In this document: piece by piece, positions 1 through 64,000 of the stretch | Numbering within the stretch: position 1 is the first letter of the stretch | Layout of the letters: the number at the start of each line of letters is the position of its first letter | Sequence record: OR413575.1 | Reading direction: 5' to 3' (one strand) | DNA: 64,000 nt | Made by a program: the position numbers and the translations under genes | Notes under the pieces: model-generated | What the model was told of the DNA's origin: nothing | Seen by the model: the letters and a program-made list of their open reading frames with translations, nothing else | The model's database searches: none

Positions 1-6
1 AAGTTA

Positions 7-384
7 ATGGGTCGTGGAGATCGTGAAGACGTTCTTCTTGATACCATTGTATTGACTTACTCCGGTGTACGTCTTAATGAAGATGTGGCGTTAGGGCGTA
101 ATTGTTACGAACATGTCTATAAGGTTACTGGGCGTGTTGACGTAACAGATTTCATTTGTCCTGAAACTGGACGAGTGAAAGTAGAAATTGATTTTCTCAC
201 CACATCTGTGAAGGGATTCGCAGAATACGTCGAGCGTTATTTCCAAGACCGTCAAGTAGTAGCGATCAGTCTTGGACTTCGCGGCGACAAGTATAAAGTC
301 GAATGGCGTAAGAAACGCATCGGCGAAGTAAACGGGTTCGAGCGTAGTGCTCTGTCTAAAGCAATCAATCCTGAAAATAAATAA
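7..384 (+). CDS. hypothetical protein
   Basis: 125-aa ORF in a co-oriented run; its 5' context is cut by the window edge. Confidence 0.5.
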   Translation: MGRGDREDVLLDTIVLTYSGVRLNEDVALGRNCYEHVYKVTGRVDVTDFICPETGRVKVEIDFLTTSVKGFAEYVERYFQDRQVVAISLGLRGDKYKVEWRKKRIGEVNGFERSALSKAINPENK

Positions 385-393
385 GGTAATATC

Positions 394-639
394 ATGAAAC
401 TGACTCTGAAAAACGTAAAAGCAACTGTTACCAACATCGACGCTGTTGCAAAAACTGTGAACCTGGTTATTAACGGCGCTGCGCACCTGAACGTTAAGTT
501 CGAAGGCGACCTGGCTAACATCAAACTGCTAGACACCATCCGCACCGATGCTGAAGGTGTTGTTCAGACTCAAGCTGAGTTCGACGCTGCTGCTAAAGCT
601 GCTGCCGGTAAAGGTGCTGCCTTCTCCGCTAAATACTAA
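394..639 (+). CDS. small beta-rich protein with Ala/Lys tail
   Basis: AAGGT SD upstream; strongly biased codons (CTG, AAA, GCT, TTC) suggest high expression. Confidence 0.75.
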   Translation: MKLTLKNVKATVTNIDAVAKTVNLVINGAAHLNVKFEGDLANIKLLDTIRTDAEGVVQTQAEFDAAAKAAAGKGAAFSAKY

Positions 640-659
640 TCAGCCAGGGACGTCGTGAA

Positions 660-950
660 ATGGAACAGTTCCAACCTGGGATGATCGTTAAGATCGCCAA
701 AGACTATCCTGAATCCAATGTCGGGAAACGCGTCAAGTTAGTACGACGTGCCAATGACACCATTGCACTGCATGAAGAGTTTCCTCACAAGCGTGAACAC
801 TTTGCGCAGAATGGTTGGGTAGTCGACCCAGTAGATGACGTCGAAATGTACACCGATAAGGAACGTTCCAAAACTGCGGTAGTACGTCCTGGTGAGCTCT
901 TCAATAATCGTGAACTGATTATCCTACAAGAGCACATCGCTGCAATGTAA
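660..950 (+). CDS. hypothetical protein, paralog of the next ORF
   Basis: N-terminus MEQFQPGMIVK..ESNVGK aligns by eye with MEKYLPGQTVV..PENIGK. Confidence 0.7.
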   Translation: MEQFQPGMIVKIAKDYPESNVGKRVKLVRRANDTIALHEEFPHKREHFAQNGWVVDPVDDVEMYTDKERSKTAVVRPGELFNNRELIILQEHIAAM

Positions 951-957
951 TTAAACG

Positions 958-987
958 GGAGGGCTTCGGCTCTCCTATTGTGCTGTC
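958..987 (+). terminator. UUCG hairpin with TTGTGCTGTC tail
   Basis: GGAGGGC-TTCG-GCTCTCC followed by TATTGTGCTGTC; no U-tract. Confidence 0.6.
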
Positions 988-1006
988 TAATAGAGGATTA
1001 TTAATA

Positions 1007-1300
1007 ATGGAAAAATATCTACCCGGTCAAACCGTCGTAACTACCAAATCTATTCACCCCGAAAATATTGGTAAGCTGATGGTACTAGTCCGCCAAATTG
1101 AACCTGAACTGGCTAAACTTATTAAAACTACATCTAACATGGAAGTTGGTGATTTAGGTGATTGCTGGGAGGTAACGCCTTTAGATAAGTTCACTTTATT
1201 CGAACATCAGTCTAAAAGTGAGATCAGTGTTGACGCAGAGAGCCACTCAAATGGATGCACCACTGTCTACATTTTCTCCCATTACTTCAAGGCGGTATAA
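1007..1300 (+). CDS. hypothetical protein, paralog of 660-950
   Basis: GAGG SD before ATG 1007 (preferred over GTG 980); shared N-terminal pattern. Confidence 0.7.
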   Translation: MEKYLPGQTVVTTKSIHPENIGKLMVLVRQIEPELAKLIKTTSNMEVGDLGDCWEVTPLDKFTLFEHQSKSEISVDAESHSNGCTTVYIFSHYFKAV

Positions 1301-1304
1301 CTAA

Positions 1305-1832
1305 ATGACTACGTTGATTTATAAAGACGGTTTCCTTTATGGCGACCGTCGTTACGGAGTACCTGCTAATAATGGTGTTAATATCTACATAGACCACCCT
1401 AAAATCCACACACACGAGTCCAGACAGGTTGCCTTTGGGATTTGTGGTGATACTAAGTTCAAAGGCTCAGAAGGTGTTATAGGCGATGTAGTGCTAGCTA
1501 ACGTTATTCAGATGGCTAAAGGGAACGAAGTGGATTGGCTCCCTTTGTTCAAGAAGTACCTCGGTATGGGCGGTACACTGATCGTCATTACCAAAACAAC
1601 CGGGTACGCGATCTGTATGAATGATGATGAGAGTAGCTACACTCTTGTGGACCTTGATAACATTCCATTCTTTACGGTGGGCAGTGGGCAGAATGCGGCG
1701 GTTGCGTTATTGGCTACTGATACCGATATGGAGAAGGTTTATCCTATCATTGCACGCGTAGACGGAATGACCGGTTACAATCCGGATATTATCAAACGTA
1801 GCCGCTTATTAAAACTGAGGGTTCCTAAATGA
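1305..1832 (+). CDS. Ntn-hydrolase / HslV-proteasome-beta-like peptidase
   Basis: MTT N-terminus (Thr nucleophile), GDRR, PKI and TVGSG motifs in the HslV arrangement. Confidence 0.6.
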   Translation: MTTLIYKDGFLYGDRRYGVPANNGVNIYIDHPKIHTHESRQVAFGICGDTKFKGSEGVIGDVVLANVIQMAKGNEVDWLPLFKKYLGMGGTLIVITKTTGYAICMNDDESSYTLVDLDNIPFFTVGSGQNAAVALLATDTDMEKVYPIIARVDGMTGYNPDIIKRSRLLKLRVPK

Positions 1833-2431
1833 TTTTCATCTTACACGAAGGTAAGTTGTATTATCCTGATAAAGTAGTTAACGCATACGGTCAAGGTACT
1901 GGTGCTGATACGTGGCGTTGTTACAATAACTTCCACTTCTTCGCATTACAAGAAGCAGGTAATGCAGCAACTATTCATTACGCGATGAAAGCCTTCCGTT
2001 CACCAACGATGACTACTTCTAGTGAGCAAGTGGGTATTTATATCGATGTGATGGGCATGATCACTTGTCTCAGTACAAAAGCAAAAATTCATACTCCGGA
2101 AAACAACGGTCATACGGAGATCTTACATACTCCATTGTTGCGCAATATCGATAACCCTATGGATGGCTGGACTATTGTAGCGGCTAACCACCGTCTTTAT
2201 GACATGGCTGCGGCGTTAATGTATAAGGATTCATCTAAACCATACGCGGTTATCTCTAAGGTAATGGAGCTTGATGGTGTTCCCGGTTATAGGAATATTG
2301 TAAGTGTTCCCGTCGACCGAGTTACTAAGATGCTTAAAGAATCTTATATAAGCACCGACGAGCACATCAATGATTCTCAGTGTATGGATCATCAATTCTA
2401 TTTACAGTCTCGTTTAAACGGTAAAAAATAA
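1829..2431 (+). CDS. degenerate Ntn-hydrolase-like paralog lacking the N-terminal Thr
   Basis: ATGA overlap with the previous gene; MIFILHEGKLYYPD parallels MTTLIYKDGFLYGD. Confidence 0.5.
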   Translation: MIFILHEGKLYYPDKVVNAYGQGTGADTWRCYNNFHFFALQEAGNAATIHYAMKAFRSPTMTTSSEQVGIYIDVMGMITCLSTKAKIHTPENNGHTEILHTPLLRNIDNPMDGWTIVAANHRLYDMAAALMYKDSSKPYAVISKVMELDGVPGYRNIVSVPVDRVTKMLKESYISTDEHINDSQCMDHQFYLQSRLNGKK

Positions 2432-2529
2432 AGTCACTTGTATTATCTATGAAGAGTAACGACCTTCAATCGTTGGGGAGTAACGAACCTTAGCGAGCCA
2501 TAATAGATTCCTTATAAGACATTGTCTTG

Positions 2530-2560
2530 GGCACCTTCGGGTGCCTTCTTTTTTTTTGTC
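2530..2560 (+). terminator. intrinsic terminator
   Basis: GGCACC-TTCG-GGTGCC, U-tract, GTC; the same hairpin recurs at 31177. Confidence 0.85.
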
Positions 2561-2618
2561 TGAATCGATATAACAACTATTGCGATGGCATCTTGTGTGA
2601 ATGCATAGGAGTGCTAAA

Positions 2619-3158
2619 ATGATAGAGGCAATGCTGGTAAGTGAAGCTCAGAAATCAGGGGGTGGGGGTATACCTACTACTCCTGAGGAATATTTAGATT
2701 TTATTAATCAAGCGATTTGGTTGATACCTAATGGTGGGAATATCGATAGTGCGGGGAATAGCCCTGGGGATGCTTATACTGTGGGTTACACTAACTATGC
2801 TAATCCTACTGCTACGGCTTTAAACTATGGTAGTCCATGGGGCGATGTGGCGCAGTGGGGTTTTCATGATTATCGATTGCTACAGCACTGTGCTTACGAT
2901 TTAGATACGTTCAGGGATATAGTAGCTAATATCCCGCGTGTTCTTTATTATATTGGGCCTAGACAACCTCGTAATAGTTGGAACAGTGTTACTCACAACG
3001 AATTTAAATCAACCGCGTTTAATGGGTATTCAATGGGGTTTGCTATTCTGGACTTTATATACTGGGATAGTCGTACCGGTAAAATGATGCGTAACAACCC
3101 TAGTCAACGTACTCTACCGCTTGAGTTCGATGGGGTACTGATCAAACCTTTCCGGTAG
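2619..3158 (+). CDS. putative virion/tail-associated protein (MIEAML N-terminus, Gly linker)
   Basis: AGGAG SD before ATG 2619; rich in N/Y/W; N-terminus resembles 23764-24252. Confidence 0.6.
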   Translation: MIEAMLVSEAQKSGGGGIPTTPEEYLDFINQAIWLIPNGGNIDSAGNSPGDAYTVGYTNYANPTATALNYGSPWGDVAQWGFHDYRLLQHCAYDLDTFRDIVANIPRVLYYIGPRQPRNSWNSVTHNEFKSTAFNGYSMGFAILDFIYWDSRTGKMMRNNPSQRTLPLEFDGVLIKPFR

Positions 3159-3190
3159 ATTCCTGTGTAACTTAGCACAGGAGACTACGT

Positions 3191-3850
3191 ATGTTACCAT
3201 TAAATCCCGCTATTCAATTTAAACCCCTTACCGCTGGAACATTCCGTAAGGCTGTGGGTTGTACTGAAGCTATCGCAGAAGCATGGTTCGAAGCCACTAA
3301 TGCTGCTATGGTAGAGTTCGGTATTACCAAACCGCTTGATCAGGCAATGTTCTTGGCACAGGTCGCTCATGAATCAACTGGGTTCACTGCCATGGTCGAA
3401 TCTTTCAACTACAGTAAGCAAGGGTTGAAACTAACCTTTGGACATAGGCTAACTGATGCTGAAATTGATAAATGGGGTCGTCAACCTGGTGAGAAGTCTG
3501 TTCCTATTGAACGGCAACGTCTTATTGCCAACAAGGTTTACGGTAACCGCATGGGTAATGTTCGCCCGGACGATGGCTGGAATTATCGTGGACGCGGTCC
3601 TATACAGACTACTGGTACTAATAATTATATTGCTACTGGTGATGCTCTGGGTGTGGATCTTTATACTACCCCTGACCTCATCACCAGTCCCGATGTAGGT
3701 ATTCGTTCTGCAGCTTATTTCTATGTGAGCGCAGGTTGTCTGAAGTATACTGACGATATCGTTCGTGTAACCAAACTCATCAATGGTGGGGATAATGGGT
3801 TAGATGATCGTAAGAAACGTTACGCGCTGGCTAAATCTGTGTTAGCATGA
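3191..3850 (+). CDS. glycoside hydrolase family 19 endolysin
   Basis: FLAQVAHESTGF, YRGRGPIQTTG..NY and VTKLINGG.NGLDDR motifs. Confidence 0.9.
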   Translation: MLPLNPAIQFKPLTAGTFRKAVGCTEAIAEAWFEATNAAMVEFGITKPLDQAMFLAQVAHESTGFTAMVESFNYSKQGLKLTFGHRLTDAEIDKWGRQPGEKSVPIERQRLIANKVYGNRMGNVRPDDGWNYRGRGPIQTTGTNNYIATGDALGVDLYTTPDLITSPDVGIRSAAYFYVSAGCLKYTDDIVRVTKLINGGDNGLDDRKKRYALAKSVLA

Positions 3851-3885
3851 TTAATAACGAGCTCACTGTTTCAAGATGACTCCGC

Positions 3886-3916
3886 TGGGACCTTCGGGTC
3901 CCACTTTTTTTTTGAC
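3886..3916 (+). terminator. intrinsic terminator
   Basis: TGGGACC-TTCG-GGTCCCA, T9, GAC. Confidence 0.85.
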
Positions 3917-3968
3917 TCTTGCTCCGATTAGTATGTAAACCATACATTACTTATTGACTGAGGTTATT

Positions 3969-4652
3969 ATGCAATACATTCTCTCTATGCGTCAAGGTAA
4001 CGCTTCTACTGCTGAATTTCAAACTTTCGTAGCTTCTATATTTGCAGCTGCGGCATGTCAAAAGATTCAACCGCTACATGAAGCACTTATCGCGATTGAT
4101 ACTCTGAATAAAAACATTCGCTGGGGATTACAAGAGCGCAACTCAAGCGATCTTACTATCTCTAACCAAGCGCGGCCTGTTGGTGAAGAACTACAATTCA
4201 TTATCAATATCGACTATCAGCCGTACGAACTCATTTTCGCGATGCCCGAATTCGCGGCGGGTACTAACCGTCAAATCATCGGCCACGTATTGTGTATCGA
4301 AGACGATTATCGTTTGTATAAACCGTTTGACCCGCGTATCATGCGCCGTGCCAAAGGTAGTCTTAACCGTATTTGGGGATTAGACCTCTATGCGGGTAAA
4401 GATGACCGTGGCGTCAGTATTAAACCTTTCCTTGAACGAGATACTAATGCACATGTCGAATCTCATGATCTCCAACCTTCAGTCGAAGTGCACTCAATGC
4501 ATGGGGCTGGGTACTCTATCCTCATTCACCAGCTGGTTGCTAAGGTTCGTAAGGCGCATCCTGATTATGCACTTAGTGATCTGGTCCGCGTTACTGTCGG
4601 TAATAATCCGGTACTGGTAGAAGTAGATTCTACTCACACCGAAGAAGGGTAA
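3969..4652 (+). CDS. hypothetical protein, probably late
   Basis: Preceded by ATTAGTATG; GAGG SD before ATG 3969. Confidence 0.7.
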   Translation: MQYILSMRQGNASTAEFQTFVASIFAAAACQKIQPLHEALIAIDTLNKNIRWGLQERNSSDLTISNQARPVGEELQFIINIDYQPYELIFAMPEFAAGTNRQIIGHVLCIEDDYRLYKPFDPRIMRRAKGSLNRIWGLDLYAGKDDRGVSIKPFLERDTNAHVESHDLQPSVEVHSMHGAGYSILIHQLVAKVRKAHPDYALSDLVRVTVGNNPVLVEVDSTHTEEG

Positions 4653-4697
4653 GACAACATAAACCCCCTGGCCATTTGGCCAGGGGGAATGTGCCGC
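4653..4697. terminator. bidirectional hairpin terminator without U-tracts
   Basis: CCCCCTGGCC-ATTT-GGCCAGGGGG; tails TTTATGTTGTC on - and AATGTGCCGC on +; lies between convergent genes. Confidence 0.7.
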
Positions 4698-5561
4698 TTA
4701 TGCAGACTTTTTGGCGCTGTTCATGTTCGGAACGTAGCCAGTGTAGTCGACCGCGTTAACGTCAGCTTCTGCTTTCTGAATCCAAGCAGAGCGGAAGTTA
4801 GGATCGATACCGGTTTGGTTCGCTGCGTCTAAGAAACGCTGAGCCAGTTTACGTACGCCAACACCAACCTGCTGAATACAGGTAAAGGTGATAGAGTGCG
4901 TTACTGATTCCGGAGTAGCAGTGATGTCACGACTACCTTCTACACGAGGACCTTGCATCGGCATCATGTTGGTGCAGAGCCAGGCTTCTACAACCCAACG
5001 TTCAGTCGGATCGGGTTCTACGAACAGTACAGTGAACGCCGTGTAGTCAGGATACAAACCGTAAGGAGTGTTACGACCACGGCTAACAACTGCCGGTACG
5101 TTGGTTTCCGGGTTACCCAGGAGGTTAAGGATATAACCGTTCCAGAAGTATTTAACCGGGGTACCGATTTTCTCAACCCATTCGAATTGAGGTTGGCTAC
5201 GGTTACGACGAACCTTAGCCAGAGTCTGCATCATCTCACCGCCGCCGCCGAACGGGTTCTCGGAGTATTCAACTTCCAGAGACTGGTCCAGGCCAGAGAT
5301 CGAGCGCGGGTGTAGTTCGATAAGTGCTTTGAGGCACGCAAGCCATTTTTCAGGGTTCGGTAGATCTTTGAATCCGGCCGGACCTTCCATCAGGAATGCG
5401 ATTACCGGGCGACGGGTGTAGTCAGCTGCACCGTGGTAGTAACGGATGTCAGTAACGTAACCCATCTGTCCAGAGTTGGTAAGGTCCGTTACCGGACCGT
5501 CGATACCCTCAGCGTACGCCTCATTCTGCTTGAGGATCGTGTTGGCGTCTTTCTTTGCCAT
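4698..5561 (-). CDS. tail tube protein (phiKZ gp30-like)
   Basis: 287 aa, directly downstream of the sheath; FTVLFVEPDPT..VVEAWLCTNMMP motif typical of these tubes. Confidence 0.8.
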   Translation of the reverse strand: MAKKDANTILKQNEAYAEGIDGPVTDLTNSGQMGYVTDIRYYHGAADYTRRPVIAFLMEGPAGFKDLPNPEKWLACLKALIELHPRSISGLDQSLEVEYSENPFGGGGEMMQTLAKVRRNRSQPQFEWVEKIGTPVKYFWNGYILNLLGNPETNVPAVVSRGRNTPYGLYPDYTAFTVLFVEPDPTERWVVEAWLCTNMMPMQGPRVEGSRDITATPESVTHSITFTCIQQVGVGVRKLAQRFLDAANQTGIDPNFRSAWIQKAEADVNAVDYTGYVPNMNSAKKSA

Positions 5562-5572
5562 GATAATTCCCC

Positions 5573-7657
5573 TTAGGCGTTAAGCTCGTCACGGCGATAA
5601 GCAACCGTGTAAGCGGACATTACGGTACGCATACCGTTTGCACCGATATCGATCGGGCAAGTCCAGCTATAACCACGCTGGTCATCGGCACGAGTTGCCT
5701 GACTGTGCGGAACAACGTCCATGCGGTCATCCATAGCACCAGCGCATTTGTTGGTGATGGATTCGTCAGAACGTTCAATCAGCTGTTCCAGTTTCAGCTT
5801 CTGGTTACCGGTCAGGTCACGCCAAGTTTCCCAAGCATAACGAGCCAGCTGCGCAACGCACAGACCAACCAGTGCAGAGTTCAGTACGGAAGTCTGATCC
5901 GTATAGAAGGACTGCATACCAGGATAGAACAGACGGTTGTTGTGGTCGTAATCTTCTACGTACACAACAGACTGAGCCCACAGGCGGCGTTTACCGCGCC
6001 ATGCTTTATCGATGATGTTCAGATCTTTGAGTTCGGAAACAATGTAGTTACCGTTGTCAGAAGTATCCGGAGCACGATCAGGGTTCAGAACGCCGTTGTC
6101 ACTTGCGCCATACCACATCAGTTTATACGCGAAGTCCACAGCCAGAACCGCATCGACGTTACGATTGTTCTGAGCCAGGTGGCCGGTATGACCGATGAGG
6201 GCACCACGGAACGGAGGCGTGCCGTATTCCACGCTATCCGGGAACATCTGCAGACGAGTCAACAGAGAGGCTGCGATAGACTCTTCAGTTTCTTCATCGT
6301 TCGGATCACGCGTGATATCCTGTGTAGACAGAACCAGGTATGAATCCTGGCGGACACGCAGGAGGTTCATCAGGCTATATTTGGTAGCCAGGTCGTACCC
6401 AGAGTCAACCATGAAGTTGAACGGGAAGCGGGCCATGTTTTCCAAACGAACGCCGGGTGCTGACAGATCGTCGAAGATTTCTTTAACGAGTTCGTTGAAA
6501 ACTTCGTTATTCATCGTACCATCAGAGCCGCCTTTGAAGTAGAACGTAGAGTTTTCGGTGAACATGATGCTACCGTCAACAATACCTTCCAGCTGCACAG
6601 AGTGGTAAGGAACATCTTCAACAGTTACTGCGCCGAGCAGGTTAACCTGCTGCCAGTCGTCTTCACCATCACCGACAGTACCGAAAGGTGATTCAGTTGC
6701 CTGAATCATTTTCAGAACTTCTTCAATAGTGGCATCGTACTGATGTACGCGACCGACCGGGCTACGCTGATAATATTCAGCGCTGTTGTCTTCCCACATG
6801 CCAGGGATACGCGCGTTGAAGTCCAGCAGAATACCACCGTCTTGTTCAGAAATTACTTTCTGACCGAAGGAGAAGGTAGTGCTGACCTGATCGTATTTGT
6901 TCGGAATAACTTTCGCTGCTTCGAACTCAGACGGACGGCGAACCAACTGCATACGGTTGATGAAGGAGTTAACTTCTTCATTCAGACCGACGCTTGCGGC
7001 AATCGCGGAAGTAATAGTAGGAGCCCACATCGTGAAGCCGAGGTTGTTACCTGCGCTACCGAAGTCTGCTACTACCATGTCAATCAGAGGGATACGACGA
7101 GATTTCTCACCACTAATGGAAGAAGTCATCGTACCTTCAGATTCCTTACGACGACCAAAGGTACTTAACCCTTTATCGTCTACCGGGATGGCCGATTCGA
7201 AGAACGCATAGCGATAACCTTCGACGGTGTCACCGGTAGGAATCAGTGCGCCTGTTTGAGCATCACGTTTGTAGTCGCCGTTCGGAGTACGTTCGTATTC
7301 CGGGATCATGTCTTTAACAATTTCAATGTCAAAGCACAGAGTGGCTTCAGGGGCAGCATCTTTAGCGCGTAAGCGCCAGAAGATACCACGAGTTTGCGCT
7401 TTAATTGCACGACTAATATAAGTCGTAGCGTGAGTCGCATAGTCGGAATCGAAATTGATAACCTCTTCGCCGTAAGACGAAACGATTTCCGAAGTGTGCA
7501 TCCAGGCTGGTCCTTCTTTACCCATAGGGGCGAAGCTGAACATGATCGGACGAACAAACGGAAGGGGGGATTGATCTGGGCGTACTAGTCCGCCAGATTT
7601 ATCCTGAGTCCCTAACCAATAAAGACCCGGAGTGGAACTTGTAATCTGCTCCATCAT
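5573..7657 (-). CDS. tail sheath protein (phiKZ gp29-like)
   Basis: About 694 aa; FKGGSDG and DSGYDLATK sheath-type motifs; GGAG SD; paired with the tube. Confidence 0.85.
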   Translation of the reverse strand: MMEQITSSTPGLYWLGTQDKSGGLVRPDQSPLPFVRPIMFSFAPMGKEGPAWMHTSEIVSSYGEEVINFDSDYATHATTYISRAIKAQTRGIFWRLRAKDAAPEATLCFDIEIVKDMIPEYERTPNGDYKRDAQTGALIPTGDTVEGYRYAFFESAIPVDDKGLSTFGRRKESEGTMTSSISGEKSRRIPLIDMVVADFGSAGNNLGFTMWAPTITSAIAASVGLNEEVNSFINRMQLVRRPSEFEAAKVIPNKYDQVSTTFSFGQKVISEQDGGILLDFNARIPGMWEDNSAEYYQRSPVGRVHQYDATIEEVLKMIQATESPFGTVGDGEDDWQQVNLLGAVTVEDVPYHSVQLEGIVDGSIMFTENSTFYFKGGSDGTMNNEVFNELVKEIFDDLSAPGVRLENMARFPFNFMVDSGYDLATKYSLMNLLRVRQDSYLVLSTQDITRDPNDEETEESIAASLLTRLQMFPDSVEYGTPPFRGALIGHTGHLAQNNRNVDAVLAVDFAYKLMWYGASDNGVLNPDRAPDTSDNGNYIVSELKDLNIIDKAWRGKRRLWAQSVVYVEDYDHNNRLFYPGMQSFYTDQTSVLNSALVGLCVAQLARYAWETWRDLTGNQKLKLEQLIERSDESITNKCAGAMDDRMDVVPHSQATRADDQRGYSWTCPIDIGANGMRTVMSAYTVAYRRDELNA

Positions 7658-7693
7658 TATCTCCAACTAATTAGTTTAGGTCAAGACCACGTA

Positions 7694-7715
7694 GTATGTA
7701 CATACCTAGTCATAC
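7694..7715. promoter_or_regulatory. divergent TATG late-type start sites
   Basis: Palindrome GTATGTACATAC plus a second minus-strand ATTAGTATG; TATG is the known phiKZ late consensus. Confidence 0.55.
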
Positions 7716-7755
7716 TAATCGAACTCTCATTCATTGCAATAACGGAGTAACACCA

Positions 7756-8667
7756 ATGTTTCGTACCGCTTACAGCACAACAGCTGCCTCTTCCTTTTAT
7801 AGTAAGGAACTGAACCAGAGTTTAATCCTTGCTGCGGCAGAAGGGATTCTGGTGAATCCTAATCCCGAAATTCCTTCTCTCAAAGCCCTGGTCGACCGTG
7901 GGCCTCGATCAAAAGGTATTCCCCCATTTGAACATCCTGTCTGTTTAGAACAGAGCACCGGAAACATCTGGGTAGTGGATATGCGACCGTATGCCAGCCG
8001 TATCGTTGCACAAGATGGGAGCCTTAATCTACCAACCGAAGGTCCTGTAGCACTACTGCTACTGCGCGCTAAGCTCGAAATGTACTGGAATCAGTTCAGT
8101 CACGGTGAGATGTTATTCTGGGGTGACCTCCCGGTTGTTGTCTTCAGTCGCTGGATTACTAACTTATTGAAGAACCGCATGAACCTCGCTCCTACCGATA
8201 TTGAACAGACTCAGGTATTAGCCGGTTATTACTACTTCAACCTTTTCTACGCAGAAGCTGACTTTGGTCAGCGGCAGGTGGATTCTGTCATTATGCGTCT
8301 TAACCGCGTATTGGGTATCAGTATTGATAAAGTGCGCGCAGTTGTAACTGGTCTTGGGTACATGTCTACTCTGGCCGATCTGACTAAAGCTCTTAAAGAG
8401 CGTGTAGATAATCCGGCAATGCGTCTGTTGGATGAGAAATACCTATACGTGGTCACAATGAACTCTTGGTTCGGCAGTGCTGATGCGAAAGCATTAATCG
8501 CGGTTGCTTTGGAATTCCCGCCTGCGTTTATCGCGATGGTATTGAGTGCTGGTACTAACCAGTATAAGAAAACCATTATCGGTGAGGCGGTTGAACGTGA
8601 AAAATCTCGCCATCGTTTCGGCCAATTCCAATCAGTTGTTAACGGCGCGGTTCGTTCCCTTAAATAA
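7756..8667 (+). CDS. conserved virion structural protein (phiKZ gp28 position)
   Basis: GGAG SD before ATG 7756; synteny with sheath and terminase. Confidence 0.65.
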   Translation: MFRTAYSTTAASSFYSKELNQSLILAAAEGILVNPNPEIPSLKALVDRGPRSKGIPPFEHPVCLEQSTGNIWVVDMRPYASRIVAQDGSLNLPTEGPVALLLLRAKLEMYWNQFSHGEMLFWGDLPVVVFSRWITNLLKNRMNLAPTDIEQTQVLAGYYYFNLFYAEADFGQRQVDSVIMRLNRVLGISIDKVRAVVTGLGYMSTLADLTKALKERVDNPAMRLLDEKYLYVVTMNSWFGSADAKALIAVALEFPPAFIAMVLSAGTNQYKKTIIGEAVEREKSRHRFGQFQSVVNGAVRSLK

Positions 8668-8678
8668 AGGTATAAACC

Positions 8679-11210
8679 ATGATCTCTGATTTCCTACAGG
8701 ATTACGTACAACGCAATATCTGGTGCGCACCCTTTCAGGATAATCAGGTAATCGTCGAGTTAAGTCGACTGTCTTTCCCATCAGGTACTGATAAACATGC
8801 AGATATCTGGTGGGATGACATTACATTACCTGATCAGACGAGTAAGTGGACGATTTACAACTTCGGTCAGAATACACCGTGGCGTACATCGTTCCCTGAC
8901 CGTCCAATGAAGTGGGTTCCATTAGCAGCGTGGGGCGAAGAGGCTAAAACCTTATTCGACTTTTACTTTGCAACTGGTCAACGTATGCCAACCTACCAGG
9001 CTTATGTATTACTAACGCCTGACCAGGGTTACGTCATTGCGGTGAAGATGGATCAGTCTAAATACGACTTGATCAATCAGAAGTTGTATTTGCGTATTTA
9101 TCGTAATGGCTTCTGGCGTTCTGACCGTAGCGATCTTTATCCTTATACTATCGAATACGGTGGTGGTAAAGTTTTACAACGCTCGATTCTCGAAGAGTAT
9201 ATTCGTGACATCGCTTACCTGCGTCGATTCCCCGGCGTAGTGAACGTTTACCTGAACGGTAAGTGGGTTGATAATATCTCTACCGATATGGTGAAGACGG
9301 GCGATTACGTTGAGTACGTACACGACGGTGCTGTCGGTCGCATCGTAGACTTTAAAGTCTCTAATCTACGTGACTTCTTTAGTGAACTGGATAAAGTTAA
9401 GAAGTACTTGCTACATCCACCAAAAGAAGATCATCAAACCATTCGCTATCGTGACGACATTGATCTTTATGTCTACCGTAAACGTGAACTTGGTTTAGAG
9501 GGGCGTTATTATAACCGTCACCGTGAAGACTCCGTTCGTATGGTTACCCATACAGATTACAGCATCCCGGTAGCTCAGATTGAATCTTTGACTCAAGATC
9601 CTACTGATAAGTGGGCGAGTGTTGAAGATCTCTATGTTCGTATCCATATCCGTGAGTCTGGTTATGATCGTCCTCTAGTGAATGAATACACGCATCTGAA
9701 CGAATTGTACCGAATGACCGATGTTGAAATCAGTCGTGCTTTACTGGGTGTGGATGCTACACTGGATGAGTGGTACGCTCCGATTCTGGAGCAGTCCTAC
9801 TACACGGCATGTATGCGTAAATGGTGGCCTCCGTTTGACTACGTTAAGTTGTTGGATATGTTGGGTTACGATGCACTGACTTCGTTGTTAAGTCCGAGTC
9901 CGATTCTGTCTTCTAATGAATCTGGAATTCTGAGTATTCGACTTAACCCAGCGCAGCGTTCAGATGCCACTGTGTTTGAATATAACAGTGACGGTTTGTA
10001 CCTGGGTCATTACTACCATTCTACAGGTGAACTTTACCATTGCCGTAACAATGATTGCGCATTTGGCGAGGTTTATTTGGGGAAAGGTGATAAGGTATTA
10101 GACTGGATTGCTGGTAACGCAGATGTTGAGTTGCAAAGTGGTCGTATGTATCGTTTCTACTTCTGTCCGAAGTCGAAAGACAAACCGACATTAGCGTATC
10201 AGCGCGCGGTTGAGGGAGTAAACTATATCATTGATAATGGTACAGTGAAATGGATACACCGTAACACCGGATATGAAGGTCTGGTTTGGAGCGACAAACG
10301 TTTCCTTATTAACGATGTTAAATGGTTGAGTAACAGTGGTGTGTATAAGCTGAATATTAACCATTCGGAAACTAACGCGACTCCTCTTCCTATTCCGATG
10401 GAAGACTTGATGCTGTTGATCAATGGACAGTCTGCTGTTGAAGGTACTGACTACTACGTCCAATGGCCGGAGATCACTGTTGTATCGAAAGACCTTATTT
10501 ATACTGACAAAGAGAACACTTTTGTTATTGTAGGTAATGGGATGACGAAAGATGGTGTGCGTACTCCGCCTAAAGATGTTGGGTTTGTATTCCAAGGAAT
10601 GGCGTCAGTGAATGATCGTTTCGATCTGCGCGATGGTCGAGTGATGCGTTTTGTTGTAGACGGGCGTGTCAAGCTACGCGATCAAATGTATTTCGCAGAA
10701 GATTATCCGGATGATACGAAAGAACTGTTACCAAACGGCGCTATCTATCAGTCAAGTCCGGTATACGTTCCGATTCGTGATATCACTTACCAGCAGATGG
10801 ATGATCTTCGTGCTAAACAGCTAGATTTCAACCAACGTCTGGAAGACTTCCTGACAGTCCGTTATCCTCAGCCTAAGATTGATGGACCGAACCCAATCTC
10901 ACGTCGCCATATTGTTTACAGTCCGATGTTAACGCAGATTGTTTACGATATTCAGAATGGGGCGTTAATTCCGCCAATGGTTCCTGAGAACGTTGACGAA
11001 ACTCAGCGTAAGGTTAAAGGGTATCTCGACTGGTTAGAAGTAGAACCTAGCGTCGTGGGTGTAAACCCTAGCTACGTCATCATTGTCGCTCACCCGTTCG
11101 ATGATATGATTGAAGTCGATAGACTCACATACCGCTTCCTCCAACAAATTGTGAAGATGTACTTGAAAGATACAATCGATCTGAATACGCACTTCACTAT
11201 TAAGGATTAA
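8679..11210 (+). CDS. virion/baseplate structural protein (phiKZ gp27 position)
   Basis: 843 aa beginning DFLQDYVQRNIWCAP; synteny. Confidence 0.65.
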   Translation: MISDFLQDYVQRNIWCAPFQDNQVIVELSRLSFPSGTDKHADIWWDDITLPDQTSKWTIYNFGQNTPWRTSFPDRPMKWVPLAAWGEEAKTLFDFYFATGQRMPTYQAYVLLTPDQGYVIAVKMDQSKYDLINQKLYLRIYRNGFWRSDRSDLYPYTIEYGGGKVLQRSILEEYIRDIAYLRRFPGVVNVYLNGKWVDNISTDMVKTGDYVEYVHDGAVGRIVDFKVSNLRDFFSELDKVKKYLLHPPKEDHQTIRYRDDIDLYVYRKRELGLEGRYYNRHREDSVRMVTHTDYSIPVAQIESLTQDPTDKWASVEDLYVRIHIRESGYDRPLVNEYTHLNELYRMTDVEISRALLGVDATLDEWYAPILEQSYYTACMRKWWPPFDYVKLLDMLGYDALTSLLSPSPILSSNESGILSIRLNPAQRSDATVFEYNSDGLYLGHYYHSTGELYHCRNNDCAFGEVYLGKGDKVLDWIAGNADVELQSGRMYRFYFCPKSKDKPTLAYQRAVEGVNYIIDNGTVKWIHRNTGYEGLVWSDKRFLINDVKWLSNSGVYKLNINHSETNATPLPIPMEDLMLLINGQSAVEGTDYYVQWPEITVVSKDLIYTDKENTFVIVGNGMTKDGVRTPPKDVGFVFQGMASVNDRFDLRDGRVMRFVVDGRVKLRDQMYFAEDYPDDTKELLPNGAIYQSSPVYVPIRDITYQQMDDLRAKQLDFNQRLEDFLTVRYPQPKIDGPNPISRRHIVYSPMLTQIVYDIQNGALIPPMVPENVDETQRKVKGYLDWLEVEPSVVGVNPSYVIIVAHPFDDMIEVDRLTYRFLQQIVKMYLKDTIDLNTHFTIKD

Positions 11211-11212
11211 TA

Positions 11213-12943
11213 ATGTCGACTATTAAAACAAATATCCATGGCGTACGCTATGCTACTGTTTTAACTGCCGAAACCGCACAAAAGAACGTCCCTATCTGGG
11301 ATCCGGAGGGCCTCCACAAAGAATGGGGCCTTTGGGAACTCTACATGGGGCCGGATCATATCGGTGAAGGTAAGAAAGGCAGATTCGTAGGTAACGTTCT
11401 TGATAAAGTATGGGATCCCGTCAAAGGCACTCAGTATATCAAAGAGCTGAACCCGACTACACTTATCCCTGTATTAGCACGCGTAGAAGAGCCTTCTCAG
11501 GGCGGCGCAGATACTCAAGACTTCCTGTTAGGTGTGGGTGATCGTTGGCCGCAACAGGGATTTTTTGTCTACGTAGACAACGAGCAAGAGATCCCTCGTA
11601 TCTCTCTGGACTCACAAGCAATTTTCCGTCACCCTAACGTGGAATACTTCCGCCTGTACGGGTACAGTGAAACTGCTGGTGAAGAAATCTTATCGGCTTG
11701 GTATAACCAAACTGGTGAGTATGTGGATAACCAAATCCCGCGTTTAAACGTGGAGGCTGTTGATTCCCCATACGGGTATAAGTATTACGTTCCGGAATCA
11801 TTCTGGGGTACGCGTCAACTTATCCCTGGTGAAGAAGTTAAACTGGTTGGGTTCAGTAAATCCAACAGTCAGGTGACGGAAGCACCTTTCGTTGTTCGTG
11901 ATGGTAACTTCATCCGGCGTGGTAATACACCGACTCGTCGTATTGTAAGTGTTGAACTCCGCAGTCCTTATCTGAGCACTACGGAAGAAAACCGCTTACG
12001 TATTCCGACCGGTACCAACGTTGCATCTATTGCAATGATGGCGCGTGTCACTATGGATAGTGGTCGTTATGTAGACTTACCAATTGATGGTCAGAAAGTT
12101 CGTGTACAGGGCTTGGAAGAAACGGTAACATCTTCTCCTGGCTATCTGCGTGACCTTATCCTTTACTATTACTTAGGTGAAGGTGAGGTTTACATCGGCT
12201 CTGACAATAATGATGGTAAAGCGCTGAAGAAACGTTATACCGTGGAAGTGGATCCTACTCAGGAAACTTACGGCTTCAAACTGTACGTATACCCGAGCTG
12301 GATTGATGCTAACACCGGTTACGGTCTGGTAGCGTTCCTGCATGATTACGATCACAGTCAGGTGTACGATGTATCGAACATGATCGAGCTGTCCTCTAAC
12401 AGTGCTGAATGGGATCCGAAGAAATACGGCGTTAAGCAGTATCTTCGTTTCGCAATCGACGTTGATAAAGTGGATCCTCGTTATGGTCAGTATCGCCATA
12501 CTCAGGTAATGCAGTTCACTCTGATTGAACCTGCGTTAGTAGATGCAGATACTCACTGGCGTGCGTACTTCGAAGATGGGCAAAACCCTGGTTATGGTGA
12601 CAATGTTGTCGCTAATCTGGAATTCGTGTCTTCTCAGGATTGGACTGGCGACGTAAGTTGCGGTGCTCAATCTCTGGATGAATGGCTGGATCGTCTGTAC
12701 TACAGAACGCTTCCGTTGTTTGATCCACAGACTGAATCCAAACCGATGGTTCCAACCCACTTCGTATTCACCGTACGTGGTCAACGTTATCGTCATCCTA
12801 TTTCCGATTGGAATAGTGTGATTCGTGTCAAGACTGGCGGGGCTGAGGGTGAATCCTCTGTTATCCACTTTATTTCCAGTCAGGACGGCGTTGATCTGCA
12901 GTTGGGTAGTAGTGCTTTGTTTATCCATCAGATCATCGCTTAA
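11213..12943 (+). CDS. virion/baseplate structural protein (phiKZ gp26 position)
   Basis: 576 aa, beta-rich; directly upstream of the terminase. Confidence 0.65.
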   Translation: MSTIKTNIHGVRYATVLTAETAQKNVPIWDPEGLHKEWGLWELYMGPDHIGEGKKGRFVGNVLDKVWDPVKGTQYIKELNPTTLIPVLARVEEPSQGGADTQDFLLGVGDRWPQQGFFVYVDNEQEIPRISLDSQAIFRHPNVEYFRLYGYSETAGEEILSAWYNQTGEYVDNQIPRLNVEAVDSPYGYKYYVPESFWGTRQLIPGEEVKLVGFSKSNSQVTEAPFVVRDGNFIRRGNTPTRRIVSVELRSPYLSTTEENRLRIPTGTNVASIAMMARVTMDSGRYVDLPIDGQKVRVQGLEETVTSSPGYLRDLILYYYLGEGEVYIGSDNNDGKALKKRYTVEVDPTQETYGFKLYVYPSWIDANTGYGLVAFLHDYDHSQVYDVSNMIELSSNSAEWDPKKYGVKQYLRFAIDVDKVDPRYGQYRHTQVMQFTLIEPALVDADTHWRAYFEDGQNPGYGDNVVANLEFVSSQDWTGDVSCGAQSLDEWLDRLYYRTLPLFDPQTESKPMVPTHFVFTVRGQRYRHPISDWNSVIRVKTGGAEGESSVIHFISSQDGVDLQLGSSALFIHQIIA

Positions 12944-12948
12944 TGTAG

Positions 12949-12978
12949 GGAGAGGGGCCTTCGGGCTCTTCTCCTTTT
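12949..12978 (+). terminator. UUCG hairpin with short U-tract abutting the terminase SD
   Basis: GGAGAGGGGCC-TTCG-GGCTCTTCTCC-TTTT, then GAGGAG. Confidence 0.55.
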
Positions 12979-12991
12979 GAGGAGCTATGTG

Positions 12992-15112
12992 ATGATACTA
13001 TTCGAGAAAGATTGGGCGAAATATCCTCACGCTACAGTTAACCATTTGACTAAGAATAAGAGCTTCTTAAACTACGCTGCTATTCTTAAAGCAATTGGGG
13101 TTAAAAACCATCTGTGGCCGTTGTCGGTTTTGAACCCAGCACTAGTGGGTGTTGACCCACATTCCCCTGAACTGTCTTTAGGACATATGGGGATGATCAA
13201 AGCAGAAACCGAGGATAACCCTTGGTACTATCTGCGTGAATGCTTAATCGTACCGGCACCATCCGGTATCGGCGGTGATCCGTTCCGTGCTAACCGCGCT
13301 AACATGTCAATGGTTTGGTCTTTCTTAAACCATGTCGACTATATGTTAATCCAACCTCGTCAGACAGGTAAAACAATTACCATCTCTGCGTTGATTAGCT
13401 GGCTGTTGTACATCAAGCTCTGGAACACCCGTATTGGACTAGTTACAAAATCAGACGACCTTCGTCGAGATACATCCGAGAAGGTTCGACAAATGCGAGG
13501 TGGGCTACCAGCGTATCTTACAATTGCTGATAGGCGAGATTCTATCACTGATGCGCTGGTAACGTATAAGACCCGTGGTAACCGTTTTGTATTATCAGTT
13601 AGTCGCGGTGATCCTGCTGGCGCTATTAAAGTAGGTCGTGGTAACACCGTACCTGTTAACCTTTGGGATGAATTTCCATTTATACCTCACGTTAAGATCG
13701 CATACGGGGCAGCAATGCCAGGTACCGATGCCGCGTACAAAAACGCCCGTGAAAAAGGTTTACCGTATGGTTCATTAATCACTACTACAGCTGGGTCGCA
13801 AGATAGTCGTGACGGTGAGTTTGCATACAAGATCCTGTCAGAAGCTGCTAAGTGGACTGACAAGATGTTTGATACCGAAGATGAGCATGGTTACCGCGAG
13901 ATGGTTAAAGCTCACTGTCGTGGTCGTAAGATCATCGTTAACGGTACTTGGTCACATGCTCAAATGGGTGTACCAGATGCAGTTCACTATGCGAACATTG
14001 CGAACTCCACGCAGGAAGGCGATGACGCTGCTCGAGATTACTTTAACATCTGGACAGTTGGTGGCGATCAACACCCGCTGGATAAAGGAACGTTGAAGAA
14101 AATCAAAGACAGTCAGATGGACAGTGCTTACGATGAAGTTATTAACGGATTCGTAATCAACTGGTTCTACCCTAAACATGTTGTCGATGAGTTCATTGAC
14201 AAGCCAATGATGCTGGGGAACGATACATCTGAAGGCGGTGGGAATGATGGATTATCAATGTCGTTTGTTAACCCAGAGGATGGTGGGGTATTAGGGACGT
14301 CCACTTTGAACGAAGCGTTATTGCCTCGTTACGGTGAATTCGTAGCAGATGTCTTGATAAAATACAAAAAGACTTTGTATATCCCTGAACGTAAGTCTAC
14401 TGGACAAACGTTTATTGATACGGTCTGTATTGCATTACACGCAGAGGGGATTGATCCGTTCCGTCGTATCTACAACTCTATCGTCGATAACTCTGATGTG
14501 GATGTAAAAGCATTCACTGAAATCCGTGGCGATATGAACGCTCGTGATGATGCTTTCTACATGCGTCGTAAAACGAAGTTCGGTTTCAGCACCGGTGTTA
14601 AAACCCGTAAGGAATTGTACGATTCAGTATTCCAGTTAATGGCGAAGAAAGCAGGTAGTCGTTGCCGTGATGTTACTTTGATCAACCAGATCATGGGGCT
14701 GGAATCTAAGAACGGACGTGTTGACCATAGTTCAGGTAAACATGATGACTCCGTAATTAGCTGGTTATTGTGCGGTTGGGTAATGTTGTACGGTGTTCAT
14801 CTCGAATATTACGGTATAAAGCACTCTATCGTCTTCTCTAAGGCTGCTGAGGACCGCGATGTTAGCGATGATGAGATAATGCGCAGGATCCAATTAGAAG
14901 AGCTCACAGAGCGTATGGAAGAGCTTATAGAGATGATGGCTGTAACCGACATCCCTATCTTGCTGACGAAATACGAACAAGAACTCAATCTGATTGAGAA
15001 GGAGTTAAGTGACCTTGGCCATCAAGGGTTCAACATCCGTGCGAAGATAGACGAAATTAATAAAAATAGATACAAGCGAGTCCAGCAGTACGACAAGTAT
15101 TATCGTCGCTAG
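12992..15112 (+). CDS. terL: terminase large subunit
   Basis: Walker A PRQTGKT, Walker B NLWDE, TTTAG coupling motif, nuclease acidic residues (GNDTS, HDD). Confidence 0.92.
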   Translation: MILFEKDWAKYPHATVNHLTKNKSFLNYAAILKAIGVKNHLWPLSVLNPALVGVDPHSPELSLGHMGMIKAETEDNPWYYLRECLIVPAPSGIGGDPFRANRANMSMVWSFLNHVDYMLIQPRQTGKTITISALISWLLYIKLWNTRIGLVTKSDDLRRDTSEKVRQMRGGLPAYLTIADRRDSITDALVTYKTRGNRFVLSVSRGDPAGAIKVGRGNTVPVNLWDEFPFIPHVKIAYGAAMPGTDAAYKNAREKGLPYGSLITTTAGSQDSRDGEFAYKILSEAAKWTDKMFDTEDEHGYREMVKAHCRGRKIIVNGTWSHAQMGVPDAVHYANIANSTQEGDDAARDYFNIWTVGGDQHPLDKGTLKKIKDSQMDSAYDEVINGFVINWFYPKHVVDEFIDKPMMLGNDTSEGGGNDGLSMSFVNPEDGGVLGTSTLNEALLPRYGEFVADVLIKYKKTLYIPERKSTGQTFIDTVCIALHAEGIDPFRRIYNSIVDNSDVDVKAFTEIRGDMNARDDAFYMRRKTKFGFSTGVKTRKELYDSVFQLMAKKAGSRCRDVTLINQIMGLESKNGRVDHSSGKHDDSVISWLLCGWVMLYGVHLEYYGIKHSIVFSKAAEDRDVSDDEIMRRIQLEELTERMEELIEMMAVTDIPILLTKYEQELNLIEKELSDLGHQGFNIRAKIDEINKNRYKRVQQYDKYYRR

Positions 15113-15129
15113 TCTAACTTGTTCTTAAA

Positions 15130-15148
15130 TATATATTACTAGAGTGAA
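15130..15148 (+). promoter_or_regulatory. early-type phage promoter
   Basis: TATATATTAC-TAG-AGTGAA; contains the phiKZ early consensus TATATTAC. Confidence 0.75.
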
Positions 15149-15196
15149 GAGGCATTCGCTTCTTCATTCTTTTATTTTGCCATAAGGTTAATAGAC

Positions 15197-15955
15197 ATGA
15201 ATATTAAAGGTTTCCCTTTCGACTCATTTACTCCTGCTACTAATAAGTTAATGCTGGATTTAGGTATTGAACAAACGCTGATCGATTTTGCCTCTGCTAA
15301 CATTGAACGTAACGATGTAGCACATCGCCATGATCATGTTGAAGATGTAATACTGAAAGTCTTCGATTATTACGATGCTCTCTATGGTATAGCTAATACG
15401 CCGTTAGTAGTTAATGAGAAACGTCGGGCAGTTGCAGCGGCGTTATTACATGACATCGGTTGCTGGATGGATCGCGATGCTCACCACCTGATTGCATCTA
15501 ATTGGGTATTGTCATTGCGTGAAGATCAATTCAGTCAAATGTTCTACGGTATTAATCCTGACGACATTTCTGTGGTCGCAGTAGCTATCTTAGAGCATCG
15601 GGCCAGTTGGAAGTTTGCACGTAAATCAGCAGTAAGTGATATTGTTGCAGCTGCGGATCGTGGTTCCTTCTGTCCGAAGGAATATCTTCGCCGTGCTTAC
15701 TTATACGGGCGTAGTAAGTTAAAGATGCGCGGTAGTGAAGCTCTGACAAGAGCTGTAGATCATTTCATGGAAAAGTATAAAGATGGGGGATATGTATACG
15801 AAGCGATGCCTGAAATCTGTAAGCAATTCAACCAAGCCAGTATTGCGCAGATTAAAGCTGCTGCTAACAATCGTGCGTGGTGTGAAGATACTATCGCAGA
15901 TAACATGTTAGAGTGGGAAGTGACTTATGAGGAGATGACTAATGCAAGTAGCTAA
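15197..15955 (+). CDS. HD-domain phosphohydrolase
   Basis: H..H, LLHDIG, EHR and AADR motifs in order. Confidence 0.85.
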   Translation: MNIKGFPFDSFTPATNKLMLDLGIEQTLIDFASANIERNDVAHRHDHVEDVILKVFDYYDALYGIANTPLVVNEKRRAVAAALLHDIGCWMDRDAHHLIASNWVLSLREDQFSQMFYGINPDDISVVAVAILEHRASWKFARKSAVSDIVAAADRGSFCPKEYLRRAYLYGRSKLKMRGSEALTRAVDHFMEKYKDGGYVYEAMPEICKQFNQASIAQIKAAANNRAWCEDTIADNMLEWEVTYEEMTNASS

Positions 15956-16454
15956 TTTAAAGAGTAGGACGCATTCTCCTACTCGTGCTATGCCGGTACG
16001 TATCGCTAGTACGTTAGCATTTATTGAGAGCTATCGTAAATCGCGAGCGGCCGAATCTAATTTTGAACTAAAACGGGAGAACATACATGCTCATGAGTTT
16101 GCTTATTTGATCACAGATCTGCCATCTGGTAAATTCTTTGTATACGGTATCGTAAGTAAAAGGAATCCTGATAACACAGGTGTGTTAACGGAAGAAGATT
16201 TAACTGAAATTAAAGCATTGATTCCTGATGATCAGGAGTATGTTGATATCGTTCGCGGGTTCGACTTTGAAGCGGATGAAGACAACAGTGAAATAACTGT
16301 TTACCTGGGTGCTGAATGGGTATTTGCAATACTGGTGGACGAAGAGTTAGGATGTTACACGATTGAACGCAACGAATACCTGGATCGCTCTTCAGATATT
16401 TATACATTAATCAAGACTGCTGGCAAAGCATTCAGAATAGCAAGAGGCTACTGA
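15942..16454 (+). CDS. hypothetical acidic protein
   Basis: GAGGAG SD; overlaps the end of the HD gene. Confidence 0.7.
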   Translation: MQVANLKSRTHSPTRAMPVRIASTLAFIESYRKSRAAESNFELKRENIHAHEFAYLITDLPSGKFFVYGIVSKRNPDNTGVLTEEDLTEIKALIPDDQEYVDIVRGFDFEADEDNSEITVYLGAEWVFAILVDEELGCYTIERNEYLDRSSDIYTLIKTAGKAFRIARGY

Positions 16455-16527
16455 CAGCATAGCCCCCGGACCCGTTAAGGTCCGGGGGCTTAGCCAGGGG
16501 TATCTTATCCCTTATTTTTTTTTTGAC
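16453..16527. terminator. bidirectional terminator
   Basis: GCCCCCGGACC-CGTTAA-GGTCCGGGGGC; T10 then GAC downstream on +; TATGCTGTC tail on -. Confidence 0.75.
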
Positions 16528-16697
16528 TGAAGGCCGATGGTATCTAGAAGGTGATCAAGATATGAGGTATCCGCCAAGTCAAAACTCCTTTTCGCGTACC
16601 GTGTGACAAACGGTGTATGCTAGGAGCTGTCGAGCAGCGCCGCGCTCTTTGAATCCCGGATCAAGTTAATCGGAATACGCAGCGCTGTTCGTACATA
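16453..16697. ncRNA. candidate structured RNA with embedded micro-ORF
   Basis: Three consecutive stem domains; minus-strand TATG start; terminator-bounded; strand ambiguous. Confidence 0.4.
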
Positions 16698-16740
16698 AGT
16701 ATAGTAATGTTACCTAATTTTTTACGCGTTTTCATTCTGA

Positions 16741-16774
16741 CAAAAAAAAAAGGAGTGGGCGCGACCCCACTCCT
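16741..16774 (-). terminator. intrinsic terminator
   Basis: GGAGTGGG-loop-CCCACTCC, T10 and GTC on the minus strand. Confidence 0.85.
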
Positions 16775-16923
16775 GCGTCTGAGGAAACAATGTCCATGGT
16801 AGACAGTTAACCGGACTGTGTCCATATTGGTGAATGTTACACCGGTGATAGATTTGCGCTCTTTAACACTTAAGGTGCGACACGCTCAGTTAACATACTA
16901 AGTGTATAAAAACGTTACGCAAC

Positions 16924-18144
16924 TTACCCTGTTGGACCCATCGCGGTGTAATAACTCATCGTCATTGCTCGAAGTACTAGATACAGGATGACAGACGTCC
17001 TTTCACCTGATACCGGGTACGGGCTTGGTTTGCCGATAGCGCGTCGGACTAACTTATCGCCTTCGTTACGTAAGAACATAACTTCGCTACTAGACCCACG
17101 ACTTGAGTTAATCGCACCTTTAATCACCAACATGCACTCAGACAAGTTGTTAGCATTGATCCCTTTATCAACAATCAGTTGGAACGAAAAGTCGAGAGTA
17201 CGTTTAACGAGCTCGTGGACTTTACGCTCGGTGGGTTTGTTGTAGATCGAGGAGAGATATAATAGGGTGTCCTGGAAGTAGCCAGCGTTCCCTGAAGGGT
17301 TTGACTCAGCGACAATGTCAACAAGGTTTTGACGAACAAATGATGCACCTTCACCTATAATTCCTTCTAAGTAGCGACGATACTGCGACTCATTACGTTT
17401 TAAGTCACGTACGCCTACCTCACCTTCCATCTCCATTAACGAGGATGTTACAGAGATACCTGCGCCTTCTGAACGAACGATGTAATAAAGTTCGGTAGCG
17501 TTCTTAATAGTAGAACGGGCACGAGTCTGTGAATCGCTTAGGATATAAGCAATGTCATCGTCATCGTTATAGCGAATAAAGGTTTGGATATGAATTGATT
17601 GTTTAGCGATCATATTCTGGGATTTCACTTCGCAAAGTGTATACCAGTTACGATGTACTCGGAGATCGTATTTATAATTCATTGATTCGTACGTACGTTG
17701 GGCTAACTGAACATTTACGCCGAATCTGAAAAAATGGTTTAAGATAGAGGACAAGAACTTATACTGCAACAGACTGAGAAGTTTGACTGCAACGTCCTCT
17801 TTCTGTTTCTGCGGTAAAGAACTTACCAATGTCTTATGTACCAGGAAAGTAATAGCTAAGTTAAATGCGTTACTTGCCACCTTATGCTCAGGGTTAACTG
17901 ATCCATCTTGGTAGAGCGCCTGTTGAAGTTCAGATTCATCTGCTGACATAATGTCAGTGAAGAACCGCGCGGTGTCGGACGGGAGCCATTTTATCTCTGT
18001 ACTTAGTAACCCGTTACCAAAGAACTTGATGTGTTCCGGGCTACGGCTTACATAGTTGTTTGCGAAACTGAGTACTGCCTTGGCAAAACGTCCGTCAATC
18101 TTCAATCCGGCACATTGGGATTCAAATACTGATTTGATTGACAT
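16924..18144 (-). CDS. conserved chimallivirus virion protein (phiKZ gp32 position)
   Basis: About 406 aa, helical, ending VILYLVLRAMT; GGAG SD; lone minus-strand gene near the tail block. Confidence 0.6.
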   Translation of the reverse strand: MSIKSVFESQCAGLKIDGRFAKAVLSFANNYVSRSPEHIKFFGNGLLSTEIKWLPSDTARFFTDIMSADESELQQALYQDGSVNPEHKVASNAFNLAITFLVHKTLVSSLPQKQKEDVAVKLLSLLQYKFLSSILNHFFRFGVNVQLAQRTYESMNYKYDLRVHRNWYTLCEVKSQNMIAKQSIHIQTFIRYNDDDDIAYILSDSQTRARSTIKNATELYYIVRSEGAGISVTSSLMEMEGEVGVRDLKRNESQYRRYLEGIIGEGASFVRQNLVDIVAESNPSGNAGYFQDTLLYLSSIYNKPTERKVHELVKRTLDFSFQLIVDKGINANNLSECMLVIKGAINSSRGSSSEVMFLRNEGDKLVRRAIGKPSPYPVSGERTSVILYLVLRAMTMSYYTAMGPTG

Positions 18145-18200
18145 GATAGACTCCAAATAGGGGTTACACAGGATTCCAGTATTTCTAAGGTATCCTTGAA

Positions 18201-18219
18201 TATATATTACTTAAGTGAA
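18201..18219 (+). promoter_or_regulatory. early-type phage promoter
   Basis: TATATATTAC-TTA-AGTGAA. Confidence 0.75.
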
Positions 18220-18241
18220 GAAGTTAATTAAGGAGTTTGAG

Positions 18242-18877
18242 ATGAGTTTAATTACTAAAGGCTCTATAATTGGAGTTGCGCCGCGACTTCGTTTGGAAGC
18301 CAAGTTACAATCACTGAAGTGGAATAAAGAGCCAGAAGAACTGGTAGCGTTCTTCCGTAACTTGAAATCGTTCCTTTATAAGAATGAAGTAGGGCACGGG
18401 GGTTATGAAACTTACGTCACAACGTTTACTATCGGTGATGTTGAATTTTGTCGTTTTGCGCTGAAACAAAAAAGTAACCCTAAGTTTGTCCCTACAATGG
18501 AAGCCTTCATTGCACCGGATGGTCGTATTTATTTCCATGGTGTATTCACTGCTATCGGTCCGCGTGACGATGAGGTTGACAAACACATCGGCGAATACGT
18601 GGTGAACTACATCTGTAAACAATTCGATGATCCTAGCGAACATATCGCTATTGTCCTACATCGTCGTTGGAAGTTAACTGAAGACGATAAAACAGCGAAG
18701 TATGATTTTATCGAATGGGGCGATGAAGAGTTAACTAAGTTGGCTCATGTATTGATCGTAGAGCAGCAGAAGATTGCTAAGGCGGCATTTGCGCATTGGC
18801 GTGAACGTGTTAAACACCTTGAGCAAGTAAAAGAAGCTGTTAAAGATAAACCTGAAAAGGGTATCCACATTGATTGA
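18242..18877 (+). CDS. hypothetical early protein
   Basis: AAGGAG SD before ATG 18242; the GTG at 18215 lies inside the promoter. Confidence 0.7.
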   Translation: MSLITKGSIIGVAPRLRLEAKLQSLKWNKEPEELVAFFRNLKSFLYKNEVGHGGYETYVTTFTIGDVEFCRFALKQKSNPKFVPTMEAFIAPDGRIYFHGVFTAIGPRDDEVDKHIGEYVVNYICKQFDDPSEHIAIVLHRRWKLTEDDKTAKYDFIEWGDEELTKLAHVLIVEQQKIAKAAFAHWRERVKHLEQVKEAVKDKPEKGIHID

Positions 18878-18880
18878 CGG

Positions 18881-18908
18881 CTAGGGACTTCGGTCCCTAG
18901 TCTTTTTT
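18881..18908 (+). terminator. intrinsic terminator
   Basis: CTAGGGAC-TTCG-GTCCCTAG plus U-tract. Confidence 0.85.
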
Positions 18909-18998
18909 GATGTTTAACTCTTCTACTTGTGTTGGGCACCGGAACGTAGTTCCGTTGTGCTGTAATTGTGACTATGCATTAACTGAGGATATTGAAAT

Positions 18999-20492
18999 AT
19001 GATTAATTTAGTATTAGAGATTACACGTAGACCCGAAAATATCAACAAAGAAATTCGCGTAATGGGAGTAAACATTCCGTTACAAGAACTTTACGTAATT
19101 GGGAATAATAACAACAGGGCGATGATTAGTTGTAAATTTCATCGTAGTCATTTAGGCCGTGTCCTGGAATTGATTAAACAGAATGAGGCTATCATTTCAC
19201 TGGACAAGGAAGACATCGGTATGCGTGATGTATACGATGGCCATATTCTTCCGCAAGATGGCGAGGGGATGCGATTAAGTGAAATCACTAGCGCATTGGA
19301 TGGATACGAAGATCTGATGAAATGGGTAAATCGTTATCAGAGACGCGAGATTCAGGATATTGTTGAGTATACTTGGATCAACGACCAGTGTTCCTCTTTA
19401 TCTGAACACCTGAAGAAAGTAGATTTAGATCTCCCTAACTCCGGTGTAGCTGTAACTATTCAACGGCCAGCAGCTGAAGAAATAGAAAAGGTTTATGCTG
19501 ATATGGAGCCCGCACCTAAGAAGCCGGTGATGGATACATCACGATTCAGGATTGAAACTCCAGCTTTTATTAAGCGTATGTTAAGACAGGATGCTAAAGA
19601 ATCAAGGATCAAAAAGAACCTTGTGTCCGCTGCATTACGAGGGACTATAAGTACTTTCCGTGGAACATCTTTGTACGAGAAGTACAAAATGATGTTAGAG
19701 AACGGAATCCAGGCTGGGATTGTATCCTCTATGGACGCGTTTGAACTTGACTATCATATCGATATACTAATCGCTAATCCGAAATACTCGGTGCCGTGTG
19801 CGGTTAAAGGTAGAAAAGTCAAGCGTATTGAGGATGTATTTGTCCTTGACTCTTTAGAGATGGAGAAAACCGATCTTGGTTCGTGTCCTGGTGTTGTGTT
19901 ACCTGAGCATTGCGGTATTTATAATCCTACCATGGATCATTCCAATACTAAGAAGTTACCGGTTGGATTAGGGAATGGGCTCTTGTACAAGTGCGACGTG
20001 CAGTTAGGTGATGTTTCTCAGTTAGCCGTAGAAGAGCCTGTAAAGAACACAGAGCCGTTTACAGTTGTCGTGTACGACACTTGGTTTAGTGGATCTACGG
20101 AGCGTCTACAGATGATCGCTGACGGTATACGGACACGATTGGTTAAAGGTGACGGTTTTCTCTATACTAGCTCGGAAGATCCAAAAAATGCTAAGTCTCT
20201 TGACCCATCACTCATCGCCGGAAAGATGACTAATTTTCGTGTAATGAAAGATATTACAGGAAATGGTATTATTACTGCGACGCTGACTCTTCTCGATACA
20301 CCGTATGGTATTAATCTACGGACTATGATGGAGAACGGTACAAGAGTTGACTTTACGCCTGTTTGGTATTGGAAACTAAAAGACGGTGTTCAAACTGTTG
20401 AAGATGTTTATTACATCAAATACGGTCTTGAGCTACGTAACCGCATGGCGATTGATGAGTTCTGTAAGAAAGAAGGATTAATCATATCGTAA
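18999..20492 (+). CDS. 497-aa protein with a C-terminal, apparently inactive prohead-protease-like domain
   Basis: ITATLTLLDTPYGINLRTMMENG resembles the T4-gp21-type KILDTPMGKI..LL..G segment; catalytic His and Ser positions substituted. Confidence 0.5.
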   Translation: MINLVLEITRRPENINKEIRVMGVNIPLQELYVIGNNNNRAMISCKFHRSHLGRVLELIKQNEAIISLDKEDIGMRDVYDGHILPQDGEGMRLSEITSALDGYEDLMKWVNRYQRREIQDIVEYTWINDQCSSLSEHLKKVDLDLPNSGVAVTIQRPAAEEIEKVYADMEPAPKKPVMDTSRFRIETPAFIKRMLRQDAKESRIKKNLVSAALRGTISTFRGTSLYEKYKMMLENGIQAGIVSSMDAFELDYHIDILIANPKYSVPCAVKGRKVKRIEDVFVLDSLEMEKTDLGSCPGVVLPEHCGIYNPTMDHSNTKKLPVGLGNGLLYKCDVQLGDVSQLAVEEPVKNTEPFTVVVYDTWFSGSTERLQMIADGIRTRLVKGDGFLYTSSEDPKNAKSLDPSLIAGKMTNFRVMKDITGNGIITATLTLLDTPYGINLRTMMENGTRVDFTPVWYWKLKDGVQTVEDVYYIKYGLELRNRMAIDEFCKKEGLIIS

Positions 20493-20502
20493 CGACACAA
20501 TT

Positions 20503-20537
20503 GGAGAACCCTTCGGGGTTCTCTCTTTTTTTTTTGC
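20503..20537 (+). terminator. intrinsic terminator
   Basis: GAGAACCC-TTCG-GGGTTCTC plus U-tract. Confidence 0.85.
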
Positions 20538-20572
20538 CTGATTTCCATAATCGTTTCTAACCATATTTCAGT

Positions 20573-20590
20573 TATATATTACTTTAGTGA
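20573..20590 (+). promoter_or_regulatory. early-type phage promoter
   Basis: TATATATTAC-TTT-AGTGA. Confidence 0.75.
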
Positions 20591-20627
20591 TAGAACGTTC
20601 TATCTTTTATAATAAGGAATATTCCAA

Positions 20628-21008
20628 ATGTATAATGCAATCGCACGCCGCCGTTCTGTTTCTTTCGGTCAAGGTTCTTCCAAAGTTGTTCCAATGCTGA
20701 TGGAAGGTAACGGTAACGTCAAACACCTGCACAACGCAACAACTCCTACTACTTGGGCAGTAGCTGGAGAAGGTATCCAGATTCGTTACGGGAAAGATCT
20801 CGTAGGGAATATCTGGGTCACTGTGAATGTCCGTGGTAATGAACTGTTCCAGTGGGTTGGGGAATCAACTACAACTTGGTTCAATGCAATGGTAGATTGC
20901 CTCGTACACGATCCGTTGGTTCTGGCACTGCAGCGTCGTTCCGCTACAGACCATTATTCGCTGATGGATAAAATCGAAGCGATCGGTTCACAGGTAACTG
21001 TCCATTAA
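20628..21008 (+). CDS. hypothetical early protein (paralog trio member 1)
   Basis: AAGGA SD; contains IQIRYG..IWV..RGNE.F.W.G. Confidence 0.7.
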   Translation: MYNAIARRRSVSFGQGSSKVVPMLMEGNGNVKHLHNATTPTTWAVAGEGIQIRYGKDLVGNIWVTVNVRGNELFQWVGESTTTWFNAMVDCLVHDPLVLALQRRSATDHYSLMDKIEAIGSQVTVH

Positions 21009-21014
21009 TGCCCA

Positions 21015-21039
21015 GGGGACTTCGGTCCCCTATTCTTTA
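21015..21039 (+). terminator. intrinsic terminator (weak U-tract)
   Basis: GGGGAC-TTCG-GTCCCC-TATTCTTTT. Confidence 0.7.
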
Positions 21040-21063
21040 CCAGTAAGCTAGAGGATCTAGAGC

Positions 21064-21402
21064 ATGTTAAACGTAACTACTACCCGAATTGATAATAACC
21101 AATCTAATGTCATTACGACGGATTATCTCCGTCACATTTGGAGTTATGAAGAAGACGTTACATTCGAAGCCCATAATCGTTGGATTGAATTAGAATACGG
21201 CGTTTTCAATAACCGTATTTATGCCGAAATCAAACAAGGTAATCAAGACTTCACTTGGGCAGGGGTAAGAGATGCGGATTGGGTTAAGAAGTTTTTAATT
21301 GATTACGAGGAGGAGTTAGAGTTAGCTGGCGAACATAAGTTAGTTATACAGGCGCACTTGCGTCAACTGAAAGGTTTCATGAAACAAATTACAAACATTT
21401 AA
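21064..21402 (+). CDS. hypothetical protein (paralog trio member 2)
   Basis: GAGGA SD; contains IELEYG..IYA..QGNQ.F.W.G. Confidence 0.7.
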   Translation: MLNVTTTRIDNNQSNVITTDYLRHIWSYEEDVTFEAHNRWIELEYGVFNNRIYAEIKQGNQDFTWAGVRDADWVKKFLIDYEEELELAGEHKLVIQAHLRQLKGFMKQITNI

Positions 21403-21425
21403 CTAGTTTACTAGAGGATTACAAT

Positions 21426-21830
21426 ATGTTTTTTAAGACTAAAGCTGGGATGAATGGTGCTGCAAGAATCGTTCTGAATACTTTCGAAGAAGTGGTAGAA
21501 GATTATAAAACTTTTTTACTTACTGGCTCTATGATTGACTTTCAAGAGTATGTTGAATCAGAAGCAACTTATTTGTACAATATGATTCAACGTACGGTAT
21601 TCGTTGATACTCTTAACTTACATTTTGGTGTATTAGGCGAAATGGAGAAGTTAGGTAGGGGCGAAGAAGGTTACATACGTCTTAATTATGGTACTACAGA
21701 TACCGGCATCGAATTTCAAGCTGATATTTCAGTTGATGGCAACAGTAAAGAGATAATTTTAGAAGTATATCACATGCACGCTGCTTTACAGGGCGTAGTT
21801 TTAAACACACCAATGTCTGATCGTAAATAA
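21426..21830 (+). CDS. hypothetical protein (possible trio member 3)
   Basis: GAGGA SD; contains IRLNYG...IEF..V.GN. Confidence 0.65.
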   Translation: MFFKTKAGMNGAARIVLNTFEEVVEDYKTFLLTGSMIDFQEYVESEATYLYNMIQRTVFVDTLNLHFGVLGEMEKLGRGEEGYIRLNYGTTDTGIEFQADISVDGNSKEIILEVYHMHAALQGVVLNTPMSDRK

Positions 21831-21842
21831 GAGGAACTAAAC

Positions 21843-22451
21843 ATGAACGTATCTAACGTAATCGCAATCAACGAAGAAATGACCACTGCATACGGTATCC
21901 TGGGTAAAGATCTGGTATCTGAGTTAGTTCGTTACGCCGCTGCCGTAGGATTCACTGAAGACCATGAGATCCTCCTGCCAGCACCTTACCACTACCAGCT
22001 GCGTGGCATGGTAATCTCTCCACGCACCACAGCAGCTGATGAAGATCACATCGTCTCTGCAATCTGGGGCGAAGATGATCGCGTTGTATTCGTTGTAGAG
22101 AAAATCAAACGCTGCACCTGCGGCGGTCATCGTGTTGATGGCTCTGCACTGGTGGAAGAGGTTAAGCAATCTCTCGATGCACTGACCACCGCTTTACCTA
22201 ACCTGAAGGTAGAGCTGCTGTATGTAGTTAACGGTGTTGACTTCGCATACTCCGCAGATGGTAACAATACTCTGCTGGACGCAATCGAAGCTAACTACCG
22301 CGTAGCTCAGATGGATGATCTGCCACAACTGCTGAACGACGCAGACCGCGGCGAAGGTCTTATCGATCCTGAGTGGATTCACGATGTCGTATCCGCGTAC
22401 AAAGAAGATCCAGAAGAAGCAGTTAAGATCTTCGGCGAAATCTTTAAATAA
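21843..22451 (+). CDS. acidic hypothetical protein with CxCxxH motif
   Basis: GAGGA SD; high-expression codon bias; RCTCGGHR. Confidence 0.7.
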   Translation: MNVSNVIAINEEMTTAYGILGKDLVSELVRYAAAVGFTEDHEILLPAPYHYQLRGMVISPRTTAADEDHIVSAIWGEDDRVVFVVEKIKRCTCGGHRVDGSALVEEVKQSLDALTTALPNLKVELLYVVNGVDFAYSADGNNTLLDAIEANYRVAQMDDLPQLLNDADRGEGLIDPEWIHDVVSAYKEDPEEAVKIFGEIFK

Positions 22452-22490
22452 GTCTCCATTGTGGAGCCCTCCCTAACAGGAGGTTATCAA

Positions 22491-22527
22491 ACCTGGGGAC
22501 TTCGGTTCCCAGGTACATTTCTTTTTT
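22491..22527 (+). terminator. intrinsic terminator
   Basis: ACCTGGGGAC-TTCG-GTTCCCAGGT plus U-rich tail. Confidence 0.8.
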
Positions 22528-22560
22528 GGTTTTAAATACAATTGATCTTGGAGAGTTATA

Positions 22561-22770
22561 ATGGATTTCACTGATGCTCAGCTTGAATTAATTAAGCAAC
22601 TAGGTAAGGCTACTATACAGGAACTTGTACGTGACTATAATAAGATTCTGAATAACCAAATGACAGGTAGTCAGTTCTGGGAAATATTGAATACTAAAGT
22701 CTCAAGGGATAAGGTACGTGACTTGTTAATCTTAGTACGTACTATCCATAATGATTTAACTAAGTTATAA
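22561..22770 (+). CDS. small hypothetical protein
   Basis: GGAG SD; 69 aa, helical. Confidence 0.65.
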   Translation: MDFTDAQLELIKQLGKATIQELVRDYNKILNNQMTGSQFWEILNTKVSRDKVRDLLILVRTIHNDLTKL

Positions 22771-22986
22771 TTAAGTAAAAAATAAAGTAGTATCTATTAT
22801 TATGCGGTATTGAAGTCTGACACGGTCAATACCCCGTGGTCCTTTCCAGTCCCTGGAAAGCTGAGTGAAATTGAATGAAGTGAACGTAGTGAACGGAATG
22901 AGATCCTAGTAGTTGACCTTGACCTTAGGGGGTGGGGGTCTGTGACTGACAAAATCAAATTAACTAATTAATTAGGAGAGTATGTC

Positions 22987-23190
22987 ATGTTAGCGTGGCT
23001 GAAGAAATTATTACGTAACCCAGTTGTGACAGATCGTTGTACCATGACACATCTGAGCACTGAATTAATTATTCTGGAACAAGAACTAGAAGAACATGGT
23101 ATATCAATAGACTGTGATCTATTGGAAGAGATGGAGATACTCCGTCGTCGTATTGAAGAGTTCCGTAATACGAATTTATTAAACTGCTAA
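22987..23190 (+). CDS. small hypothetical protein
   Basis: AGGAG SD; follows a long structured leader. Confidence 0.65.
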   Translation: MLAWLKKLLRNPVVTDRCTMTHLSTELIILEQELEEHGISIDCDLLEEMEILRRRIEEFRNTNLLNC

Positions 23191-23222
23191 TTTTTGCGGA
23201 TTACACTGAGGAGAAGTAAAAT

Positions 23223-23723
23223 ATGTTGACTTTAATTGCAGCTGGCGTAATGGTTGGGTCTGGGTTGTTCATTGCAGGATATGCATTGGGCAGGCATCAC
23301 GTCAAACCGATTGTAGGAGTTGAACAACTGGAAGTTATGCATTCGGTAAACGAAGGAAGGATCGGGAATATAGTACTTGGGGACAAACGTGGTGACTTCG
23401 AAGCTACGGGCAGGACGTACTTAACCAAAGAAGAATTTAATCAGCTGAAGAAGGTTGATTTAACAGCCGAAGATTGGGAATTATCTTCAGCAGTGGACGG
23501 GTTAGACATCACGCTCTATCATGTTACGGGTAACCCAGACTATGCAGGTAAGATTGTACTTACGTTATATGTTCGCGGGGACAACGCCCGTAAATACAAA
23601 TGGGAAAACGTAACTAGCAGTAAGAACTCTAATGTTTTACCACCGGTGACTGTTAATAGCAAGTATTCAGCAATTCGCCGTGTGTTAGAAGCTACGTTAG
23701 AAGCAGAACTGCGGAAATACTAA
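23223..23723 (+). CDS. membrane-anchored hypothetical protein
   Basis: GAGGAG SD; hydrophobic N-terminal segment MLTLIAAGVMVGSGLFIAGYALG. Confidence 0.7.
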   Translation: MLTLIAAGVMVGSGLFIAGYALGRHHVKPIVGVEQLEVMHSVNEGRIGNIVLGDKRGDFEATGRTYLTKEEFNQLKKVDLTAEDWELSSAVDGLDITLYHVTGNPDYAGKIVLTLYVRGDNARKYKWENVTSSKNSNVLPPVTVNSKYSAIRRVLEATLEAELRKY

Positions 23724-23724
23724 C

Positions 23725-23759
23725 ATAATCGCCTAGGTACCCGTTAAGGTACCTAGGCT
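23725..23759. terminator. hairpin between convergent genes
   Basis: GCCTAGGTACC-CGTTAA-GGTACCTAGGC; same loop as the 16461 hairpin. Confidence 0.7.
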
Positions 23760-23763
23760 TAGG

Positions 23764-24252
23764 TCAATCGAATTTACCATCCCATACTGTTGGAGATGAT
23801 CGGTAGTAAGGTCGTACTTTCAACATTCTGTTATTAGCATCGTCGTGATAGATCAGGGAATCTATATAAGACGATCGGTTAGCCCAAGACAATCCTTGGG
23901 ACTGGAAGTTGTTTCGGTTAGTAGCAACGTATTTACTTGCGCCACTTGCAGTATACCAGATTCTAAAAGCAACACGGAATCCTTTATCACGCTGGTTCTT
24001 AAAAGAGGCGTAATCTGGAAACGCGTGTTGTAACATACGAGATAAGTGAGAGGAATCACAACTGGCGTAATCCCCCCAAGTAGTACCGTACATCGAGCCA
24101 GTATCAGCACCGATATAAACTTGGAACCATCCTTCTTGCGGACCGGGGTAAGCGGCGTATGATATTCCTTTAAAATTCTTGGTCGCCTGCAAGAACAGTT
24201 CATAAGGAGTCGGTTGCTTAACCAAGCCCGGTGTTAACATCGATTCTAACAT
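23764..24252 (-). CDS. putative virion-associated protein (MLESML N-terminus)
   Basis: GGAG SD; rich in aromatics, Ser and Asn; N-terminus resembles 2619-3158. Confidence 0.6.
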   Translation of the reverse strand: MLESMLTPGLVKQPTPYELFLQATKNFKGISYAAYPGPQEGWFQVYIGADTGSMYGTTWGDYASCDSSHLSRMLQHAFPDYASFKNQRDKGFRVAFRIWYTASGASKYVATNRNNFQSQGLSWANRSSYIDSLIYHDDANNRMLKVRPYYRSSPTVWDGKFD

Positions 24253-24304
24253 AATTGTAAACTCCGAGTCGTATTCAACTAATATGTATTAAAGGGTCAG
24301 TAAC

Positions 24305-24559
24305 ATGGATAAAGTAAGAGATATTCAGATCGAACAGTACGCACGTAGTAGCGACGCGGTACGTGAATTAGAACAGCGTCGCAACAATGAATTGTTATTG
24401 ATTGATATTAAAGAGGCCATCAATAACAAACCTAAAACTGTTAGCGATCGTACGTTAGCAGTCGAGTTAGTACAGAAGTATCATGGCAAGTCATTCAGTG
24501 AATTGCTTGTTCGCGCAATCCGTCAAGGCGAGGAGCAATCAAATGCGCCAACTGGATAA
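24305..24559 (+). CDS. small hypothetical protein
   Basis: Preceded by AATATG and AAGGG; 84 aa, helical. Confidence 0.6.
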   Translation: MDKVRDIQIEQYARSSDAVRELEQRRNNELLLIDIKEAINNKPKTVSDRTLAVELVQKYHGKSFSELLVRAIRQGEEQSNAPTG

Positions 24560-24620
24560 TATCAAGTCCATCCGTGACTTATTTGGAATGGGTGACGTAG
24601 TGACCGAAGAAGTAAGTTAA
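24543..24620 (+). CDS. 25-aa micro-ORF MRQLDNIKSIRDLFGMGDVVTEEVS
   Basis: GAGGAG 7 nt upstream; fills the gap up to the next promoter; below the ORF-track cut-off. Confidence 0.4.
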   Translation: MRQLDNIKSIRDLFGMGDVVTEEVS

Positions 24621-24627
24621 TCTTAAA

Positions 24628-24646
24628 TATATATCACTATAGTGAA
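24628..24646 (+). promoter_or_regulatory. early-type phage promoter (variant)
   Basis: TATATATCAC-TAT-AGTGAA. Confidence 0.7.
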
Positions 24647-24704
24647 GATCCCCTCCTTTCTTGGAGGGGTTTGTGTCCGCAACTATTTAAATAGAGGATT
24701 TAAA

Positions 24705-25160
24705 ATGACAACTAAAGCTAAACCTTTCGGAAGAGATCAGATCATTAAGAAAGGTGAATGTAATGATGAAGTATTTATTCTGGAACATGCCCAAATAGCT
24801 TCCTACCCAGAAAAAGGTAAGATCATCGTTACGCTTAAGATAGGAGATAAAGTAGCAGCTACCACTAAGTTAGCAATAATTGGTAGAGTCAGTTCACCAA
24901 TAGATCGTTGGCATACAGTGAACTCAGGGAAACGTATTATCGGCAACTACTTCGTAGAGAATGTCGACGGATGGAATATCCCTGTTCGTGATAAAGCATT
25001 AATGGCAGTCTTGCTGTTAAACGTACTTATCTGGACTAAGTTCAGTAGCATACGCGGAAAGTTCAATAGAGCAGATAATAATGACTTAATTCTGCGTGAG
25101 AAACTTCGCGAAAAAGTCAAGTTGTACCGTGATACCTTATTACCACTCGAAACTAATTAA
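24705..25160 (+). CDS. hypothetical early protein
   Basis: GAGGA SD before ATG 24705. Confidence 0.7.
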   Translation: MTTKAKPFGRDQIIKKGECNDEVFILEHAQIASYPEKGKIIVTLKIGDKVAATTKLAIIGRVSSPIDRWHTVNSGKRIIGNYFVENVDGWNIPVRDKALMAVLLLNVLIWTKFSSIRGKFNRADNNDLILREKLREKVKLYRDTLLPLETN

Positions 25161-25176
25161 TTAGGAGATTCAAAAA

Positions 25177-25614
25177 ATGCGTATTAATTCTTACAAGAAA
25201 AACAACACCTGGAATGTAATCGGTTTAGGTCGTGATAACAATAATGAAATCGGATTGATCCTCGAAGATCAGACCGATGGTATCCCATTGTCGCGTGATC
25301 GTAAGTTAATTACTTGTAACGAAGAAACTACTATGGTTTCTCTCGACCTGACATTAGGTAATATAACACCTCCGGAAGATATTAACTTCTACACTCAACG
25401 TACTCATTTACCAGGGGAAGAAGTAGCAGTATTCTGCGACGGAGGTAATTTAATTTCCTTGATTGCGTTGGAATGGGAAGATGATATCCCAGTAACAGGA
25501 TGTATTGCCGTACGTACAACCGGTATGTGTGGACATTTATTAACTCGCCCTACCGAATGGTGTGTGGTGTTTGAAGAGTACGTGAATATTATTGGGTGGA
25601 AGACTCGTAAATAA
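25177..25614 (+). CDS. hypothetical protein
   Basis: AGGAG SD. Confidence 0.7.
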   Translation: MRINSYKKNNTWNVIGLGRDNNNEIGLILEDQTDGIPLSRDRKLITCNEETTMVSLDLTLGNITPPEDINFYTQRTHLPGEEVAVFCDGGNLISLIALEWEDDIPVTGCIAVRTTGMCGHLLTRPTEWCVVFEEYVNIIGWKTRK

Positions 25615-25674
25615 CTACACCTAAATGTTTTAGTATAACTATTGATAATCGTAACTTTATAAAAGGTAAAATAA

Positions 25675-26175
25675 ATGGAAACTCAGATCAAGGTTGAAAT
25701 CGGTTCACCGGTACAAGGCCAATACGTAGCAACAATTTTCGATCAGAATGATTCGCCACGTATGACTATTCGCTTAGGCGAAGCAGTTCATCTTTGGCAT
25801 ATCGATTTGGTATTGGGTGCGTATCGTCTGTACTGGGAAGCTGTAGGTATTCGTTCCGAGCACCTCAACACAGCTGACGGAATTACGTATAATCCAAACG
25901 TCCGCGCTGAACGCCAGGATGTGGCTAAAGCAGAAATCGCTAAAGCTCTGATCGACCTGGTTTGCCGTACTAATGATCCAAACCAACCAAACATTCTGCG
26001 TAAACTGAATGAAAACCGTTATGTCTACATCTGCTCAACTAACGATCGTAATGCAGATGTTTATATTGCTGGTGGTATTGGTAACCCGTACTTCTTTGTC
26101 CGTAAACGCGGTACCGGTGAAGTCATCGGTCGTTTTGACAACGTCAAAGCTGCCCGTAACGCCACCTCTAAGTAA
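25675..26175 (+). CDS. hypothetical protein
   Basis: AAGGT SD; biased codon usage. Confidence 0.7.
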   Translation: METQIKVEIGSPVQGQYVATIFDQNDSPRMTIRLGEAVHLWHIDLVLGAYRLYWEAVGIRSEHLNTADGITYNPNVRAERQDVAKAEIAKALIDLVCRTNDPNQPNILRKLNENRYVYICSTNDRNADVYIAGGIGNPYFFVRKRGTGEVIGRFDNVKAARNATSK

Positions 26176-26209
26176 TAAACTCAACGACTAGTTAACTAGG
26201 AGCAATATC

Positions 26210-26605
26210 ATGCCAATCGTAAACGTATTCACTCAACCACGTAATCTCGAAGATAACGAAGTAATGATCCACATTCGTGTATCTGAAATTCAAACTGTGT
26301 TTGACTTCCTGTCTGAGAAGTTAGAAGGTCGTGTTCGTCAAACTGTTACCCTCGATACTAATAACTATCGTGGGTTCTGGTCTTCCATGATCAACAAATA
26401 CGAATACCGTTACGTATTAACTTGGAATGAAGCATTACGTCTCCATTCCTACTTACGTTACTGGTTAGAGAAAGGAAGAGATCGCGACATCTCCGTATCC
26501 TTGAACTCTATCCGTAACTTTGCTTTATACGGAGTGAATGTTAAATGCCCAAAACCGATCAAAGAGAGCTCGCTCTTAAAAAGGCTAGACAAATTCTTAC
26601 TTTAG
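26210..26605 (+). CDS. hypothetical protein
   Basis: AGGAG SD. Confidence 0.7.
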   Translation: MPIVNVFTQPRNLEDNEVMIHIRVSEIQTVFDFLSEKLEGRVRQTVTLDTNNYRGFWSSMINKYEYRYVLTWNEALRLHSYLRYWLEKGRDRDISVSLNSIRNFALYGVNVKCPKPIKESSLLKRLDKFLL

Positions 26606-26793
26606 TACGGTTATATCGGATGCCCGGTCAATCCGGGCAAAAAATACCCGAAGCCGATCTCGCTAAGATCAATGAGTTGTGTACCCCTGAGATAACTGTT
26701 CTATTAGCTCAGGAACTAATCCTACTAAGCGGCATGGTAAAAGACCATGTTAAACAAACTAACAAACAAGTTAAACAATTAATTGGAGAATAA
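26545..26793 (+). CDS. small hypothetical protein, start uncertain
   Basis: Fills the gap between two genes; no clear SD. Confidence 0.4.
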   Translation: MPKTDQRELALKKARQILTLVRLYRMPGQSGQKIPEADLAKINELCTPEITVLLAQELILLSGMVKDHVKQTNKQVKQLIGE

Positions 26794-26794
26794 C

Positions 26795-27808
26795 ATGAAC
26801 AAATCTAAACGTATCGTCCAGATCGAAGAAGGGAAGTTCATCGAAGGGATGACTAAAGCACTACAAACTCGTTATCCTTCCCTGGATAAGGGAAATGTTG
26901 AAGCTATTGTAGCCCAACAAATTGGCAATCATCGTGTTTTGAATAACGTCATCTTGACAGAGAAAGAACATGAGAAGTTGCTACATGACGCTGGTATGGA
27001 TACGTCCACTGAAACCGTAGCAATGGCCGCGCAAGCTGTCGTGGATCTAACTCGTAAGACACGAGCTCCTACTAGTCAAGAAGTCCTCGGGGTTCTGTTA
27101 GATAGTCTGCGTATAAAGGATAAGGTTAAGACTGATGGCGTAGAAATCAATCGCGCTACCCGTTTGACAATCATCAACGAGTTTCTTGTTTATTTCCTTA
27201 ATACTCACTTCACTATCAGTGATAAAACTACCGAAATTCTGATGACTTCAACATCGGTAGAGAAAACGATGATCGTGTTTAAGGAAGCGATCGAAAGACA
27301 ATTCCCTGATAAACCTGCTTCTTACACTCAGTACTATTTGCCAAGTATCGAGTTACTCGCAAAGATTGCGGATCATTTAGATCCGGAAACTGATAATAAA
27401 AAGAATTTAAACGAAATGTTTAATGGTTTCTCGCCGGATGAAGTACCTAATGCAATAATTGGATATTTTGAAAGTATCGCAAGTTCGTACGCAGCAATCG
27501 CAGGATCTAAATCCCTGGTAGCTGTAATGTCAGCATTCGTAGGTAAGATGTCAGAGCAATCCGACACCATGTTCGTACAGAAATTCCTGACAGGTAAACA
27601 GTACGAAGCAGTTAATGAAGTAGTTAATATTCTTCGCCATGAACTTGAGAACGCAGGTGTGTTCTCGTTCACCCTGGAGGAGTTTAACAAAATCAATAAC
27701 TGTATGCCTCACATCGGGCAGAAAGACTTAGGTATCTCCCTCAGCCGCTCGGAAGAAGGAGATTTGATGTTACAATTCAATGGCGTTCAAAACGTGAGCA
27801 AATTATGA
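26795..27808 (+). CDS. helical hypothetical protein
   Basis: GGAG SD before ATG 26795. Confidence 0.7.
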   Translation: MNKSKRIVQIEEGKFIEGMTKALQTRYPSLDKGNVEAIVAQQIGNHRVLNNVILTEKEHEKLLHDAGMDTSTETVAMAAQAVVDLTRKTRAPTSQEVLGVLLDSLRIKDKVKTDGVEINRATRLTIINEFLVYFLNTHFTISDKTTEILMTSTSVEKTMIVFKEAIERQFPDKPASYTQYYLPSIELLAKIADHLDPETDNKKNLNEMFNGFSPDEVPNAIIGYFESIASSYAAIAGSKSLVAVMSAFVGKMSEQSDTMFVQKFLTGKQYEAVNEVVNILRHELENAGVFSFTLEEFNKINNCMPHIGQKDLGISLSRSEEGDLMLQFNGVQNVSKL

Positions 27809-28449
27809 CCAGACCATATTTCCGTTGTTTAGAAGTAGAAGTAAAGGATTACGATACCGGTGATGTACGGGTTTATCAAACCAAACAAACTTGCGCTCGT
27901 GTGTTTGGGATAACCCACAAAACCGTATACAACTACATTCGTTCGGGGAAGTTACATTCTGAACGTTATTTATTCCGCCACTATATTCCTAATGCCTGTA
28001 TCCCATGGCCGAAACTCAGTGAGCTGGAAGAAACACGTCACTATGGAAAAGGAGTGGAAGTACGTGACGTTAAGACGATGGAAATATGGAAATTTAAAAC
28101 CTACGACGAAGCAGGTGAATTCCTCGGTGTCCATCATGACACGATCCGTCGTTGGGTAAGAGATTTGGATTATTCCGTTAAGCGGGGGCGTTGGCAGATG
28201 AAATCAGCTAACGATGTAAGGAAGTGGGAAACGATTAAAATCTTCGAAGTCAAACGTAAGACTGATAAGATTATTCGTAAACGAATTTTCTGCATCCCTG
28301 GTGATGGGCAACCTATCTTGTCATATCGCTCTAAGTCAGGCGCTGCGGAAGCGCAGTGTACCACCCGCAATAACATCGACAAGTATTTGGATACTCACAA
28401 ACCAGATGCTAAAGGGAGATTATGGTTATCTAACCATAACTCTAAATAA
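27805..28449 (+). CDS. triple NUMOD1/IENR1-like HTH DNA-binding protein
   Basis: Three repeats of the form V..D..TG....F.S...AA..LG.....I..Y; no nuclease motif seen. Confidence 0.65.
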   Translation: MTRPYFRCLEVEVKDYDTGDVRVYQTKQTCARVFGITHKTVYNYIRSGKLHSERYLFRHYIPNACIPWPKLSELEETRHYGKGVEVRDVKTMEIWKFKTYDEAGEFLGVHHDTIRRWVRDLDYSVKRGRWQMKSANDVRKWETIKIFEVKRKTDKIIRKRIFCIPGDGQPILSYRSKSGAAEAQCTTRNNIDKYLDTHKPDAKGRLWLSNHNSK

Positions 28450-28455
28450 CTAATA

Positions 28456-28481
28456 GAAAGGGCGAGTGCCCTTTCTTTTTT
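28456..28481 (+). terminator. intrinsic terminator
   Basis: GAAAGGGC-GAGT-GCCCTTTC, T6. Confidence 0.85.
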
Positions 28482-28499
28482 GATTTAAAGGATAATTAA

Positions 28500-29240
28500 A
28501 TGTACATTAACAACGAGTTCCCCGAATATCTCCGTAGTACTCCTGTAGTAGTAGCTCCTAACCATCCGTACGCTATTGTTGAACCTAACAGCGGCGAACA
28601 GATCCTACCGACTGATTTCAATAAAGTCCTGTCGGCCCGCCATAAAGGACTGATCAGTAATTTCCCGAAAGCCCTGTACAAAGTTACAAGCTATGGAGAT
28701 CTCATCGATCGTCTCATGGCTATGATTGCAGACTTCCCTGAAGACTACGGTGAAATCCAACATCATCTGATGGAGCAGGAAGGCGGTACGTTCGTTGTAG
28801 GTATTCAGGTCCCTATCCATGCCGATGCATCAAAAGGTGATTTCGAACTGAACATCGTCACTACGGTTGAAGTACCGTTTGATTTTGAGAAGTTCAATAA
28901 CCTGTATGATGATGAAGAGGTAATGGCCGTAGACGACTATGCGATTATGTCCAGTAGCGTAACATACGCACTGACGTTAATTGCGCAGAATACCAATCCT
29001 GAACGTCCGGGTTATACCGAAGTACTGAGTCACATCGCTAAAGGTCATGACACTATCGATCTTGTGCGTTGGGAATATATTGAGCGTGAACTCCGTCACG
29101 GTATTTCGGCAATTCATGTAATGCGTCGTTGGGGTCTGGTTGATAAGTCCGGTATCATCCCAGGGGCTCCGAAAGAGTACGATCGTTTCGTAGAAATTTT
29201 CAATAAAGTAAAGGAAGAGAAGAATGAGCAAGTTAGCTGA
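28500..29240 (+). CDS. acidic hypothetical protein
   Basis: AAGGA SD; 246 aa. Confidence 0.7.
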   Translation: MYINNEFPEYLRSTPVVVAPNHPYAIVEPNSGEQILPTDFNKVLSARHKGLISNFPKALYKVTSYGDLIDRLMAMIADFPEDYGEIQHHLMEQEGGTFVVGIQVPIHADASKGDFELNIVTTVEVPFDFEKFNNLYDDEEVMAVDDYAIMSSSVTYALTLIAQNTNPERPGYTEVLSHIAKGHDTIDLVRWEYIERELRHGISAIHVMRRWGLVDKSGIIPGAPKEYDRFVEIFNKVKEEKNEQVS

Positions 29241-29694
29241 AGAAGTTCTGGCTATCGCCGATGAAGGTATGGCGAGTATTGATGCAAGTCACATCGTTCT
29301 TCAAGAACAACAGCGTTTATCACTGACCGAAGATATGAGTAGCCTTACCCTTTCACCGATGACGGTTATGTTCTGGGCGCTGGCTGATTACCTGGCTACC
29401 GACTCAATAGATGCTATCGTCGTAGACGGTACAGAAGCCACCTGGCAGATGCACTTGCGCCGTGATGGTAAGATCGAAACCCGTACTACCCAGCAGCTGA
29501 TTGACCATCCTCAGCCGCCGGAAGAGCATTTAAAAGGCAAACTGGGTGTTATCATCCCTGCCTATTATTTGCTACGCTTTTACCAATTAGCTGGCGTATC
29601 TAAGTACGCCATAACCAAACAACATGGGGGTCTTGTAATAGCTGTAAATGATCCAGCTAATCCCCGTGTGTGGGCAGCTCACAAAGTAGAGTAA
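29224..29694 (+). CDS. hypothetical protein
   Basis: Overlapping start; co-oriented. Confidence 0.65.
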   Translation: MSKLAEEVLAIADEGMASIDASHIVLQEQQRLSLTEDMSSLTLSPMTVMFWALADYLATDSIDAIVVDGTEATWQMHLRRDGKIETRTTQQLIDHPQPPEEHLKGKLGVIIPAYYLLRFYQLAGVSKYAITKQHGGLVIAVNDPANPRVWAAHKVE

Positions 29695-29764
29695 GCTCTC
29701 AACCCCAGCCAATGCTATGGGAGGCCGGTAAAGCCTCCCTTAACAGTAACAGAGGAAGAAGCAT

Positions 29765-30442
29765 ATGAACGTCCGAAGTTTTATATTAGCAGTACTTGTT
29801 CTGCTATTCAGTTCCATGGCCCTGGCTAGTACTTCTACGCCAAAAGTAGAGTTTAACCAGAAAGGATGGGACAAGCACAAGTCCGCTATTATAAATGCAG
29901 CCAGGGAGACTAATACAAATCCTGTCTCACTTGCAGCATACGCATCCATTGAAACTACAATGGGCGCTAACATGACCAATAAGCGTAACAAGTCTGTTGC
30001 CGGGTTATTTCAATTTACCGACCGTACGTGGCGAGACCAGCTAAAAAGAAATGGTCCGAAGTACGGATTAAGTATGCAAACATCTAAATACAACAGTCGC
30101 GCCAATGCATTAATGGCCGCCGAACTCGCTCGAGAAAATCGCGAGTACCTGGAAAAGAAGTTGCGCCGCAAAGTAACCATGTCTGAAGTCTATATGGCTC
30201 ATATGCTCGGCGTATATGGTGCTGAACGAATCTTAAAAGCTGAAGATCATCAGATCGCTGCAAGAGTCACAACGCCATCGGGTAACAGGTCATTCTTCTA
30301 CAAAAACAAGAAGGCTGTTACAGTAGGTCAATTTAAAGCGAATATCCGCAACTACGTAGAAGGTCACGCCTCCGTTTATCGCGGTAGTACTATTCGTTAC
30401 ATGGCCACCACAATTGTAAAATCATCGTCGGTTCCGGTTTAA
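29765..30442 (+). CDS. lytic transglycosylase (SLT-like) with N-terminal signal peptide
   Basis: Signal peptide ending AMA/ALA-type; catalytic Glu in IETTMG; GLFQF..TW and YMAHMLG motifs. Confidence 0.8.
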   Translation: MNVRSFILAVLVLLFSSMALASTSTPKVEFNQKGWDKHKSAIINAARETNTNPVSLAAYASIETTMGANMTNKRNKSVAGLFQFTDRTWRDQLKRNGPKYGLSMQTSKYNSRANALMAAELARENREYLEKKLRRKVTMSEVYMAHMLGVYGAERILKAEDHQIAARVTTPSGNRSFFYKNKKAVTVGQFKANIRNYVEGHASVYRGSTIRYMATTIVKSSSVPV

Positions 30443-30532
30443 GATAGTTAACTATAAAGGAATCTTAGTTAATTCCCCAACTTCGGTTGGGGGCATCCGA
30501 CACTTACTATCCCAAACACGATAGAGGTAGTT

Positions 30533-31165
30533 ATGACATCGTTTATTTTACCTCCCCGCTATTTGGGAGTTAACCAGATCGAAATCCGCCCAGTGGAGTT
30601 AAGTGCTTTAATAGAGAAGCCATTAAACTTTATCAGACCGCCGGTCGATGGGTTCCGAGTTACAGACCTGACTAAGTTCGGTCGCTGGACTCCGTTTCGA
30701 CTGACCATCAACGGACAATCCCATATCGTATTACTGGACAAGTCGTTCAGTGATAATCGTAAGGCCCTGGACTACTACATCACCGTTTTGCAACGTTGCG
30801 TTAGCTTGGTGTGTAATAGTACAGATAACAATCCGGCTAAATATCGGTTAGAGATTGAAGATGGACTGTTAATTGACGGCGCACCTCGCCGACCTCAGTT
30901 AATGGAATTCTCTACGTTCTGCGATCTATTGAACGCAACTCTGACTTACAACCGGGACAAGTTCCGTATCGTAATTGGTTTGTTACATTCCTTCGGTACG
31001 AAACTACAGGCCTCTATCGAATATCAAGTTATGAAGGAGTTCCCTCGTCTTTCAAAAAATAGTCCGGAGACTCATTCTTTGAAGAACAAACCGTTTGATG
31101 GCAAAGCTCCCCCGCGTACAGCCATGGCGGACGCGTTTAGTAAAGCGCGTACGGATGAATCGTAA
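30533..31165 (+). CDS. hypothetical protein
   Basis: GAGGT SD. Confidence 0.7.
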   Translation: MTSFILPPRYLGVNQIEIRPVELSALIEKPLNFIRPPVDGFRVTDLTKFGRWTPFRLTINGQSHIVLLDKSFSDNRKALDYYITVLQRCVSLVCNSTDNNPAKYRLEIEDGLLIDGAPRRPQLMEFSTFCDLLNATLTYNRDKFRIVIGLLHSFGTKLQASIEYQVMKEFPRLSKNSPETHSLKNKPFDGKAPPRTAMADAFSKARTDES

Positions 31166-31176
31166 TGGTATTCATA

Positions 31177-31202
31177 GGCACCTTCGGGTGCCTTCTTTTT
31201 TT
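31177..31202 (+). terminator. intrinsic terminator
   Basis: GGCACC-TTCG-GGTGCC-TTCTTTTTT, identical to 2530. Confidence 0.85.
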
Positions 31203-31219
31203 GTTTAAAAGGAGGCGTT

Positions 31220-31792
31220 ATGAACGTCGAAAAGGAACTGTGTATTTTTGCACATATCCCCGTATTCACGGTCGGCCGTTTGAACAGCTACCCGTATCAG
31301 GTAATGGTCCAAGGTGACCTAAACACAACAACGCCAGAAGGTCTGCGTGTAACTAACCGCGTACGCCGGACGGAGGATAACGGTAAAGTAGTTTATACTA
31401 CAGCCACTAAGTTTCGTTTACCTCGCGTCGAAGGTTCTGTTAATACCAACGCACCTCAAGTCGAGTTCACTATCGACGAAGAAGATTTCAAAACAGTAAT
31501 GGGAGCATGTACTCAGCGTTATGTAAAACGCCGTTATACTGTTCCGTTACCGTCAGGTGTAAAGGTAGAGTTTGACCGATACCTTGAATCCGAAATGCCT
31601 TACGAGTTCAGTCGCATTGTTAAGATTGATATCGAAGGCGGAGATGAAGCTCAGATTGATGTTTATTTGGCAGAGCTTCGTCAGTTAGGTTTCCACGTTG
31701 GCGAAATTATAAATCCGCCGGGCGTAGAATCACCAGCTATAAAAGAAGCCATCGATGAACTGATGGGGTCGCGCTGGAACCTTGTTAATTAA
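31220..31792 (+). CDS. CYTH / triphosphate-tunnel-fold protein
   Basis: N-terminal VEKEL (ExE-like), RVR, K.R.YT, EFD.Y and IDIE in CYTH order. Confidence 0.55.
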   Translation: MNVEKELCIFAHIPVFTVGRLNSYPYQVMVQGDLNTTTPEGLRVTNRVRRTEDNGKVVYTTATKFRLPRVEGSVNTNAPQVEFTIDEEDFKTVMGACTQRYVKRRYTVPLPSGVKVEFDRYLESEMPYEFSRIVKIDIEGGDEAQIDVYLAELRQLGFHVGEIINPPGVESPAIKEAIDELMGSRWNLVN

Positions 31793-31833
31793 CAGACTCA
31801 AGTTTATAGAGTCGCTCATTTGGAGTTAGTATC

Positions 31834-32352
31834 ATGGACTCGCTGGTTTGCCCGTGCTGTAAACAGGATCGTCCTGAGAATGAAGTCATTCTTATTGATG
31901 ATGAACGTAATTTGTGGCAATGTAAAATCTGCATTATGCTGAATAAACAGCCATCTAAAGGAACACCTTGTTCGCGTGCAGAATATGAAGCACGTCGTAA
32001 GTTAGGAGCTGGAATGGTAATGCGCACTACAGCTACCGTTAAGACTACGGGTAAGGTTGTTACCGATTTCAAAGATTGTCCTGGGTGTTTGAAGAAACTA
32101 CCGAAAGGTGCTTTCTTGGGCAAAGGCCTCCGTGAGTTCAGATACTGCCTTACATGCAGAGACGAACAAATAGCTGTTGATTCTGAACGCGCTAAAAAAC
32201 TATTAGGCGGCGGGATCTTCAGTAGTATGAAGAAAATCGTAGCTCGCTGCCATTTGTGCGGCTGGATAGGCGATGTAGGATCGTTCAGCGTTGATACCGA
32301 ATCCCCCACCGGTATTAAACACCGCTGTCCTGAGGGGTGTAAAGGGAAGTGA
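31834..32352 (+). CDS. multi zinc-ribbon protein
   Basis: CPCC..CKIC, CPGC..CLTC, CHLC..CPEGC. Confidence 0.65.
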   Translation: MDSLVCPCCKQDRPENEVILIDDERNLWQCKICIMLNKQPSKGTPCSRAEYEARRKLGAGMVMRTTATVKTTGKVVTDFKDCPGCLKKLPKGAFLGKGLREFRYCLTCRDEQIAVDSERAKKLLGGGIFSSMKKIVARCHLCGWIGDVGSFSVDTESPTGIKHRCPEGCKGK

Positions 32353-32358
32353 CGTACT

Positions 32359-32793
32359 ATGGAACTTCATCTGGTAATTATCGACGGTCGCTTCGATCGC
32401 ATCGATTTATCCAGGGATGGAGTCCTTCTGTTTACGATTACAAGATACCAATCCAGAGGATTAGGTTTAGTTGCTTGTGTCAACGGTAGATTAGAATATC
32501 TTTATATCTACCGCCATAAAGCCGCTGTGCGTCAGGAAGTAAGATTCCGTTATGGCTTGGACGTCATATCCTCTCAGTTACGTAAACAAGGAAAGGAATT
32601 CAAAGGACTGTTCTGGGGCTCCCCAGTAGCGACAGATTATTTAAATGATCGCTGGTTCGGAGTAGGTAATACATTGTTAATGAGTCGTAATGGTAGATTA
32701 TCAGATCCATTGGAAAATGTACTGGTACGCAACCGATATTACGATATCGACACTGAACCATTGTTACAACATATTCGTACTTGGTTACAGTGA
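32359..32793 (+). CDS. hypothetical protein
   Basis: 144-aa ORF ending at a terminator. Confidence 0.65.
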   Translation: MELHLVIIDGRFDRIDLSRDGVLLFTITRYQSRGLGLVACVNGRLEYLYIYRHKAAVRQEVRFRYGLDVISSQLRKQGKEFKGLFWGSPVATDYLNDRWFGVGNTLLMSRNGRLSDPLENVLVRNRYYDIDTEPLLQHIRTWLQ

Positions 32794-32838
32794 CAGCACA
32801 AAAGCCTCCCCCGAAGGGAGGCTTCTTTTTTTTTTGTC
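32792..32838. terminator. bidirectional terminator
   Basis: AAGCCTCCC-loop-GGGAGGCTT; U-tract and GTC on +; TTTTGTGCTGTC on -. Confidence 0.85.
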
Positions 32839-33675
32839 TTATCTCGATTGACCTGCAATCAGGCCCCTGAGGAAAGTAGAATGGGCTGCTTTGTCATTCA
32901 TCCTGTTAACTGCCTGAATCTCATCCCTTAAGAAATCCGTGTAATTATCGTAAGCATCGGAATATCCTTCGATAATACCTTCAATCTTCGACAACTCAGC
33001 GCCGCCGTATAAATACCCAGAATCCAGATCAATAACGGTATTGTTATAGATCCACGCTTTGGCAGCGAACACCGCCAGTTGCGCTAATTGGAATACAGCG
33101 GGACCATTAAACGAACTCAGTTCATCATCCTGACCTAAACGACAGGTTAGGGAACCCTGTTGGATTTTACCCATGTAGTCGTTGATTACAACCGTGTTCT
33201 CAGCAATAAGTTCTACGGAAGCTGATCCGTTAATCGGAGCGGGACTTGCTGCACGCAATACTTGCTGTGCCTGCTGCATTAAAGGACTGTTACCACAGTT
33301 TTGAATATTACCAGCCGACATCTGCCAACCGTTGTTCAAATCTGCTGCAACTGTATTGTACCAGTAGTTAAAAGCAATTACTTGTGAGATACGTCTGCCC
33401 TTAGTCTTGGACTTAGGGATCCGCATAACGGTACGATAATCTTGGTTTTCCAAGAATTGTATCTCAGCGCCAGATAAAGGAATATTGACTGTCTCAGCAC
33501 CGAGGATGTCTAAGTCCTCAACAATCTGATCGGTGATTACGTGTTTACGAATCTCCCAATCAAGCCCTCCCGCGTATTTGTGGTTTCGGCCCATTCGCTT
33601 CAAGAAGGCCACTTCTAATACTGGCTTAGGTATAGCTCTCTTGATTTCATGGACGAGTTTATCTACAACAGACAT
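32839..33675 (-). CDS. conserved chimallivirus protein divergent from phuZ
   Basis: 278 aa; GGAGG SD; position typical of the core genome; function unknown to me. Confidence 0.65.
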   Translation of the reverse strand: MSVVDKLVHEIKRAIPKPVLEVAFLKRMGRNHKYAGGLDWEIRKHVITDQIVEDLDILGAETVNIPLSGAEIQFLENQDYRTVMRIPKSKTKGRRISQVIAFNYWYNTVAADLNNGWQMSAGNIQNCGNSPLMQQAQQVLRAASPAPINGSASVELIAENTVVINDYMGKIQQGSLTCRLGQDDELSSFNGPAVFQLAQLAVFAAKAWIYNNTVIDLDSGYLYGGAELSKIEGIIEGYSDAYDNYTDFLRDEIQAVNRMNDKAAHSTFLRGLIAGQSR

Positions 33676-33780
33676 ATACCCTCCAGCATGATGTAGTGTG
33701 TAAGAATATTTTTTGAGGCACTACCTGCTTGTTATGTACGAGTAGTGTTACATACGTTTACACCATATAAGAGGTTTATA

Positions 33781-34716
33781 ATGGAAACTAAGAATAAGGT
33801 TCGTATTTATGGCTGCGGCGGTTCCGGTACTAATATCCTGAACCTTCTGATGAAGCAGGATACCAGCAACCTTGCTGCGTTTGATCCTGTATTCGTCGAC
33901 AGCTCCGATTCCAACATTGCCGCTGGTTCCAATGTGTACCGTATTAACGGCATGAACGGTGCAGGTAAAGATCGTGAAGTCATGATGGGCCCTGCACGCC
34001 GTGAAGCAACTAACATCCTGGTTCAGCACGAACCATCGGAAGTTAACATTCTCATCTCTTCTGGCGGCGGTGCTACCGGCGCTGTAGTCGCGACTACTCT
34101 GGCCGAAGAAATCTGGGCTCAGGGCAAACGCGTCATCTTCTTCGTTGTGGGTTCTAATGAATCCCTGAAGACTGCGGAGAACACCTCTAAACATCTGCGT
34201 ACGCTGAACGGCGTCGCTCGCCAGCATGGTCACGTCTCTGTTGTCTTCTACGACAACAACGGCGACAATACCCGTCGTACTGAGGTTGATCGTTCTATGG
34301 TTCAAGGTCTGCTCGCATTCCTGGATCTGTACAGCGGCAACCACGATGAGCTGGACACCAAAGATGTTGAGAACTGGTTGTTCCTGGAAAAATCAGCTCA
34401 GCTGGAACCACAACTGGTGCTGATGGATATCGACACTTCTCGCGAAAATGCACTGGAGCGTCAGTATCCGATCTCTGTGGCAATCATCCACAGTAAAGCC
34501 GATGCCGGTAAAGGGACTATCCCTGCCGACTATACTACCGAAGGTTATCGCCGCGACAATAACGACACCTCGCTCTTCTTCTCCATCCATACGGAAGGTC
34601 TGAACAACATCATGACGGAACTTACCGACGTGATCGGCGGGTTCAAGAAAAGAGCAGTAGCGCGTCAAGCGACAGCTAACCAGGTATTCGGCGGTGGAAC
34701 TGGCTGGGATTTATAA
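33781..34716 (+). CDS. phuZ: phage tubulin PhuZ
   Basis: GCGGSGTNI, VDSS, GAGKDR and tubulin signature GGGATG; GAGGT SD before ATG 33781. Confidence 0.92.
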   Translation: METKNKVRIYGCGGSGTNILNLLMKQDTSNLAAFDPVFVDSSDSNIAAGSNVYRINGMNGAGKDREVMMGPARREATNILVQHEPSEVNILISSGGGATGAVVATTLAEEIWAQGKRVIFFVVGSNESLKTAENTSKHLRTLNGVARQHGHVSVVFYDNNGDNTRRTEVDRSMVQGLLAFLDLYSGNHDELDTKDVENWLFLEKSAQLEPQLVLMDIDTSRENALERQYPISVAIIHSKADAGKGTIPADYTTEGYRRDNNDTSLFFSIHTEGLNNIMTELTDVIGGFKKRAVARQATANQVFGGGTGWDL

Positions 34717-34814
34717 TGCCTAGCTTTCCATTTGCTCTGGGCAAGAAAGCAATTGCGCGGTTAAACCCTAAGACACTGGCGATCTTACGCCGCCGTTTTA
34801 AGGCGAAACGATAA
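34716..34814 (+). CDS. 32-aa cationic peptide coupled to phuZ
   Basis: TAATG overlap; MPSFPFALGKKAIARLNPKTLAILRRRFKAKR has 10 K/R and no D/E. Confidence 0.5.
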   Translation: MPSFPFALGKKAIARLNPKTLAILRRRFKAKR

Positions 34815-34826
34815 AAGCTCTTTATA

Positions 34827-35076
34827 TATGAGCGAATATCACCGCCATTGTTGCTAGCTCACTACAATCTGAAACCTAAATCACTCTCTTAAGTGAGAGT
34901 TAATGGAACACTGGTTTAAATGTACCAGAGGACGAAAAGCCTCTGTGGGAAAGGCAGCGATGATCGCAGCAGAAGAACCACAAGCGAATGGTAGTCTAGC
35001 TTAGCAAGAAAGGGTTGCTCCCTGATCAGCAAGCGTACCCCGGCCCCGGACTCCGTGGGCTGGGCATTATGCTGTC
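34827..35076 (+). ncRNA. candidate structured RNA downstream of phuZ
   Basis: TATG at 34827; long-range closing helix with several internal hairpins; terminal hairpin plus ATTATGCTGTC. Confidence 0.4.
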
Positions 35077-35104
35077 ACATCCTCAGAAGTAAAAATATTA
35101 CGAG

Positions 35105-35123
35105 TATATATTATCCTAGTGAA
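35105..35123 (+). promoter_or_regulatory. early-type phage promoter (variant)
   Basis: TATATATTAT-CCT-AGTGAA. Confidence 0.7.
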
Positions 35124-35139
35124 TCGATTAGGAGTGTAT

Positions 35140-35562
35140 ATGAAAGATGATTATGATTATATCATTAATCGACCAAGTTGGTTGAAGTTAGTTATACAGA
35201 AGTCGGAACGTGCAGGCTGTAAGATAGCTGATGTAGAAGACTTCTTAATAGATTTCCTCACGAACTTAGACATTACGTTAATGTCAGATGCGGAGTTTGG
35301 TGCTTACGACGATTATGAGAAGGATTCGTTCCTGGATTCGTTCTTTGATCAGATGTTAGAGAACTATGCTCAAGGATCGGGAAAGACCGTAGACGAAATA
35401 GAGAACTACGAAGCGTTCCTGTTAGATGTATTATGGTCAGGATGTCTGAGACGAATTATAAAGGACTTTGATAATCGTCTGAGTAATGATGAAGGATATG
35501 CGATTGAGCGTCTTAGGATCCATTCTAAGAAGGTTATAGTGCAATATATCAAGATGTCCTGA
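35140..35562 (+). CDS. acidic array protein 1
   Basis: AGGAG SD; shared array architecture. Confidence 0.7.
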   Translation: MKDDYDYIINRPSWLKLVIQKSERAGCKIADVEDFLIDFLTNLDITLMSDAEFGAYDDYEKDSFLDSFFDQMLENYAQGSGKTVDEIENYEAFLLDVLWSGCLRRIIKDFDNRLSNDEGYAIERLRIHSKKVIVQYIKMS

Positions 35563-35632
35563 TACTAAAGGGATTAATTTTTACATAAGTACCTCTTCTA
35601 TGACGAGCATGTAAAGGGGGTTTGGGGGTTAT

Positions 35633-36058
35633 ATGGAAGACGATCAATTATTTATAGTAGTACCAAGTAGTAAGCTAGTTCTAGCTCACGAACTAAGTGA
35701 TATGCCTTATCCATTAATGGGTTATTTAGGCGTAGCAATGAAGTTGTGGTATGTAGGAAATGATGACGGGGATAAAATCTTAGACCCGTATATGTTTTCT
35801 CAGACTGCGGAAATATACGGTTGCTATTACCAAGGAACTTTATTAGAAGACGTTACTAAACGTTGTGATAAAGATGATTTATTCCTATCCGCAATACAAG
35901 ACTTTATTTCATACTGGGATGCTAATAACGATCCTTATAAATACCTTTGCGATATCCGTATCTGTCGCAACAAGGTAGTGTTACTGTTCACGGATAAAGA
36001 AGAAGTTGATTACGAGCCGAAGATCGGTTTTGAATCAGGGAGTCAGGAGGTCGTGTAA
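35633..36058 (+). CDS. acidic array protein 2
   Basis: G-rich SD; shared array architecture. Confidence 0.7.
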   Translation: MEDDQLFIVVPSSKLVLAHELSDMPYPLMGYLGVAMKLWYVGNDDGDKILDPYMFSQTAEIYGCYYQGTLLEDVTKRCDKDDLFLSAIQDFISYWDANNDPYKYLCDIRICRNKVVLLFTDKEEVDYEPKIGFESGSQEVV

Positions 36059-36469
36059 ATGTTACCTGACCATAAACTGCTTGTAGTGATAATCGACATA
36101 ACTCGCTTACGCAGATATGCTGGGTATTACTGCAAGTTAGAAGAAGAGGACATAGAGGACCTCATCAAGTATAAATTAGTAAAGGACAATTGTGTTATAG
36201 TAGAAGGGTTTGATCACCGGATGGTCACCGAAAACGTAATTGAAGCATTACAGCAAGTACGTTACGAGGGCGGGATAAACATAAGGCTACCAGCAGGAGT
36301 AATAAGTGTTGAAGCGTTCACGCTCCGACGTAATTCCATCGTGCTCGAATGCTCGGGATGTGGAGGAGAGTTTAACGCTCTTGGTACCGTACGCGATCAA
36401 GATACTTACCTACGATCTCGTGTTTACGGAAAAGCTGAGGGCAGACGAAGTCCAAGACGTCGTTATTAG
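36059..36469 (+). CDS. array protein 3
   Basis: GGAGG SD; start abuts the previous stop; C-terminal tail overlaps the next ORF. Confidence 0.65.
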   Translation: MLPDHKLLVVIIDITRLRRYAGYYCKLEEEDIEDLIKYKLVKDNCVIVEGFDHRMVTENVIEALQQVRYEGGINIRLPAGVISVEAFTLRRNSIVLECSGCGGEFNALGTVRDQDTYLRSRVYGKAEGRRSPRRRY

Positions 36470-36836
36470 CCTTAGCCGAGCTAGAGATACTTTGGAGTCT
36501 GAGGAAGAATATACTTATCGCGAATTAAGTCTATCTGATCGGGCTGAGTATCTCGAACGAGTAGAAGAAATAATGAGTGATTATTATTTCGATAAACTCA
36601 CACGTGGAATGAACGATGATGAAATAACCCCTGAGTTCTTAGATTCGATACAGGGTAAACTCACTAACTGGATGGACATAGCAGAACTGGTCTGTCGAGC
36701 TGACTTTTTCGATTCCCTTTACAAATTCGTCAATCGTATTGCGCATGAGGATCAACGTTTGGTCGTCATTGGGATTGAAATTCAGAAAAGAAGAGTGATC
36801 ATTGATTATGGGTATGGCACTAGTTGTAGATCTTAA
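36360..36836 (+). CDS. acidic array protein 4, start uncertain
   Basis: GTG or a downstream TTG near GGAGGAG; shared array architecture. Confidence 0.6.
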   Translation: MEESLTLLVPYAIKILTYDLVFTEKLRADEVQDVVISLSRARDTLESEEEYTYRELSLSDRAEYLERVEEIMSDYYFDKLTRGMNDDEITPEFLDSIQGKLTNWMDIAELVCRADFFDSLYKFVNRIAHEDQRLVVIGIEIQKRRVIIDYGYGTSCRS

Positions 36837-37302
36837 GCGGTTAGTAATGTATGGCGAGTTGTTTATGGAGCGCTTTGCTCGTGACTATCCAGACTACGCA
36901 GACCGCGTTTCTTTTGATCGCAGTCGCAGGGATGCTTTGCGTGATTACATCTACAATCGTTTCTGGAATCTACTTGGTGAAACAGCTAAATATGACATGG
37001 ACGAATTAGAGGAAGATCTTTATCTCGACAAGTTATTTGAAGGCTGGAAACCTGATTGCTGGTATCATGACAGCAATAAAGAATTAGTAGTAGATGATAT
37101 GGGGTCGTTTAAGTTTAACGCTGACGTAGTGGAAGAACTGGACGATAAGCTACAAGTTATCATTTCCAAAGAGAGGCTTTACTTAGGGTTTAGCATATTG
37201 GAAATGGATATAAGTCGTATTGCCTTAACCATAGACATCTATGGTGATTGGCGAGCGCAACAATGGTGCATTGAAAATGACGAGGAATATATCCCAACGT
37301 GA
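36814..37302 (+). CDS. acidic array protein 5
   Basis: Overlapping start; shared array architecture. Confidence 0.7.
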   Translation: MALVVDLKRLVMYGELFMERFARDYPDYADRVSFDRSRRDALRDYIYNRFWNLLGETAKYDMDELEEDLYLDKLFEGWKPDCWYHDSNKELVVDDMGSFKFNADVVEELDDKLQVIISKERLYLGFSILEMDISRIALTIDIYGDWRAQQWCIENDEEYIPT

Positions 37303-37648
37303 ACCCGTTCACATTGTCCCGCTAGATTGGATAGTTACCTGGTTTATTACCGCGATACAACGGCTGGATGAGGATGCAGCCTACGCGGTTAATGAAAAAG
37401 ATGCCATTAGAATAATGATAGCCGATGCAATGCGTATTGATGAACCATGGGTGGAACGTAAGTATATGGAAATCATTAATCAATACGAAGGGTTTGGGAT
37501 TGACAGTGCTGTAATAATGAAGATCCTAAACCGGGGGGTAGAAAAATTAGAGCGTCGGCTTGATAATGCTGGGGTCCGTTGTGGGCCCCGGTATTCTTTT
37601 GACTGGTATCATGGATCCAGAAACTTATACATTTACGAGGGGATGTGA
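37277..37648 (+). CDS. array protein 6, start uncertain
   Basis: Shared array architecture. Confidence 0.65.
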   Translation: MTRNISQREPVHIVPLDWIVTWFITAIQRLDEDAAYAVNEKDAIRIMIADAMRIDEPWVERKYMEIINQYEGFGIDSAVIMKILNRGVEKLERRLDNAGVRCGPRYSFDWYHGSRNLYIYEGM

Positions 37649-38031
37649 TGATGTACATGATAGATATAAGGAGGAAGTCTAAACGGTTATTAGAGATGTC
37701 TAATACAGCTAAGCAAGTATACGGTATGGAATTCAACGAGTTTTGTCGATTAGCCTGTATATCTTCTTTAGCTGTTGAAGTTACGCATTTAGACAGTAAA
37801 CGTAATCATTATGCAACTGATATGAGTACGTTGAACTACATACGCGATGAAATTTTAAATCATTTAGGAGATGATTATGAAGATAAAGAATACCGTGATC
37901 TAACGATAATGGTAAGTGTAGCAGGAAACGAAATCCGTAGAGCGACATCCATTATCGATCTACCTAACGAGGAGCTAAGAAACCTAGACGTCAAAGCAGA
38001 TTTCTTACGCGGACTAATTTATGCGAGATGA
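37645..38031 (+). CDS. array protein 7
   Basis: GTGA overlap; shared array architecture. Confidence 0.7.
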   Translation: MMMYMIDIRRKSKRLLEMSNTAKQVYGMEFNEFCRLACISSLAVEVTHLDSKRNHYATDMSTLNYIRDEILNHLGDDYEDKEYRDLTIMVSVAGNEIRRATSIIDLPNEELRNLDVKADFLRGLIYAR

Positions 38032-38377
38032 AACATATTTGTTATTACCGATTAATCGTCGTTTGCACAGGTATCTCGCCGAAGTTAGGGGAGGTATGTT
38101 CGGAGAACAGTTATTGTCGATGGTACTTACCGGTTTTCTACAGAACATGCTTGTACACGAGTTTGACCTGAAAAAGCATTTGAACGACATTGATTATATC
38201 GACGGTGTATATGGAAGTGAAGCGCTTGAATTTCGACGTGAGGCATCTATAGCCATTACACGTATGACTATTCGTTACCGTAACCATTTCGATACGAAAA
38301 AGGTTAAAGGTATTAATATTTATAGAGCAACGTTTTCGAAAACAGCGTTGCGGTTTGTATACGAGGTTATATCATGA
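38021..38377 (+). CDS. array protein 8
   Basis: Overlapping start; shared array architecture. Confidence 0.7.
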   Translation: MRDETYLLLPINRRLHRYLAEVRGGMFGEQLLSMVLTGFLQNMLVHEFDLKKHLNDIDYIDGVYGSEALEFRREASIAITRMTIRYRNHFDTKKVKGINIYRATFSKTALRFVYEVIS

Positions 38378-38856
38378 ATGGTATAGAAGCAACTTATATC
38401 ATCCCAGCCTCAGGATTAAGAGGATTGAAACCTGAGGAGTTCTTTAAAGGGAATTTTGATTTTCTGGACTCTGGTTTTGTAATTGAAACCGCTGTTCAAA
38501 TGTACTTGGATTATTTGATTGATGGTGAGGACGATAACTGGCAATCTGCAGCAGAAGATGCAGTGTTCCGTGAATATATTGGAACTATTAAGTCTATTGC
38601 TAAAGAGATTGTATTCAGAGATAAATCTCCAAGGACAGCGATGGAGAGAGGTAACGGATTATTGGCCGCATCTGACTTGGTCGATAAGTTCATTAACGAT
38701 ATAACCAATCATATATCATCCGTGAGTACGTATATCTCTAATTTACCCACTGCGTCTGATTTACAGGAACTCGTTTACCTTACGGAAGGCGAGCTCATTG
38801 TACAGAACGCATATTTACGCGGGAAGAACATACGGTTTCGTATTGTGGAGGTTTGA
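38374..38856 (+). CDS. array protein 9
   Basis: ATGA overlap; GAGGT SD. Confidence 0.7.
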   Translation: MNGIEATYIIPASGLRGLKPEEFFKGNFDFLDSGFVIETAVQMYLDYLIDGEDDNWQSAAEDAVFREYIGTIKSIAKEIVFRDKSPRTAMERGNGLLAASDLVDKFINDITNHISSVSTYISNLPTASDLQELVYLTEGELIVQNAYLRGKNIRFRIVEV

Positions 38857-39224
38857 TGGAACCTGACTATGTCGTTCTACCCACGCGGGATTTTATAGAC
38901 AAAGTCGGAGATATCTTTAACTATGTACCTGAAACGTTTAACTTCAATGAGGAAATGTTTATAGGCTTTGCAATCGATTCAGTATTTAATGATACGTGGT
39001 CAGACACACGAGAATTTATAATGAATTGTTTTTCTCATGCCCGTACCACTACCGATGAAGAACGTGAAATGATCCTGGACATTGTCGAGAATAAGTTTAT
39101 CGACGTGTCTGATTCACTCAGGTATAGTTACGATCAATATCGAAGATTATTCAGACCCAGGTGGCGTGTAGATCTGGTTAAGATTAATTGGGCGAGTAAA
39201 TCACTGGTGCTGAAACTATTATGA
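38853..39224 (+). CDS. array protein 10
   Basis: Overlapping start; GGAGG SD. Confidence 0.7.
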   Translation: MMEPDYVVLPTRDFIDKVGDIFNYVPETFNFNEEMFIGFAIDSVFNDTWSDTREFIMNCFSHARTTTDEEREMILDIVENKFIDVSDSLRYSYDQYRRLFRPRWRVDLVKINWASKSLVLKLL

Positions 39225-39538
39225 ACTCAGTAATATGTATCCAAAGTCAAAGTGTCGGTGTATTGGCGAGTCGTATGCAAGGATTCCTTGTCCGCAATGA
39301 TCTACCCACTACACCTGACTTTTTACAAAAGACCTTCACTGAATTGTTAGAGATCGACTTCATGACATTGAACCCTGTTCAGTACATGCAGTTTTTCCGC
39401 GACTACCCGCAATCGGATAAGTTATATTTCCGTATTGCGCAACATATCCTCGATGCGTTAGGTGAAGATGTTTCTGTCCGTGCTGTTCAGGTATTGTCTT
39501 TATCTGGCCCGAATATCACGGTTAGTATCGATCATTAA
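39221..39538 (+). CDS. array protein 11
   Basis: ATGA overlap; shared array architecture. Confidence 0.65.
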   Translation: MNSVICIQSQSVGVLASRMQGFLVRNDLPTTPDFLQKTFTELLEIDFMTLNPVQYMQFFRDYPQSDKLYFRIAQHILDALGEDVSVRAVQVLSLSGPNITVSIDH

Positions 39539-39548
39539 GGGGAGCCTT

Positions 39549-39965
39549 ATGGAAATCCTGGGCAAGTTCGATTTAGGCGACACTGTCACGTTTCAATTAC
39601 AATCTGGAGCGATGGCGATTATTCCTGATTCGTTCACTCGTTGTGTAGTTAAGTCACGAGTGCTGGCTGAAGATGTAGGTCGTTTCGATATCGATCCTTA
39701 TAGCCTTCACCAGTTAGTTTATCCGACACTGACGCCTAACAGCTGTCCGTCTGATCCGGATAAGTATAAGTGGCTAATTATTAAAACACTGAGCGGTAGT
39801 ACATTAGCTATCGGCGAACCATGGGTCAACGTGGATACTATTGAAGCTGTTACGAACACAGGCTTAACTATCTATTGCAGTTCATCTCCGAAGAACGGAT
39901 TGAACTTAGCAAGACAGGTACTTACAGCCAATGGGTTCGTGGTAGCATCTATTGTCCCCGATTGA
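39549..39965 (+). CDS. conserved chimallivirus protein upstream of DNA polymerase (phiKZ gp49 position)
   Basis: GGGGAG SD before ATG 39549; SH3-like start FDLGDTVTF; synteny. Confidence 0.6.
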   Translation: MEILGKFDLGDTVTFQLQSGAMAIIPDSFTRCVVKSRVLAEDVGRFDIDPYSLHQLVYPTLTPNSCPSDPDKYKWLIIKTLSGSTLAIGEPWVNVDTIEAVTNTGLTIYCSSSPKNGLNLARQVLTANGFVVASIVPD

Positions 39966-39974
39966 TTCATGTCA

Positions 39975-40010
39975 TAAAGGAGGGCTCGAGCCCTCCTTTA
40001 TTTTTTTGTC
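39975..40010 (+). terminator. intrinsic terminator
   Basis: TAAAGGAGGGC-TCGA-GCCCTCCTTTA, T7, GTC. Confidence 0.85.
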
Positions 40011-40076
40011 TCGTTTATTTTTGAGTAATTAACCCATTAGTATAGAGAGAATAAATTTAACCAAAAAGGTTTCAAC

Positions 40077-42275
40077 ATGGCCGCGTTAGTTAATAACCCG
40101 TTTAACCGAAAGGCCTCCGATTATGTCCGTGATATTAACGTAATCGATGGGGCGATAAATCAGTTCGCGATTATGATATCGCGGAGTTACAAGATCAGTT
40201 ATAAGGAAGCACGCGACTACGTTGTAGATGAACTGAAGAACGGTTCTAAACGTTTCCGTGATCCTATCATGCGTTACCTCCAACAAGACGAGTTTGAAGA
40301 CCGTCATCCGGAGGAAATGAAGTTCAGCCAATATATCCGTAGTGCTGAACGCGATAAGTTGTTAATGGCACCTACGTTTACTCAGATCATTCCACCTGAT
40401 CGTAAAGAGTCCATGCTGTCCAGCTATATCAAGGTCAACTTGGCAAAACGTAATGCCGAAAAGAAAGCACAGCTTCAAGCTGCGAACCATGGCGAGAAGT
40501 TCAAAGAGTCTCTCCATAAGAACAACCAGAACAACAAGAAAATCCTGAACAATGCTATATCAGGAAACCATCGTTCTATCCACAGTATTCTGTACGATCG
40601 TCCGGTACACCCGATATTGACATCTTGTTGTCGTATAGCGAACGGATCTGCTAACTCAAACAATGATAGACTGTTGATGGGTAGTCGACATTACTACACG
40701 CCGGATACAGTATTGGCTAACATTGCCTCTATTATAGAGATAACTGATTGGCCGTTGGTAAGACAGGCGGTGGATAAACATAATCTACACAAGCCTACAG
40801 TAGAAGAAACATTAGCCGTTATTAAGCGGTCGACTGACTTATACTGGGTATCGGAACATGCGGGTGGTAACAAACACATCGTCAGGTTTGTAGAATCATT
40901 GGATGAGTACGAACGAGCTGCTGTTTGTTACATGGGCGACTTGTACCACCTAGCTCAGTTCAACGACAGTGTGATTCGTGAGATTATAGATGCTCTGGTT
41001 AAGGAACCAACTGTTCGTGTCGACAATGACTTTGAATGGTTGAACCATGTTGATGAAGATACTCAGGCGCAGATCAAGGTACGATTCCCTGAGATCGTTG
41101 GTAAAGAACACTTCTGGCATGATGACGTAAAAGCAAGAGATGACTATTGGAAGGTCGGCTCAATGGCTTGTCAGATTTATCAGACGTTAGATAAATATGC
41201 CGACGTGATTAATGCGTTCCTGATGTCTAAGAACGTCCCGTTCTTAATCAGCGATTTCCCATCAGCAATTCGTCGTGCAGGCGTAGGTTCAGATACTGAC
41301 TCCGCAATCTTTACAGTACAGGATTGGGCAATCTGGTATAACGGTAACGATGATGTTACCTACGAAAACATTTTGTTATCGGAAGCCATGGCGTTTATCG
41401 TATCTGAAACAACCACTCACAACCTGGCGACAATGACAGTTAACATAGGCGTAACTGATGAGAAGGAAATCTTCCGCCTGTCAATGAAGAACGAGTATTT
41501 ATTCCCTGTCTTTATGTTAACGTCGCGTGCTAAGCACTATGCCGCATTACAGAAGGTACAAGAAGGAGTAATCTTCGACAAGGCTAAGTTGGAGAAGAAA
41601 GGAGTTGAGTTGATTGCATCTAACTCACCGGAAGGTGTGCGTAATGACTTGGATAGATTGATTCTGGATGCCTTACATAAGCAGGAACGAGGTGAACGGA
41701 TATCGCTACACGAGTACTTAGTGACTGTAGCCGAGTGGGAGCACCGTATATTCGACTCAATTTCAGCAGGTGAAACGATTTACCTGAAAGCAGCCCGTGT
41801 AAAGGAAGAGGATGGGTATACCAAGGAAGCAGAGAAGTCACGTTACGTGAACTACATGCTGTGGGATGAGGTGTTTGCGGATAAGTTTGGACAATGCGTA
41901 CCACCACCATATTCTGCGTTAGCGTTTAGTATCATTCCTGATACGAAGACAAAGACGAAGAAATGGATTGATAGCTGGGACGACACAGAACGCGCCGCAA
42001 GACTGCGGGCGTTCATGGAGAAGGTAGGGAAAGTTTATTTGGGTGAGATTCTGTTACCCGAGGATAACATTATGTCCTACGGGATCCCTAAAGAGATTCT
42101 GGATGTAATCAACGTTCGTAAAATCGTTGCAAAAGCTGTATCGCCGTTCTACTTATTCCTTGAGTCGTTCGAATACTACCTCCAAGACAAAGACCAATGT
42201 AAGTTAATCATGGACTTCATCTCGAAGGAAGATATCGTTCAGTTCAAGATAAATAAGGGACTACCGATTGATTAA
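40077..42275 (+). CDS. family-B DNA polymerase, catalytic subunit of the split phiKZ-type enzyme
   Basis: KKILNNAISG (motif B) and GSDTDS (motif C); no exonuclease motifs seen in this ORF. Confidence 0.85.
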   Translation: MAALVNNPFNRKASDYVRDINVIDGAINQFAIMISRSYKISYKEARDYVVDELKNGSKRFRDPIMRYLQQDEFEDRHPEEMKFSQYIRSAERDKLLMAPTFTQIIPPDRKESMLSSYIKVNLAKRNAEKKAQLQAANHGEKFKESLHKNNQNNKKILNNAISGNHRSIHSILYDRPVHPILTSCCRIANGSANSNNDRLLMGSRHYYTPDTVLANIASIIEITDWPLVRQAVDKHNLHKPTVEETLAVIKRSTDLYWVSEHAGGNKHIVRFVESLDEYERAAVCYMGDLYHLAQFNDSVIREIIDALVKEPTVRVDNDFEWLNHVDEDTQAQIKVRFPEIVGKEHFWHDDVKARDDYWKVGSMACQIYQTLDKYADVINAFLMSKNVPFLISDFPSAIRRAGVGSDTDSAIFTVQDWAIWYNGNDDVTYENILLSEAMAFIVSETTTHNLATMTVNIGVTDEKEIFRLSMKNEYLFPVFMLTSRAKHYAALQKVQEGVIFDKAKLEKKGVELIASNSPEGVRNDLDRLILDALHKQERGERISLHEYLVTVAEWEHRIFDSISAGETIYLKAARVKEEDGYTKEAEKSRYVNYMLWDEVFADKFGQCVPPPYSALAFSIIPDTKTKTKKWIDSWDDTERAARLRAFMEKVGKVYLGEILLPEDNIMSYGIPKEILDVINVRKIVAKAVSPFYLFLESFEYYLQDKDQCKLIMDFISKEDIVQFKINKGLPID

Positions 42276-43326
42276 ACCGGTCGGCTATATCGCTAGCCCT
42301 TACTCCTTCAATATTCAGATACCCACCGGACTTCAAATCCCGGAAACGTTTCTGTAAATATTTAAGGGCGAACCCATTATCTTTTGAACCAGATTGAAAA
42401 CTCATTTGCGCAAGTGTTTCTAACCAAGGTAATGTACCGATAGTTAATACACCTGCGTTACCTGAGCCAACAGGGATGTTGGGCATCTGGAGGAAATCCC
42501 AAACAGTGTTCCCGTTCAGTAACAGGATAGATTGAGCGAGATCAATAAGGTTGCGTGGTTTTAGAGCGTTATGTTCTAACAGATACTGAACGTCAGGAGA
42601 GACGAGAGGTTCTGCATCAGGGACGCTGAACACGTAGTTCTTGCGCTGAGGGGTAATGGAATGTCCCATTAACTGAGCACTGATGTGGTTGAAGTAAGAA
42701 ACATCAGCATCACTCCGCATCATGTTAACCAAAGGGTATTGGAACACGAACTGCTCAACACCAGGCATCACTTCGAGATTCTGACGAGCCCACTGTTTCC
42801 ACTTGTGGAACTGCAAGGCTAGTAAAGGAATGTCAACAGTGATTACGGCGTAACCCTCAATCTTTTTCGATCGTGAGCCATCGCGAATATTGAGAGACAT
42901 GTCGTTATAAGGGTGGTATAGAACTTTCACAGGAGTGAAGTCTTGCCATAACCCCTCAATGGAAACCAGCGGTGTATAACCGTTAGTCACGGATACGACA
43001 TATTCTTTGATCTTAGGATCAAAGAAGGAGTTCTTAGATGCGGGACCTACCTTAGCATTGTAGTCGGTAAAGCCAACTGCGCGCGCGATACGGGAAGTCC
43101 TTGCATCTACTTCATTATAGTAGAGCTTATCGTTCTTCTCGTAAGAAAGTCCGATCTGCTGGAGTATCTTAATAAGGATATGGTCAGACTCAACAACGTG
43201 AGTTGTACGTCTATAGTTATAAGCAGCACGGATAAGACCTTCATCTACTCGCTCGCTCAGATAGCCATGTCGAGGAGGGTTTATTAACGGTACGTTCCGT
43301 TTATCTGTTCTGAATAAGGAAAGCAT
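42244..43326 (-). CDS. conserved virion protein (phiKZ gp52 position)
   Basis: 360 aa between polymerase and chimallin; TATG upstream on -; AGGAG SD. Confidence 0.6.
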   Translation of the reverse strand: MLSLFRTDKRNVPLINPPRHGYLSERVDEGLIRAAYNYRRTTHVVESDHILIKILQQIGLSYEKNDKLYYNEVDARTSRIARAVGFTDYNAKVGPASKNSFFDPKIKEYVVSVTNGYTPLVSIEGLWQDFTPVKVLYHPYNDMSLNIRDGSRSKKIEGYAVITVDIPLLALQFHKWKQWARQNLEVMPGVEQFVFQYPLVNMMRSDADVSYFNHISAQLMGHSITPQRKNYVFSVPDAEPLVSPDVQYLLEHNALKPRNLIDLAQSILLLNGNTVWDFLQMPNIPVGSGNAGVLTIGTLPWLETLAQMSFQSGSKDNGFALKYLQKRFRDLKSGGYLNIEGVRASDIADRFNQSVVPYLS

Positions 43327-43485
43327 AACTTGCTCCTGTTTATGGTTTACATAAGATTAGCTATCCGATCGTGTAAAAAATAAATACTGTATATATTGTA
43401 TGTAGAAATACATTGCTGGGTCGCTCCCAGCATATCCAGATTTGATGTATGTCCAGTAAAAAGGCATTTCTAAAAAATCTACAGT

Positions 43486-43504
43486 TATACATTACTATAG
43501 TGAA
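43486..43504 (+). promoter_or_regulatory. early-type promoter of chimallin
   Basis: TATACATTAC-TAT-AGTGAA; upstream TATG sites at 43399 and 43448. Confidence 0.7.
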
Positions 43505-43566
43505 GTAGTAGAACCTACTTTATAAAAGCGCTTTTATAAACAAGTTTATCTGAGGAGTAAAGTACC

Positions 43567-45585
43567 ATGGCATTTGTAGACAACAAAAAAGATAAAGCAA
43601 CTGATGTTGAAGAAGTAACAGTAGAAGTAGCTGTTGAAGTGACTGAGCCTGAACAACCGGCTGAGTCAGTTCGTGAAGAGCGTCGTAACAACGCTCGTAA
43701 AGTACGCGGCGATCGTCCAGTACAACGTCGCAGTCGCGACGAAGAAGAAGAAGTAGAACAACAACCCCGTAAATCTCGCACTAAAGGTAATGAAACTATG
43801 AGCAACCCAATGGATCTGATGTCCCGTTTCGCTGCGCCGATCGCTTCCCTGTCTGGCAGCCACCTGGAAAAATTCGCAGCACCGATTAAAGAGTTCATGG
43901 AAAACCACCATGCCTCTTTCAAAGAAAACTACGGTATGGATTTCGAAATCTTCCGTATTCCTTCTGAAGTTAGCCGTATCCGTCTCGAATCAGTAATCGT
44001 CGCAGCAACCTTCGGCCCGGCGAACGATCGCGAAACTCTGGCGTACACCATCCTGCTCCCATCCTCCGGTAGCCTGGGTACTCAGTACACTGAAGGCGAA
44101 CGTGGTCGTAACGGTATGGCATACAGCGCCGTAGCTTCCGATGCGTACAACGATGCATTCTGCACCAACGTAAACCGTGCAATTGCAAACGGCCGCGGTG
44201 ACAAAGGCGAAATCATGCACATCGGTGCACTGACTGTTCCGCCGATCTACGATCTGTCCGATAAAGAGAAAGTTGGTCAGTTGATCATCCACGCAGTAAC
44301 TGTTGTTCACTATCAGCACGTCGGTAACTCTTCTGAGATTAACGACATGGCGCTGGTTGACCTGCTGCCGCAGAATGACGATGATGATCGTCGTGGTCGT
44401 GGTTCCGATTACGCACTGACTTCCAACGTTGTGTATAAGCCGGAAGAAACTGTGAACTTCCTGGGTCTGCCGCAGTCCAGCGATATCTCCGTTGAGATCT
44501 CTTTGGGTCGTGACCGTGGTCGTGGTCGCGATCGTGATCGTAGCCGTAACGCACTATCCGTAGAACAGAACTTCGTCCTGGGCCGCCTGAGCGCAAACGT
44601 CGATCTGGTTTACATCGGTGAAGCAGATGACGGTGGTCGTCGTCGTGGTCGTAATACCTTCATGCGTCGTCGCCGTCAAGAAGACGATGTAGTACCGGTA
44701 TACGGTATTGCACTGAACGTAACGGATATCTTCACTGAAAACCGTGACGTAATGTCTCTGCAGCTGACCACTCTGGCTAACCTGCCGCTGCTGATCAAAA
44801 CCGAAATCCTGGAAACGGCGCTGCTGCCAACTGCTGACGAAACTCGTCTGCGTGATCCGCGTGCACTGCTGCTGGAACAGCCGGGTGAAGTTGACGATCT
44901 GGATATCTCTGAGCATCCGGACGAGCGTGAGTGGAGCAACCTGATGGAAGCTATCTGCCACGAAGACAACACCTTTGTATTCCTGCACGTACCGCGTACC
45001 GGTATCCACAGCCAGCTGATGACTGCGCTGATCAACGCGACCTCTGGCGATAGCGAACTGCAAGACCAGGCGTACGATCTGATCAACCGCGTTCTGAACG
45101 CTGCGACTGATAACGAATGGAACGAAGTTGGTGGTCCTTCCATCGAAATCGGTGAGCTGGAAAACCGTCAGTCTCTGAACGGTTACTGGACTGGTCCGAA
45201 TGGCGAACGTCTGAGCCTGAACGGTATCGGCCGTTTCAACATGCTGACCCGCTACGGTAAAGATCATCCGGAATACCTGGAAAACTACGACGCTGCTATC
45301 GATGGCGTTGATGACCTGGACGTTTCTAACGCCCACATGGAAGAACTGCTCATGGCTTATACTTCTAAGTCTGCTCAGCTGATCGACCGTAACGATGTTA
45401 TCCGTCTGAACCCGGAATGGCTGGCTGCTATGGCAGAAGCATACCGTGCTTCCGGCGTAACCATCGATGCGGAAGGTATCTCCACTGAAAATGGTCGTCG
45501 TCGTCAGATGTCCGATAAGTTCGCAACTGGTTCTCTGGACACCGGTCTGTACCGCACTCGCGGTCGTGGTCGTAACCGCCGTTAA
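43567..45585 (+). CDS. chmA: chimallin, major phage-nucleus shell protein
   Basis: 672 aa directly upstream of the NADFDGD nvRNAP subunit; very strong high-expression codon bias; disordered termini; own early promoter and terminator. Confidence 0.78.
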   Translation: MAFVDNKKDKATDVEEVTVEVAVEVTEPEQPAESVREERRNNARKVRGDRPVQRRSRDEEEEVEQQPRKSRTKGNETMSNPMDLMSRFAAPIASLSGSHLEKFAAPIKEFMENHHASFKENYGMDFEIFRIPSEVSRIRLESVIVAATFGPANDRETLAYTILLPSSGSLGTQYTEGERGRNGMAYSAVASDAYNDAFCTNVNRAIANGRGDKGEIMHIGALTVPPIYDLSDKEKVGQLIIHAVTVVHYQHVGNSSEINDMALVDLLPQNDDDDRRGRGSDYALTSNVVYKPEETVNFLGLPQSSDISVEISLGRDRGRGRDRDRSRNALSVEQNFVLGRLSANVDLVYIGEADDGGRRRGRNTFMRRRRQEDDVVPVYGIALNVTDIFTENRDVMSLQLTTLANLPLLIKTEILETALLPTADETRLRDPRALLLEQPGEVDDLDISEHPDEREWSNLMEAICHEDNTFVFLHVPRTGIHSQLMTALINATSGDSELQDQAYDLINRVLNAATDNEWNEVGGPSIEIGELENRQSLNGYWTGPNGERLSLNGIGRFNMLTRYGKDHPEYLENYDAAIDGVDDLDVSNAHMEELLMAYTSKSAQLIDRNDVIRLNPEWLAAMAEAYRASGVTIDAEGISTENGRRRQMSDKFATGSLDTGLYRTRGRGRNRR

Positions 45586-45626
45586 TTATTCCGGGTGATA
45601 TCCACCTTGGAGTAATGTTGTAGGAT

Positions 45627-45657
45627 AAGGGAGCTTCGGCTCCCTTTCTTTTTTGTC
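45627..45657 (+). terminator. intrinsic terminator
   Basis: AAGGGAGC-TTCG-GCTCCCTT, U-tract, GTC. Confidence 0.85.
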
Positions 45658-45678
45658 TATTAGACGTCTGGAGTAGAG

Positions 45679-47115
45679 ATGGGTATTAAATTAGCGTTTC
45701 CGGATTTTGACCGTGATTTTCATGCAATCGGTGAATCTCCGTTGCTGCTCAACTCGATCTACGATGATGACTGCGATGTAAAATCCCCAATCAACGCTGT
45801 AATGGTAACCGAATATGATGGCGATTATATTCAAACTCTGCCAAGTTGTGCGTGTGGTAATATCGTAGGTCGTCCTAACTACGACGTACGTTGTCCGAAA
45901 TGTGATACAACGGTAATGTCCCCGGTTGAACGTGGGTTCGTTACTGATGTTTGGGTAGAAGCACCTGAAGGCGTGGTGAGCTTTATTATTCCAACTTACT
46001 TCGCGATGCTGGACGCAGCTTTTAACAAGAATGGATTCAACGCATTCCGGTACCTTTGTCATAACCGATATAAGATCGAGCCAAAGGGTCGTAGAATTGC
46101 GGATGCAGTGAATGAACTGATGGTCCGTATTAATGTTAAACGTGGCTATAATAGTTTCATTGAGAATTTTCCACTTGTGTTTGGAGCCCTGATGGAAATG
46201 ACCGCTTTTAAAGATAAGCGAGCGAACAATGAAAAAGTATTACAGCTGTACCACATGGAAGGTCGTAAACTATTTCCGCGATTCCTTCCAATGCCGTCAA
46301 AGCGTTCTGTTATTACAGAGAAGTCCGGTAAATCTAGAAAGATCGCCGGTGGTTATCAACATCTATTAAACGGTGCAAGTGCTCTATACGAGTCTTGTAA
46401 TCCAGCTTTAACAACACCGGATCGTGAACGTGCTACTTTTACAGCACTGACCATGTTCCGTGATTATCATTCTTTCGTTGACCGTGAGATCTTAGGATCT
46501 AAAGAAGGATGGTATCGTAAACATGTTTTCGGCTCTCGTATGGGACCTACATTCCGAGCTGTTATCACATCGCTTGCTGGGATACATGACTACGATGAAC
46601 TCTATCTTCCATATGGAGTAGCCATCGCCACATTCCGACCGTACATCATGAACAAGTTGCTTCGTCGCAACTATACGGTTAACGACGCAGAAAGATTTAT
46701 CATTAACGCGATTACCGCGAAAGGGGATCAGGCAGATAGTCCGATGATGGCTATCATTAATGAACTGATCGAAGAATGTCCGCATAAAGGATTACCTGTA
46801 TTATTCGGTCGACAACCTACGCTGAACTTACGTTCAATTCAGTTGTTGTACGTTACTACAGTTAAATCTGATCCGGCTGATAATACTATCAGCTTCTCTG
46901 TATTGGCGTTGAAAGCACCTAACGCCGACTTCGATGGAGATCAGATGCAGTCCATGCCTATCCTTAGTCATGTTGACTGGGAACGTGCTAAGATGCTTGC
47001 ACCACATTCGGGTGTAAACTCCTTAGATGCGCCACGTTCTTTGAACCGTAACCTGGAAATGCCGGATACAGATTTCTCAATCCTGAATAACTTTATGTAT
47101 GGGGCCCACCGATGA
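45679..47115 (+). CDS. non-virion RNA polymerase beta-prime-like subunit (phiKZ gp55-like)
   Basis: Zn ribbon CACG..CPKC, RQPTL and catalytic NADFDGD. Confidence 0.92.
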   Translation: MGIKLAFPDFDRDFHAIGESPLLLNSIYDDDCDVKSPINAVMVTEYDGDYIQTLPSCACGNIVGRPNYDVRCPKCDTTVMSPVERGFVTDVWVEAPEGVVSFIIPTYFAMLDAAFNKNGFNAFRYLCHNRYKIEPKGRRIADAVNELMVRINVKRGYNSFIENFPLVFGALMEMTAFKDKRANNEKVLQLYHMEGRKLFPRFLPMPSKRSVITEKSGKSRKIAGGYQHLLNGASALYESCNPALTTPDRERATFTALTMFRDYHSFVDREILGSKEGWYRKHVFGSRMGPTFRAVITSLAGIHDYDELYLPYGVAIATFRPYIMNKLLRRNYTVNDAERFIINAITAKGDQADSPMMAIINELIEECPHKGLPVLFGRQPTLNLRSIQLLYVTTVKSDPADNTISFSVLALKAPNADFDGDQMQSMPILSHVDWERAKMLAPHSGVNSLDAPRSLNRNLEMPDTDFSILNNFMYGAHR

Positions 47116-47732
47116 GAGTGAAAGTTATTGCCGGGGACAACGCGATCTTGTCTGCCACAGCGTTTGGTAAGAAACGCCGTGAAGATATTGATCGTGGCAT
47201 GGAACGTCTTCGGAGAGTAGGAAGGAACTTACGCTCAGGGGCACTAGAAAAGATGGAGAAGCTGGAGGATAATATCCGTCGCTTCTTTGATTCTGATATT
47301 GACGATGCTTTACGTAATGTCAATAAACGTCGTAAGGTAGGATTCCGTGATGATGTTGTTGTATTCTTTGGAACTAACGAAGCGATAGCTGACGCAGGTC
47401 CAAGAGCGCGGCGATGGTTACTGGGTAATAAACGCCTGGCTAATCTCTTCCGTCAACAGCGTCTCGATGGTTGGGGAGCACCTCCAGAGTTCCTGGATGT
47501 TGAACCTACCGAACGTGATCCTTACTATGTAGCCGTCCGGAACGGGGTAGTAGAACAGGATGCGGAGCAACCTGAAGTATACTATTCCGAATATAGTTAT
47601 GGAGATTGTGAAGTTGATGGTGAAGTACTCACCGTTGGCGCACAGCTTGATCTCGTAGCTACTTACGATGTCATTGACGATTTGTTAGATCAAGGTATCG
47701 ATCCGACGAGTCCGACAGGAGAGACATTATAA
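47112..47732 (+). CDS. conserved core protein (phiKZ gp59 position)
   Basis: ATGA overlap; C-terminal DPTSP motif; synteny only. Confidence 0.55.
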   Translation: MRVKVIAGDNAILSATAFGKKRREDIDRGMERLRRVGRNLRSGALEKMEKLEDNIRRFFDSDIDDALRNVNKRRKVGFRDDVVVFFGTNEAIADAGPRARRWLLGNKRLANLFRQQRLDGWGAPPEFLDVEPTERDPYYVAVRNGVVEQDAEQPEVYYSEYSYGDCEVDGEVLTVGAQLDLVATYDVIDDLLDQGIDPTSPTGETL

Positions 47733-47740
47733 ATCCAATG

Positions 47741-47776
47741 GAAAGGTAGGGCTCACGCTCTACCTTTCTTTTTTTG
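47741..47776 (+). terminator. intrinsic terminator
   Basis: GAAAGGTAGGGC-TCAC-GCTCTACCTTTC plus U-tract. Confidence 0.85.
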
Positions 47777-47793
47777 TTCCTCTGGGAGATTAT

Positions 47794-48186
47794 ATGGAGA
47801 GCGTTTACATTACCCCAACTGAATATCAAGATGATCCGGCTAAGATAGCTGACCTTATATTCAGTAACAGTCTTCTGGCCAAGAAATCACAAACCGCTGT
47901 GTTCTACGGTAATATTTCTTCGTTAGATGCTGTAATGAAAGAATACATCAATCGACCTACTCAATTGAAGATGGAAATCGAAACGTTGTACAAGACTTTG
48001 TTCGAGCGCTATTTCGATAGCTGCGATGTGGACATTGAATTGCAACAGGATTCCAAAGTAGGTAACGCATTGACCATGATTATCCACATTACCTACACGA
48101 ATAATAACGTTGTCCGCCAATTGGCTGAGACGGTATTGTACATGAACGGTAAAACACGTAAATTGACGGAGCGTATCAATGGCTGA
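47794..48186 (+). CDS. conserved core hypothetical protein
   Basis: GGGAG SD; beta-alpha-alpha-beta-beta pattern. Confidence 0.65.
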   Translation: MESVYITPTEYQDDPAKIADLIFSNSLLAKKSQTAVFYGNISSLDAVMKEYINRPTQLKMEIETLYKTLFERYFDSCDVDIELQQDSKVGNALTMIIHITYTNNNVVRQLAETVLYMNGKTRKLTERING

Positions 48187-48859
48187 TATTCCAGAAGTTG
48201 CCGATGAACTACCATTACCGGCAGAATATGATGATCGTGCGTTGGACATGATCCTCGATAGCTATAATATCGAACAAATCCCTCGCGTTGGGCTGAGTGT
48301 CTTCCGCAGTCGTTATCTTCCTTTATTAGCTAAACAACATCCTCGCGAAGTTGATATTGACGCAGTACGCGCGATGTGGGTAGCTGAAGTAGCTCAAACG
48401 TATCGTTTACCGGTATTCGTTGTAGACGACGCTGATCCGGAAAAAATGGTTTACCGTGTTCCTCCGCTGGTAGGATCTGTCAATACCGCGATTACTGGCC
48501 ATGAGTATTCCATGAATTCACTGGATAAGAAAGAAGAAGCTCTGAAGGGTCGCTTTAGTCGCCAGGCAGATAACTTCCGTGAGCAGAAGTATAACGCTTT
48601 TGCAGCACACGACCACGTTAACCGTCTTTATCAATTAGATTGGATCACTATCATGGTAAATGAAGGGTATTTAGTGGAACTCAAAGAAACCATAGGCGAT
48701 GGACCTTATCCAGATCATGTCGCCGCTATTATCGGGGACAAATTAGATAAGATCGATCTGACTAAACCTACCGATAATACGTTGCCCTTACATCAGGGCG
48801 GTTCCGCATCGTCGATAGGTCTTTTGGATGAAGACGAAGAATATGAAGACGACGAGTGA
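48179..48859 (+). CDS. conserved core hypothetical protein with acidic tail
   Basis: VFVVD..P....Y.VPPL motif; DEDEEYEDDE C-terminus. Confidence 0.65.
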   Translation: MADIPEVADELPLPAEYDDRALDMILDSYNIEQIPRVGLSVFRSRYLPLLAKQHPREVDIDAVRAMWVAEVAQTYRLPVFVVDDADPEKMVYRVPPLVGSVNTAITGHEYSMNSLDKKEEALKGRFSRQADNFREQKYNAFAAHDHVNRLYQLDWITIMVNEGYLVELKETIGDGPYPDHVAAIIGDKLDKIDLTKPTDNTLPLHQGGSASSIGLLDEDEEYEDDE

Positions 48860-49988
48860 GTTGACCAGTGTTGTTCGTGATGAAATACATGTTACATTCG
48901 GCACTGATTTTCACTTTGGGAGTCGAAGGACTCCCTCTCTTACCACTCTAAAGGGTGTTAAGCACGCATGGCCTGATAATCCCTCAATGGCGCAACACGA
49001 TTTGTTTATAATCGGCGGGGATTGGATGGACAGGTTGTTAAACTTGGCTGAGAAGGACGTGTACGAAGCACAAGAGGCATGTATACATATCCTCAAGGTC
49101 TGTAAGAAGTATAATGTTAAGCTACGCATAGTAGAAGGGACATGTAGTCACGATAGACGTCAATCTATCATGTTCACGGAGTTGAATACTCGTCTGGAAA
49201 TCGGTTGTGACCTGAAATACCATCAGGACTTAACTATTGAATACATCGCTGATTTGAATTTATCAGTTTTATTCTTACCTGACGAATGGCATCACGACTC
49301 TAACGAAACATTGCGGCAGGTTAAAGCGCTCATCGCTAGCCATGGTTTACAGCGAGTAGATATAGCCGTTGTACATGGCGGGTTTAAATTCCAGTTCCCG
49401 TTAGAACTACCTTCATTGCATGATGAGGTGGAATGGTCGGAACTGGTAACTTACTGCATTTTGTCTGGGCATATTCATGCGCACAGCAAATGCCTTAAGG
49501 TAATCTGCGGAGGATCATTTAACCGTAATACTCACGATGAAGATACGGATAAAGGTCATGTAGACCTCGTATTATCCAAAGGGAAGGTTAAAAGCGTTAA
49601 GTTCATTAAGAACCCATTCGCTAAGATATACAAAACTATCAATATCTTCGACCTGGAAATCCAGGATGTTATCCTTCGCATTGAAGATCTTGGTAAATTA
49701 CCGACCGGTTCTGCTATCCGTTTAGAGTACCAAGGACTGGATCCTATCCGTGCTATCCGTGAAACTGTTGACGCAATGTTCCCGCATCTTATTTTTACTG
49801 ATATTAAACGAGTAGATAAGAAGGAGAAATCTCAAAAGCGTTTATTCTCATCTAAGATTTACCAACCAGTAGAGATTACGCGAAACTCTGTTGCTGGATT
49901 AATAGTAGAAAGATTAGCCGCTAAAAACTTATCCCTCGATACCTTAGACTTAGCCAGAAAAGTCATTAATGAAACAATGAAGGAATAG
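48841..49988 (+). CDS. sbcD: SbcD/Mre11-like metallophosphoesterase nuclease subunit
   Basis: TDFHFG, GGDWMD, GTCSHD, VHG and GHIH motifs. Confidence 0.82.
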
Positions 49989-49992
49989 TATA

Positions 49993-50181
49993 GTGGAAAC
50001 TTTAAACCTTGTCATCACAATTTTACAATATGCCACCGCGTTCATGATGGTTGTAGGCGGACTGATAGTTGGTCTTCTACTAGCCGCTTTGTTCAAGTTC
50101 AGTGATCTCGGTGTGGGGAGATTCAATGGTAGACTTCGATCTGTTGTTAACGAAAAGAAAAAAGGACAACTTGCCAATTAG
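49993..50181 (+). CDS. small single-pass membrane protein
   Basis: AAGGA SD; about 30-residue hydrophobic stretch followed by a basic tail. Confidence 0.5.
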   Translation: METLNLVITILQYATAFMMVVGGLIVGLLLAALFKFSDLGVGRFNGRLRSVVNEKKKGQLAN

Positions 50182-50956
50182 TGTTGGTACGTCCTTAGCA
50201 ATCGAGGCGCTTCGTGAAAACAAGCGCTACGATTCAATCTGGATTAACATCCGGACGCTGTACCGGAACATTCTTCATTCCATTGAAGATAAAGACGAAC
50301 GTGAACTCTTCACCACTCCGTCTAACCGCAAGGAAGCGGCTGCTGCTATTGCCAGAGCAATTTCTCAGGAAACAGGTATCATCAAGAACTTCCTTAACGG
50401 TCGTATTGATGCGGTGCGTTTGTATTGCTTAGGTTATACCGACCTGCACCGTAAGTTTCCTAACGCTAAGTTAAAGGTACCAACTACTGATATCCAGAAA
50501 AACTATTGGGGTTTAATGGATGCGGTTATCGATGCAGTGCTGGCAGAAGATTACGATCAGGTAATCGAGTGGGATAAAGGATCGGAACTCGAAGGCGAGC
50601 ATACTCGATCTGTTATCATCACAAACCACGCTGTTGATTTATTAAGCCGTACTAAGTTTAAGGAACTCCGTTTGTTAGAGTCCCATACCGGCGTAATCAA
50701 ATCCAAGTCTCAATGGTTCACTAAGCTGTCAGACGGTAAGATGTTAAGTAACATTCCGTTTAACCGCTTTACCATTCAGATCTTTGGCGACGGTCCTTTC
50801 CAATTCGAACGTTGGGGGCATAAGTTCCGTAACGAAATCATTGGGTTAGCTATGGAAATGCGCTGGACACCGGTAACGACACTTGAACGTATCAAGTTTA
50901 GTCTTAATCGGATGCGCGATAAGTATAGTGGCGAAGCACTCAAGAAGCTGTTGTAA
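50126..50956 (+). CDS. PIN / 5'-3' exonuclease-like core protein
   Basis: GGGGAG SD; PISVGTSLAIE and IWINIRTLYRN; fold call is tentative. Confidence 0.5.
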   Translation: MVDFDLLLTKRKKDNLPISVGTSLAIEALRENKRYDSIWINIRTLYRNILHSIEDKDERELFTTPSNRKEAAAAIARAISQETGIIKNFLNGRIDAVRLYCLGYTDLHRKFPNAKLKVPTTDIQKNYWGLMDAVIDAVLAEDYDQVIEWDKGSELEGEHTRSVIITNHAVDLLSRTKFKELRLLESHTGVIKSKSQWFTKLSDGKMLSNIPFNRFTIQIFGDGPFQFERWGHKFRNEIIGLAMEMRWTPVTTLERIKFSLNRMRDKYSGEALKKLL

Positions 50957-51021
50957 GTCAATTCTTACGCTGTGCTCCTATCATTTGTACAAACCTATAA
51001 CATGCATGAGGTATCTTCAAA

Positions 51022-51795
51022 ATGGCCGAATATTCACTGGGTCGTAAACACCGTCGTTTAGATGACTGGGCTCTTCGTCTCTGGGGAGACGTAGCTCCTG
51101 GAGCTGAAAAACCAACTTTCTTTTATATCGATTTCCGTTACGGTCTGAACGAAGAGTTCCGTGACGTTGAACTCGGTATGAACTTCCGTAAACAGGGTAA
51201 AGAAGGGAAACTCAAGTGCTTCCCTGACCAAGCGATTTTCTTTGCATTCACGAAGAAAATCAAAGACATGGTTGACTTCCCGGATCGTTTCCCGATTGGC
51301 TACACCCGTATGTACGACAACATGTCGAACTTCATGGGTGGTAAGCGCGTAGAACAAGCGTTCTCTGATATCAAACTGGTTGTCGGTAAAGACGAACAGG
51401 GTATTTGGGTATCGCTGGGCAAGAAAGGGCACGATAAAGTTAAGTGCTACTTCAACGCGCCGATGAACTGGGTTCTGCGCGACGGTGAAGGTCGTCCTTT
51501 GACTGCGTTCGAACAATCGTGCGAAATGGCATTCTCCATTGTTAGTCAGTGGGAAGACAACATCCAGCACGTACTCAACCATCAATACCTGGGCGATACC
51601 GATCTCCAAGCGGCCAAAGATAAAAAGAAAGCTGATGCTTTCGGTGCACGTCAAGGCGGCCAGGGCGGTAATGGCGGTGGTGGTTGGAACAAACCACAAG
51701 GCGGTCAGCAACAAGGTGGTTGGGGTGGCGGTCAGCAAGGCGGTGGACAAGCTGCATCTTCTGCACCCATCTTCGACGACACGCTTCCGTTTTAA
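51022..51795 (+). CDS. chmC: nucleic-acid-binding protein at the ChmC position, with G/Q-rich tail and SSB-like C-tip
   Basis: Directly upstream of the sigma-like subunit gene among the large ORFs; GGQGGNGGGGW..QQGG tail; ends IFDDTLPF. Confidence 0.55.
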   Translation: MAEYSLGRKHRRLDDWALRLWGDVAPGAEKPTFFYIDFRYGLNEEFRDVELGMNFRKQGKEGKLKCFPDQAIFFAFTKKIKDMVDFPDRFPIGYTRMYDNMSNFMGGKRVEQAFSDIKLVVGKDEQGIWVSLGKKGHDKVKCYFNAPMNWVLRDGEGRPLTAFEQSCEMAFSIVSQWEDNIQHVLNHQYLGDTDLQAAKDKKKADAFGARQGGQGGNGGGGWNKPQGGQQQGGWGGGQQGGGQAASSAPIFDDTLPF

Positions 51796-51891
51796 TAACG
51801 TACCTGAGGACTTCGATGATGAGGTCCTCGATCTACCTGTCATATCTGCAAGGGTAATGGCAATTATTGAACGTTTAGCGGGTGTGTAGTA

Positions 51892-52029
51892 ATGGAGCGA
51901 TCTCTTGATGACAAGGACGTTGCTCACTCAAGGATGAAAGGCGTCGTGGAAGCAGTTAAAGCAATTGTAACTATACCTGGAATGTTGGTGCTTTTGTTTC
52001 TACTGTTTATCAAACGCGCAATGAGCTGA
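51892..52029 (+). CDS. 45-aa membrane micro-protein
   Basis: MERSLDDKDVAHSRMKGVVEAVKAIVTIPGMLVLLFLLFIKRAMS; ends just before a terminator hairpin. Confidence 0.45.
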   Translation: MERSLDDKDVAHSRMKGVVEAVKAIVTIPGMLVLLFLLFIKRAMS

Positions 52030-52034
52030 CACAG

Positions 52035-52068
52035 AGGAGAAGGAGCATCGCTCCTTCTCCTCTTAAAT
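52035..52068 (+). terminator. hairpin terminator
   Basis: GAGGAGAAGGAGC-ATC-GCTCCTTCTCCTC. Confidence 0.7.
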
Positions 52069-52093
52069 TTTTCCCATCTAATAAAATCTCTGT

Positions 52094-52112
52094 TATATAT
52101 TATCTTAGTGAA
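52094..52112 (+). promoter_or_regulatory. early-type phage promoter (variant)
   Basis: TATATATTAT-CTT-AGTGAA. Confidence 0.7.
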
Positions 52113-52142
52113 TGAGTTATTTGAATTTCTAAATGAGGAATC

Positions 52143-53705
52143 ATGTTGATGAAAATTTTACCAGGTATCTGCGTAGCTAACAATACAGATGACGTATGGG
52201 AAACAGCGATCGTCCAACACGGTAGACAATCTGTAGAATTTCCATTGTCGTTCTACGGCCGTTTGAAAGAAGGTACTCGTTGTTTCCGAGACTTCAATAA
52301 TTACTTGGCATGGTATAGTCAAGTGAATGGTCCGATGATCGATAAATTAATGGATTTAATGGTCAAGGCTCATAAAGCAACGTCGTCCATTTTCGCGACA
52401 GATGAGACGCACACTGAAGTACATGGAATCGTACGTGAGATCCTTAACATCGTAACATTGGAGTCTGTAGCATTATGGATGCGTCATGACGAGAATATTG
52501 TCAACCCTGACATTTCCGAAGATAAATCAAGTAACTATAAACCGGAACAAACATACAACCTGATCGAGTATGATGATCTGGTACGTATGACGATCGTACT
52601 GAAAGTACTCGTTCCAATCTGGGGAGCGTTCACACCGAAACTCAAGAAGGTATTACCAGGCACGACTGAAGAACGTTTACTCAGTCTTATCAAGTCAACT
52701 GACCTGGAACAATCGGCACCGTTCAACCGACATCGTACTTTTGTCGATACGGTAACATCAGGTAAACTGACATTAGCCGGGGTATTAGATGGTATTAGTA
52801 CAACTACATTACCGAAGCGTTGTTTTGCATCGGCAATTGTAAACAAACTAGCAATCATTGATTTAACGTGGGAATCAGATCTGGATATTCCAGGTACCCG
52901 TGTAGTGAGTATTGTAGCAAATACCCACCGTTACATCAAGACGGTATATGAATCCATCAACAAAGGTGAATACATTACCGGCGCTAAGATCTTCCGTGAT
53001 AAACAATCTGGCGAAGAGGATAACACTTCTATCGCAGAGAACTATACCGTGAAAGAAGACGTACCGGAAGTATCTAAGGTATTCTTCGACTACTACGGTA
53101 AAGATTACGAGAAGATTGCGAAAGCAGTTCTTCCAGACATCAACATGGATGCGGTTACAGATATTCTTCATTATAACCGTGCTCGTAAGATGTTCGTTCC
53201 TACTGAAGTACAGTATAAATTAGTATCGTTAGTAATGGCTCAACAAATCGGTGTAAGATCGTTACCTTACACTAACCGTGAATCATCGATCAACATTATC
53301 TCAATCGCTCAACAAGTAGCGTATGAGTTAGGTTATCCGAACATCGCGGCTTTGATGGGCGCAACTACAATGTTGAACGAAGACTTTGATCCGATGTTGT
53401 GCGAAACAAAGATTCTACGTGCTCAGGTACGTCAGCAACAAATCGCTGAACTGAATACGTATTATCCGTACAAGAAGAAGAACAAGTCTCCACGTAGTCC
53501 GTATAAGAACCCTGCTGAAGTTGCCATAGAACAACTAGCATCTAAGTTCGCGAACTACGTTTGGTTAGTATCGGTACCAGAGTTCATTGCAAAAGACGTA
53601 TCTCTTGAGAAAGACGATATGTCAGATGGTTGGTTAGTACGTGAAGACTTCCGCCCTGAGCTGGCAGATTTCTTTATTGAAGTTAACCGCACTATCTATA
53701 AGTAA
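52143..53705 (+). CDS. non-virion RNAP promoter-specificity subunit (phiKZ gp68-like)
   Basis: 520 aa; position in the core block; TY...EY..L..M..VLKVLVPIWG.F motif. Confidence 0.65.
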   Translation: MLMKILPGICVANNTDDVWETAIVQHGRQSVEFPLSFYGRLKEGTRCFRDFNNYLAWYSQVNGPMIDKLMDLMVKAHKATSSIFATDETHTEVHGIVREILNIVTLESVALWMRHDENIVNPDISEDKSSNYKPEQTYNLIEYDDLVRMTIVLKVLVPIWGAFTPKLKKVLPGTTEERLLSLIKSTDLEQSAPFNRHRTFVDTVTSGKLTLAGVLDGISTTTLPKRCFASAIVNKLAIIDLTWESDLDIPGTRVVSIVANTHRYIKTVYESINKGEYITGAKIFRDKQSGEEDNTSIAENYTVKEDVPEVSKVFFDYYGKDYEKIAKAVLPDINMDAVTDILHYNRARKMFVPTEVQYKLVSLVMAQQIGVRSLPYTNRESSINIISIAQQVAYELGYPNIAALMGATTMLNEDFDPMLCETKILRAQVRQQQIAELNTYYPYKKKNKSPRSPYKNPAEVAIEQLASKFANYVWLVSVPEFIAKDVSLEKDDMSDGWLVREDFRPELADFFIEVNRTIYK

Positions 53706-53722
53706 TCTAAATAACATTAAGA

Positions 53723-53741
53723 TATATATTACCTTAATGAA
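53723..53741 (+). promoter_or_regulatory. early-type phage promoter
   Basis: TATATATTAC-CTT-AATGAA. Confidence 0.7.
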
Positions 53742-53774
53742 GAAGTTAATTAATTAATTAAGAGGAATTACCAA

Positions 53775-55259
53775 ATGGCCAAACCAATCGCGACTTCTAT
53801 GATTTTCTTCGAAACTGATGGTTTTGAAGATCAGAGCGCTCGTTCTTATCGTTCAAAGAACTTCGGCGATGATACGGTTGATCGTTTAATCCGCGCGACT
53901 GATAAAGGGCGTAATATTTCCAGTGGTTCTTTATCAGCAGTAGTATCAGACATCATCGAGTTGGATGCAAATGCAAACACTCGTATTCATATTCCAAATG
54001 GTTGGGGTGAAAAACGTCTTTCCTTTATTATCGAACTTCTCCTGAACGAAGGTCGTAGCAACGAGTGCCGTCAGGTATTAACTGGATATACTGACAAATC
54101 TGATCTCTCACTTAGCGGTGAAATGGATCCGGAAATGCAGATGTTCATTAACAACAGTTTCATGATCACTAGTCATGCGCGACCTGGGCGCGCAGGTCGT
54201 GGTCGTCAGCAACGTATCATTGCGAATGACTTCATCATTCGTAGTGCTTACGATACTGAAGATCGTCGTAGCCGTCGTGATCGTCCTCAGGAAATGCTTC
54301 TGCGTTCTGAAGACATCTTCTATAATCGCGATAGCCATAATACGCTGACTAACACTCGTCGTAAAATACGCGATGGTCGTTCTACTTTGGATGGTGAAGT
54401 TAAATTCGCACGTCGTGCAGATGCTAACGTATCCAACTACATTGAGTCGATCCTCCGTATCGGTGTAACTGCGGAAAATAAACGCCGTACTGACGATTAT
54501 CATTTCGGCGATATCGATACGTCGATGGCGCCTGATTATGATGAGCGTATGTCCGACCACAGCCGCAGTAGCGTATATGAAACAGCTTCTGGGTTTACCC
54601 GCAGCGGTGATGTAGATACGCACGGTATATTCAAAGACTGGTTGTTAGATACAGACTTTGAAGGTTGCGGCATGATTGAACTTCAATCATTCGAAGCATC
54701 TGTTGTGTTAGGTTGCGATCCGGTAATGATCACTCCGGGGTCTATCGAAAACGGTGGACGTAATTATCATCGTCATCGTCGTGGTGACAATGCCGAGTGG
54801 GGCGGTTCTCATCGTTATGATGTACTGCCTGATATCATTAAGAACTCAATTGTTTCTATCATGTTACGTTATACTGTAGCAGCAGCCGATATCATGATTA
54901 CTAATGATACCGACGACGGGCAATTGATCGCTCACGTATCGAATGAATCGTCAGTGATTCATGGGAACGATCTGTCTGGGTTACTGGATACGATTGAAAC
55001 TACAATTGCATGTGAGCTAGGTAACATCGTTACTCGTAATGGTCACGATGACATTACAATCACCTGTAACTATAACATGTTAAGTGGGATGTTGATCGAG
55101 ATCGATACTCACGATGGCTCTACACCTGTTCGTCATAACGCAGCTATCTTTACCGATGGCTTACAAACCAACATGCGTACTGATGACGAAACTGTTCTGG
55201 ACAACATCTCTGAAGACGCAGTTAGTCTGGTAGACGAAATCCTCTCTGCAAGTAACTAA
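53775..55259 (+). CDS. picA: phage-nucleus protein import factor PicA/Imp1 (phiKZ gp69 position)
   Basis: 494 aa following the gp68-like gene; FETDG..DQ..R.Y and PNGWGE.RLSF motifs; assignment mainly by synteny. Confidence 0.62.
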   Translation: MAKPIATSMIFFETDGFEDQSARSYRSKNFGDDTVDRLIRATDKGRNISSGSLSAVVSDIIELDANANTRIHIPNGWGEKRLSFIIELLLNEGRSNECRQVLTGYTDKSDLSLSGEMDPEMQMFINNSFMITSHARPGRAGRGRQQRIIANDFIIRSAYDTEDRRSRRDRPQEMLLRSEDIFYNRDSHNTLTNTRRKIRDGRSTLDGEVKFARRADANVSNYIESILRIGVTAENKRRTDDYHFGDIDTSMAPDYDERMSDHSRSSVYETASGFTRSGDVDTHGIFKDWLLDTDFEGCGMIELQSFEASVVLGCDPVMITPGSIENGGRNYHRHRRGDNAEWGGSHRYDVLPDIIKNSIVSIMLRYTVAAADIMITNDTDDGQLIAHVSNESSVIHGNDLSGLLDTIETTIACELGNIVTRNGHDDITITCNYNMLSGMLIEIDTHDGSTPVRHNAAIFTDGLQTNMRTDDETVLDNISEDAVSLVDEILSASN

Positions 55260-55274
55260 TAAGGCACATTTCCA

Positions 55275-56630
55275 ATGGCTAAAGAAATTGATAAGTTTTA
55301 CGACGAAATCCGTCAGAGCATGGGTTTCGGTAAAGACGACCATGAAGGTTGGACGATTGAAATGCCTGGGGGATCCGTCCCCCTTACCCTTAAAGGTAAA
55401 CAGATGGTCACGCCTACGCGTGAAGTTCTGAAAGCAGCTGAGTGGGATAAATATCAACCTTTCCACCCGCTGTGCGAAAACATTCGTCGTCGTAAGTCTC
55501 TGGTACTCAGTCGTTTACAGACTTACGGGACGGCTCGTCTTCGGACTGTACTGGTTGACATCATTAACAAGATGCTTGAAATTGCATCAGATTCAGATAG
55601 CCACGATAAGTTGACTATCGACCAGCGTGAGATTTTGAAGTTGTTCGCTACCATGTCTTCCAAGACAGTTAAGAACATCACCAATCTCCTCACCAAAGTC
55701 GTAGCGGCACAGCCGGGTGAATCTGAACTGATCGCAATGGGCGTACGTCGCAGTGGTACGTGGAAAGGCGAAGACTACGATCGCCTGGCAACGGTTAACT
55801 TCCCAATCATGGATGAAGAACATGTGGAAGGTGGTAAGGTGTTCGGTGTAGCAGTAACTGTACGGGATAAGGAAATCCTGTATAAAGTACTGCGTTTCAT
55901 CCTGCCGAAGATCGATGAGCCGGAAGCATATAGCTACGGCACACGTTCTGAGATTGCGCCACAGTTTCATTGTCTGATGATGTCTTTCCACGCGGTAGCG
56001 GTTGACCTTAACCGTGTAACCAAGTTGATTGGCGGAATCGACAAAGAATTCTTCAAGCGTAATCATATCCTGACTACCTGGTCGGCACAGATGCCTAACC
56101 TGTATGATTATAAGGACATGATCCCTACGCTGGATGGAAACGATGGAGAGCCTAACAAGGATGAGGTTGAAAAAGAACGTGCAGCTCAAGATGCTCGCGA
56201 TCGCCGTAAAGGTGTAGTGAAAGAAGAGCCACGTGAGAAAATCAACCCGTTCAAACGTGAACCTCGTAAGGACGATCGTCGCGATGACCGTGATCGTGAT
56301 CGCCGCCGCGATGATGATCGAGACGACCGCCGTCGTAGCTTCCGTGATGAAGACGATGATCGTCGTAGTCGCCGAGACGATCGGGATGATCGTCGCCGTT
56401 CGTTCCGTGACGACGACCGTCGTGGACGTAGTCGTTATGATGACGATGATGATTACTACGAAGATCGTGGTAGTCGCCGTCGTAGCTTCCGCGACGATGA
56501 TCGTCGGGATAACCGCGATGAAAATGGCATTACTATTAACCGTAGAAATGACCGTGGCCGTGACCGTTACGATGATCGTTATGATCGTCGAGATGACCGT
56601 CGTGGATCACGTCGTCGTTCATTCCGTTAA
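55275..56630 (+). CDS. core protein (phiKZ gp70 position) with about 120-aa Arg/Asp low-complexity tail
   Basis: FHPLCE and YSYG..S..AP.F motifs; RRRSFR occurs four times in the tail. Confidence 0.65.
   Translation: MAKEIDKFYDEIRQSMGFGKDDHEGWTIEMPGGSVPLTLKGKQMVTPTREVLKAAEWDKYQPFHPLCENIRRRKSLVLSRLQTYGTARLRTVLVDIINKMLEIASDSDSHDKLTIDQREILKLFATMSSKTVKNITNLLTKVVAAQPGESELIAMGVRRSGTWKGEDYDRLATVNFPIMDEEHVEGGKVFGVAVTVRDKEILYKVLRFILPKIDEPEAYSYGTRSEIAPQFHCLMMSFHAVAVDLNRVTKLIGGIDKEFFKRNHILTTWSAQMPNLYDYKDMIPTLDGNDGEPNKDEVEKERAAQDARDRRKGVVKEEPREKINPFKREPRKDDRRDDRDRDRRRDDDRDDRRRSFRDEDDDRRSRRDDRDDRRRSFRDDDRRGRSRYDDDDDYYEDRGSRRRSFRDDDRRDNRDENGITINRRNDRGRDRYDDRYDRRDDRRGSRRRSFR
56266..56630 (+). repeat. imperfect coding repeats (CGT/GAT-rich) encoding RD/RRRSFR units
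   Basis: CGTCGTAGCTTCCG at 56331 and 56481, with variants at about 56391 and 56612. Confidence 0.8.
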
Positions 56631-56645
56631 TAGATGATAAAGATT

Positions 56646-56677
56646 AGGGGCCTTCGGGCTCCTTTTCTTTTTTGTCT
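56646..56677 (+). terminator. intrinsic terminator
   Basis: GGGGCC-TTCG-GGCTCC, U-tract, GTC. Confidence 0.75.
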
Positions 56678-56686
56678 GGGGGACAT

Positions 56687-57190
56687 ATGCGTAAAACACT
56701 ATTAAGTTCAATCTACGATGCATTCAGTGACTACGGTTATACCGATGAAGAGATTGATGAAGTAATGCATGAACTACTTGTCAAGGACGAAATAGAAGCG
56801 GATTTAGAACACGGATGTTGTTTACCGGCGTTGACTGCGCAATGGATGCAGATTAAGAAGTATCAGTACATGCGTGATGAATTCAACTTTGAACTTATCC
56901 GTCAGGGCGATGTAGGGGAATGGGCAAGCATCATTAAGCTCATGGTATTGGACTGTACAACTAAGGAAGCACAACGTTGGGCAGAACAATCTATCCGTTA
57001 TGTAATATCACCGGCTTATTGGCGCGATACTAAGATTATGTACGGAGTATCTTATTACCTTAACAAAGCAGCTATTAATAGCATGATACCTTTCGATGTA
57101 ATTGCTGAAGCAGTAACTGCTGGTTATAATACTCACTATGGCCGTGACTTCGATAATCTGAAAGAAGAGATAAGGAAATATGTGGAATGA
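56687..57190 (+). CDS. hypothetical acidic helical protein
   Basis: GGGGGA SD before ATG 56687. Confidence 0.65.
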   Translation: MRKTLLSSIYDAFSDYGYTDEEIDEVMHELLVKDEIEADLEHGCCLPALTAQWMQIKKYQYMRDEFNFELIRQGDVGEWASIIKLMVLDCTTKEAQRWAEQSIRYVISPAYWRDTKIMYGVSYYLNKAAINSMIPFDVIAEAVTAGYNTHYGRDFDNLKEEIRKYVE

Positions 57191-57582
57191 ATGCTGAAAG
57201 TAATACAATTGTACACCGTTTACGTGAACTTGATTTAGACGGTATCGAAGACATCGTTCTGTATATTACTCAGGACATATCTGACGAATCGATGGAAACC
57301 ATCATTAACAAACATTTTGTTAACCACATGGTCATGATCATCGGTAACCAACTAAAAGAAGACGGTTTGCAATTCACTAGTGAAGTGATGTCTAATCTTT
57401 CTGATGATTTCACTGCAGCTTGTGTAGCACGCTGGATGGACGATGTCGGACGCGAAGATGCTGATTCCGGAATGGTTACATTCGAAGAAGGTCGGAGAGT
57501 CATGCTCGAATATCATGACAAGCAGTTACGTTACCGTGCAGTGGTTAAGGATGCACTTGGCCGTAAACGCAATCTACAGTGA
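57187..57582 (+). CDS. hypothetical acidic protein
   Basis: ATGA overlap. Confidence 0.65.
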   Translation: MNAESNTIVHRLRELDLDGIEDIVLYITQDISDESMETIINKHFVNHMVMIIGNQLKEDGLQFTSEVMSNLSDDFTAACVARWMDDVGREDADSGMVTFEEGRRVMLEYHDKQLRYRAVVKDALGRKRNLQ

Positions 57583-57625
57583 CAGCACAAGAGAAGGGAC
57601 ATATGTCCCTTCTCTCTTTTTTGAC
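57581..57625. terminator. bidirectional terminator
   Basis: AGAGAAGGGAC-ATAT-GTCCCTTCTCT; U-tract and GAC on +; TTGTGCTGTC on -. Confidence 0.85.
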
Positions 57626-57646
57626 GCGTAGGAGATATACTTTGTA

Positions 57647-57988
57647 TTACGGCAGCGATGCCAAAAACGCGCTATGCAAGTCATCTATCAATTTTAGTCT
57701 GGGGTAGATAATAACATCGTATTTGCTATCGAATTGAGTAGGTGAGGTCATTCCGTTGGCACGCATGATGATGTACCAATATTTACGTTCAGGCGTAATT
57801 TCTTCACGTATAAAGGAATGAAAGTTGTGTTTGTGGTGTTCATGCATAATCGGGTCAACTGTTAATGCTTCAATGTTGTTGACTCGAAGAATGTTAGGTA
57901 AGTTATCCTCAACAGTTGCGATCCACAAAGGATTATACCAGCTAGCACCGCCTGGCTGGTTCATGAGTTCTTTCATCGGCATAATCAA
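57647..57988 (-). CDS. small protein with LysM-like / T4 gp53-like motif
   Basis: YWYIIMRANGMTSP resembles the gp53-type YW.I...N....P motif. Confidence 0.45.
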   Translation of the reverse strand: MIMPMKELMNQPGGASWYNPLWIATVEDNLPNILRVNNIEALTVDPIMHEHHKHNFHSFIREEITPERKYWYIIMRANGMTSPTQFDSKYDVIIYPRLKLIDDLHSAFLASLP

Positions 57989-58001
57989 AAGATCCTATAA
58001 G

Positions 58002-58020
58002 TATATATTACCTAAGTGTA
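58002..58020 (+). promoter_or_regulatory. early-type phage promoter
   Basis: TATATATTAC-CTA-AGTGTA. Confidence 0.7.
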
Positions 58021-58052
58021 ATAGTTAATCGTTAATTAAAAGGAGTTCCTTT

Positions 58053-60170
58053 ATGGCACTAAAGCGAGCGTTACCAAATGACCGTCAGATAACTCCTCAG
58101 CTAGCAGGATTATCTACAAACATGGTTTCAATGTCTCCAGGCGTATCTGCTTCGCGTGGTCAGATGGAAGGTGGTCAGGCTGCTCAAACGTTAGTGTTAA
58201 ATAACCCAGACTATCCACGTACGTACACCTGCGTGGAACAGGAAATGGCAAAATATACTTTTGCTAGTCGTGCCCGGTTTAACTGTGAAGTTATAGCTGT
58301 TATCGACAAGTTCCGTACAGGGTTATCGCGAGATGCTTTTTTGACCAACCCGTACTCGTTAGCGATCGTACGCGATTTAACGCGCCGCGGAAATCACTTC
58401 GATGTAATTGAAATCCCGACGTACTTCTCGCATCATAACAACTTCGGTTATATGGGTGTTCCTCAACCGGCTCTTAAGAAAATCAGGCACCGCCCATGCC
58501 ACTTAGAAAAAGGTGAGACGTTATACGACTCCCCAGGTAATGGTCCAGAAGGTTTCTATCGTCGTGGATTATTATCCAAAGTGGCGTTCTTAACCTCGCC
58601 TTATGTAACCGAGGATGGTTACTGGGCAAGTAACGAATGGTGCGAACGGGCGACTGCAACTGGCATTGGAGAAATCTTCATCACGGTTCCGAAAGGGCAT
58701 TATCTCTTACCTATTAACGGTACAAAAGACAATCCGAAATTCATCCCTTCACTGGGTGAAAAGATTCGTCCTGACGGCATGGTGTTATGTACTCGTGAAG
58801 CAGATCCAATCCTGGAGCTGTTCCAGCTTACCGATAAAGGGTCAAAAGAAGTGGACCTGACATTCGATGAGCCGAAGTACATTGAAGGCAGTTGCCGTAA
58901 TGCAACTGTCATCGACATTGAAGTGTATTTAAACGAACAAGAGTTCTTAAATACTCAGCCGTGTATGTTGGATGATGATGGTAACGAAATCCCGAACCAG
59001 ATTGTACAGATCTGGAATGAACATAAACGTTACTATGGAGATATCATCAAAGTAGCAGAAGAGATTGAACGTGAGTGCGGAAAAACTCGCCCGGCGCAGT
59101 TTGAGAATCTCTTGTGTCAGGAGATTTATAAAGCTCAACACGTAGTCGGTTACAAGAATGCGAAACCTATTCGTTTCATGAATCACAGTCAAGCTATTCC
59201 GACTGCTACTATTCGTATTAAGTATAAATACGATATCATCCCTGAGATCGGTTCTAAGATTGCCGGGGACTTCGGTGATAAAGGTGTGTTATGTCGTAAG
59301 ACCCCAGCTAGTTGGATGCCTAAAGATAAACACGGGTTCGTTTGCGATCTCGTAGTACACGCCAACGCGACTATCAACCGAATGATCTCTGTACGTTTGG
59401 ATGATCAGTATTTGGGAGCTCAATGTCTGTTGAAGGAAAAACGGGTCAAAGAGCTTTGGGAAGATGATAAATGGGAAGAAGCATTCGAGGTATTAGCTGA
59501 GTTCTATTCCGTAGCGACACCACGTGCTTATAAGGATAAGTTCCTGCCGTTCATGGTAACTAAGGAACGTCGTTATAATCATGTTAAATCCGTTGTGAAC
59601 GGGCATATCATGCTGGAACTCAAGCAAAACGATACGCCGAACTTCATTGATCTTACTGAAGCATTAGAAGATCGCTGGCCGTATGATAAAGGACCAGTTA
59701 CATTCCTGAATACTCACGGGTTACCTCGTAAGTCTAAGGGAGATGTAATCATCGGTACATCCTACATTCGTGTACTGGAGAAAACCGGGCATGATTGGGG
59801 TGCTGTGGATAGCCCTGCTCGTCAGGCTCATGGTATCGCAGCGAAGGTTACTCACCGTGACCGTCATGCACGTCCATATCGTAAGCAACCGTATCGTTAT
59901 GGCGAATCAGAACTCCGTCCAATCGTAGCACTTTGCGGCGAAGACTGGGCAGCTGATATCATGGATCGTTCTAATAACCCGAAAGCCTCCGAAGAGATTT
60001 TCCGCAATATCATGGAACATGAAACTCCGTCCAACATGGAAGAAGTAATTGACCGTAATAAAGTACCAGTAGGTAGTTCAGTAACGCACCAATATTTGCG
60101 CAACGCGTTATATACTTCTGGTTCTGAATTTGAGCGTACTGATATCGGTAAGAAAACCGGAGATAAATAA
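58053..60170 (+). CDS. non-virion RNA polymerase beta-like subunit, C-terminal part (phiKZ gp71/73-like), uninterrupted
   Basis: SASRGQM..GQ, TEDG and IGSKIAGDFGDKG (GDK...GNKG equivalent) motifs. Confidence 0.88.
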   Translation: MALKRALPNDRQITPQLAGLSTNMVSMSPGVSASRGQMEGGQAAQTLVLNNPDYPRTYTCVEQEMAKYTFASRARFNCEVIAVIDKFRTGLSRDAFLTNPYSLAIVRDLTRRGNHFDVIEIPTYFSHHNNFGYMGVPQPALKKIRHRPCHLEKGETLYDSPGNGPEGFYRRGLLSKVAFLTSPYVTEDGYWASNEWCERATATGIGEIFITVPKGHYLLPINGTKDNPKFIPSLGEKIRPDGMVLCTREADPILELFQLTDKGSKEVDLTFDEPKYIEGSCRNATVIDIEVYLNEQEFLNTQPCMLDDDGNEIPNQIVQIWNEHKRYYGDIIKVAEEIERECGKTRPAQFENLLCQEIYKAQHVVGYKNAKPIRFMNHSQAIPTATIRIKYKYDIIPEIGSKIAGDFGDKGVLCRKTPASWMPKDKHGFVCDLVVHANATINRMISVRLDDQYLGAQCLLKEKRVKELWEDDKWEEAFEVLAEFYSVATPRAYKDKFLPFMVTKERRYNHVKSVVNGHIMLELKQNDTPNFIDLTEALEDRWPYDKGPVTFLNTHGLPRKSKGDVIIGTSYIRVLEKTGHDWGAVDSPARQAHGIAAKVTHRDRHARPYRKQPYRYGESELRPIVALCGEDWAADIMDRSNNPKASEEIFRNIMEHETPSNMEEVIDRNKVPVGSSVTHQYLRNALYTSGSEFERTDIGKKTGDK

Positions 60171-62195
60171 GTGGAAAAAGTTTACGCCCGTGAGCTATTA
60201 CATTGGGACACTCGCGACCTTTTAACCAATGAAGATAATCTGGAGCCAATACTCGTAGAGTTCGATGATGAAGTAATTGAAACTACGTGGCAAGAAACAA
60301 TTGTGTCTCGGCTGTTCTGGAAGTTCCATATCGAATATCCGGATACTCCGTTGAATGCACATAGCCATGTTCAAGGAGAGTTCTTGTCTCCTGGACTACA
60401 GAAGAAGCTGTTAGAGCGAGGGAAAGCAGATGTTCGCGAAGCGTATCCGGAAGTAGACGATGAGGATCTTAACCTCATCGCTTACCAGATAACGAATGAT
60501 TGCCATAACATGGCAGTGGGCGATCTGGAAGAATATACTGGTACAATGGATGCACTAGCATTCTTACAGATCAAAAAAGATGCCGAGATTCAGAAGATCC
60601 GTGAGGAGATTTATGAAGATCCGTCTAAGCGTACCGTTAACAAGGTCTATCGTAATATCCGTTCTATACTGATGTACGAACCACGTTACCGGAACAACCC
60701 AATCGCGATCTCGTTGAATCAAGGAACGATTAAACAGGGTCAGTTACTCCAGATCATCGGGTTCCGTGGATTCTGCTCAGAGATCAACCAAAAGATCTTT
60801 AAGCACATTATCCCGGTTGGGTTTATGGAAGGATTGACAAGACTGTCTTTCTACGGAATGGAGTCACGTTCAGCATCTACAGCTATGTTATCAACGGATG
60901 ATCCGGTTAAGACCACTGAGTATTATAACCGTGAGCTGCAATTACTGAACTACGGAGTTACGGAGATTGACTTCGAGGATTGCGGTAGTGATGAAACCAT
61001 GCCATGGAAAGTAACTGATTCCGACCTGGATGAAATGTTACCTGGTAAATTCTACGTTAAAGGGAAAGAGTTGATCATGATACGGAAACGTGATCGACAT
61101 CTGGTGGGTAAAACAATTGAGCTTCGCGTACCGGCTTATTGTCATCACCCTGACGACGGGGTTATTTGTAAATACTGTCTTGGCGAAGTAGCTGAGTCTT
61201 TCCAGCGGAACGGGAACGCTCAATATCAAGCAACCGTAAGTCAGAACGAAACTGTATCTCAGCAAACGATATCCGTTAAACACTTACTGATGTCAGCTGA
61301 ATCAGATTCGTACCATATCGATCCATACTACGCAGTGTATTTTGATAACTCGGCGAATGATAAGGAAATCATACTGGCGTCGGATATCTGGCAGAAGCAC
61401 GATGTTAAGTTGATCTTCAACCGCTATGATATTCATCGCCTGGCTGACATCAACCAAGCAGAGCGTTTAGATCAGGAAGATACCAGTTCCTTCTCCAAGT
61501 TAAGAACTGTCACGCTCTCATATCGGGATTCCAAAAACAAAGACCCAGTTACTCAACCGGTACCACTGAACCATGGATCTTATACTCCGTTCTTAACGAA
61601 GGAGTTCCTGAAGTATATCAGTGATTACGGGCATGAAGAAGCTAATGGTGAGATCATTGTTAGTTTAGCTAACTGGCCGGATGGTGAAGTCATCTTCCGT
61701 TTACCTGAACGTCGTAGTTCGGTACTGGAAGCAGCAGTTGCATTGAAGAAGGAAATCTTTGCGATTGGCGATAGTGGTCGAGACGGGAAAGCTCGATTAG
61801 CTATGGACTTACGTGATCCCATGTTGTTGTCTAAAGCAATCCGTGATATTGCAGAACTAACCAACTCACGATTCAAGGTATCGCTACCGATCATTGAGTT
61901 AGTTATGTTGGCGATGATGGGACGTGATCCTGATAATGGCGATTATCGGATGCCGCGTAAAGGAACGGGCGCTAGATTCGCTACACAACGCGCTATAATG
62001 AACGGACGTAGTCTATCAGGTAAGATGGCGTATGAGCGACAATATGAAGCTGGAGTGGATCCTGCGAGTTATTTGGATATACCTCGCGGTGATCATCCGT
62101 TCGACGAGTTCCTGGTACCTATAGGAAACCGGAGCAACCAGTGGCGCGAACGTCCTAAAGGAACATATTACGGACGAGTTGTAAGGAAGTCATAA
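60171..62195 (+). CDS. non-virion RNA polymerase beta-prime-like subunit, C-terminal part (phiKZ gp74-like)
   Basis: QIIGFRG, GFMEGL, ESRSA and the Zn site C..P...IC..C.G. Confidence 0.88.
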   Translation: MEKVYARELLHWDTRDLLTNEDNLEPILVEFDDEVIETTWQETIVSRLFWKFHIEYPDTPLNAHSHVQGEFLSPGLQKKLLERGKADVREAYPEVDDEDLNLIAYQITNDCHNMAVGDLEEYTGTMDALAFLQIKKDAEIQKIREEIYEDPSKRTVNKVYRNIRSILMYEPRYRNNPIAISLNQGTIKQGQLLQIIGFRGFCSEINQKIFKHIIPVGFMEGLTRLSFYGMESRSASTAMLSTDDPVKTTEYYNRELQLLNYGVTEIDFEDCGSDETMPWKVTDSDLDEMLPGKFYVKGKELIMIRKRDRHLVGKTIELRVPAYCHHPDDGVICKYCLGEVAESFQRNGNAQYQATVSQNETVSQQTISVKHLLMSAESDSYHIDPYYAVYFDNSANDKEIILASDIWQKHDVKLIFNRYDIHRLADINQAERLDQEDTSSFSKLRTVTLSYRDSKNKDPVTQPVPLNHGSYTPFLTKEFLKYISDYGHEEANGEIIVSLANWPDGEVIFRLPERRSSVLEAAVALKKEIFAIGDSGRDGKARLAMDLRDPMLLSKAIRDIAELTNSRFKVSLPIIELVMLAMMGRDPDNGDYRMPRKGTGARFATQRAIMNGRSLSGKMAYERQYEAGVDPASYLDIPRGDHPFDEFLVPIGNRSNQWRERPKGTYYGRVVRKS

Positions 62196-62203
62196 TCAGT
62201 ACG

Positions 62204-62234
62204 CCCTCTCCTTAGGGAGAGGGTTTATGACTGC
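62204..62234 (+). terminator. hairpin with TTTATGACTGC tail
   Basis: CCCTCTCC-TTAG-GGAGAGGG; no U-tract. Confidence 0.6.
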
Positions 62235-62294
62235 TTCGTTAATTGACCTTTCATTTTTTACGCATCTTGTAAATAATGAAGTATCGATCAATTA

Positions 62295-63863
62295 ATGTGT
62301 ATCTATCGAAGATGTGACCGTAAGGAGCACCAAGTGATACAAGGCAAACTGAGGAAGTACAGCCATTACTTTACAGTAGTTGGCTTAGAGCCTAAGCTGC
62401 GTAACGCGCTCCTTGCTTACATGAAGGAGGAGACGTTAGAGCTAGGGTTAGTTAAGAAGCGTGGTCGTTTCATTAACGAACCTAAGCGTATGTGGTGTCG
62501 TCGTTCATTACGTACAGAAGAACGTGCGTTCAATATAAATGAATATGATACGTTCATGCAGTACATGGCTCGATACAACATACTCGAATCAGACTTCGAC
62601 CTGAAAGAAGTTAAACCTTACGCGGGTGAAACTGTAGTATTCGATGGAGAGTGTTGGTCACCGTTCCCTCAACAGGAACCGTTGATCGAACATGCGTTAG
62701 GTGATCATCACCAATACGCAATCACGGCTAGTCCTGGTTTTGGAAAGACGGTGTGCTCTTTATTAGTAGCGAAAGCTATTGGTAAACGATTCGCGGTCGT
62801 GACCAAAGGTGGGTATGAGGGTCGGTGGGTTCCAGCTTTCTACGATATTATTGGGTTAAAGCCTACAGAGGTTCGATCTTGTTGTGGGGCGAAGGCTATT
62901 GAAAAACTATGTGCGGAGTTTAAGAAACATGGCCCGGAAGAAACCAAAGCTATATTCTTTAGCATTGGAGGACTCAGGGATTATATCAAGAACTTCGAGG
63001 CAGGTAAGTACAAAAGTCGTAAACACCCGTGTCACGACATACCACCTGAGAAGCTGTTTAAGTTCCTAGGGATAGGACTGAAAATAGTAGATGAAGCGCA
63101 CCAGGAAATACATGCCCATTACATCTTGGACTTGTATACCAACGTTAAGCATTCTTTATACTTAACGGGTACGTTGATTCCTCAGACGGACTTCATGGCT
63201 AAGCGTTATCAAATCTTCTTGCCGGATGCAATCCGTAAGTCAGATGAGAAGTTAAACATCTACGCTAAAGCAGTTGAAGTATTCTATCGATTGCATGATC
63301 CTGAACATGCGAGATTCGTCGGACCGCAAGGTTCCTACAGCCACGTTACATACGAGCAATGGCTGATGAAAGACGAGAAGCGATTGAAGAACTGGTTAGA
63401 AGCAACGTACGATTATGTGGTTTCATCTTGGGCCGCTAACCGTACAGAAGAAACGAAAGCGTTATTGTTCGCAGCTACAATTGAGCTGTGTGATAAGATG
63501 CGTGAGTACTTTGCTCGTCGATTCCCTGATATGCGAGTTTGTCAGTATAAAGCTGGCGACCCGTACGATTACCTTGTAGATAACGATATCTTATTCGCTA
63601 CTCTGGGTAAAGCTGGTACTGCTGTTGACATCCCTGACTTAGAGCAGGTATTCATGACTACAGCTATCAACTCAGGTAATGCTAACATTCAGGCATTCGG
63701 TCGTTTACGTGACCTGAAACAATATCCAGAACTTACTCCTGTATTCCACTGGTTTACTTGCCTCGATGTTGACCGGCAAGTTGAATACGGTAAGGATAAA
63801 CGTAAGCTCTTGGAGAAACGTGTTAAGGGTATACGGACAGAATACATGTCGAAGAAAATATAA
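62295..63863 (+). CDS. superfamily 2 helicase (phiKZ gp75-like)
   Basis: ASPGFGKT, IVDEAH, LTGT, GTAVDIP and QAFGRLR motifs. Confidence 0.88.
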   Translation: MCIYRRCDRKEHQVIQGKLRKYSHYFTVVGLEPKLRNALLAYMKEETLELGLVKKRGRFINEPKRMWCRRSLRTEERAFNINEYDTFMQYMARYNILESDFDLKEVKPYAGETVVFDGECWSPFPQQEPLIEHALGDHHQYAITASPGFGKTVCSLLVAKAIGKRFAVVTKGGYEGRWVPAFYDIIGLKPTEVRSCCGAKAIEKLCAEFKKHGPEETKAIFFSIGGLRDYIKNFEAGKYKSRKHPCHDIPPEKLFKFLGIGLKIVDEAHQEIHAHYILDLYTNVKHSLYLTGTLIPQTDFMAKRYQIFLPDAIRKSDEKLNIYAKAVEVFYRLHDPEHARFVGPQGSYSHVTYEQWLMKDEKRLKNWLEATYDYVVSSWAANRTEETKALLFAATIELCDKMREYFARRFPDMRVCQYKAGDPYDYLVDNDILFATLGKAGTAVDIPDLEQVFMTTAINSGNANIQAFGRLRDLKQYPELTPVFHWFTCLDVDRQVEYGKDKRKLLEKRVKGIRTEYMSKKI

Positions 63864-63868
63864 ACTGC

Positions 63869-63902
63869 AAGAGTCCTACGGGACTCTTCTTTTTTTTTTG
63901 TC
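63869..63902 (+). terminator. intrinsic terminator
   Basis: AAGAGTCC-TACG-GGACTCTT, long U-tract, GTC. Confidence 0.85.
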
Positions 63903-63960
63903 AAAAATGAGATAGTCTTGCTATTAGTTGAGCTAAGTTTCCATTATTCGAGGTCTTACC

Positions 63961-64000
63961 ATGTTCCCTAAATTCAAAGTTAAAATGTCAGTGATGGCAC
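63961..64000 (+). CDS. 5' end of the next gene, truncated by the window
   Basis: GAGGT SD, then ATG TTC CCT AAA, open to the edge. Confidence 0.45.
   Translation, partial: MFPKFKVKMSVMA

Follow-up and report, generated by a model that had tools for sequence, protein, structure and literature searches.

SPLA10 is a nucleus-forming Salmonella jumbo phage, and its annotation contains a nuclear shell protein, PhuZ and several split RNAP β-type subunits, which identify it as a chimallivirus. The genomes of chimalliviruses are transcribed by two unusual multisubunit RNA polymerases, independently of the host polymerase, and to our knowledge termination by these enzymes is essentially unstudied. 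The window analyzed here is the last 64 kb (64,000 nt) of the genome (OR413575.1), and genome-wide counts were taken on the whole SPLA10 genome from the public record. The closest relative of SPLA10 is PCH45 (~52% protein identity), with which it was compared at junctions matched by gene order; a scan of IMG/VR revealed no relative closer than PCH45. A search of the window against Rfam matched no family.

Downstream of many gene-end hairpins in SPLA10, a fixed sequence, T(G/A)TGCTGT(C/T), was observed in place of a run of U. The first-pass annotation had noted strong hairpins with GCTGTC-type tails at eight sites in the window, all eight of which were recovered at their coordinates and on their strands, and one further site that was absent from that list was found at 18940–18965 on the plus strand (CGGAACGTAGTTCCG then TTGTGCTGTAA). 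At all window sites the stems were GC-rich, of 6–14 pairs, located directly 5' of the tail, and had folding energies of −13 to −34 kcal/mol. The sites are as follows:

957–987, plus strand: motif-class terminator, stem 957–976, tail ATTGTGCTGTC, −13.5 kcal/mol.
4653–4687, minus strand: motif-class terminator with a variant tail at the end of the tail-sheath operon, stem 4664–4687, tail TTTATGTTGTC, −29 kcal/mol.
4664–4697, plus strand: variant-tail reading of the 4664–4687 hairpin, tail AATGTGCCGC; the junction has the motif on both strands.
16452–16490, minus strand: motif-class hairpin, stem 16461–16490, tail ATGCTGTCA, −33.7 kcal/mol.
18940–18965, plus strand: motif-class site, stem 18940–18954, tail TTGTGCTGTAA.
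32791–32824, minus strand: motif side of a bidirectional terminator, stem 32802–32824, tail TTGTGCTGTCA.
35039–35076, plus strand: motif-class site, stem imperfect, tail ATTATGCTGTC, −27.5 kcal/mol.
57580–57615, minus strand: motif side of a bidirectional terminator, stem 57590–57615, tail TGTGCTGTCA.
62203–62234, plus strand: hairpin followed by TTATGACTGC, ambiguous between a variant tail and a TATG-type promoter located 65 nt 5' of the helicase start codon.

The surroundings of these sites varied. The site at 957–987 is within an early unit, 25 nt 5' of the next start codon, that at 18940 is ~40 nt past a U-tract terminator at 18879, and a distinct early promoter is located at 35101, downstream of 35039–35076. 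The hairpin at 16452–16490 comes second in a tandem pair of minus-strand terminators, after the U-tract terminator at 16739–16774, and its tail ends in TCA, which read on the plus strand is the stop codon of gene 15942–16454. The TCA of the tail at 32791–32824 likewise represents the stop codon of the plus-strand gene 32359–32793, and that at 57580–57615 the stop codon of gene 57187–57582. The site at 62224 had been listed as a variant tail; a plus-strand hairpin is present there, but TTTATGACTGC resembles a TATG-type promoter for the helicase gene at least as much as it does a tail.

Other gene ends in the window have hairpins with a conventional U-tract:

2529–2560, plus strand: U-tract terminator, T9-GTC.
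3886–3916, plus strand: U-tract terminator, T9-GAC.
16496–16527, plus strand: U-tract terminator, T10-GAC.
16739–16774, minus strand: U-tract terminator, T10-GTC, first of the tandem pair.
32802–32838, plus strand: U-tract half of the bidirectional terminator at 32802, T10-GTC, with the minus-strand gene's stop codon abutting the GTC.
39974–40010, plus strand: U-tract terminator, T-run and GTC, closing the early unit that starts at 35101.
45627–45657, plus strand: U-tract terminator, T6-GTC, closing the early chimallin unit.
56646–56677, plus strand: U-tract terminator, T6-GTC, closing an early unit.
57590–57625, plus strand: U-tract half of the bidirectional terminator at 57590, T6-GAC.
63869–63902, plus strand: U-tract terminator, T10-GTC, 3' of the helicase gene.

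That U-tract terminators end in GTC or GAC, as had been proposed, was borne out at all ten of these sites. Genome-wide in SPLA10, the base after the terminator T-run was G in 32/38 cases (84%) versus 77/265 (29%) for T-runs elsewhere (p = 8e-11), and GTC or GAC followed in 13/38 versus 11/265 (p = 2e-7). The corresponding comparison with host-polymerase terminators comprised very small samples, with only five terminator T-runs in 50 kb of E. coli K-12 and one in 50 kb of T4.

Tails of the motif class read UUGUGCUGUC, and their longest U run is two. The SPLA10 consensus is Y-T-(G>A)-T-G-C-T-G-T, with the full form (Y)T(G/A)TGCTGT(C/T) and the class core TRTGYYGT; TGTG is present in 16 of 23 tails and TATG in the remaining 7. 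When a canonical intrinsic terminator is defined as having a U-tract (about 5 or more U in 8) immediately 3' of the stem, the SPLA10 motif tails fall outside the definition, and a consensus terminator scan passed over them with the exception of 4687–4664, which has UUUAUGUUGU. Measured from the stem, the G after the tail is at a median distance of 7 nt in the motif class and 9 nt in the U class.

The bare heptamer TGCTGTC was not enriched in the window (8 found, 6.5 expected), although five of the eight copies were directly 3' of hairpins. Enrichment became apparent when position was considered: RTGCTGT began within 6 nt of the end of an intergenic hairpin at five positions in the window versus 0.08 expected (p = 2e-8), and at 17 genome-wide, on 15 distinct stems, versus 0.20 expected (p = 4e-27). 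All intergenic copies of the extended motif but one, at 37506, had a T immediately 5' and a hairpin upstream, the stem being imperfect at 35069.

The orientation of the motif follows that of the genes. It was found on 26 of 84 hairpin strands in the terminator orientation versus 3 of 66 in the antisense orientation, and for the minus strand of SPLA10 it was present at 11 of 18 hairpins with a minus-strand gene ending upstream versus 3 of 57 otherwise. Among 16 convergent junctions, 11 had the motif on the minus strand or on both. The suggestion that bidirectional sites use a U-tract on one strand and GCTGTC on the other described six of these junctions, but at five more both strands bore the motif, and the reverse arrangement (plus-strand motif, minus-strand U-tract) was never seen among the 16. 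At convergent junctions the final bases of the tail overlap or adjoin the stop codons of the opposing genes, and thus coding sequence halts exactly at the end of the element. Where SPLA10 and PCH45 junctions were matched by gene order, motif tails were kept despite differing stems and some junctions had swapped motif and U-tract tails; to judge from sequence, these swaps suggest that the two classes serve one job.

The two classes were not distributed evenly between transcription units, which were assigned to polymerases by proxy only, from their strand and from whether they have an early promoter. SPLA10 has ~19 early promoters, all on the plus strand. The first terminator past an early promoter was of the U class in 14 cases and of the motif class in 2, versus 1 and 11, respectively, for minus-strand terminators (p = 5e-5). 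Considering only the plus strand, early units (14:2, U:motif) also differed from non-early units (13:13, p = 0.02). In ϕKZ the ratio was 12:7 for early units versus 0:16 for the minus strand (p = 6e-5), and in PCH45 it was 10:1 versus 5:7 (p = 0.03). The split is imperfect, as the first-pass annotation had recognized: it is one-sided, since non-early plus-strand units use the U-tract as often as the motif, and three hairpins with motif-type or TATG-type tails are located inside early units (957, genome position 89845, and 62203). The literature searched held no description of tail classes sorted by promoter class or strand, so that the split, unlike the motif itself, is possibly new.

The motif has a counterpart in phage ϕKZ, for which ONT-cappable-seq revealed a hairpin with YTTATKYYGT at 61 of 133 mapped 3'-end regions (full consensus BCCYCCCCHWWDGGGRRGGBYTTATKYYGT; Putzeys et al. 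2024, microLife, PMC10914365). A similar motif, “motif A”, occurs in 201ϕ2-1 (PMC11512511), and RNA 3' ends have been mapped in both phages (PMC10914365, PMC11512511). The TATG tails of SPLA10 match YTTATKYYGT exactly and the TGTG tails have one mismatch (A to G). The motif as such is therefore not new, and on this likeness the SPLA10 tail is the local version of the ϕKZ terminator motif. Our own scan of ϕKZ found tails reading TTATGCTGTTA, TTATGCCGT and TTATGTTGT; PCH45 has T[GA]TGCTGTC and T5-GCTGTY, and RAY has T[AG]TGCCGT. The same tail is thus present in ϕKZ, PCH45 and RAY, so that its conservation covers three or four phages, but it was weak or absent in 42-kb samples of SPN3US and Vibrio phage Aphrodite1.

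Our data support that the tail is probably the SPLA10 version of a conserved chimallivirus terminator motif, and most likely one that signals the non-virion polymerase (nvRNAP) to stop. The earlier proposal that a phage polymerase or factor recognizes the tail as a sequence-specific signal for stopping or processing is supported by the 3'-end-mapped ϕKZ motif and the similar one of 201ϕ2-1, the sense orientation and the class split in three phages; the sorting of tails by unit type in those phages fits one polymerase reading the tail. The element would mark the 3' ends of transcripts made by the phage multisubunit polymerases. A U-tract plus G (often GTC) would close nearly all early units, transcribed by the injected virion polymerase, and about half of the non-early plus-strand units. 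The TRTGYYGT tail would close units that have no early promoter, namely virtually every unit on the minus strand and the remaining half of the non-early plus-strand units, which is why we consider it most likely an nvRNAP stop signal. Both tails put a U-then-G step ~7–9 nt past the stem, and the motif tail may act as a sequence-specific pause or release element that serves one polymerase only. A UUGUGCUGU tail would be expected to form a fairly stable RNA:DNA hybrid, at odds with textbook weak-hybrid termination, so that another mechanism or a factor would be needed.

An extension of this model, which we offer tentatively, is that there are two polymerase-specific stop codes. Both phage polymerases would halt at the U-tract plus G, which would insulate the early, plus-strand programme, whereas only the non-virion polymerase would recognize the hairpin plus TRTGYYGT, using the β-lobe pocket with which it reads TATG at its promoters; the virion polymerase would pass through such sites. 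In the ϕKZ promoter complex the core is read by a β-like subunit in single-stranded non-template DNA (PMC12809450), and the integral σ-like and β-like recognition parts might remain on the elongating enzyme and cause a promoter-like pause. If true, this would account for the absence of the motif at early-unit ends, its dominance on the minus strand and the core it has in common with the late promoter.

It is unlikely that the tail is instead an RNA processing site, at which a host or phage ribonuclease cuts just past a protective hairpin and for which the conserved bases are the recognition sequence. The first reading of the sequence allowed for processing too, 3'-end sequencing (including the ϕKZ mapping) is blind to the difference between termination and cleavage, and both SPLA10 and ϕKZ encode a ribonuclease; furthermore, with no U-tract the tail fits the canonical intrinsic terminator poorly. 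However, the motif is kept in phages of Pseudomonas, Serratia, Erwinia and Salmonella, and conservation across four host genera argues for a phage-encoded reader. A split by promoter class and strand is natural for a polymerase signal but unexpected for a nuclease exposed to all phage RNA, and the U-tract class has the same G or GTC at an equal distance from the stem. Additionally, terminators of 201ϕ2-1 (tail types not distinguished here) halted reporter expression in uninfected cells.

A promoter role for the tail is quite improbable. By this explanation, TATG-type promoters for the non-virion polymerase lie by chance 3' of terminator hairpins, and the G of TRTG is the transcription start, as in ϕKZ late promoters, in which TATG has its G at +1 (Yakunina 2015, PMC4666361). 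All tails contain TATG or TGTG; at 957 and genome position 112189 the G is 24–25 nt 5' of the next start codon, a spacing like that of putative TATGTA promoters, and hairpin-adjacent TATGAC or TATGTT at 62225 and genome positions 30982 and 55905 is 45–65 nt 5' of start codons. However, at 11 or more convergent junctions the tail faces the 3' end of the opposing gene, and its own strand has no gene further on that a promoter could serve; several co-directional motif sites have their own early or TATGTA promoter downstream. The majority form of the tail, TGTG (16/23), is also at odds with a promoter, as initiation by the ϕKZ nvRNAP is nearly lost on single TATG substitutions. C follows tail TGTG in 19 of 21 cases versus 5 of 43 for free intergenic copies, and free TATG favours T (TATGTAA). 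The ϕKZ model promoter P119L reads TATGTAGAC and has no upstream hairpin, whereas the intergenic copies of the extended SPLA10 motif sit 3' of hairpins, 37506 being the sole exception. The tails as a class do not combine a TATG core with a same-strand gene at promoter distance, as nvRNAP late promoters do.

Two further explanations have very little probability. That the tail has no specific function, being a degenerate U-tract or part of copied terminator cassettes, draws on hairpins duplicated with their flanks (genome positions 3598 and 13711 are identical, 20118/59722 and 73050/76615 near-identical), but one tail occurs on 15 distinct stems and, in ϕKZ, PCH45 and RAY, on unrelated stems, and an invariant T-R-T-G-C-T-G-T is not expected from decay of a U-run. 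That it is a DNA-level signal (a nicking, priming or packaging site) has in its favour a conserved short word beside a palindrome and the GTC common to both classes, and nothing else; against it, the tail tracks gene direction, lies at gene ends with stop codons abutting, and has a homologous motif at which ϕKZ RNA 3' ends are found (PMC10914365). For the reasons given, we rejected readings of the tail as purely a promoter, as an artefact of repeated cassettes or as a signal at the DNA level.

The interpretation of the tail as a terminator motif has broader implications. A ϕKZ terminator tail is conserved in enterobacterial relatives and sorts by transcription-unit class in three phages, and together these provide a concrete and cheap hypothesis on termination by nvRNAP and the virion polymerase (vRNAP). 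They should also help the annotation of operon ends in jumbo phages for therapy and engineering, as standard terminator finders overlook the motif class because it has no U-tract.

Several known systems resemble the element in part. Intrinsic terminators usually release the transcript ~7–9 nt past the stem. SPLA10 elements have the same GC-rich hairpin and a presumed release point 7–9 nt past it, and the U-tract class is canonical in form, but in the motif class there is no U-run and the letters of the tail are themselves conserved. The TGTG of the tail may also match the elemental pause consensus of bacterial RNAP, T-3 G-2 Y-1 G+1, which makes pausing a tentative lead. The class II termination signal of T7 RNA polymerase, a single-subunit enzyme, is ATCTGTT, which is sequence-specific and hairpin-independent. 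It is similarly a sequence-specific stop that a phage polymerase uses besides hairpin-and-U terminators, and the CTGT core is common to both; however, the SPLA10 polymerases are multisubunit, and the intergenic motifs follow hairpins (37506 excepted) and do not show the action without a hairpin that defines the T7 class. With the ϕKZ late promoter the tails have in common the four-base core T-R-T-G, but in ϕKZ these promoters have neither an upstream hairpin nor conserved downstream bases, whereas SPLA10 tails follow hairpins and continue with CTGT(C/T), and SPLA10 promoters favour TATGT(A/C).

With the ϕKZ and 201ϕ2-1 motif the SPLA10 element has in common a GC-rich stem-loop with YT(T)RTGYYGT immediately 3' of it, located at gene ends and often bidirectional between convergent genes. 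There are differences, as SPLA10 has 16 TGTG and 7 TATG tails versus 29 TATG and no TGTG in ϕKZ (PCH45 also has mostly G), and the purine/pyrimidine polarity of the stem arms is opposite in SPLA10. The published ϕKZ consensus pools TTATG and TTATT tails (K = G/T), and the tail classes were not sorted by promoter class or strand. Even so, TTATGCTGTTA is identical letter for letter in SPLA10 and ϕKZ.

Salmonella phage SPLA10 (OR413575.1, 210,197 bp) matches the window base for base at 146198-210197, and for genome-wide counts the whole genome, of which the window is the last 64 kb, was rebuilt from the record. The annotation of SPLA10 includes chimallin, the nuclear shell protein, along with tubulin PhuZ and several split beta-type subunits of RNA polymerase, which makes the phage a chimallivirus. 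Of the phages in the collection, Serratia phage PCH45 is the most closely related (chimallin identity 52%).

All eight hairpins that the first-pass annotation had paired with a GCTGTC-like tail were found in place, with stem folding energies of -13 to -34 kcal/mol. Such motif-class sites carry a T(G/A)TGCTGT(C/T)-type tail in place of the U-run of the U-tract class, and a window scan added one:

18940-18965, + strand, motif-class hairpin and tail

Across the whole window the heptamer TGCTGTC was not enriched (8 found, 6.5 expected). RTGCTGT starting no more than 6 nt after an intergenic hairpin occurred 5 times in the window against 0.08 expected (p=2e-8), and 17 times genome-wide against 0.20 (p=4e-27). 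These 17 copies are on 15 different stems, and are therefore not one cassette copied. A T precedes every intergenic copy of the tail motif and a hairpin lies upstream of all except that at 37506, the stem at 35069 being imperfect. Alignment of the copies gave Y-T-(G>A)-T-G-C-T-G-T-(C/T)-(A). Across SPLA10 tails the TRTG purine was G 16 times and A 7 times. The association of hairpin and tail is confirmed and highly non-random.

Some terminator hairpins at different convergent junctions occur as pairs with matching flanks, and some SPLA10 terminators have been duplicated or homogenised inside the genome (L003 and L004 are pieces of the SPLA10 record):

L003:3598-3623 and L003:13711-13736, identical or near-identical hairpins, flanks matching
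L003:20118-20144 and L004:9722-9748, identical or near-identical hairpins, flanks matching
L004:23050-23075 and L004:26615-26640, identical or near-identical hairpins, flanks matching

The minus strand at 16452-16774 has tandem terminators separated by ~260 nt in which no gene is annotated:

16739-16774, - strand, first of the pair, U-tract type
16452-16490, - strand, second of the pair, motif type

Between convergent genes the motif follows one gene and also precedes the hairpin of the other, and which strand it acts on had to be tested. On the SPLA10 minus strand, the motif followed 11 of 18 hairpins with a minus-strand gene ending just upstream versus 3 of 57 without (p=2e-6); the motif thus belongs to the gene whose sense strand has it downstream of the hairpin, the same orientation as for U-tract terminators. 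The corresponding counts were 16/28 versus 11/92 in phiKZ and 7/23 versus 2/44 in PCH45. The stop codon of the opposing gene shares bases with the TCA/TTA that closes the tail, or sits directly against the GTC that follows a U-tract, with zero spacing between gene ends and opposing terminators at the overlap sites. The convergent gene's stop (TGA or TAA) is the reverse complement of the tail's final TCA or TTA at:

16452-16454
32791-32793
57580-57582
genome 59759, 81780 and 121287

The element is free of coding sequence, which restarts at its edge, and the A after TGCTGT(C/T) is partly due to the opposing stop codon.

An early-promoter-like element, TATATATTACnTnAGTGAA, which resembles the phiKZ early promoter TATATTAC, has ~19 copies in the SPLA10 genome, upstream of chimallin, non-virion RNA polymerase (nvRNAP) subunit genes and small-gene arrays. 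All are on the + strand, in agreement with the literature, in which phiKZ early genes are all on one strand. Those in the window are:

starts 15126, 18197, 20569, 24624 and 35101, + strand, early-promoter-like 26-nt matches
starts 43482, 52090, 53719 and 57998, + strand, early-promoter-like 26-nt matches

Tail class differed between the units these elements head and the minus strand.

Terminator class (U-tract : motif) by transcription unit
SPLA10: first terminator after early promoter 14 : 2; minus-strand terminators 1 : 11; p=5e-5
phiKZ: first terminator after early promoter 12 : 7; minus-strand terminators 0 : 16; p=6e-5
PCH45: first terminator after early promoter 10 : 1; minus-strand terminators 5 : 7; p=0.03

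Early and non-early units of the SPLA10 + strand also differed (14:2 versus 13:13; p=0.02), the non-early units bearing out the first-pass caveat that the split is imperfect. By eye, most + strand motif terminators close units that start at a TATG-type site. The simplest reading is that U-tract terminators followed by G serve early (virion-polymerase) transcription plus some later units, and that the TRTGYYGT tail is confined to units transcribed by the non-virion polymerase. "Universal" terminators may be needed on the + strand alone because the virion polymerase only ever sees that strand, which could account for the strand bias. Our literature search of open-access papers and preprints found no description of a tail-class split by transcription unit. 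At 15126-15182 (+), no more than ~15 nt separate the early promoter from a 13-bp hairpin whose tail is U-rich, before the gene at 15197; the arrangement may act as a promoter-proximal attenuator or yield an early transcript of very short length. A comparable promoter and hairpin pair occurs at L005:37361-37475 (L005, another piece of the record).

All ten U-tract sites reported to end in GTC or GAC were verified. The base after SPLA10 terminator T-runs was G in 32/38, versus 77/265 for other T-runs (p=8e-11), and GTC or GAC followed 13/38 versus 11/265 (p=2e-7), so the proposed shared GTC is real. In PCH45, G followed 34/44 terminator T-runs versus 92/311 others, mostly as GCT.

Where SPLA10 and PCH45 share gene order (head protease, baseplate, a PhuZ-adjacent pair and others), the stems at their junctions are unrelated. 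The minus-strand tails at these junctions are mostly still motif-type (e.g., TTGTGCTGTCA versus GTTTGTGCTGTCA), and at some the class has changed, motif in one phage and U-tract in the other. Tails kept on unrelated stems, and classes swapped at some junctions, fit selection acting on the tail and the two classes being functionally equivalent as terminators.

With tails anchored on the G following each, the median U-then-G step is 7 nt after the stem in the motif class and 9 nt in the U-tract class, both within the range where intrinsic terminators usually release the transcript. Release through a weak hybrid alone is unlikely because the RNA:DNA hybrid of the motif tail would be fairly stable. 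The tail may instead be a sequence-specific pause element; TGTG is similar to the consensus for elemental pausing of bacterial RNAP. It may also be that nvRNAP, whose promoter-recognition parts are integral subunits and are retained (PMC12809450), re-binds TRTG, which resembles its promoter, on the non-template strand and stalls right after the hairpin, although this idea is weakened by TGTG outnumbering TATG in SPLA10 and PCH45. A live rival to termination is that the tail is an RNA processing site, as cleavage and termination look alike in 3'-end sequencing.

The phiKZ nvRNAP initiates at 5'-TATG-3' (+1 = G), its beta-like subunit recognising these bases in the non-template strand (PMC4666361, PMC12809450), and the TATG or TGTG within the tail therefore put a promoter reading to the test. 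A pure nvRNAP promoter is rejected because at least 11 convergent junctions offer no gene to drive, and because most tails have TGTG and single TATG substitutions cripple phiKZ initiation. C follows TGTG in 19/21 tails versus 5/43 free intergenic copies. Free intergenic TATG sites favour T next (TATGTAA, TATGTCGAC), are 19-67 nt ahead of start codons, and look like the genuine nvRNAP promoters of SPLA10. The phiKZ model promoter P119L (TATGTAGAC) is without an upstream hairpin. Window sites of the TATGT(A/C) type precede start codons by 9-69 nt (genome-wide mostly 19-67 nt); these are likely nvRNAP promoters akin to the phiKZ TATG late promoters, and differ from the terminator tail, where CTGT comes next. 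Examples are:

3932, 18973, 24283 and 33733, + strand, TATGT(A/C)-type sites
43353 and 16897, - strand, TATGT(A/C)-type sites

Several co-directional motif sites precede their own early or TATGTA promoter, and a few TATGAC/TATGTT sites next to hairpins may be true promoters that directly adjoin a terminator. The latter may apply to the supposed tail variant at 62224, which is hairpin-adjacent as described. At 62203-62295, TTATGAC follows a hairpin between the nvRNAP beta' and helicase genes. The tail G at 957 is as far from the next gene as a promoter would be, and some co-directional sites may have a dual terminator/promoter role.

Termination with a hairpin and such a tail has a precedent. 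ONT-cappable-seq located 133 phiKZ termination regions, 61 with a stem-loop and "TTAT region", 5'-BCCYCCCCHWWDGGGRRGGBYTTATKYYGT-3' (PMC10914365). The motif at 59 terminators of 201phi2-1 "strongly resembles" it, and eight chosen terminators were functional in a reporter assay (PMC11512511). The SPLA10 element thus joins a known kind; together with its sense orientation and the class split, this supports the first-pass reading of a sequence-specific stop or processing signal read by a phage polymerase or factor. SPLA10 TTATGCTGT fits the phiKZ consensus YTTATKYYGT exactly, and the more frequent TTGTGCTGT is one base off. Among other phages, the motif was found in the phiKZ genome (TTATGCTGTTA, TTATGCCGT and TTATGTTGT included), PCH45 (T[GA]TGCTGTC and T5-GCTGTY) and Erwinia phage RAY (T[AG]TGCCGT, also T(n)GTC). 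It is widespread but perhaps not universal, as 42-kb samples from SPN3US and Vibrio phage Aphrodite1 had mostly U-rich tails, and the motif was weak in EL. This analysis adds the G/GTC rule after U-tracts, an apparently reproducible link between tail class and transcription-unit class, and the enterobacterial TGTG variant: the TRTG purine is A in 29/29 phiKZ tails, unlike in SPLA10, whereas in PCH45 G is the commoner (G 6, A 2), as in SPLA10.

Follow-up and report, generated by a model that had tools for sequence, protein, structure and literature searches.

Nucleus-forming jumbo phages are under intensive study, and to our knowledge almost nothing is known about post-transcriptional control in them; nor do we know of a catalogued phiKZ or 201phi2-1 small RNA with a target or function. 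We asked what is encoded in five unannotated intervals of such a phage. The window analysed here is the last 64 kb of the Salmonella jumbo phage SPLA10 (OR413575.1), among whose genes are those for chimallin, PhuZ, and split RNA polymerases, and the five intervals make up the four longest unannotated gaps in its first 36 kb. A sequence-only reading had seen in them a possible late small-RNA layer with stem-gated micro-ORFs, belonging to an RNA-based regulatory or export-related system. We consider it likely that they are conserved non-coding RNA elements of SPLA10/PCH45-type nucleus-forming phages and neither genes nor neutral spacer, with units 1, 3, 4, and 5 as stand-alone units and unit 2 as a leader. 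The predicted features are as follows.

2451-2558, plus strand: unit 1, putative stand-alone small RNA of ~108 nt (TATG at 2448-2451)
22804-22986, plus strand: unit 2, putative conserved leader of ~180 nt into the 67-aa gene at 22987 (TATG at 22801-22804)
34716-34814, plus strand: 32-aa basic micro-protein gene, overlapping the phuZ stop and annotated in the record
34830-35076, plus strand: unit 3, putative structured RNA of ~250 nt behind phuZ and the 32-aa gene (TATG at 34827-34830)
16453-16694, minus strand: unit 4, putative RNA of ~240 nt (TATG at 16697-16694)
16741-16894, minus strand: unit 5, putative small RNA of ~150 nt, beginning 27 nt past the stop of a 406-aa core gene (TATG at 16897-16894)

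Selection was assessed by comparison with a diverged relative from public assemblies. Identity between SPLA10 and this relative was 85%, 90.5%, and 58% at codon positions 1, 2, and 3, and the RNA bodies were 95% (unit 1), 91% (unit 2), 85% (unit 3, 5' half), 78% (unit 4), and 80% (unit 5) identical. We regard the intervals as real because their RNA bodies are 78-95% identical to the relative, against 58% for third codon positions. The conserved blocks set in at or just before the TATG and end after the terminator. The five intervals are under purifying selection. Intergenic gaps of this phage are all well conserved (0.75-0.98 identity), and conservation alone is therefore not special.

The intervals had been described as ORF-poor, which held: they contain no conserved ORF, and their substitutions lack a 3-nt periodicity. 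Mismatches fell in the three phases as 3/3/0, 8/5/2, 22/20/9, 24/13/14, and 11/12/8 for units 1 to 5, compared to 15/10/97 for phuZ and 47/12/8 for the mis-annotated "gap" 37303-37647. Small protein genes in the units were rejected, as neither frame nor length is conserved and there is no third-position bias. Outside the units, 37303-37647 passes the test for a small protein gene, as does the 32-aa gene. In the latter, differences from the relative fall mainly on third positions of codons, with a conserved peptide; by this pattern it is a true coding gene, separate from the RNAs.

Fold z-scores against dinucleotide shuffles were -4.6 for unit 4, -2.6 for unit 3, -2.5 for unit 5 with its terminator, -1.6 for unit 1, and -0.5 for unit 2. 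The earlier description of all five as stem-rich thus applies to units 4, 3, and 5 (the last with its terminator), which exceed the shuffles, and not to units 1 and 2. Stems of units 4, 3, and 1 are preserved through compensatory or wobble changes, and G.U pairs in the units agree with the proposed strands. The covariation counts are small, since for units 1-4 they come from essentially two diverged lineages, and the structures used for counting were themselves predicted from these alignments. At the gathering threshold Rfam 15 gave no match anywhere in the window, no tRNA or tmRNA was identified, and permissive Rfam scans of units 3, 4, and 5 yielded sub-threshold matches only.

Each interval had been reported to begin with TATG behind an A/T-rich stretch, and all five sites were confirmed as placed. 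Plain TATG is too short to be diagnostic and has no evidential value; upstream gaps contained 56 copies, against 70.5 expected from composition, and are not enriched. Intergenic enrichment was found for TATGT[ACT] (3.0-fold) and TATGTA (3.6-fold). Only units 4 (TATGTA) and 5 (TATGTT) carry the enriched TATGT form, and units 1-3 have TATGA or TATGC in its place. The late promoter of the phiKZ non-virion RNA polymerase (nvRNAP) reads T-3 A T G+1, with all four bases needed (PMC7598289), and this T(-3)ATG(+1) motif is present at all five starts. From it we infer the transcription starts of the units and their timing; "late" expression is what the promoter motif suggests. Conservation far above that of neutral sites and TATG starts of the phiKZ nvRNAP kind together support the earlier proposal in so far as the units are read as selected non-coding elements. 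In public data, two true RNA runs gave no contig across 16455-16923 and few, low-depth contigs elsewhere; a contig at 16515-16680 was the deepest of its run, whose library is probably DNA.

Four of the intervals had been said to end at a terminator. A classical hairpin with a T-run was found at the end of units 1 and 5 only, and not in units 2, 3, or 4. On the 3' side of units 3 and 4 a GC hairpin precedes ATGCTGTC, a motif that is 6.9-fold enriched in intergenic DNA and always lies directly behind a hairpin, and we place their probable ends at this candidate signal; unit 2 has neither. This second, U-poor end signal (hairpin plus GTGCTGTC/ATGCTGTC) may be specific to a phage polymerase.

Unit 1 consists of two hairpins, a single-stranded AUUCCUUAU stretch, a small hairpin, and an intrinsic terminator (2529-2546) with its T-run. 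The DNA just past the terminator cannot be aligned with that of the diverged relative, where the next gene is a different one. Helix 2 is kept by two changes from G.U to G-C, and four G.U pairs are valid on the plus strand only. The unit was not found in PCH45. Unit 2 contains two local hairpins, a run of UGAA/GUGAA repeats, and a CU-rich/G-rich pairing. Its identity to the relative extends from the predicted +1 onwards, the preceding 30 nt being unalignable, and in the relative another TATGT lies 11 nt farther upstream. Among nine relatives of 97-99% identity it shows one substitution and one 8-nt indel. With a non-significant fold score, almost no covariation, and no terminator found, unit 2 reads as a conserved 5' leader of the 67-aa gene.

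In unit 3 a conserved 5' half (34827-34975) is followed by a variable middle, a GC hairpin (35039-35064), and ATGCTGTC at 35069-35076, past which the next gene has its early promoter. Compared with the relative, the 5' half, the middle, and the hairpin show identities of 0.85, 0.63, and 0.88, and reliable compensatory pairs occur at alignment columns 61/76, 92/101, and 237/241. This arrangement of small ORF, TATG, 235-275 nt, terminator, and early promoter recurs in PCH45 and the L019 phage, where the 5' end is homologous, and between these two phages 13 of 41 predicted pairs are compensatory. Unit 4 comprises a three-hairpin core (16520-16694), an A-run, and a GC hairpin with ATGCTGTC at 16460-16453. 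Its promoter ACATTACTATACTTATG is a hybrid of an early-promoter core and TATG, and SPLA10 and the relative share the 26-nt promoter block letter for letter but differ in its flanks. The fold score of the antisense strand is weaker (-2.9), seven of 75 predicted pairs are compensatory, three of them consecutive, and six G.U pairs are valid on the minus strand only. Unit 4 occurs only in SPLA10 and an 88% relative, as a ~250-nt insertion between two terminators.

Unit 5 runs from the TATGTT start through a 5' hairpin domain and a CU-rich single-stranded linker (16775-16806) to a terminator stem (16751-16774) with a T-run. Like unit 3, it is found at the same position as far as the Serratia phage PCH45. 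In seven phages down to PCH45 the start motif, the spacing, the UUUCC linker, and the terminator are kept while the body sequence changes, and in all seven the TATGT motif lies directly behind the stop codon. Among 98% relatives the unit is invariant, with nine changes in the adjacent 25 nt. PCH45-like versions fold into a 5'-terminal hairpin with ACGGGCA in its apical loop and unrelated stem sequences. In the next clade out unit 5 is absent, and Moabitevirus has only a 47-nt gap at the locus. A weak match to RF00519 (suhB/mmgR) at 16736-16811 scored 28.8 bits, below the gathering score of 41 and mostly over the terminator, and membership was rejected; we suspect the CU-rich stretch and the terminator hairpin as its source.

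The export-related micro-ORF system of the sequence-only reading now appears very improbable. It had placed Shine-Dalgarno sequences (SD) inside stems in two intervals, and one such case stands: a 21-aa ORF of unit 4 (16577-16512) has its GGAG in helix P2 and its start codon in the next stem. No second SD-preceded ORF was found in the units. In the closest diverged relative this ORF is down to 5 codons, and the 14-aa ORF of unit 1 is frameshifted; the gated micro-ORFs are therefore unsupported, as is the view that the gaps of SPLA10 hide them. Nucleus-forming phages do have to export their mRNA, and they encode ChmC, an RNA-binding protein that is listed among the essential core genes of PCH45 (PCH45 Tn-seq study), but nothing in the sequence bears on an export-related role or on a ChmC link. 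It is also possible, if unlikely, that TATG, hairpins, and terminators are ordinary punctuation of the flanking genes, that is, DNA signals or long UTRs without RNA function, with unit 5 forming the 406-aa gene's 3' UTR, unit 3 ending the phuZ operon, and unit 2 serving as a leader. The general conservation of intergenic gaps would fit this, as would the position of units 5 and 3 directly downstream of same-strand genes and the missing terminator of unit 2. However, stop codon and terminator are typically 5-20 nt apart in SPLA10, compared to 100-250 nt in the units, and it is 110-250 nt that are conserved, with compensatory stem changes and strand-specific G.U pairs. Moreover, unit 1 is retained though the downstream gene differs between phages, and unit 4 lies between two terminators with a conserved promoter block of its own.

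In four phages, the ribosome-binding site and start codon of the phage's own chimallin mRNA are complementary to the single-stranded part of unit 5, and units 1-4 gave no significant phage target. The two proposed partners are:

16778-16804, minus strand: proposed seed of unit 5, with UCCUCAGA (16785-16778) opposite the chimallin SD
43549-43581, plus strand: proposed target, the translation initiation region of chimallin (nuclear shell), start codon at 43567

Within the seed, CCAUGG (16799-16794) pairs with the chimallin start codon and GUCUAC with codons 4-5. Ranked by duplex energy of the 26-nt linker, chimallin was first of 219 initiation regions in SPLA10, first of 225 in PCH45, first of 72 in the 88% relative, which is not independent of SPLA10, and fourth of 50 in the L019 phage. 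In SPLA10 and likewise in PCH45, not one of 300 composition-matched linker shuffles reached the observed energy. Window-free local alignment placed chimallin second (in a tie) in SPLA10, 14th of 72 in the 88% relative, and first in both PCH45 and the L019 phage. Different phages employ different bases for the pairing; in PCH45 it comprises 19 pairs over 21 ungapped positions, and a gapped alignment spans the same stretch. The pairing blocks run co-linear with the target, from its SD through the start codon to codons 4-8. Read on its antisense strand, the unit 5 gene looks like a shortened chimallin 5' end.

We tentatively propose, with somewhat less than even confidence, that unit 5 is an antisense RNA with a late-type promoter that acts in trans on early chimallin mRNA by pairing with its SD and start codon and ends shell synthesis once the nucleus is built, RNA and target having co-evolved across the SPLA10/PCH45 clade. 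It would act in trans because it is encoded 26.6 kb from the proposed target. An 11-mer antisense oligomer against the chmA SD suffices to silence ChmA in phiKZ (PMC12571901). It is quite conceivable, though, that unit 5 is a real small RNA or 3' UTR whose true partner lies elsewhere (e.g. a host mRNA or a protein), the match being a chance pairing of a CU-rich stretch with a strong, purine-rich ribosome-binding site. The margin over the next-best phage gene is thin (-21.3 vs. -20.7; alignment scores 29 vs. 28) and the rank shifts with window and metric; with 5-nt sliding windows the gene starting at 50126 beats chimallin in SPLA10, and when all genomic windows are allowed the chimallin duplex is unexceptional, many being equal or better. 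Against chance pairing, chimallin comes first by energy in SPLA10, the 88% relative, and PCH45 despite diverged linker and target, and first by alignment in the L019 phage; the shuffles fell short in each of two phages, and the co-linear blocks include a second one within codons 4-8.

Under the non-coding RNA reading, units 1, 3, 4, and 5 would be short stand-alone transcription units of 110-250 nt, each starting at a TATG of the kind that the phage non-virion RNA polymerase reads and ending at a classical terminator (1, 5) or at the GC hairpin with ATGCTGTC (3, 4), and the small ORFs inside them would be incidental. Most likely the units would serve as regulatory RNAs of the middle or late phase that act through base-pairing or through protein binding. 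In unit 5 the CU-rich linker would pair with the SD and start codon of early chimallin mRNA and block ribosome binding, so that less shell protein is made once late transcription begins. If true, this would make unit 5 the first naturally occurring RNA to regulate formation of the phage nucleus, and an RNA that times shell-protein synthesis is an explicit and falsifiable target hypothesis. The comparative evidence adds five validated non-coding elements in a different clade, one infecting enterobacteria, and two of them reach PCH45, for which there are Tn-seq data and a genetic system.

Phage lambda OOP and P22 sar are base-pairing antisense regulators that occlude a ribosome-binding site. Like these two and the anti-chmA oligomer, unit 5 would be short and antisense to the SD and start codon of its putative target; unlike theirs, its predicted pairing is imperfect and interrupted. 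The system had been called undescribed, but short promoter-to-terminator RNAs are known from phiKZ and 201phi2-1. For phiKZ, Putzeys et al. 2024 (PMC10914365) report 17 candidates derived from 5'UTRs as well as intergenic ones, and northern blots there confirmed a 71-nt and a 141-nt example along with the re-annotated 3'UTR_PHIKZ298; 201phi2-1 has 11 sRNAs (PMC11512511). Chimallivirus short ncRNAs are delimited by less than 250 nt from start to stop and no SD-preceded ORF of at least 10 aa (PMC10914365; PMC11512511). Units 1 and 5 clearly belong here, units 3 and 4 do so if the hairpin with ATGCTGTC terminates, and unit 2, which has no stop signal, falls outside; the one SD-preceded ORF of unit 4 (21 aa) is not conserved. 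As in phiKZ, the units belong to a nucleus-forming phage with two phage RNA polymerases, are shorter than 250 nt with a phage-polymerase start, a close terminator, and no SD-preceded ORF, and are conserved among close relatives. The two sets share no sequence or Rfam relationship, units 3 and 4 differ in their non-classical ends, and the phiKZ RNAs come from ONT-cappable-seq reads, some with northern blots, whereas the SPLA10 units are predicted. The 201phi2-1 sRNA005 and its phiKZ, EL, and PA3 counterparts are conserved in position beside a core gene across chimallivirus genera (PMC11512511). Units 3 and 5 are likewise position-conserved across the SPLA10/PCH45 clade, whereas sRNA005 lies at another locus, upstream of a tail gene, and has no proposed target.

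The window corresponds to positions 146,198-210,197 of Salmonella phage SPLA10 (OR413575.1, 210,197 bp), which we classed as a nucleus-forming jumbo phage because its record annotates chimallin ("nuclear shell protein"), PhuZ, and several split RNA-polymerase subunits. Record positions 1-71 are repeated exactly at window positions 63887-63957, which indicates either a terminally redundant genome or overlapping ends in the assembly. All five of the proposed RNA units lie in the four longest unannotated gaps of the first 36 kb (2432-2618, 16455-16923, 22771-22986, and 34815-35139), two of them in 16455-16923. Coordinates are window-based unless marked as record positions.

Unit 1: 2451-2558, plus strand, proposed small RNA
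Unit 2: 22804-22986, plus strand, proposed leader
Unit 3: 34830-35076, plus strand, proposed small RNA
Unit 4: 16453-16694, minus strand, proposed small RNA
Unit 5: 16741-16894, minus strand, proposed small RNA, with a proposed seed at 16778-16804
Chimallin (ChmA): start codon at 43567, with a proposed target region at 43549-43581, plus strand

Further unannotated SPLA10 gaps of 270-579 nt (record 41506-41842, 43049-43318, 84468-84846, 135126-135594, and 139227-139805; window 51796-52148 and 60171-60509) may represent additional RNA units or genes overlooked in annotation.

The closest GenBank relative was Serratia phage PCH45, which shares gene order with SPLA10 and has a 55% identical PhuZ. 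DNA searches of GenBank phages with the two largest gaps (16455-16923 and 34717-35139) matched SPLA10 itself only, and a PhuZ scan of IMG/VR yielded either no match or relatives at ~30% identity. Public assemblies contained contigs 97-99% identical to SPLA10, several PCH45-like contigs at 73-78%, and one 82.8-kb contig with an 88% identical 406-aa marker protein, hereafter the relative. One of the phages compared is here called the L019 phage. Chimallin homologues (P0022-P0028) were also present, on contigs of up to 215 kb. SPLA10 and the relative are 85%, 90.5%, and 58% identical at codon positions 1, 2, and 3, respectively. A 497-aa gene (18999-20492) is called as 68 aa + 418 aa in some 98% relatives (L008 and L011), and is therefore split or frameshifted there.

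Five TATG starts, each behind an A/T-rich stretch, had been proposed in the sequence-only reading, and all were present where it had placed them. Its caution that TATG is weak evidence was well placed, as upstream gaps hold 56 TATG vs. 70.5 expected. Reading all SPLA10 upstream regions revealed two genuine promoter classes. The early motif, TATATATTAC followed ~3 nt later by TAGTGAAG, precedes at least 17 genes including chimallin. The late-type TATGT(A/T/C) lies 22-80 nt ahead of structural genes and is 3.0-fold enriched in intergenic sequence (TATGTA 3.6-fold). Units 4 and 5 carry the enriched TATGT form, and units 1-3 carry TATGA or TATGC. An exact 12-mer, AAAAAATAAAGT, is found at 2424-2435 (unit 1) and 22778-22789 (unit 2), 15-27 nt upstream of the predicted +1 and centred ~21 nt from the G; the relative has it before unit 1 only.

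Compared between SPLA10 and the relative, the RNA bodies of units 1-5 reach 95%, 91%, 85% (unit 3, 5' half), 78%, and 80% identity, and none of the five displayed a three-base substitution rhythm (phuZ: 15/10/97). For the most part the observations of the sequence-only reading hold, and so does its proposal of a small non-coding RNA layer. The conserved block starts at or slightly before TATG in units 1, 2, and 3. In unit 1 conservation stops past the terminator, beyond which there is no alignment with the relative and the next gene differs. The promoter region of unit 2 is replaced in the relative, where another TATGT lies 11 nt upstream of the conserved block. The supposed 345-nt gap at 37303-37647 differed from the relative by 47/12/8 according to phase; these counts identify it as a missed coding region and a positive control, with a gene or gene extension overlooked in the paralogue array after phuZ. 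The gated micro-ORFs proposed within the units proved wrong: the 14-aa frame of unit 1 is frameshifted in the relative, the one frame with an SD ahead of it (21 aa, 16577-16512) shrinks to 5 codons there, and the remaining ones have no SD. Unlike these, a 32-aa gene that overlaps the phuZ stop is truly protein-coding. PCH45 (L007 38459-38655) and the L019 phage (L048 706-902) have an unannotated SD-preceded small ORF in the 'gap' after phuZ, which varies at third positions and matches the SPLA10 32-aa gene in position.

Conservation among phages differed between units. Unit 1 is absent from PCH45, and unit 4 is an insertion of ~250 nt restricted to SPLA10 and the relative; PCH45-like phages have both flanking terminators back to back at this locus. 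Unit 3 is clade-wide: PCH45 and the L019 phage have the small ORF after phuZ, TATGTAGA, 235-275 nt with a 5' end recognisably homologous to that of SPLA10, and then a classical terminator, after which comes the early promoter of the following gene. Unit 5 was found in all seven phages examined, with TATGT 3-27 nt past the stop of the 406-aa core gene, an RNA of ~105-140 nt, a stretch containing UUUCC, and a terminator. In PCH45 these clade-wide elements occupy 162,175-162,376 and 178,932-179,402. In Moabitevirus, the next clade out, the site of unit 5 is taken up by 47 nt only. Among the five PCH45-like versions of unit 5, four form a long hairpin from the first nucleotides with ACGGGCA in the apical loop, borne on quite different stem sequences; single-sequence folds were used here because MAFFT/RNAalifold misaligned the hairpin. 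Among 98% relatives, unit 5 is invariant while 9 changes fall in the adjoining 25 nt (16913-16937), the final codons of the 406-aa core gene.

All five units had been described as stem-rich, four of them ending at a terminator, and this part of the description stood less well: classical terminators were found at units 1 and 5 only, and folding energies of units 1 and 2 were no better than those of dinucleotide shuffles. Unit 4 was clearly below its shuffles (z -4.6), and units 3 and 5 moderately so (about -2.5). Unit 4 forms three hairpins in which 7 of 75 predicted pairs, three of them consecutive, changed on both sides yet remained paired, and six G.U pairs are possible on the minus strand only. 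Three trustworthy compensatory pairs support unit 3, one within the terminal hairpin, and 13 were found between PCH45 and the L019 phage. In unit 1, two pairs changed from G.U to G-C and four G.U pairs are strand-specific. These counts support the predicted stems but fall short of proof, since the lineages are few and the structures were predicted from the very alignments used for counting. Two local hairpins in unit 2 show essentially no covariation, and since the unit is without a terminator we read it as a conserved leader, perhaps protein-binding in view of its UGAA/GUGAA repeats. Rfam gave nothing usable, the units matching no curated family, with permissive thresholds applied to units 3-5. 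An all-against-all comparison of SPLA10 intergenic gaps revealed shared terminators and early promoters only; no RNA body recurred.

Units 3 and 4 end in a GC hairpin followed by ATGCTGTC. The form (G/A)TGCTGTC occurs at 10 intergenic sites in the whole SPLA10 genome, a 6.9-fold excess, with a hairpin directly before every one, often on the U-less reverse side of bidirectional terminators. Behind a GC hairpin it may act as a phage-polymerase-specific stop or processing signal. The sites in the window are:

980, plus strand
16460, minus strand
32799, minus strand
35069, plus strand
57588, minus strand

A read search covering 15950-21949, and hence units 4 and 5, yielded in two true metatranscriptomes a few low-depth contigs, none over either unit. 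A 166-nt contig lying exactly on the unit-4 core (16515-16680) was the deepest of its pieces; its library is labelled RNA-Seq but is probably DNA, making it no more than a hint of expression.

For units 1-4, no candidate phage target scored beyond shuffles, and when the RNAs were compared with the genome by short-word BLAST, the matches were of chance length only. For unit 5, the 26 nt preceding the terminator stem were set beforehand as the single-stranded linker and scored against every one of the 219 translation initiation regions of SPLA10. That of chimallin gave the best energy (-24.4 kcal/mol; next -20.6), and chimallin was then the pre-specified target in the other phages. The alignment metric used the whole RNA body as query and is window-independent.

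Rank of chimallin as target of unit 5
SPLA10: duplex energy 1/219; local alignment 2 (tie)/219
PCH45: duplex energy 1/225; local alignment 1/224
88% relative: duplex energy 1/72; local alignment 14/72
L019 phage: duplex energy 4/50; local alignment 1/50

On the chimallin site, no composition-matched shuffle of the linker equalled the observed energy (0/300 in SPLA10, 0/300 in PCH45), and the site is not generally "sticky", because its median rank with shuffled linkers was 85-115. The SPLA10 RNA pairs with the SD through UCCUCAGA and, at matched spacing, with the start codon through CCAUGG, with an extra block on codons 4-5. PCH45 has 19 pairs in 21 ungapped positions from SD through AUG (read from the sequences by eye), and the L019 phage pairs at 14 of 16 positions on SD and spacer, with 11 perfect pairs on codons 5-8. 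To judge from these sequences, the linker resembles a copy of the chimallin 5' end in antisense, one that has kept track of its target. The margins over the runner-up are small, sliding-window scoring in SPLA10 places another gene (start 50126) ahead of chimallin, and the four phages are related to one another. A scan of all genomic windows was unselective, and is uninformative because loops were allowed. Taken together, we regard selection on the unit 5-chimallin pairing as a serious possibility that falls just short of probable. A conserved palindrome around AAAGCGCTTT lies immediately upstream of the chimallin SD in all four phages (43522-43548 in SPLA10; the relative, PCH45, and the L019 phage).

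Control of chimallin by unit 5 is plausible: chimallin has an early promoter, unit 5 begins at a late-type start, and in phiKZ an antisense 11-mer directed at the chmA SD suffices to abolish ChmA synthesis (PMC12571901). Our literature search found no paper describing an RNA of this kind against chimallin, and a PCH45 Tn-seq study reports genes only (bioRxiv 10.64898/2025.12.19.695335). The export role also suggested for the small RNAs is unsupported. The phiKZ late promoter is T(-3)ATG(+1) and otherwise scarcely conserved (PMC7598289). The AAAAAATAAAGT element of units 1 and 2 resembles a weak, A/T-rich element that phiKZ middle promoters have at -24, a link that we infer. Short phage RNAs as such are already known, since promoter-to-terminator RNAs are documented in phiKZ and 201phi2-1, a few of them confirmed by northern blots (PMC10914365, PMC11512511); added here are comparative validation, clade-wide units 3 and 5, a second type of 3'-end signal, and the hypothesis of chimallin targeting.

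Follow-up and report, generated by a model that had tools for sequence, protein, structure and literature searches.

The gap between two converging genes of the Salmonella phage SPLA10 (OR413575.1, 210,197 bp) houses a short element that is an insertion polymorphism in the slot between two converging terminators, and that encompasses a three-hairpin fold conserved with compensatory changes. This element probably represents a new accessory gene for a noncoding RNA (ncRNA), for which we present it as a candidate. Our preferred explanation for its sequence features would be a functional ncRNA transcribed from the minus strand under the control of its own promoter, and we estimate the probability of this explanation to be around 0.6.

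All positions given here refer to the window, namely the whole stretch of 64,000 nt that was analyzed, which corresponds to the last 64 kb of the SPLA10 genome and has its position 1 at position 146,198 of the sequence record. SPLA10 has genes for the nuclear-shell protein, PhuZ tubulin, and split RNA polymerase subunits; these features, in combination with its kinship to Serratia phage PCH45, the nearest named relative, place it among the phiKZ-type giant phages that form a nucleus. The gap that houses the element is 469 nt long. On its upstream side lies a plus-strand run of genes for the terminase, a 252-aa protein, and a 170-aa protein without assigned function, the gene of which (15942-16454, plus strand) is the last of the run and stops at 16454. 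The preliminary description of this DNA had called this run an HD operon, a label that is weak: the 252-aa protein does resemble the Pfam HD family, with a score of 20.6 bits that lies below the cut-off of 22 bits, and it can be designated as HD-like. On the other side of the gap, the gene for a conserved head-associated protein of 406/410 aa (phrog_2921; 16924-18144, minus strand) runs in the opposite direction and stops at 16924.

The converging terminators that had been described previously are confirmed. The upstream operon ends in a tandem terminator on the plus strand (16461-16524), which is composed of a GC hairpin (16461-16490), a small hairpin (16496-16512), and T10 (16515-16524), both hairpins keeping their pairing via compensatory changes. 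The other boundary of the inserted stretch is formed by the terminator of the gene for the 410-aa head protein (16741-16774, minus strand), a hairpin at 16774-16751 plus T-run that is present in all relatives and shows 97-100% identity across three lineages. The terminator scan returned 6 terminator-like sites versus 1.5 expected. Between the two terminators lie about 215 bp (16525-16740). In PCH45-like relatives the gene for the 170-aa protein is followed by one hairpin, not two, and the extra GC hairpin beside its stop codon is confined to the clade that carries the element.

When orthologous loci are located with the head-protein gene as anchor, the element is found in 13 distinct versions that belong to three lineages, denoted here as the SPLA10 type, the L004/L014 type, and, as the most distant of the three, L005. 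Its carriers have a head protein that is 88-99% identical to that of SPLA10 and a gap of 458-469 nt with the element inside. The noncarriers, which are PCH45, one relative from IMG/VR, and five metagenomic relatives, have a head protein with 74-78% identity and a gap of 210-235 nt, in which the two terminators nearly abut. In evolutionary terms, the cassette would have been gained by the SPLA10 branch of PCH45-like phages, or kept only there, as a moron-like addition in a neutral slot. Members of the SPLA10 branch turn up in samples of Salmonella and Escherichia coli.

BLAST searches of the element against collections of phages, plasmids, and E. coli retrieved only SPLA10 itself, and an exact-pattern scan with three conserved blocks across viral, metagenome, and genome collections produced no credible match. 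A 23-nt match in Flavobacterium weaverense was treated as chance because it lies inside an ORF of 1008 aa, shows no likeness in its flanks, and belongs to a kind of match of which approximately 0.14 are expected (a rough estimate). The covariance model of the element, R1, was searched against four pieces of the SPLA10 record, scanned separately, and the loci of eight relatives, and found no second copy or diverged homologue in them. Lenient blastn gave only two matches, which we take as chance: one of 61 nt with 70% identity to a different intergenic region (E = 0.01), and a short one to the nuclear-shell gene leader. As for established RNA families, the Rfam search advocated in the preliminary description was carried out with Rfam 15 and found no family above the gathering threshold anywhere in the window; relaxing the threshold to E ≤ 10 for the window and three relatives gave only subthreshold matches, none of them recurrent over the body of the RNA. 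The sole recurrent match of this kind, suhB/mmgR, falls on the head-gene terminator. ARAGORN detected 0 tRNA or tmRNA genes in the window, and a literature search on PCH45 transcripts gave nothing on this locus. The element was also considered as MITE-like and rejected as such: its inverted repeat, which is lost in L005, amounts to the T-runs of the two terminators with a few additional bases, and the element is present in single copy.

The stems from which the preliminary description started, together with the minus-strand TATG and an ORF of 21 aa, are all in place. TTTTGACT (16521-28) faces AGTCAAAA (16577-84), CTCC (16585-88) faces GGAG (16623-26) and encloses ACCGT (16598-602) with ACGGT (16610-14), and CGAGCAGCGC (16631-40) faces GCGCTGTTCG (16682-91). 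Read on the minus strand, these stems are part of a predicted ncRNA core of 174 nt (16521-16694, minus strand), which extends from G16694 as +1 to the end of the third hairpin and scores 198.6 bits with R1. Domain I (16629-16694, minus strand) is a long imperfect hairpin that begins at +1 and has an invariant one-sided internal loop, AUUCAAAG; its apical helix relies on U-G pairs, and in L005 this helix is formed anew through G-U pairs. The 6-nt insertion that L005 carries sits in the apical loop. Domain II (16584-16627, minus strand) has a closing stem, CUCCU/AGGAG, and an inner hairpin, ACCGU/ACGGU, and the AAGGAG that was read earlier as an SD is one arm of the closing stem. Domain III (16521-16583, minus strand) combines an outer stem, UUUUGACU/AGUCAAAA, a middle stem, and an apical stem, UAUCU/AGAUA, with an apical loop containing the invariant motif GAUCACC.

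The consensus fold was derived from an alignment (A7) of the 174-177-nt core in the 13 distinct versions of the element, and consists of 53 pairs with 98.1% of cells paired. Seven of these pairs have compensatory changes on both sides, a number reached by none of 500 column shuffles; when the structure is slid by 1-3 columns, the compensatory pairs number 0-1. In the long stem of Domain I (helices 1-2) the changes are C-G/G-C and U-A/C-G; in the inner stem of Domain II (helices 3-4) an A-U to G-C change is present in 3 of 10 distinct rows; and in Domain III (helices 5-7) the compensatory pairs are all those of L005, three side by side in the outer stem and a fourth in the middle stem. The earlier proposal of a structured RNA element, for which a covariation analysis with orthologous intervals had been suggested, is thereby supported: the fold is kept in all 13 versions. 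In the equally diverged 3' region of the head gene, by contrast, the terminator is the only conserved structure. Comparison of SPLA10 with the L004 type gives an identity of 84% for the RNA region and 91% for the adjacent 3' UTR; comparison with L005 gives 73% for the RNA region and 47-52% for the noncoding flanks. The compensatory changes have to be read with recombination in mind: the identity of Domain II in the L004 type and in L005 makes recombination likely and the independent changes few, and with only three deep lineages in the covariation analysis the apparent independence of the changes may be inflated.

Which strand would then give rise to the RNA? Watson-Crick covariation is strand-symmetric and consequently blind to the strand. 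The preliminary description had favored the plus strand on the basis of G-U wobbles, an argument that fails because fold energies, z-scores, and wobble use all point to the minus strand. In the consensus fold, G-U is used at 8 pair positions on the minus strand, where A-C stands at only 2 positions, which would become G-U on the plus strand. For the region 16521-16694, z-scores are about -4.4 to -5.0 on the minus strand and about -2.4 to -3.0 on the plus strand. Random 174-nt segments of the genome (n = 260) have a mean z of -1.0, with 1.5% of them at z ≤ -4; against this background, the minus strand (-5.0) falls in about the top 1%, the plus strand value being -2.4. The energy of the consensus fold for the core alignment is -49.8 kcal/mol on the minus strand versus -41.1 on the plus strand; a longer alignment including the small terminator hairpin gives equal consensus energies on both strands. 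In four lineages, the energies range from -59 to -61.5 kcal/mol on the minus strand (z -3.4 to -4.8) and from -53 to -59.5 kcal/mol on the plus strand (z -1.1 to -3.0), the largest strand gap being that of Domain I (-27 to -33 versus -20 to -26 kcal/mol). On the whole, the minus strand is favored for the RNA.

On the minus strand, the fold is immediately preceded by an unpaired block, which we predict to be a phage-type promoter (16695-16725, minus strand). It is formed by an A-tract, GTAAAAAAT (16725-16717), a core, ACATTACTATA (16710-16700), and TATG (16697-16694) followed by TAC. Its positions -17 to -1 show 100% identity when SPLA10 is compared with L005, versus 47% in the adjoining spacer; the TATG, extended to TATGTAC, is invariant in the 13 versions, and the upstream A-tract is missing in L005. 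The divergent tail-sheath pair is likewise preceded by TATGTAC (7695 and 7704), and so are the internal-head gene and PhuZ (33733); for the major-head gene, the corresponding sequence is TATGTAA. In phiKZ, late transcription by the nonvirion RNA polymerase requires TATG, the G of which is the start, and the sequence downstream matters too (PMC4666361). With G16694 as +1, the predicted RNA would begin with the first base of the first helix of Domain I. A minus-strand RNA starting from the TATG at 16697-16694, as put forward in the preliminary description, thus appears to be the best reading, given the full conservation of the block and the presence of TATGTAC at structural genes. The 11-nt core has an identical copy upstream of the nuclear-shell gene (43489-43499), which belongs to a second promoter-like class that ends in AGTGAAG and has approximately eleven intergenic copies. 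A third recurrent layout, in which an A-tract is followed after 14-15 nt by TATG, occurs exactly at 2421, 22775, and 43373, with 0 expected. The promoter of the element hence looks composite. No sigma-70 promoters were found inside the element, nor were plus-strand promoter motifs of the phage's own classes inside 16525-16740.

Past Domain III, the minus strand continues with A10, the complement of the small terminator hairpin, and the strong GC hairpin (16490-16461). A scan of the minus strand from 16694 to 16455 detected no terminator, and there are only 4 U within the 8-9 nt after the GC hairpin. We rejected an intrinsically terminated sRNA of bacterial type, Hfq-dependent ones included, for the lack of a U-run behind this hairpin. 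The GC hairpin may have arrived with the cassette, and may end the RNA at about 240 nt, as had been proposed; possible alternatives are processing near the A-run, which would produce an RNA of about 175 nt, or read-on as antisense RNA.

Two small ORFs overlap the element, and we have judged neither of them to be a gene. The ORF of 21 aa on the minus strand (16512-16577), with AAGGAG, a 7-nt spacer, and a TTG start, is open in 12 of the 13 versions, in which it has 21-28 aa, its C-terminus being set by the length of the A-run; residues 4-12 are unchanged in these versions, with two synonymous differences. L005 retains 5 codons of this ORF owing to a 5-nt deletion, and preserves the hairpin through compensatory changes. 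At the N-terminus of the ORF, the replacements A to P and D to N (residues 2-3) coincide with changes that restore the stem. The other ORF, of 27 aa, lies on the plus strand (16523-16606) and has an internal ATG at 16562, from which it extends for 14 codons; the ATG comes after a strong SD, AGAAGGTGATC, which is the loop of that hairpin read on the opposite strand. L005 has lost this ATG by deletion, the L004 type has its frame shifted upstream by a 1-nt deletion, and each of the six sense codons that differ between SPLA10 and L014 specifies another amino acid (alignment read by eye). Two further candidates were discarded, namely an ORF of 11-13 aa starting inside TATG, the AUG of which would fall upstream of +1, and an ORF of 65 aa antisense to the gene for the 170-aa protein, which is interrupted in L014. 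No ORF in the element is conserved when the versions are compared, and coding is not supported, because the 21-aa ORF is cut in L005 and the plus-strand ORF is without its ATG there.

These results bear upon the other explanations that could be advanced for the element. One of them, which the preliminary description had entertained, is an mRNA for a micro-protein gated by the fold, translated from either the minus-strand ORF of 21 aa or the plus-strand ORF of 14/27 aa, perhaps within a locus akin to type I toxin-antitoxin systems. The wide retention of the 21-aa ORF, its unchanged residues 4-12, and the AAGGAG with its 7-nt spacer would be in keeping with such an mRNA; yet L005 keeps the fold with five codons, the C-terminus shifts with the A-run, residues 2-3 track the pairing, and the plus-strand ORF has lost its ATG in L005 and changes mostly in a nonsynonymous fashion. 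We consider a gated micro-protein very improbable and not supported. The product of the 21-aa ORF is charged or polar, and was rightly described as not hydrophobic, which also weighs against it; the analogy with type I toxin-antitoxin loci is not supported, given that there is no conserved hydrophobic ORF and that a second, opposed promoter is not evident. Another possibility, also raised in the preliminary description, is that read-through past T10 of the upstream operon endows the plus strand with a functional structured 3' extension. Covariation, being symmetric, is compatible with this, as is the folding of the plus strand below shuffles (z -1.1 to -3.0); moreover, one G-U of the long stem in SPLA10 forms on the plus strand only, and a strong SD with ATG is present on that strand in two lineages. 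We nevertheless regard a plus-strand function as quite unlikely. The read-through should be low, since two hairpins and T10 precede the stretch; neither a plus-strand promoter motif nor a 3' terminator was found, the plus strand folds with consistently weaker energies than the minus strand, and the promoter-like block at 16695-16710, conserved and unpaired, would be left unexplained.

The minus-strand promoter could also matter mainly by firing into the upstream operon at its 3' end, acting by interference or as a cis-antisense device of which the hairpins are a stabilizing 5' module; the RNA would pair with the terminator hairpins or run antisense over the gene for the 170-aa protein, thereby tuning mRNA stability or termination. 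The RNA is indeed aimed at 16524-16455, no strong minus-strand terminator intervenes before the gene for the 170-aa protein, and the extra GC hairpin at its stop codon exists only in the element-bearing clade. A conserved three-domain fold, compensatory changes, and invariant loops are not needed for such a function, however, and we judge this explanation to be unlikely; the only further terminator-like site on the minus strand is a weak hairpin at 15984-15962, and the antisense ORF of 65 aa is interrupted in L014. Finally, the element may work as DNA, for instance as a protein-binding or cruciform site or as a packaging or replication signal, or may be an inert remnant. The vicinity of the terminase, inverted repeats that could form DNA hairpins, and the absence from sister phages give some substance to this suggestion, but it is very unlikely in our opinion: the helices rely on G-U pairs and undergo compensatory upkeep despite neutral flanks that are approximately 50% identical, which points to selection on RNA, and the terminal inverted repeat, which L005 has lost, consists solely of the T-runs of the two terminators. 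An essential signal for packaging or replication is ruled against by the sister phages, which have the same terminase and head genes and lack the element.

For a promoter-driven ncRNA of the minus strand, which remains our preferred reading, we infer transcription, start, end, and mode of action as follows. The phage-type promoter at 16725-16695 would start transcription at G16694 or a few bases from it, the RNA being made by a phage RNA polymerase. The transcript would fold into three hairpin domains (16694-16521). Its 3' end would result from processing near the A-run or, alternatively, lie at the GC hairpin (16490-16461), for a length of roughly 175-240 nt. Our best guess is that it acts in trans via its invariant unpaired segments, by contacting a protein or another RNA; each domain would offer candidate contact surfaces, namely the internal loop AUUCAAAG in Domain I, both loops in Domain II, and the GAUCACC-containing apical loop in Domain III. 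Given the complementarity between its 3' part and the 3' end of the mRNA of the upstream operon, the RNA could act on that mRNA as well.

A more adventurous thought concerns the ribosome. The anti-SD in the 3' tail of 16S rRNA pairs with the ribosome-binding sites of mRNAs. In E. coli, the tail containing the anti-SD is GAUCACCUCCUUA (PMC5732282). The apical loop of Domain III shares the first 7-8 letters with this tail, starting with GAUCACCU in SPLA10 and the L004 type and with GAUCACC in L005. Could the RNA be a look-alike of the tail by which the ribosome docks mRNAs, expressed from a hybrid early/late promoter? It might then dock onto selected mRNAs at their ribosome-binding sites, or titrate a factor by which the tail is bound or cleaved. 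The phage separates transcription, in the phage nucleus, from translation, and it is in this setting that the hybrid promoter is invoked. We view this idea as a long shot. Unlike the 16S tail, the loop of the element has the core CCUCC altered to CCUUC or CCCUC, for which reason we rejected a mimic of the anti-SD; cmscan on the element found no likeness to rRNA, and the 8-letter match, spotted post hoc, is weak evidence that could be due to chance or mirror the SD-like string of the plus strand.

To our knowledge, the ncRNAs of nucleus-forming giant phages are almost unexplored, with few mapped in Pseudomonas phages and none having a known function. The element described here offers a bounded candidate, which combines comparative support for its fold with a readable predicted promoter and a clean pattern of gain and loss. 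This pattern splits the branch associated with Salmonella and E. coli from the Serratia phage PCH45, and hints at an accessory, perhaps host-related, role. The analysis also provides a first sketch of the grammar of promoters and terminators in this group of phages.

How does the element compare with known systems? Its promoter resembles the late promoters of phiKZ in having TATG with the predicted start at G, here with TAC downstream, and differs from them in the added 11-nt core of an early-looking class and in the A-tract (PMC4666361). In the giant Pseudomonas phages phiKZ and 201phi2-1, sRNAs have been mapped by ONT-cappable-seq, with 11 sRNAs in 201phi2-1, three of which are intergenic (PMC11512511, PMC10914365). 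The predicted RNA, which has no known homology to them in sequence or position, would share with them a short, noncoding, intergenic nature and a phage promoter, here deduced from sequence. Those sRNAs were defined with a close-by terminator, which the element does not have; the sRNA conserved between the two phages lies in the 5' UTR of a tail gene, whereas the element is an insertion between converging terminators in one small clade. On the basis of location, sRNA005 of 201phi2-1 and the phiKZ sRNA upstream of gp182 were rejected as counterparts, the element lying between the genes for the 170-aa and head proteins. Type I toxin-antitoxin loci have in common with the element a small ORF whose SD and start codon are within RNA stems, but in the element the ORF is neither conserved nor hydrophobic, no antisense promoter is evident, and there is a single copy. 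Classical morons are protein-coding and have been described mainly in temperate phages. Like them, the element is a discrete insertion that is present in some phages and cleanly absent from close relatives, sits between the terminators of its neighbors, and has a predicted promoter of its own, as recognized by motif; unlike them, its product appears to be an RNA, and its promoter is of the giant phage's own type.

Beyond the RNA element, the genome of SPLA10 carries recurrent signals that may belong to its transcription. The first is an exact layout of GTAAAAAATAAA followed after 14-15 nt by TATG, for which the chance expectation is 0 and which recurs on the plus strand at window positions 2421-2451, 22775-22804 and 43373-43402, as well as on the minus strand at record position 5929. 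About 100 nt past the copy at 2421, and before the next gene, there is a hairpin and T-run resembling a terminator; the nuclear-shell gene lies downstream of the copy at 43373. These sites possibly represent short leader transcripts or a class of middle-type promoters. Another intergenic motif, strongly conserved and ending in ATTACT..AGTGAAG, precedes several genes, including the nuclear-shell gene and the HD-like gene upstream of the RNA element (plus strand, window 15135, 18206, 24633 and 43491, with approximately seven further sites elsewhere in the record); it looks like another class of phage promoters, perhaps an early one. At the other end of transcripts, many terminators throughout the record share a GC hairpin and a T-run followed by GTCT or GTCA (e.g., window 2550-2580, 16741-16750 and 40000-40030), a pattern suggesting a phage-specific termination signal.

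The region past the head gene, which encodes a 410-aa head-associated protein on the minus strand, presents a TATGT motif directly after the stop codon (window 16742-16897, minus strand). This motif is retained in every PCH45-like relative (the equivalents in L002-L012), with a terminator following 132-166 nt downstream, and may mark either another small transcript or a site of processing; the terminator was the only conserved structure found in this region. Within the RNA element itself, a direct repeat of 22 nt (window 16553-16574 vs. 16659-16680, 73% identical) joins the 5' halves of hairpin domains III and I, both copies containing CUUGAUC on the minus strand. The repeat could be the trace of an internal duplication, or due to chance.

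The label of HD operon given to the upstream genes in the preliminary description is weak: the protein concerned (window 15197-15955) matches the Pfam HD family below threshold, with 20.6 bits vs. a cut-off of 22, and its PHROGs family is one of unknown function. Between the terminase gene and this HD-like gene, some close relatives (L004, at 4898-5884, L017 and L018) possess an extra ORF of 328 aa, without a Pfam match, which is absent from SPLA10. The neighborhood of the RNA element thus holds two insertion polymorphisms, this ORF being the second.

Near-complete genomes of this phage are also present as single contigs of about 205 kb inside assemblies labeled Salmonella enterica (L015, GCA_024557885.1; L022, GCA_007234215.1), and the same head protein is found under the label of E. 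coli too. Hence, this phage has been repeatedly sequenced alongside bacterial isolates.
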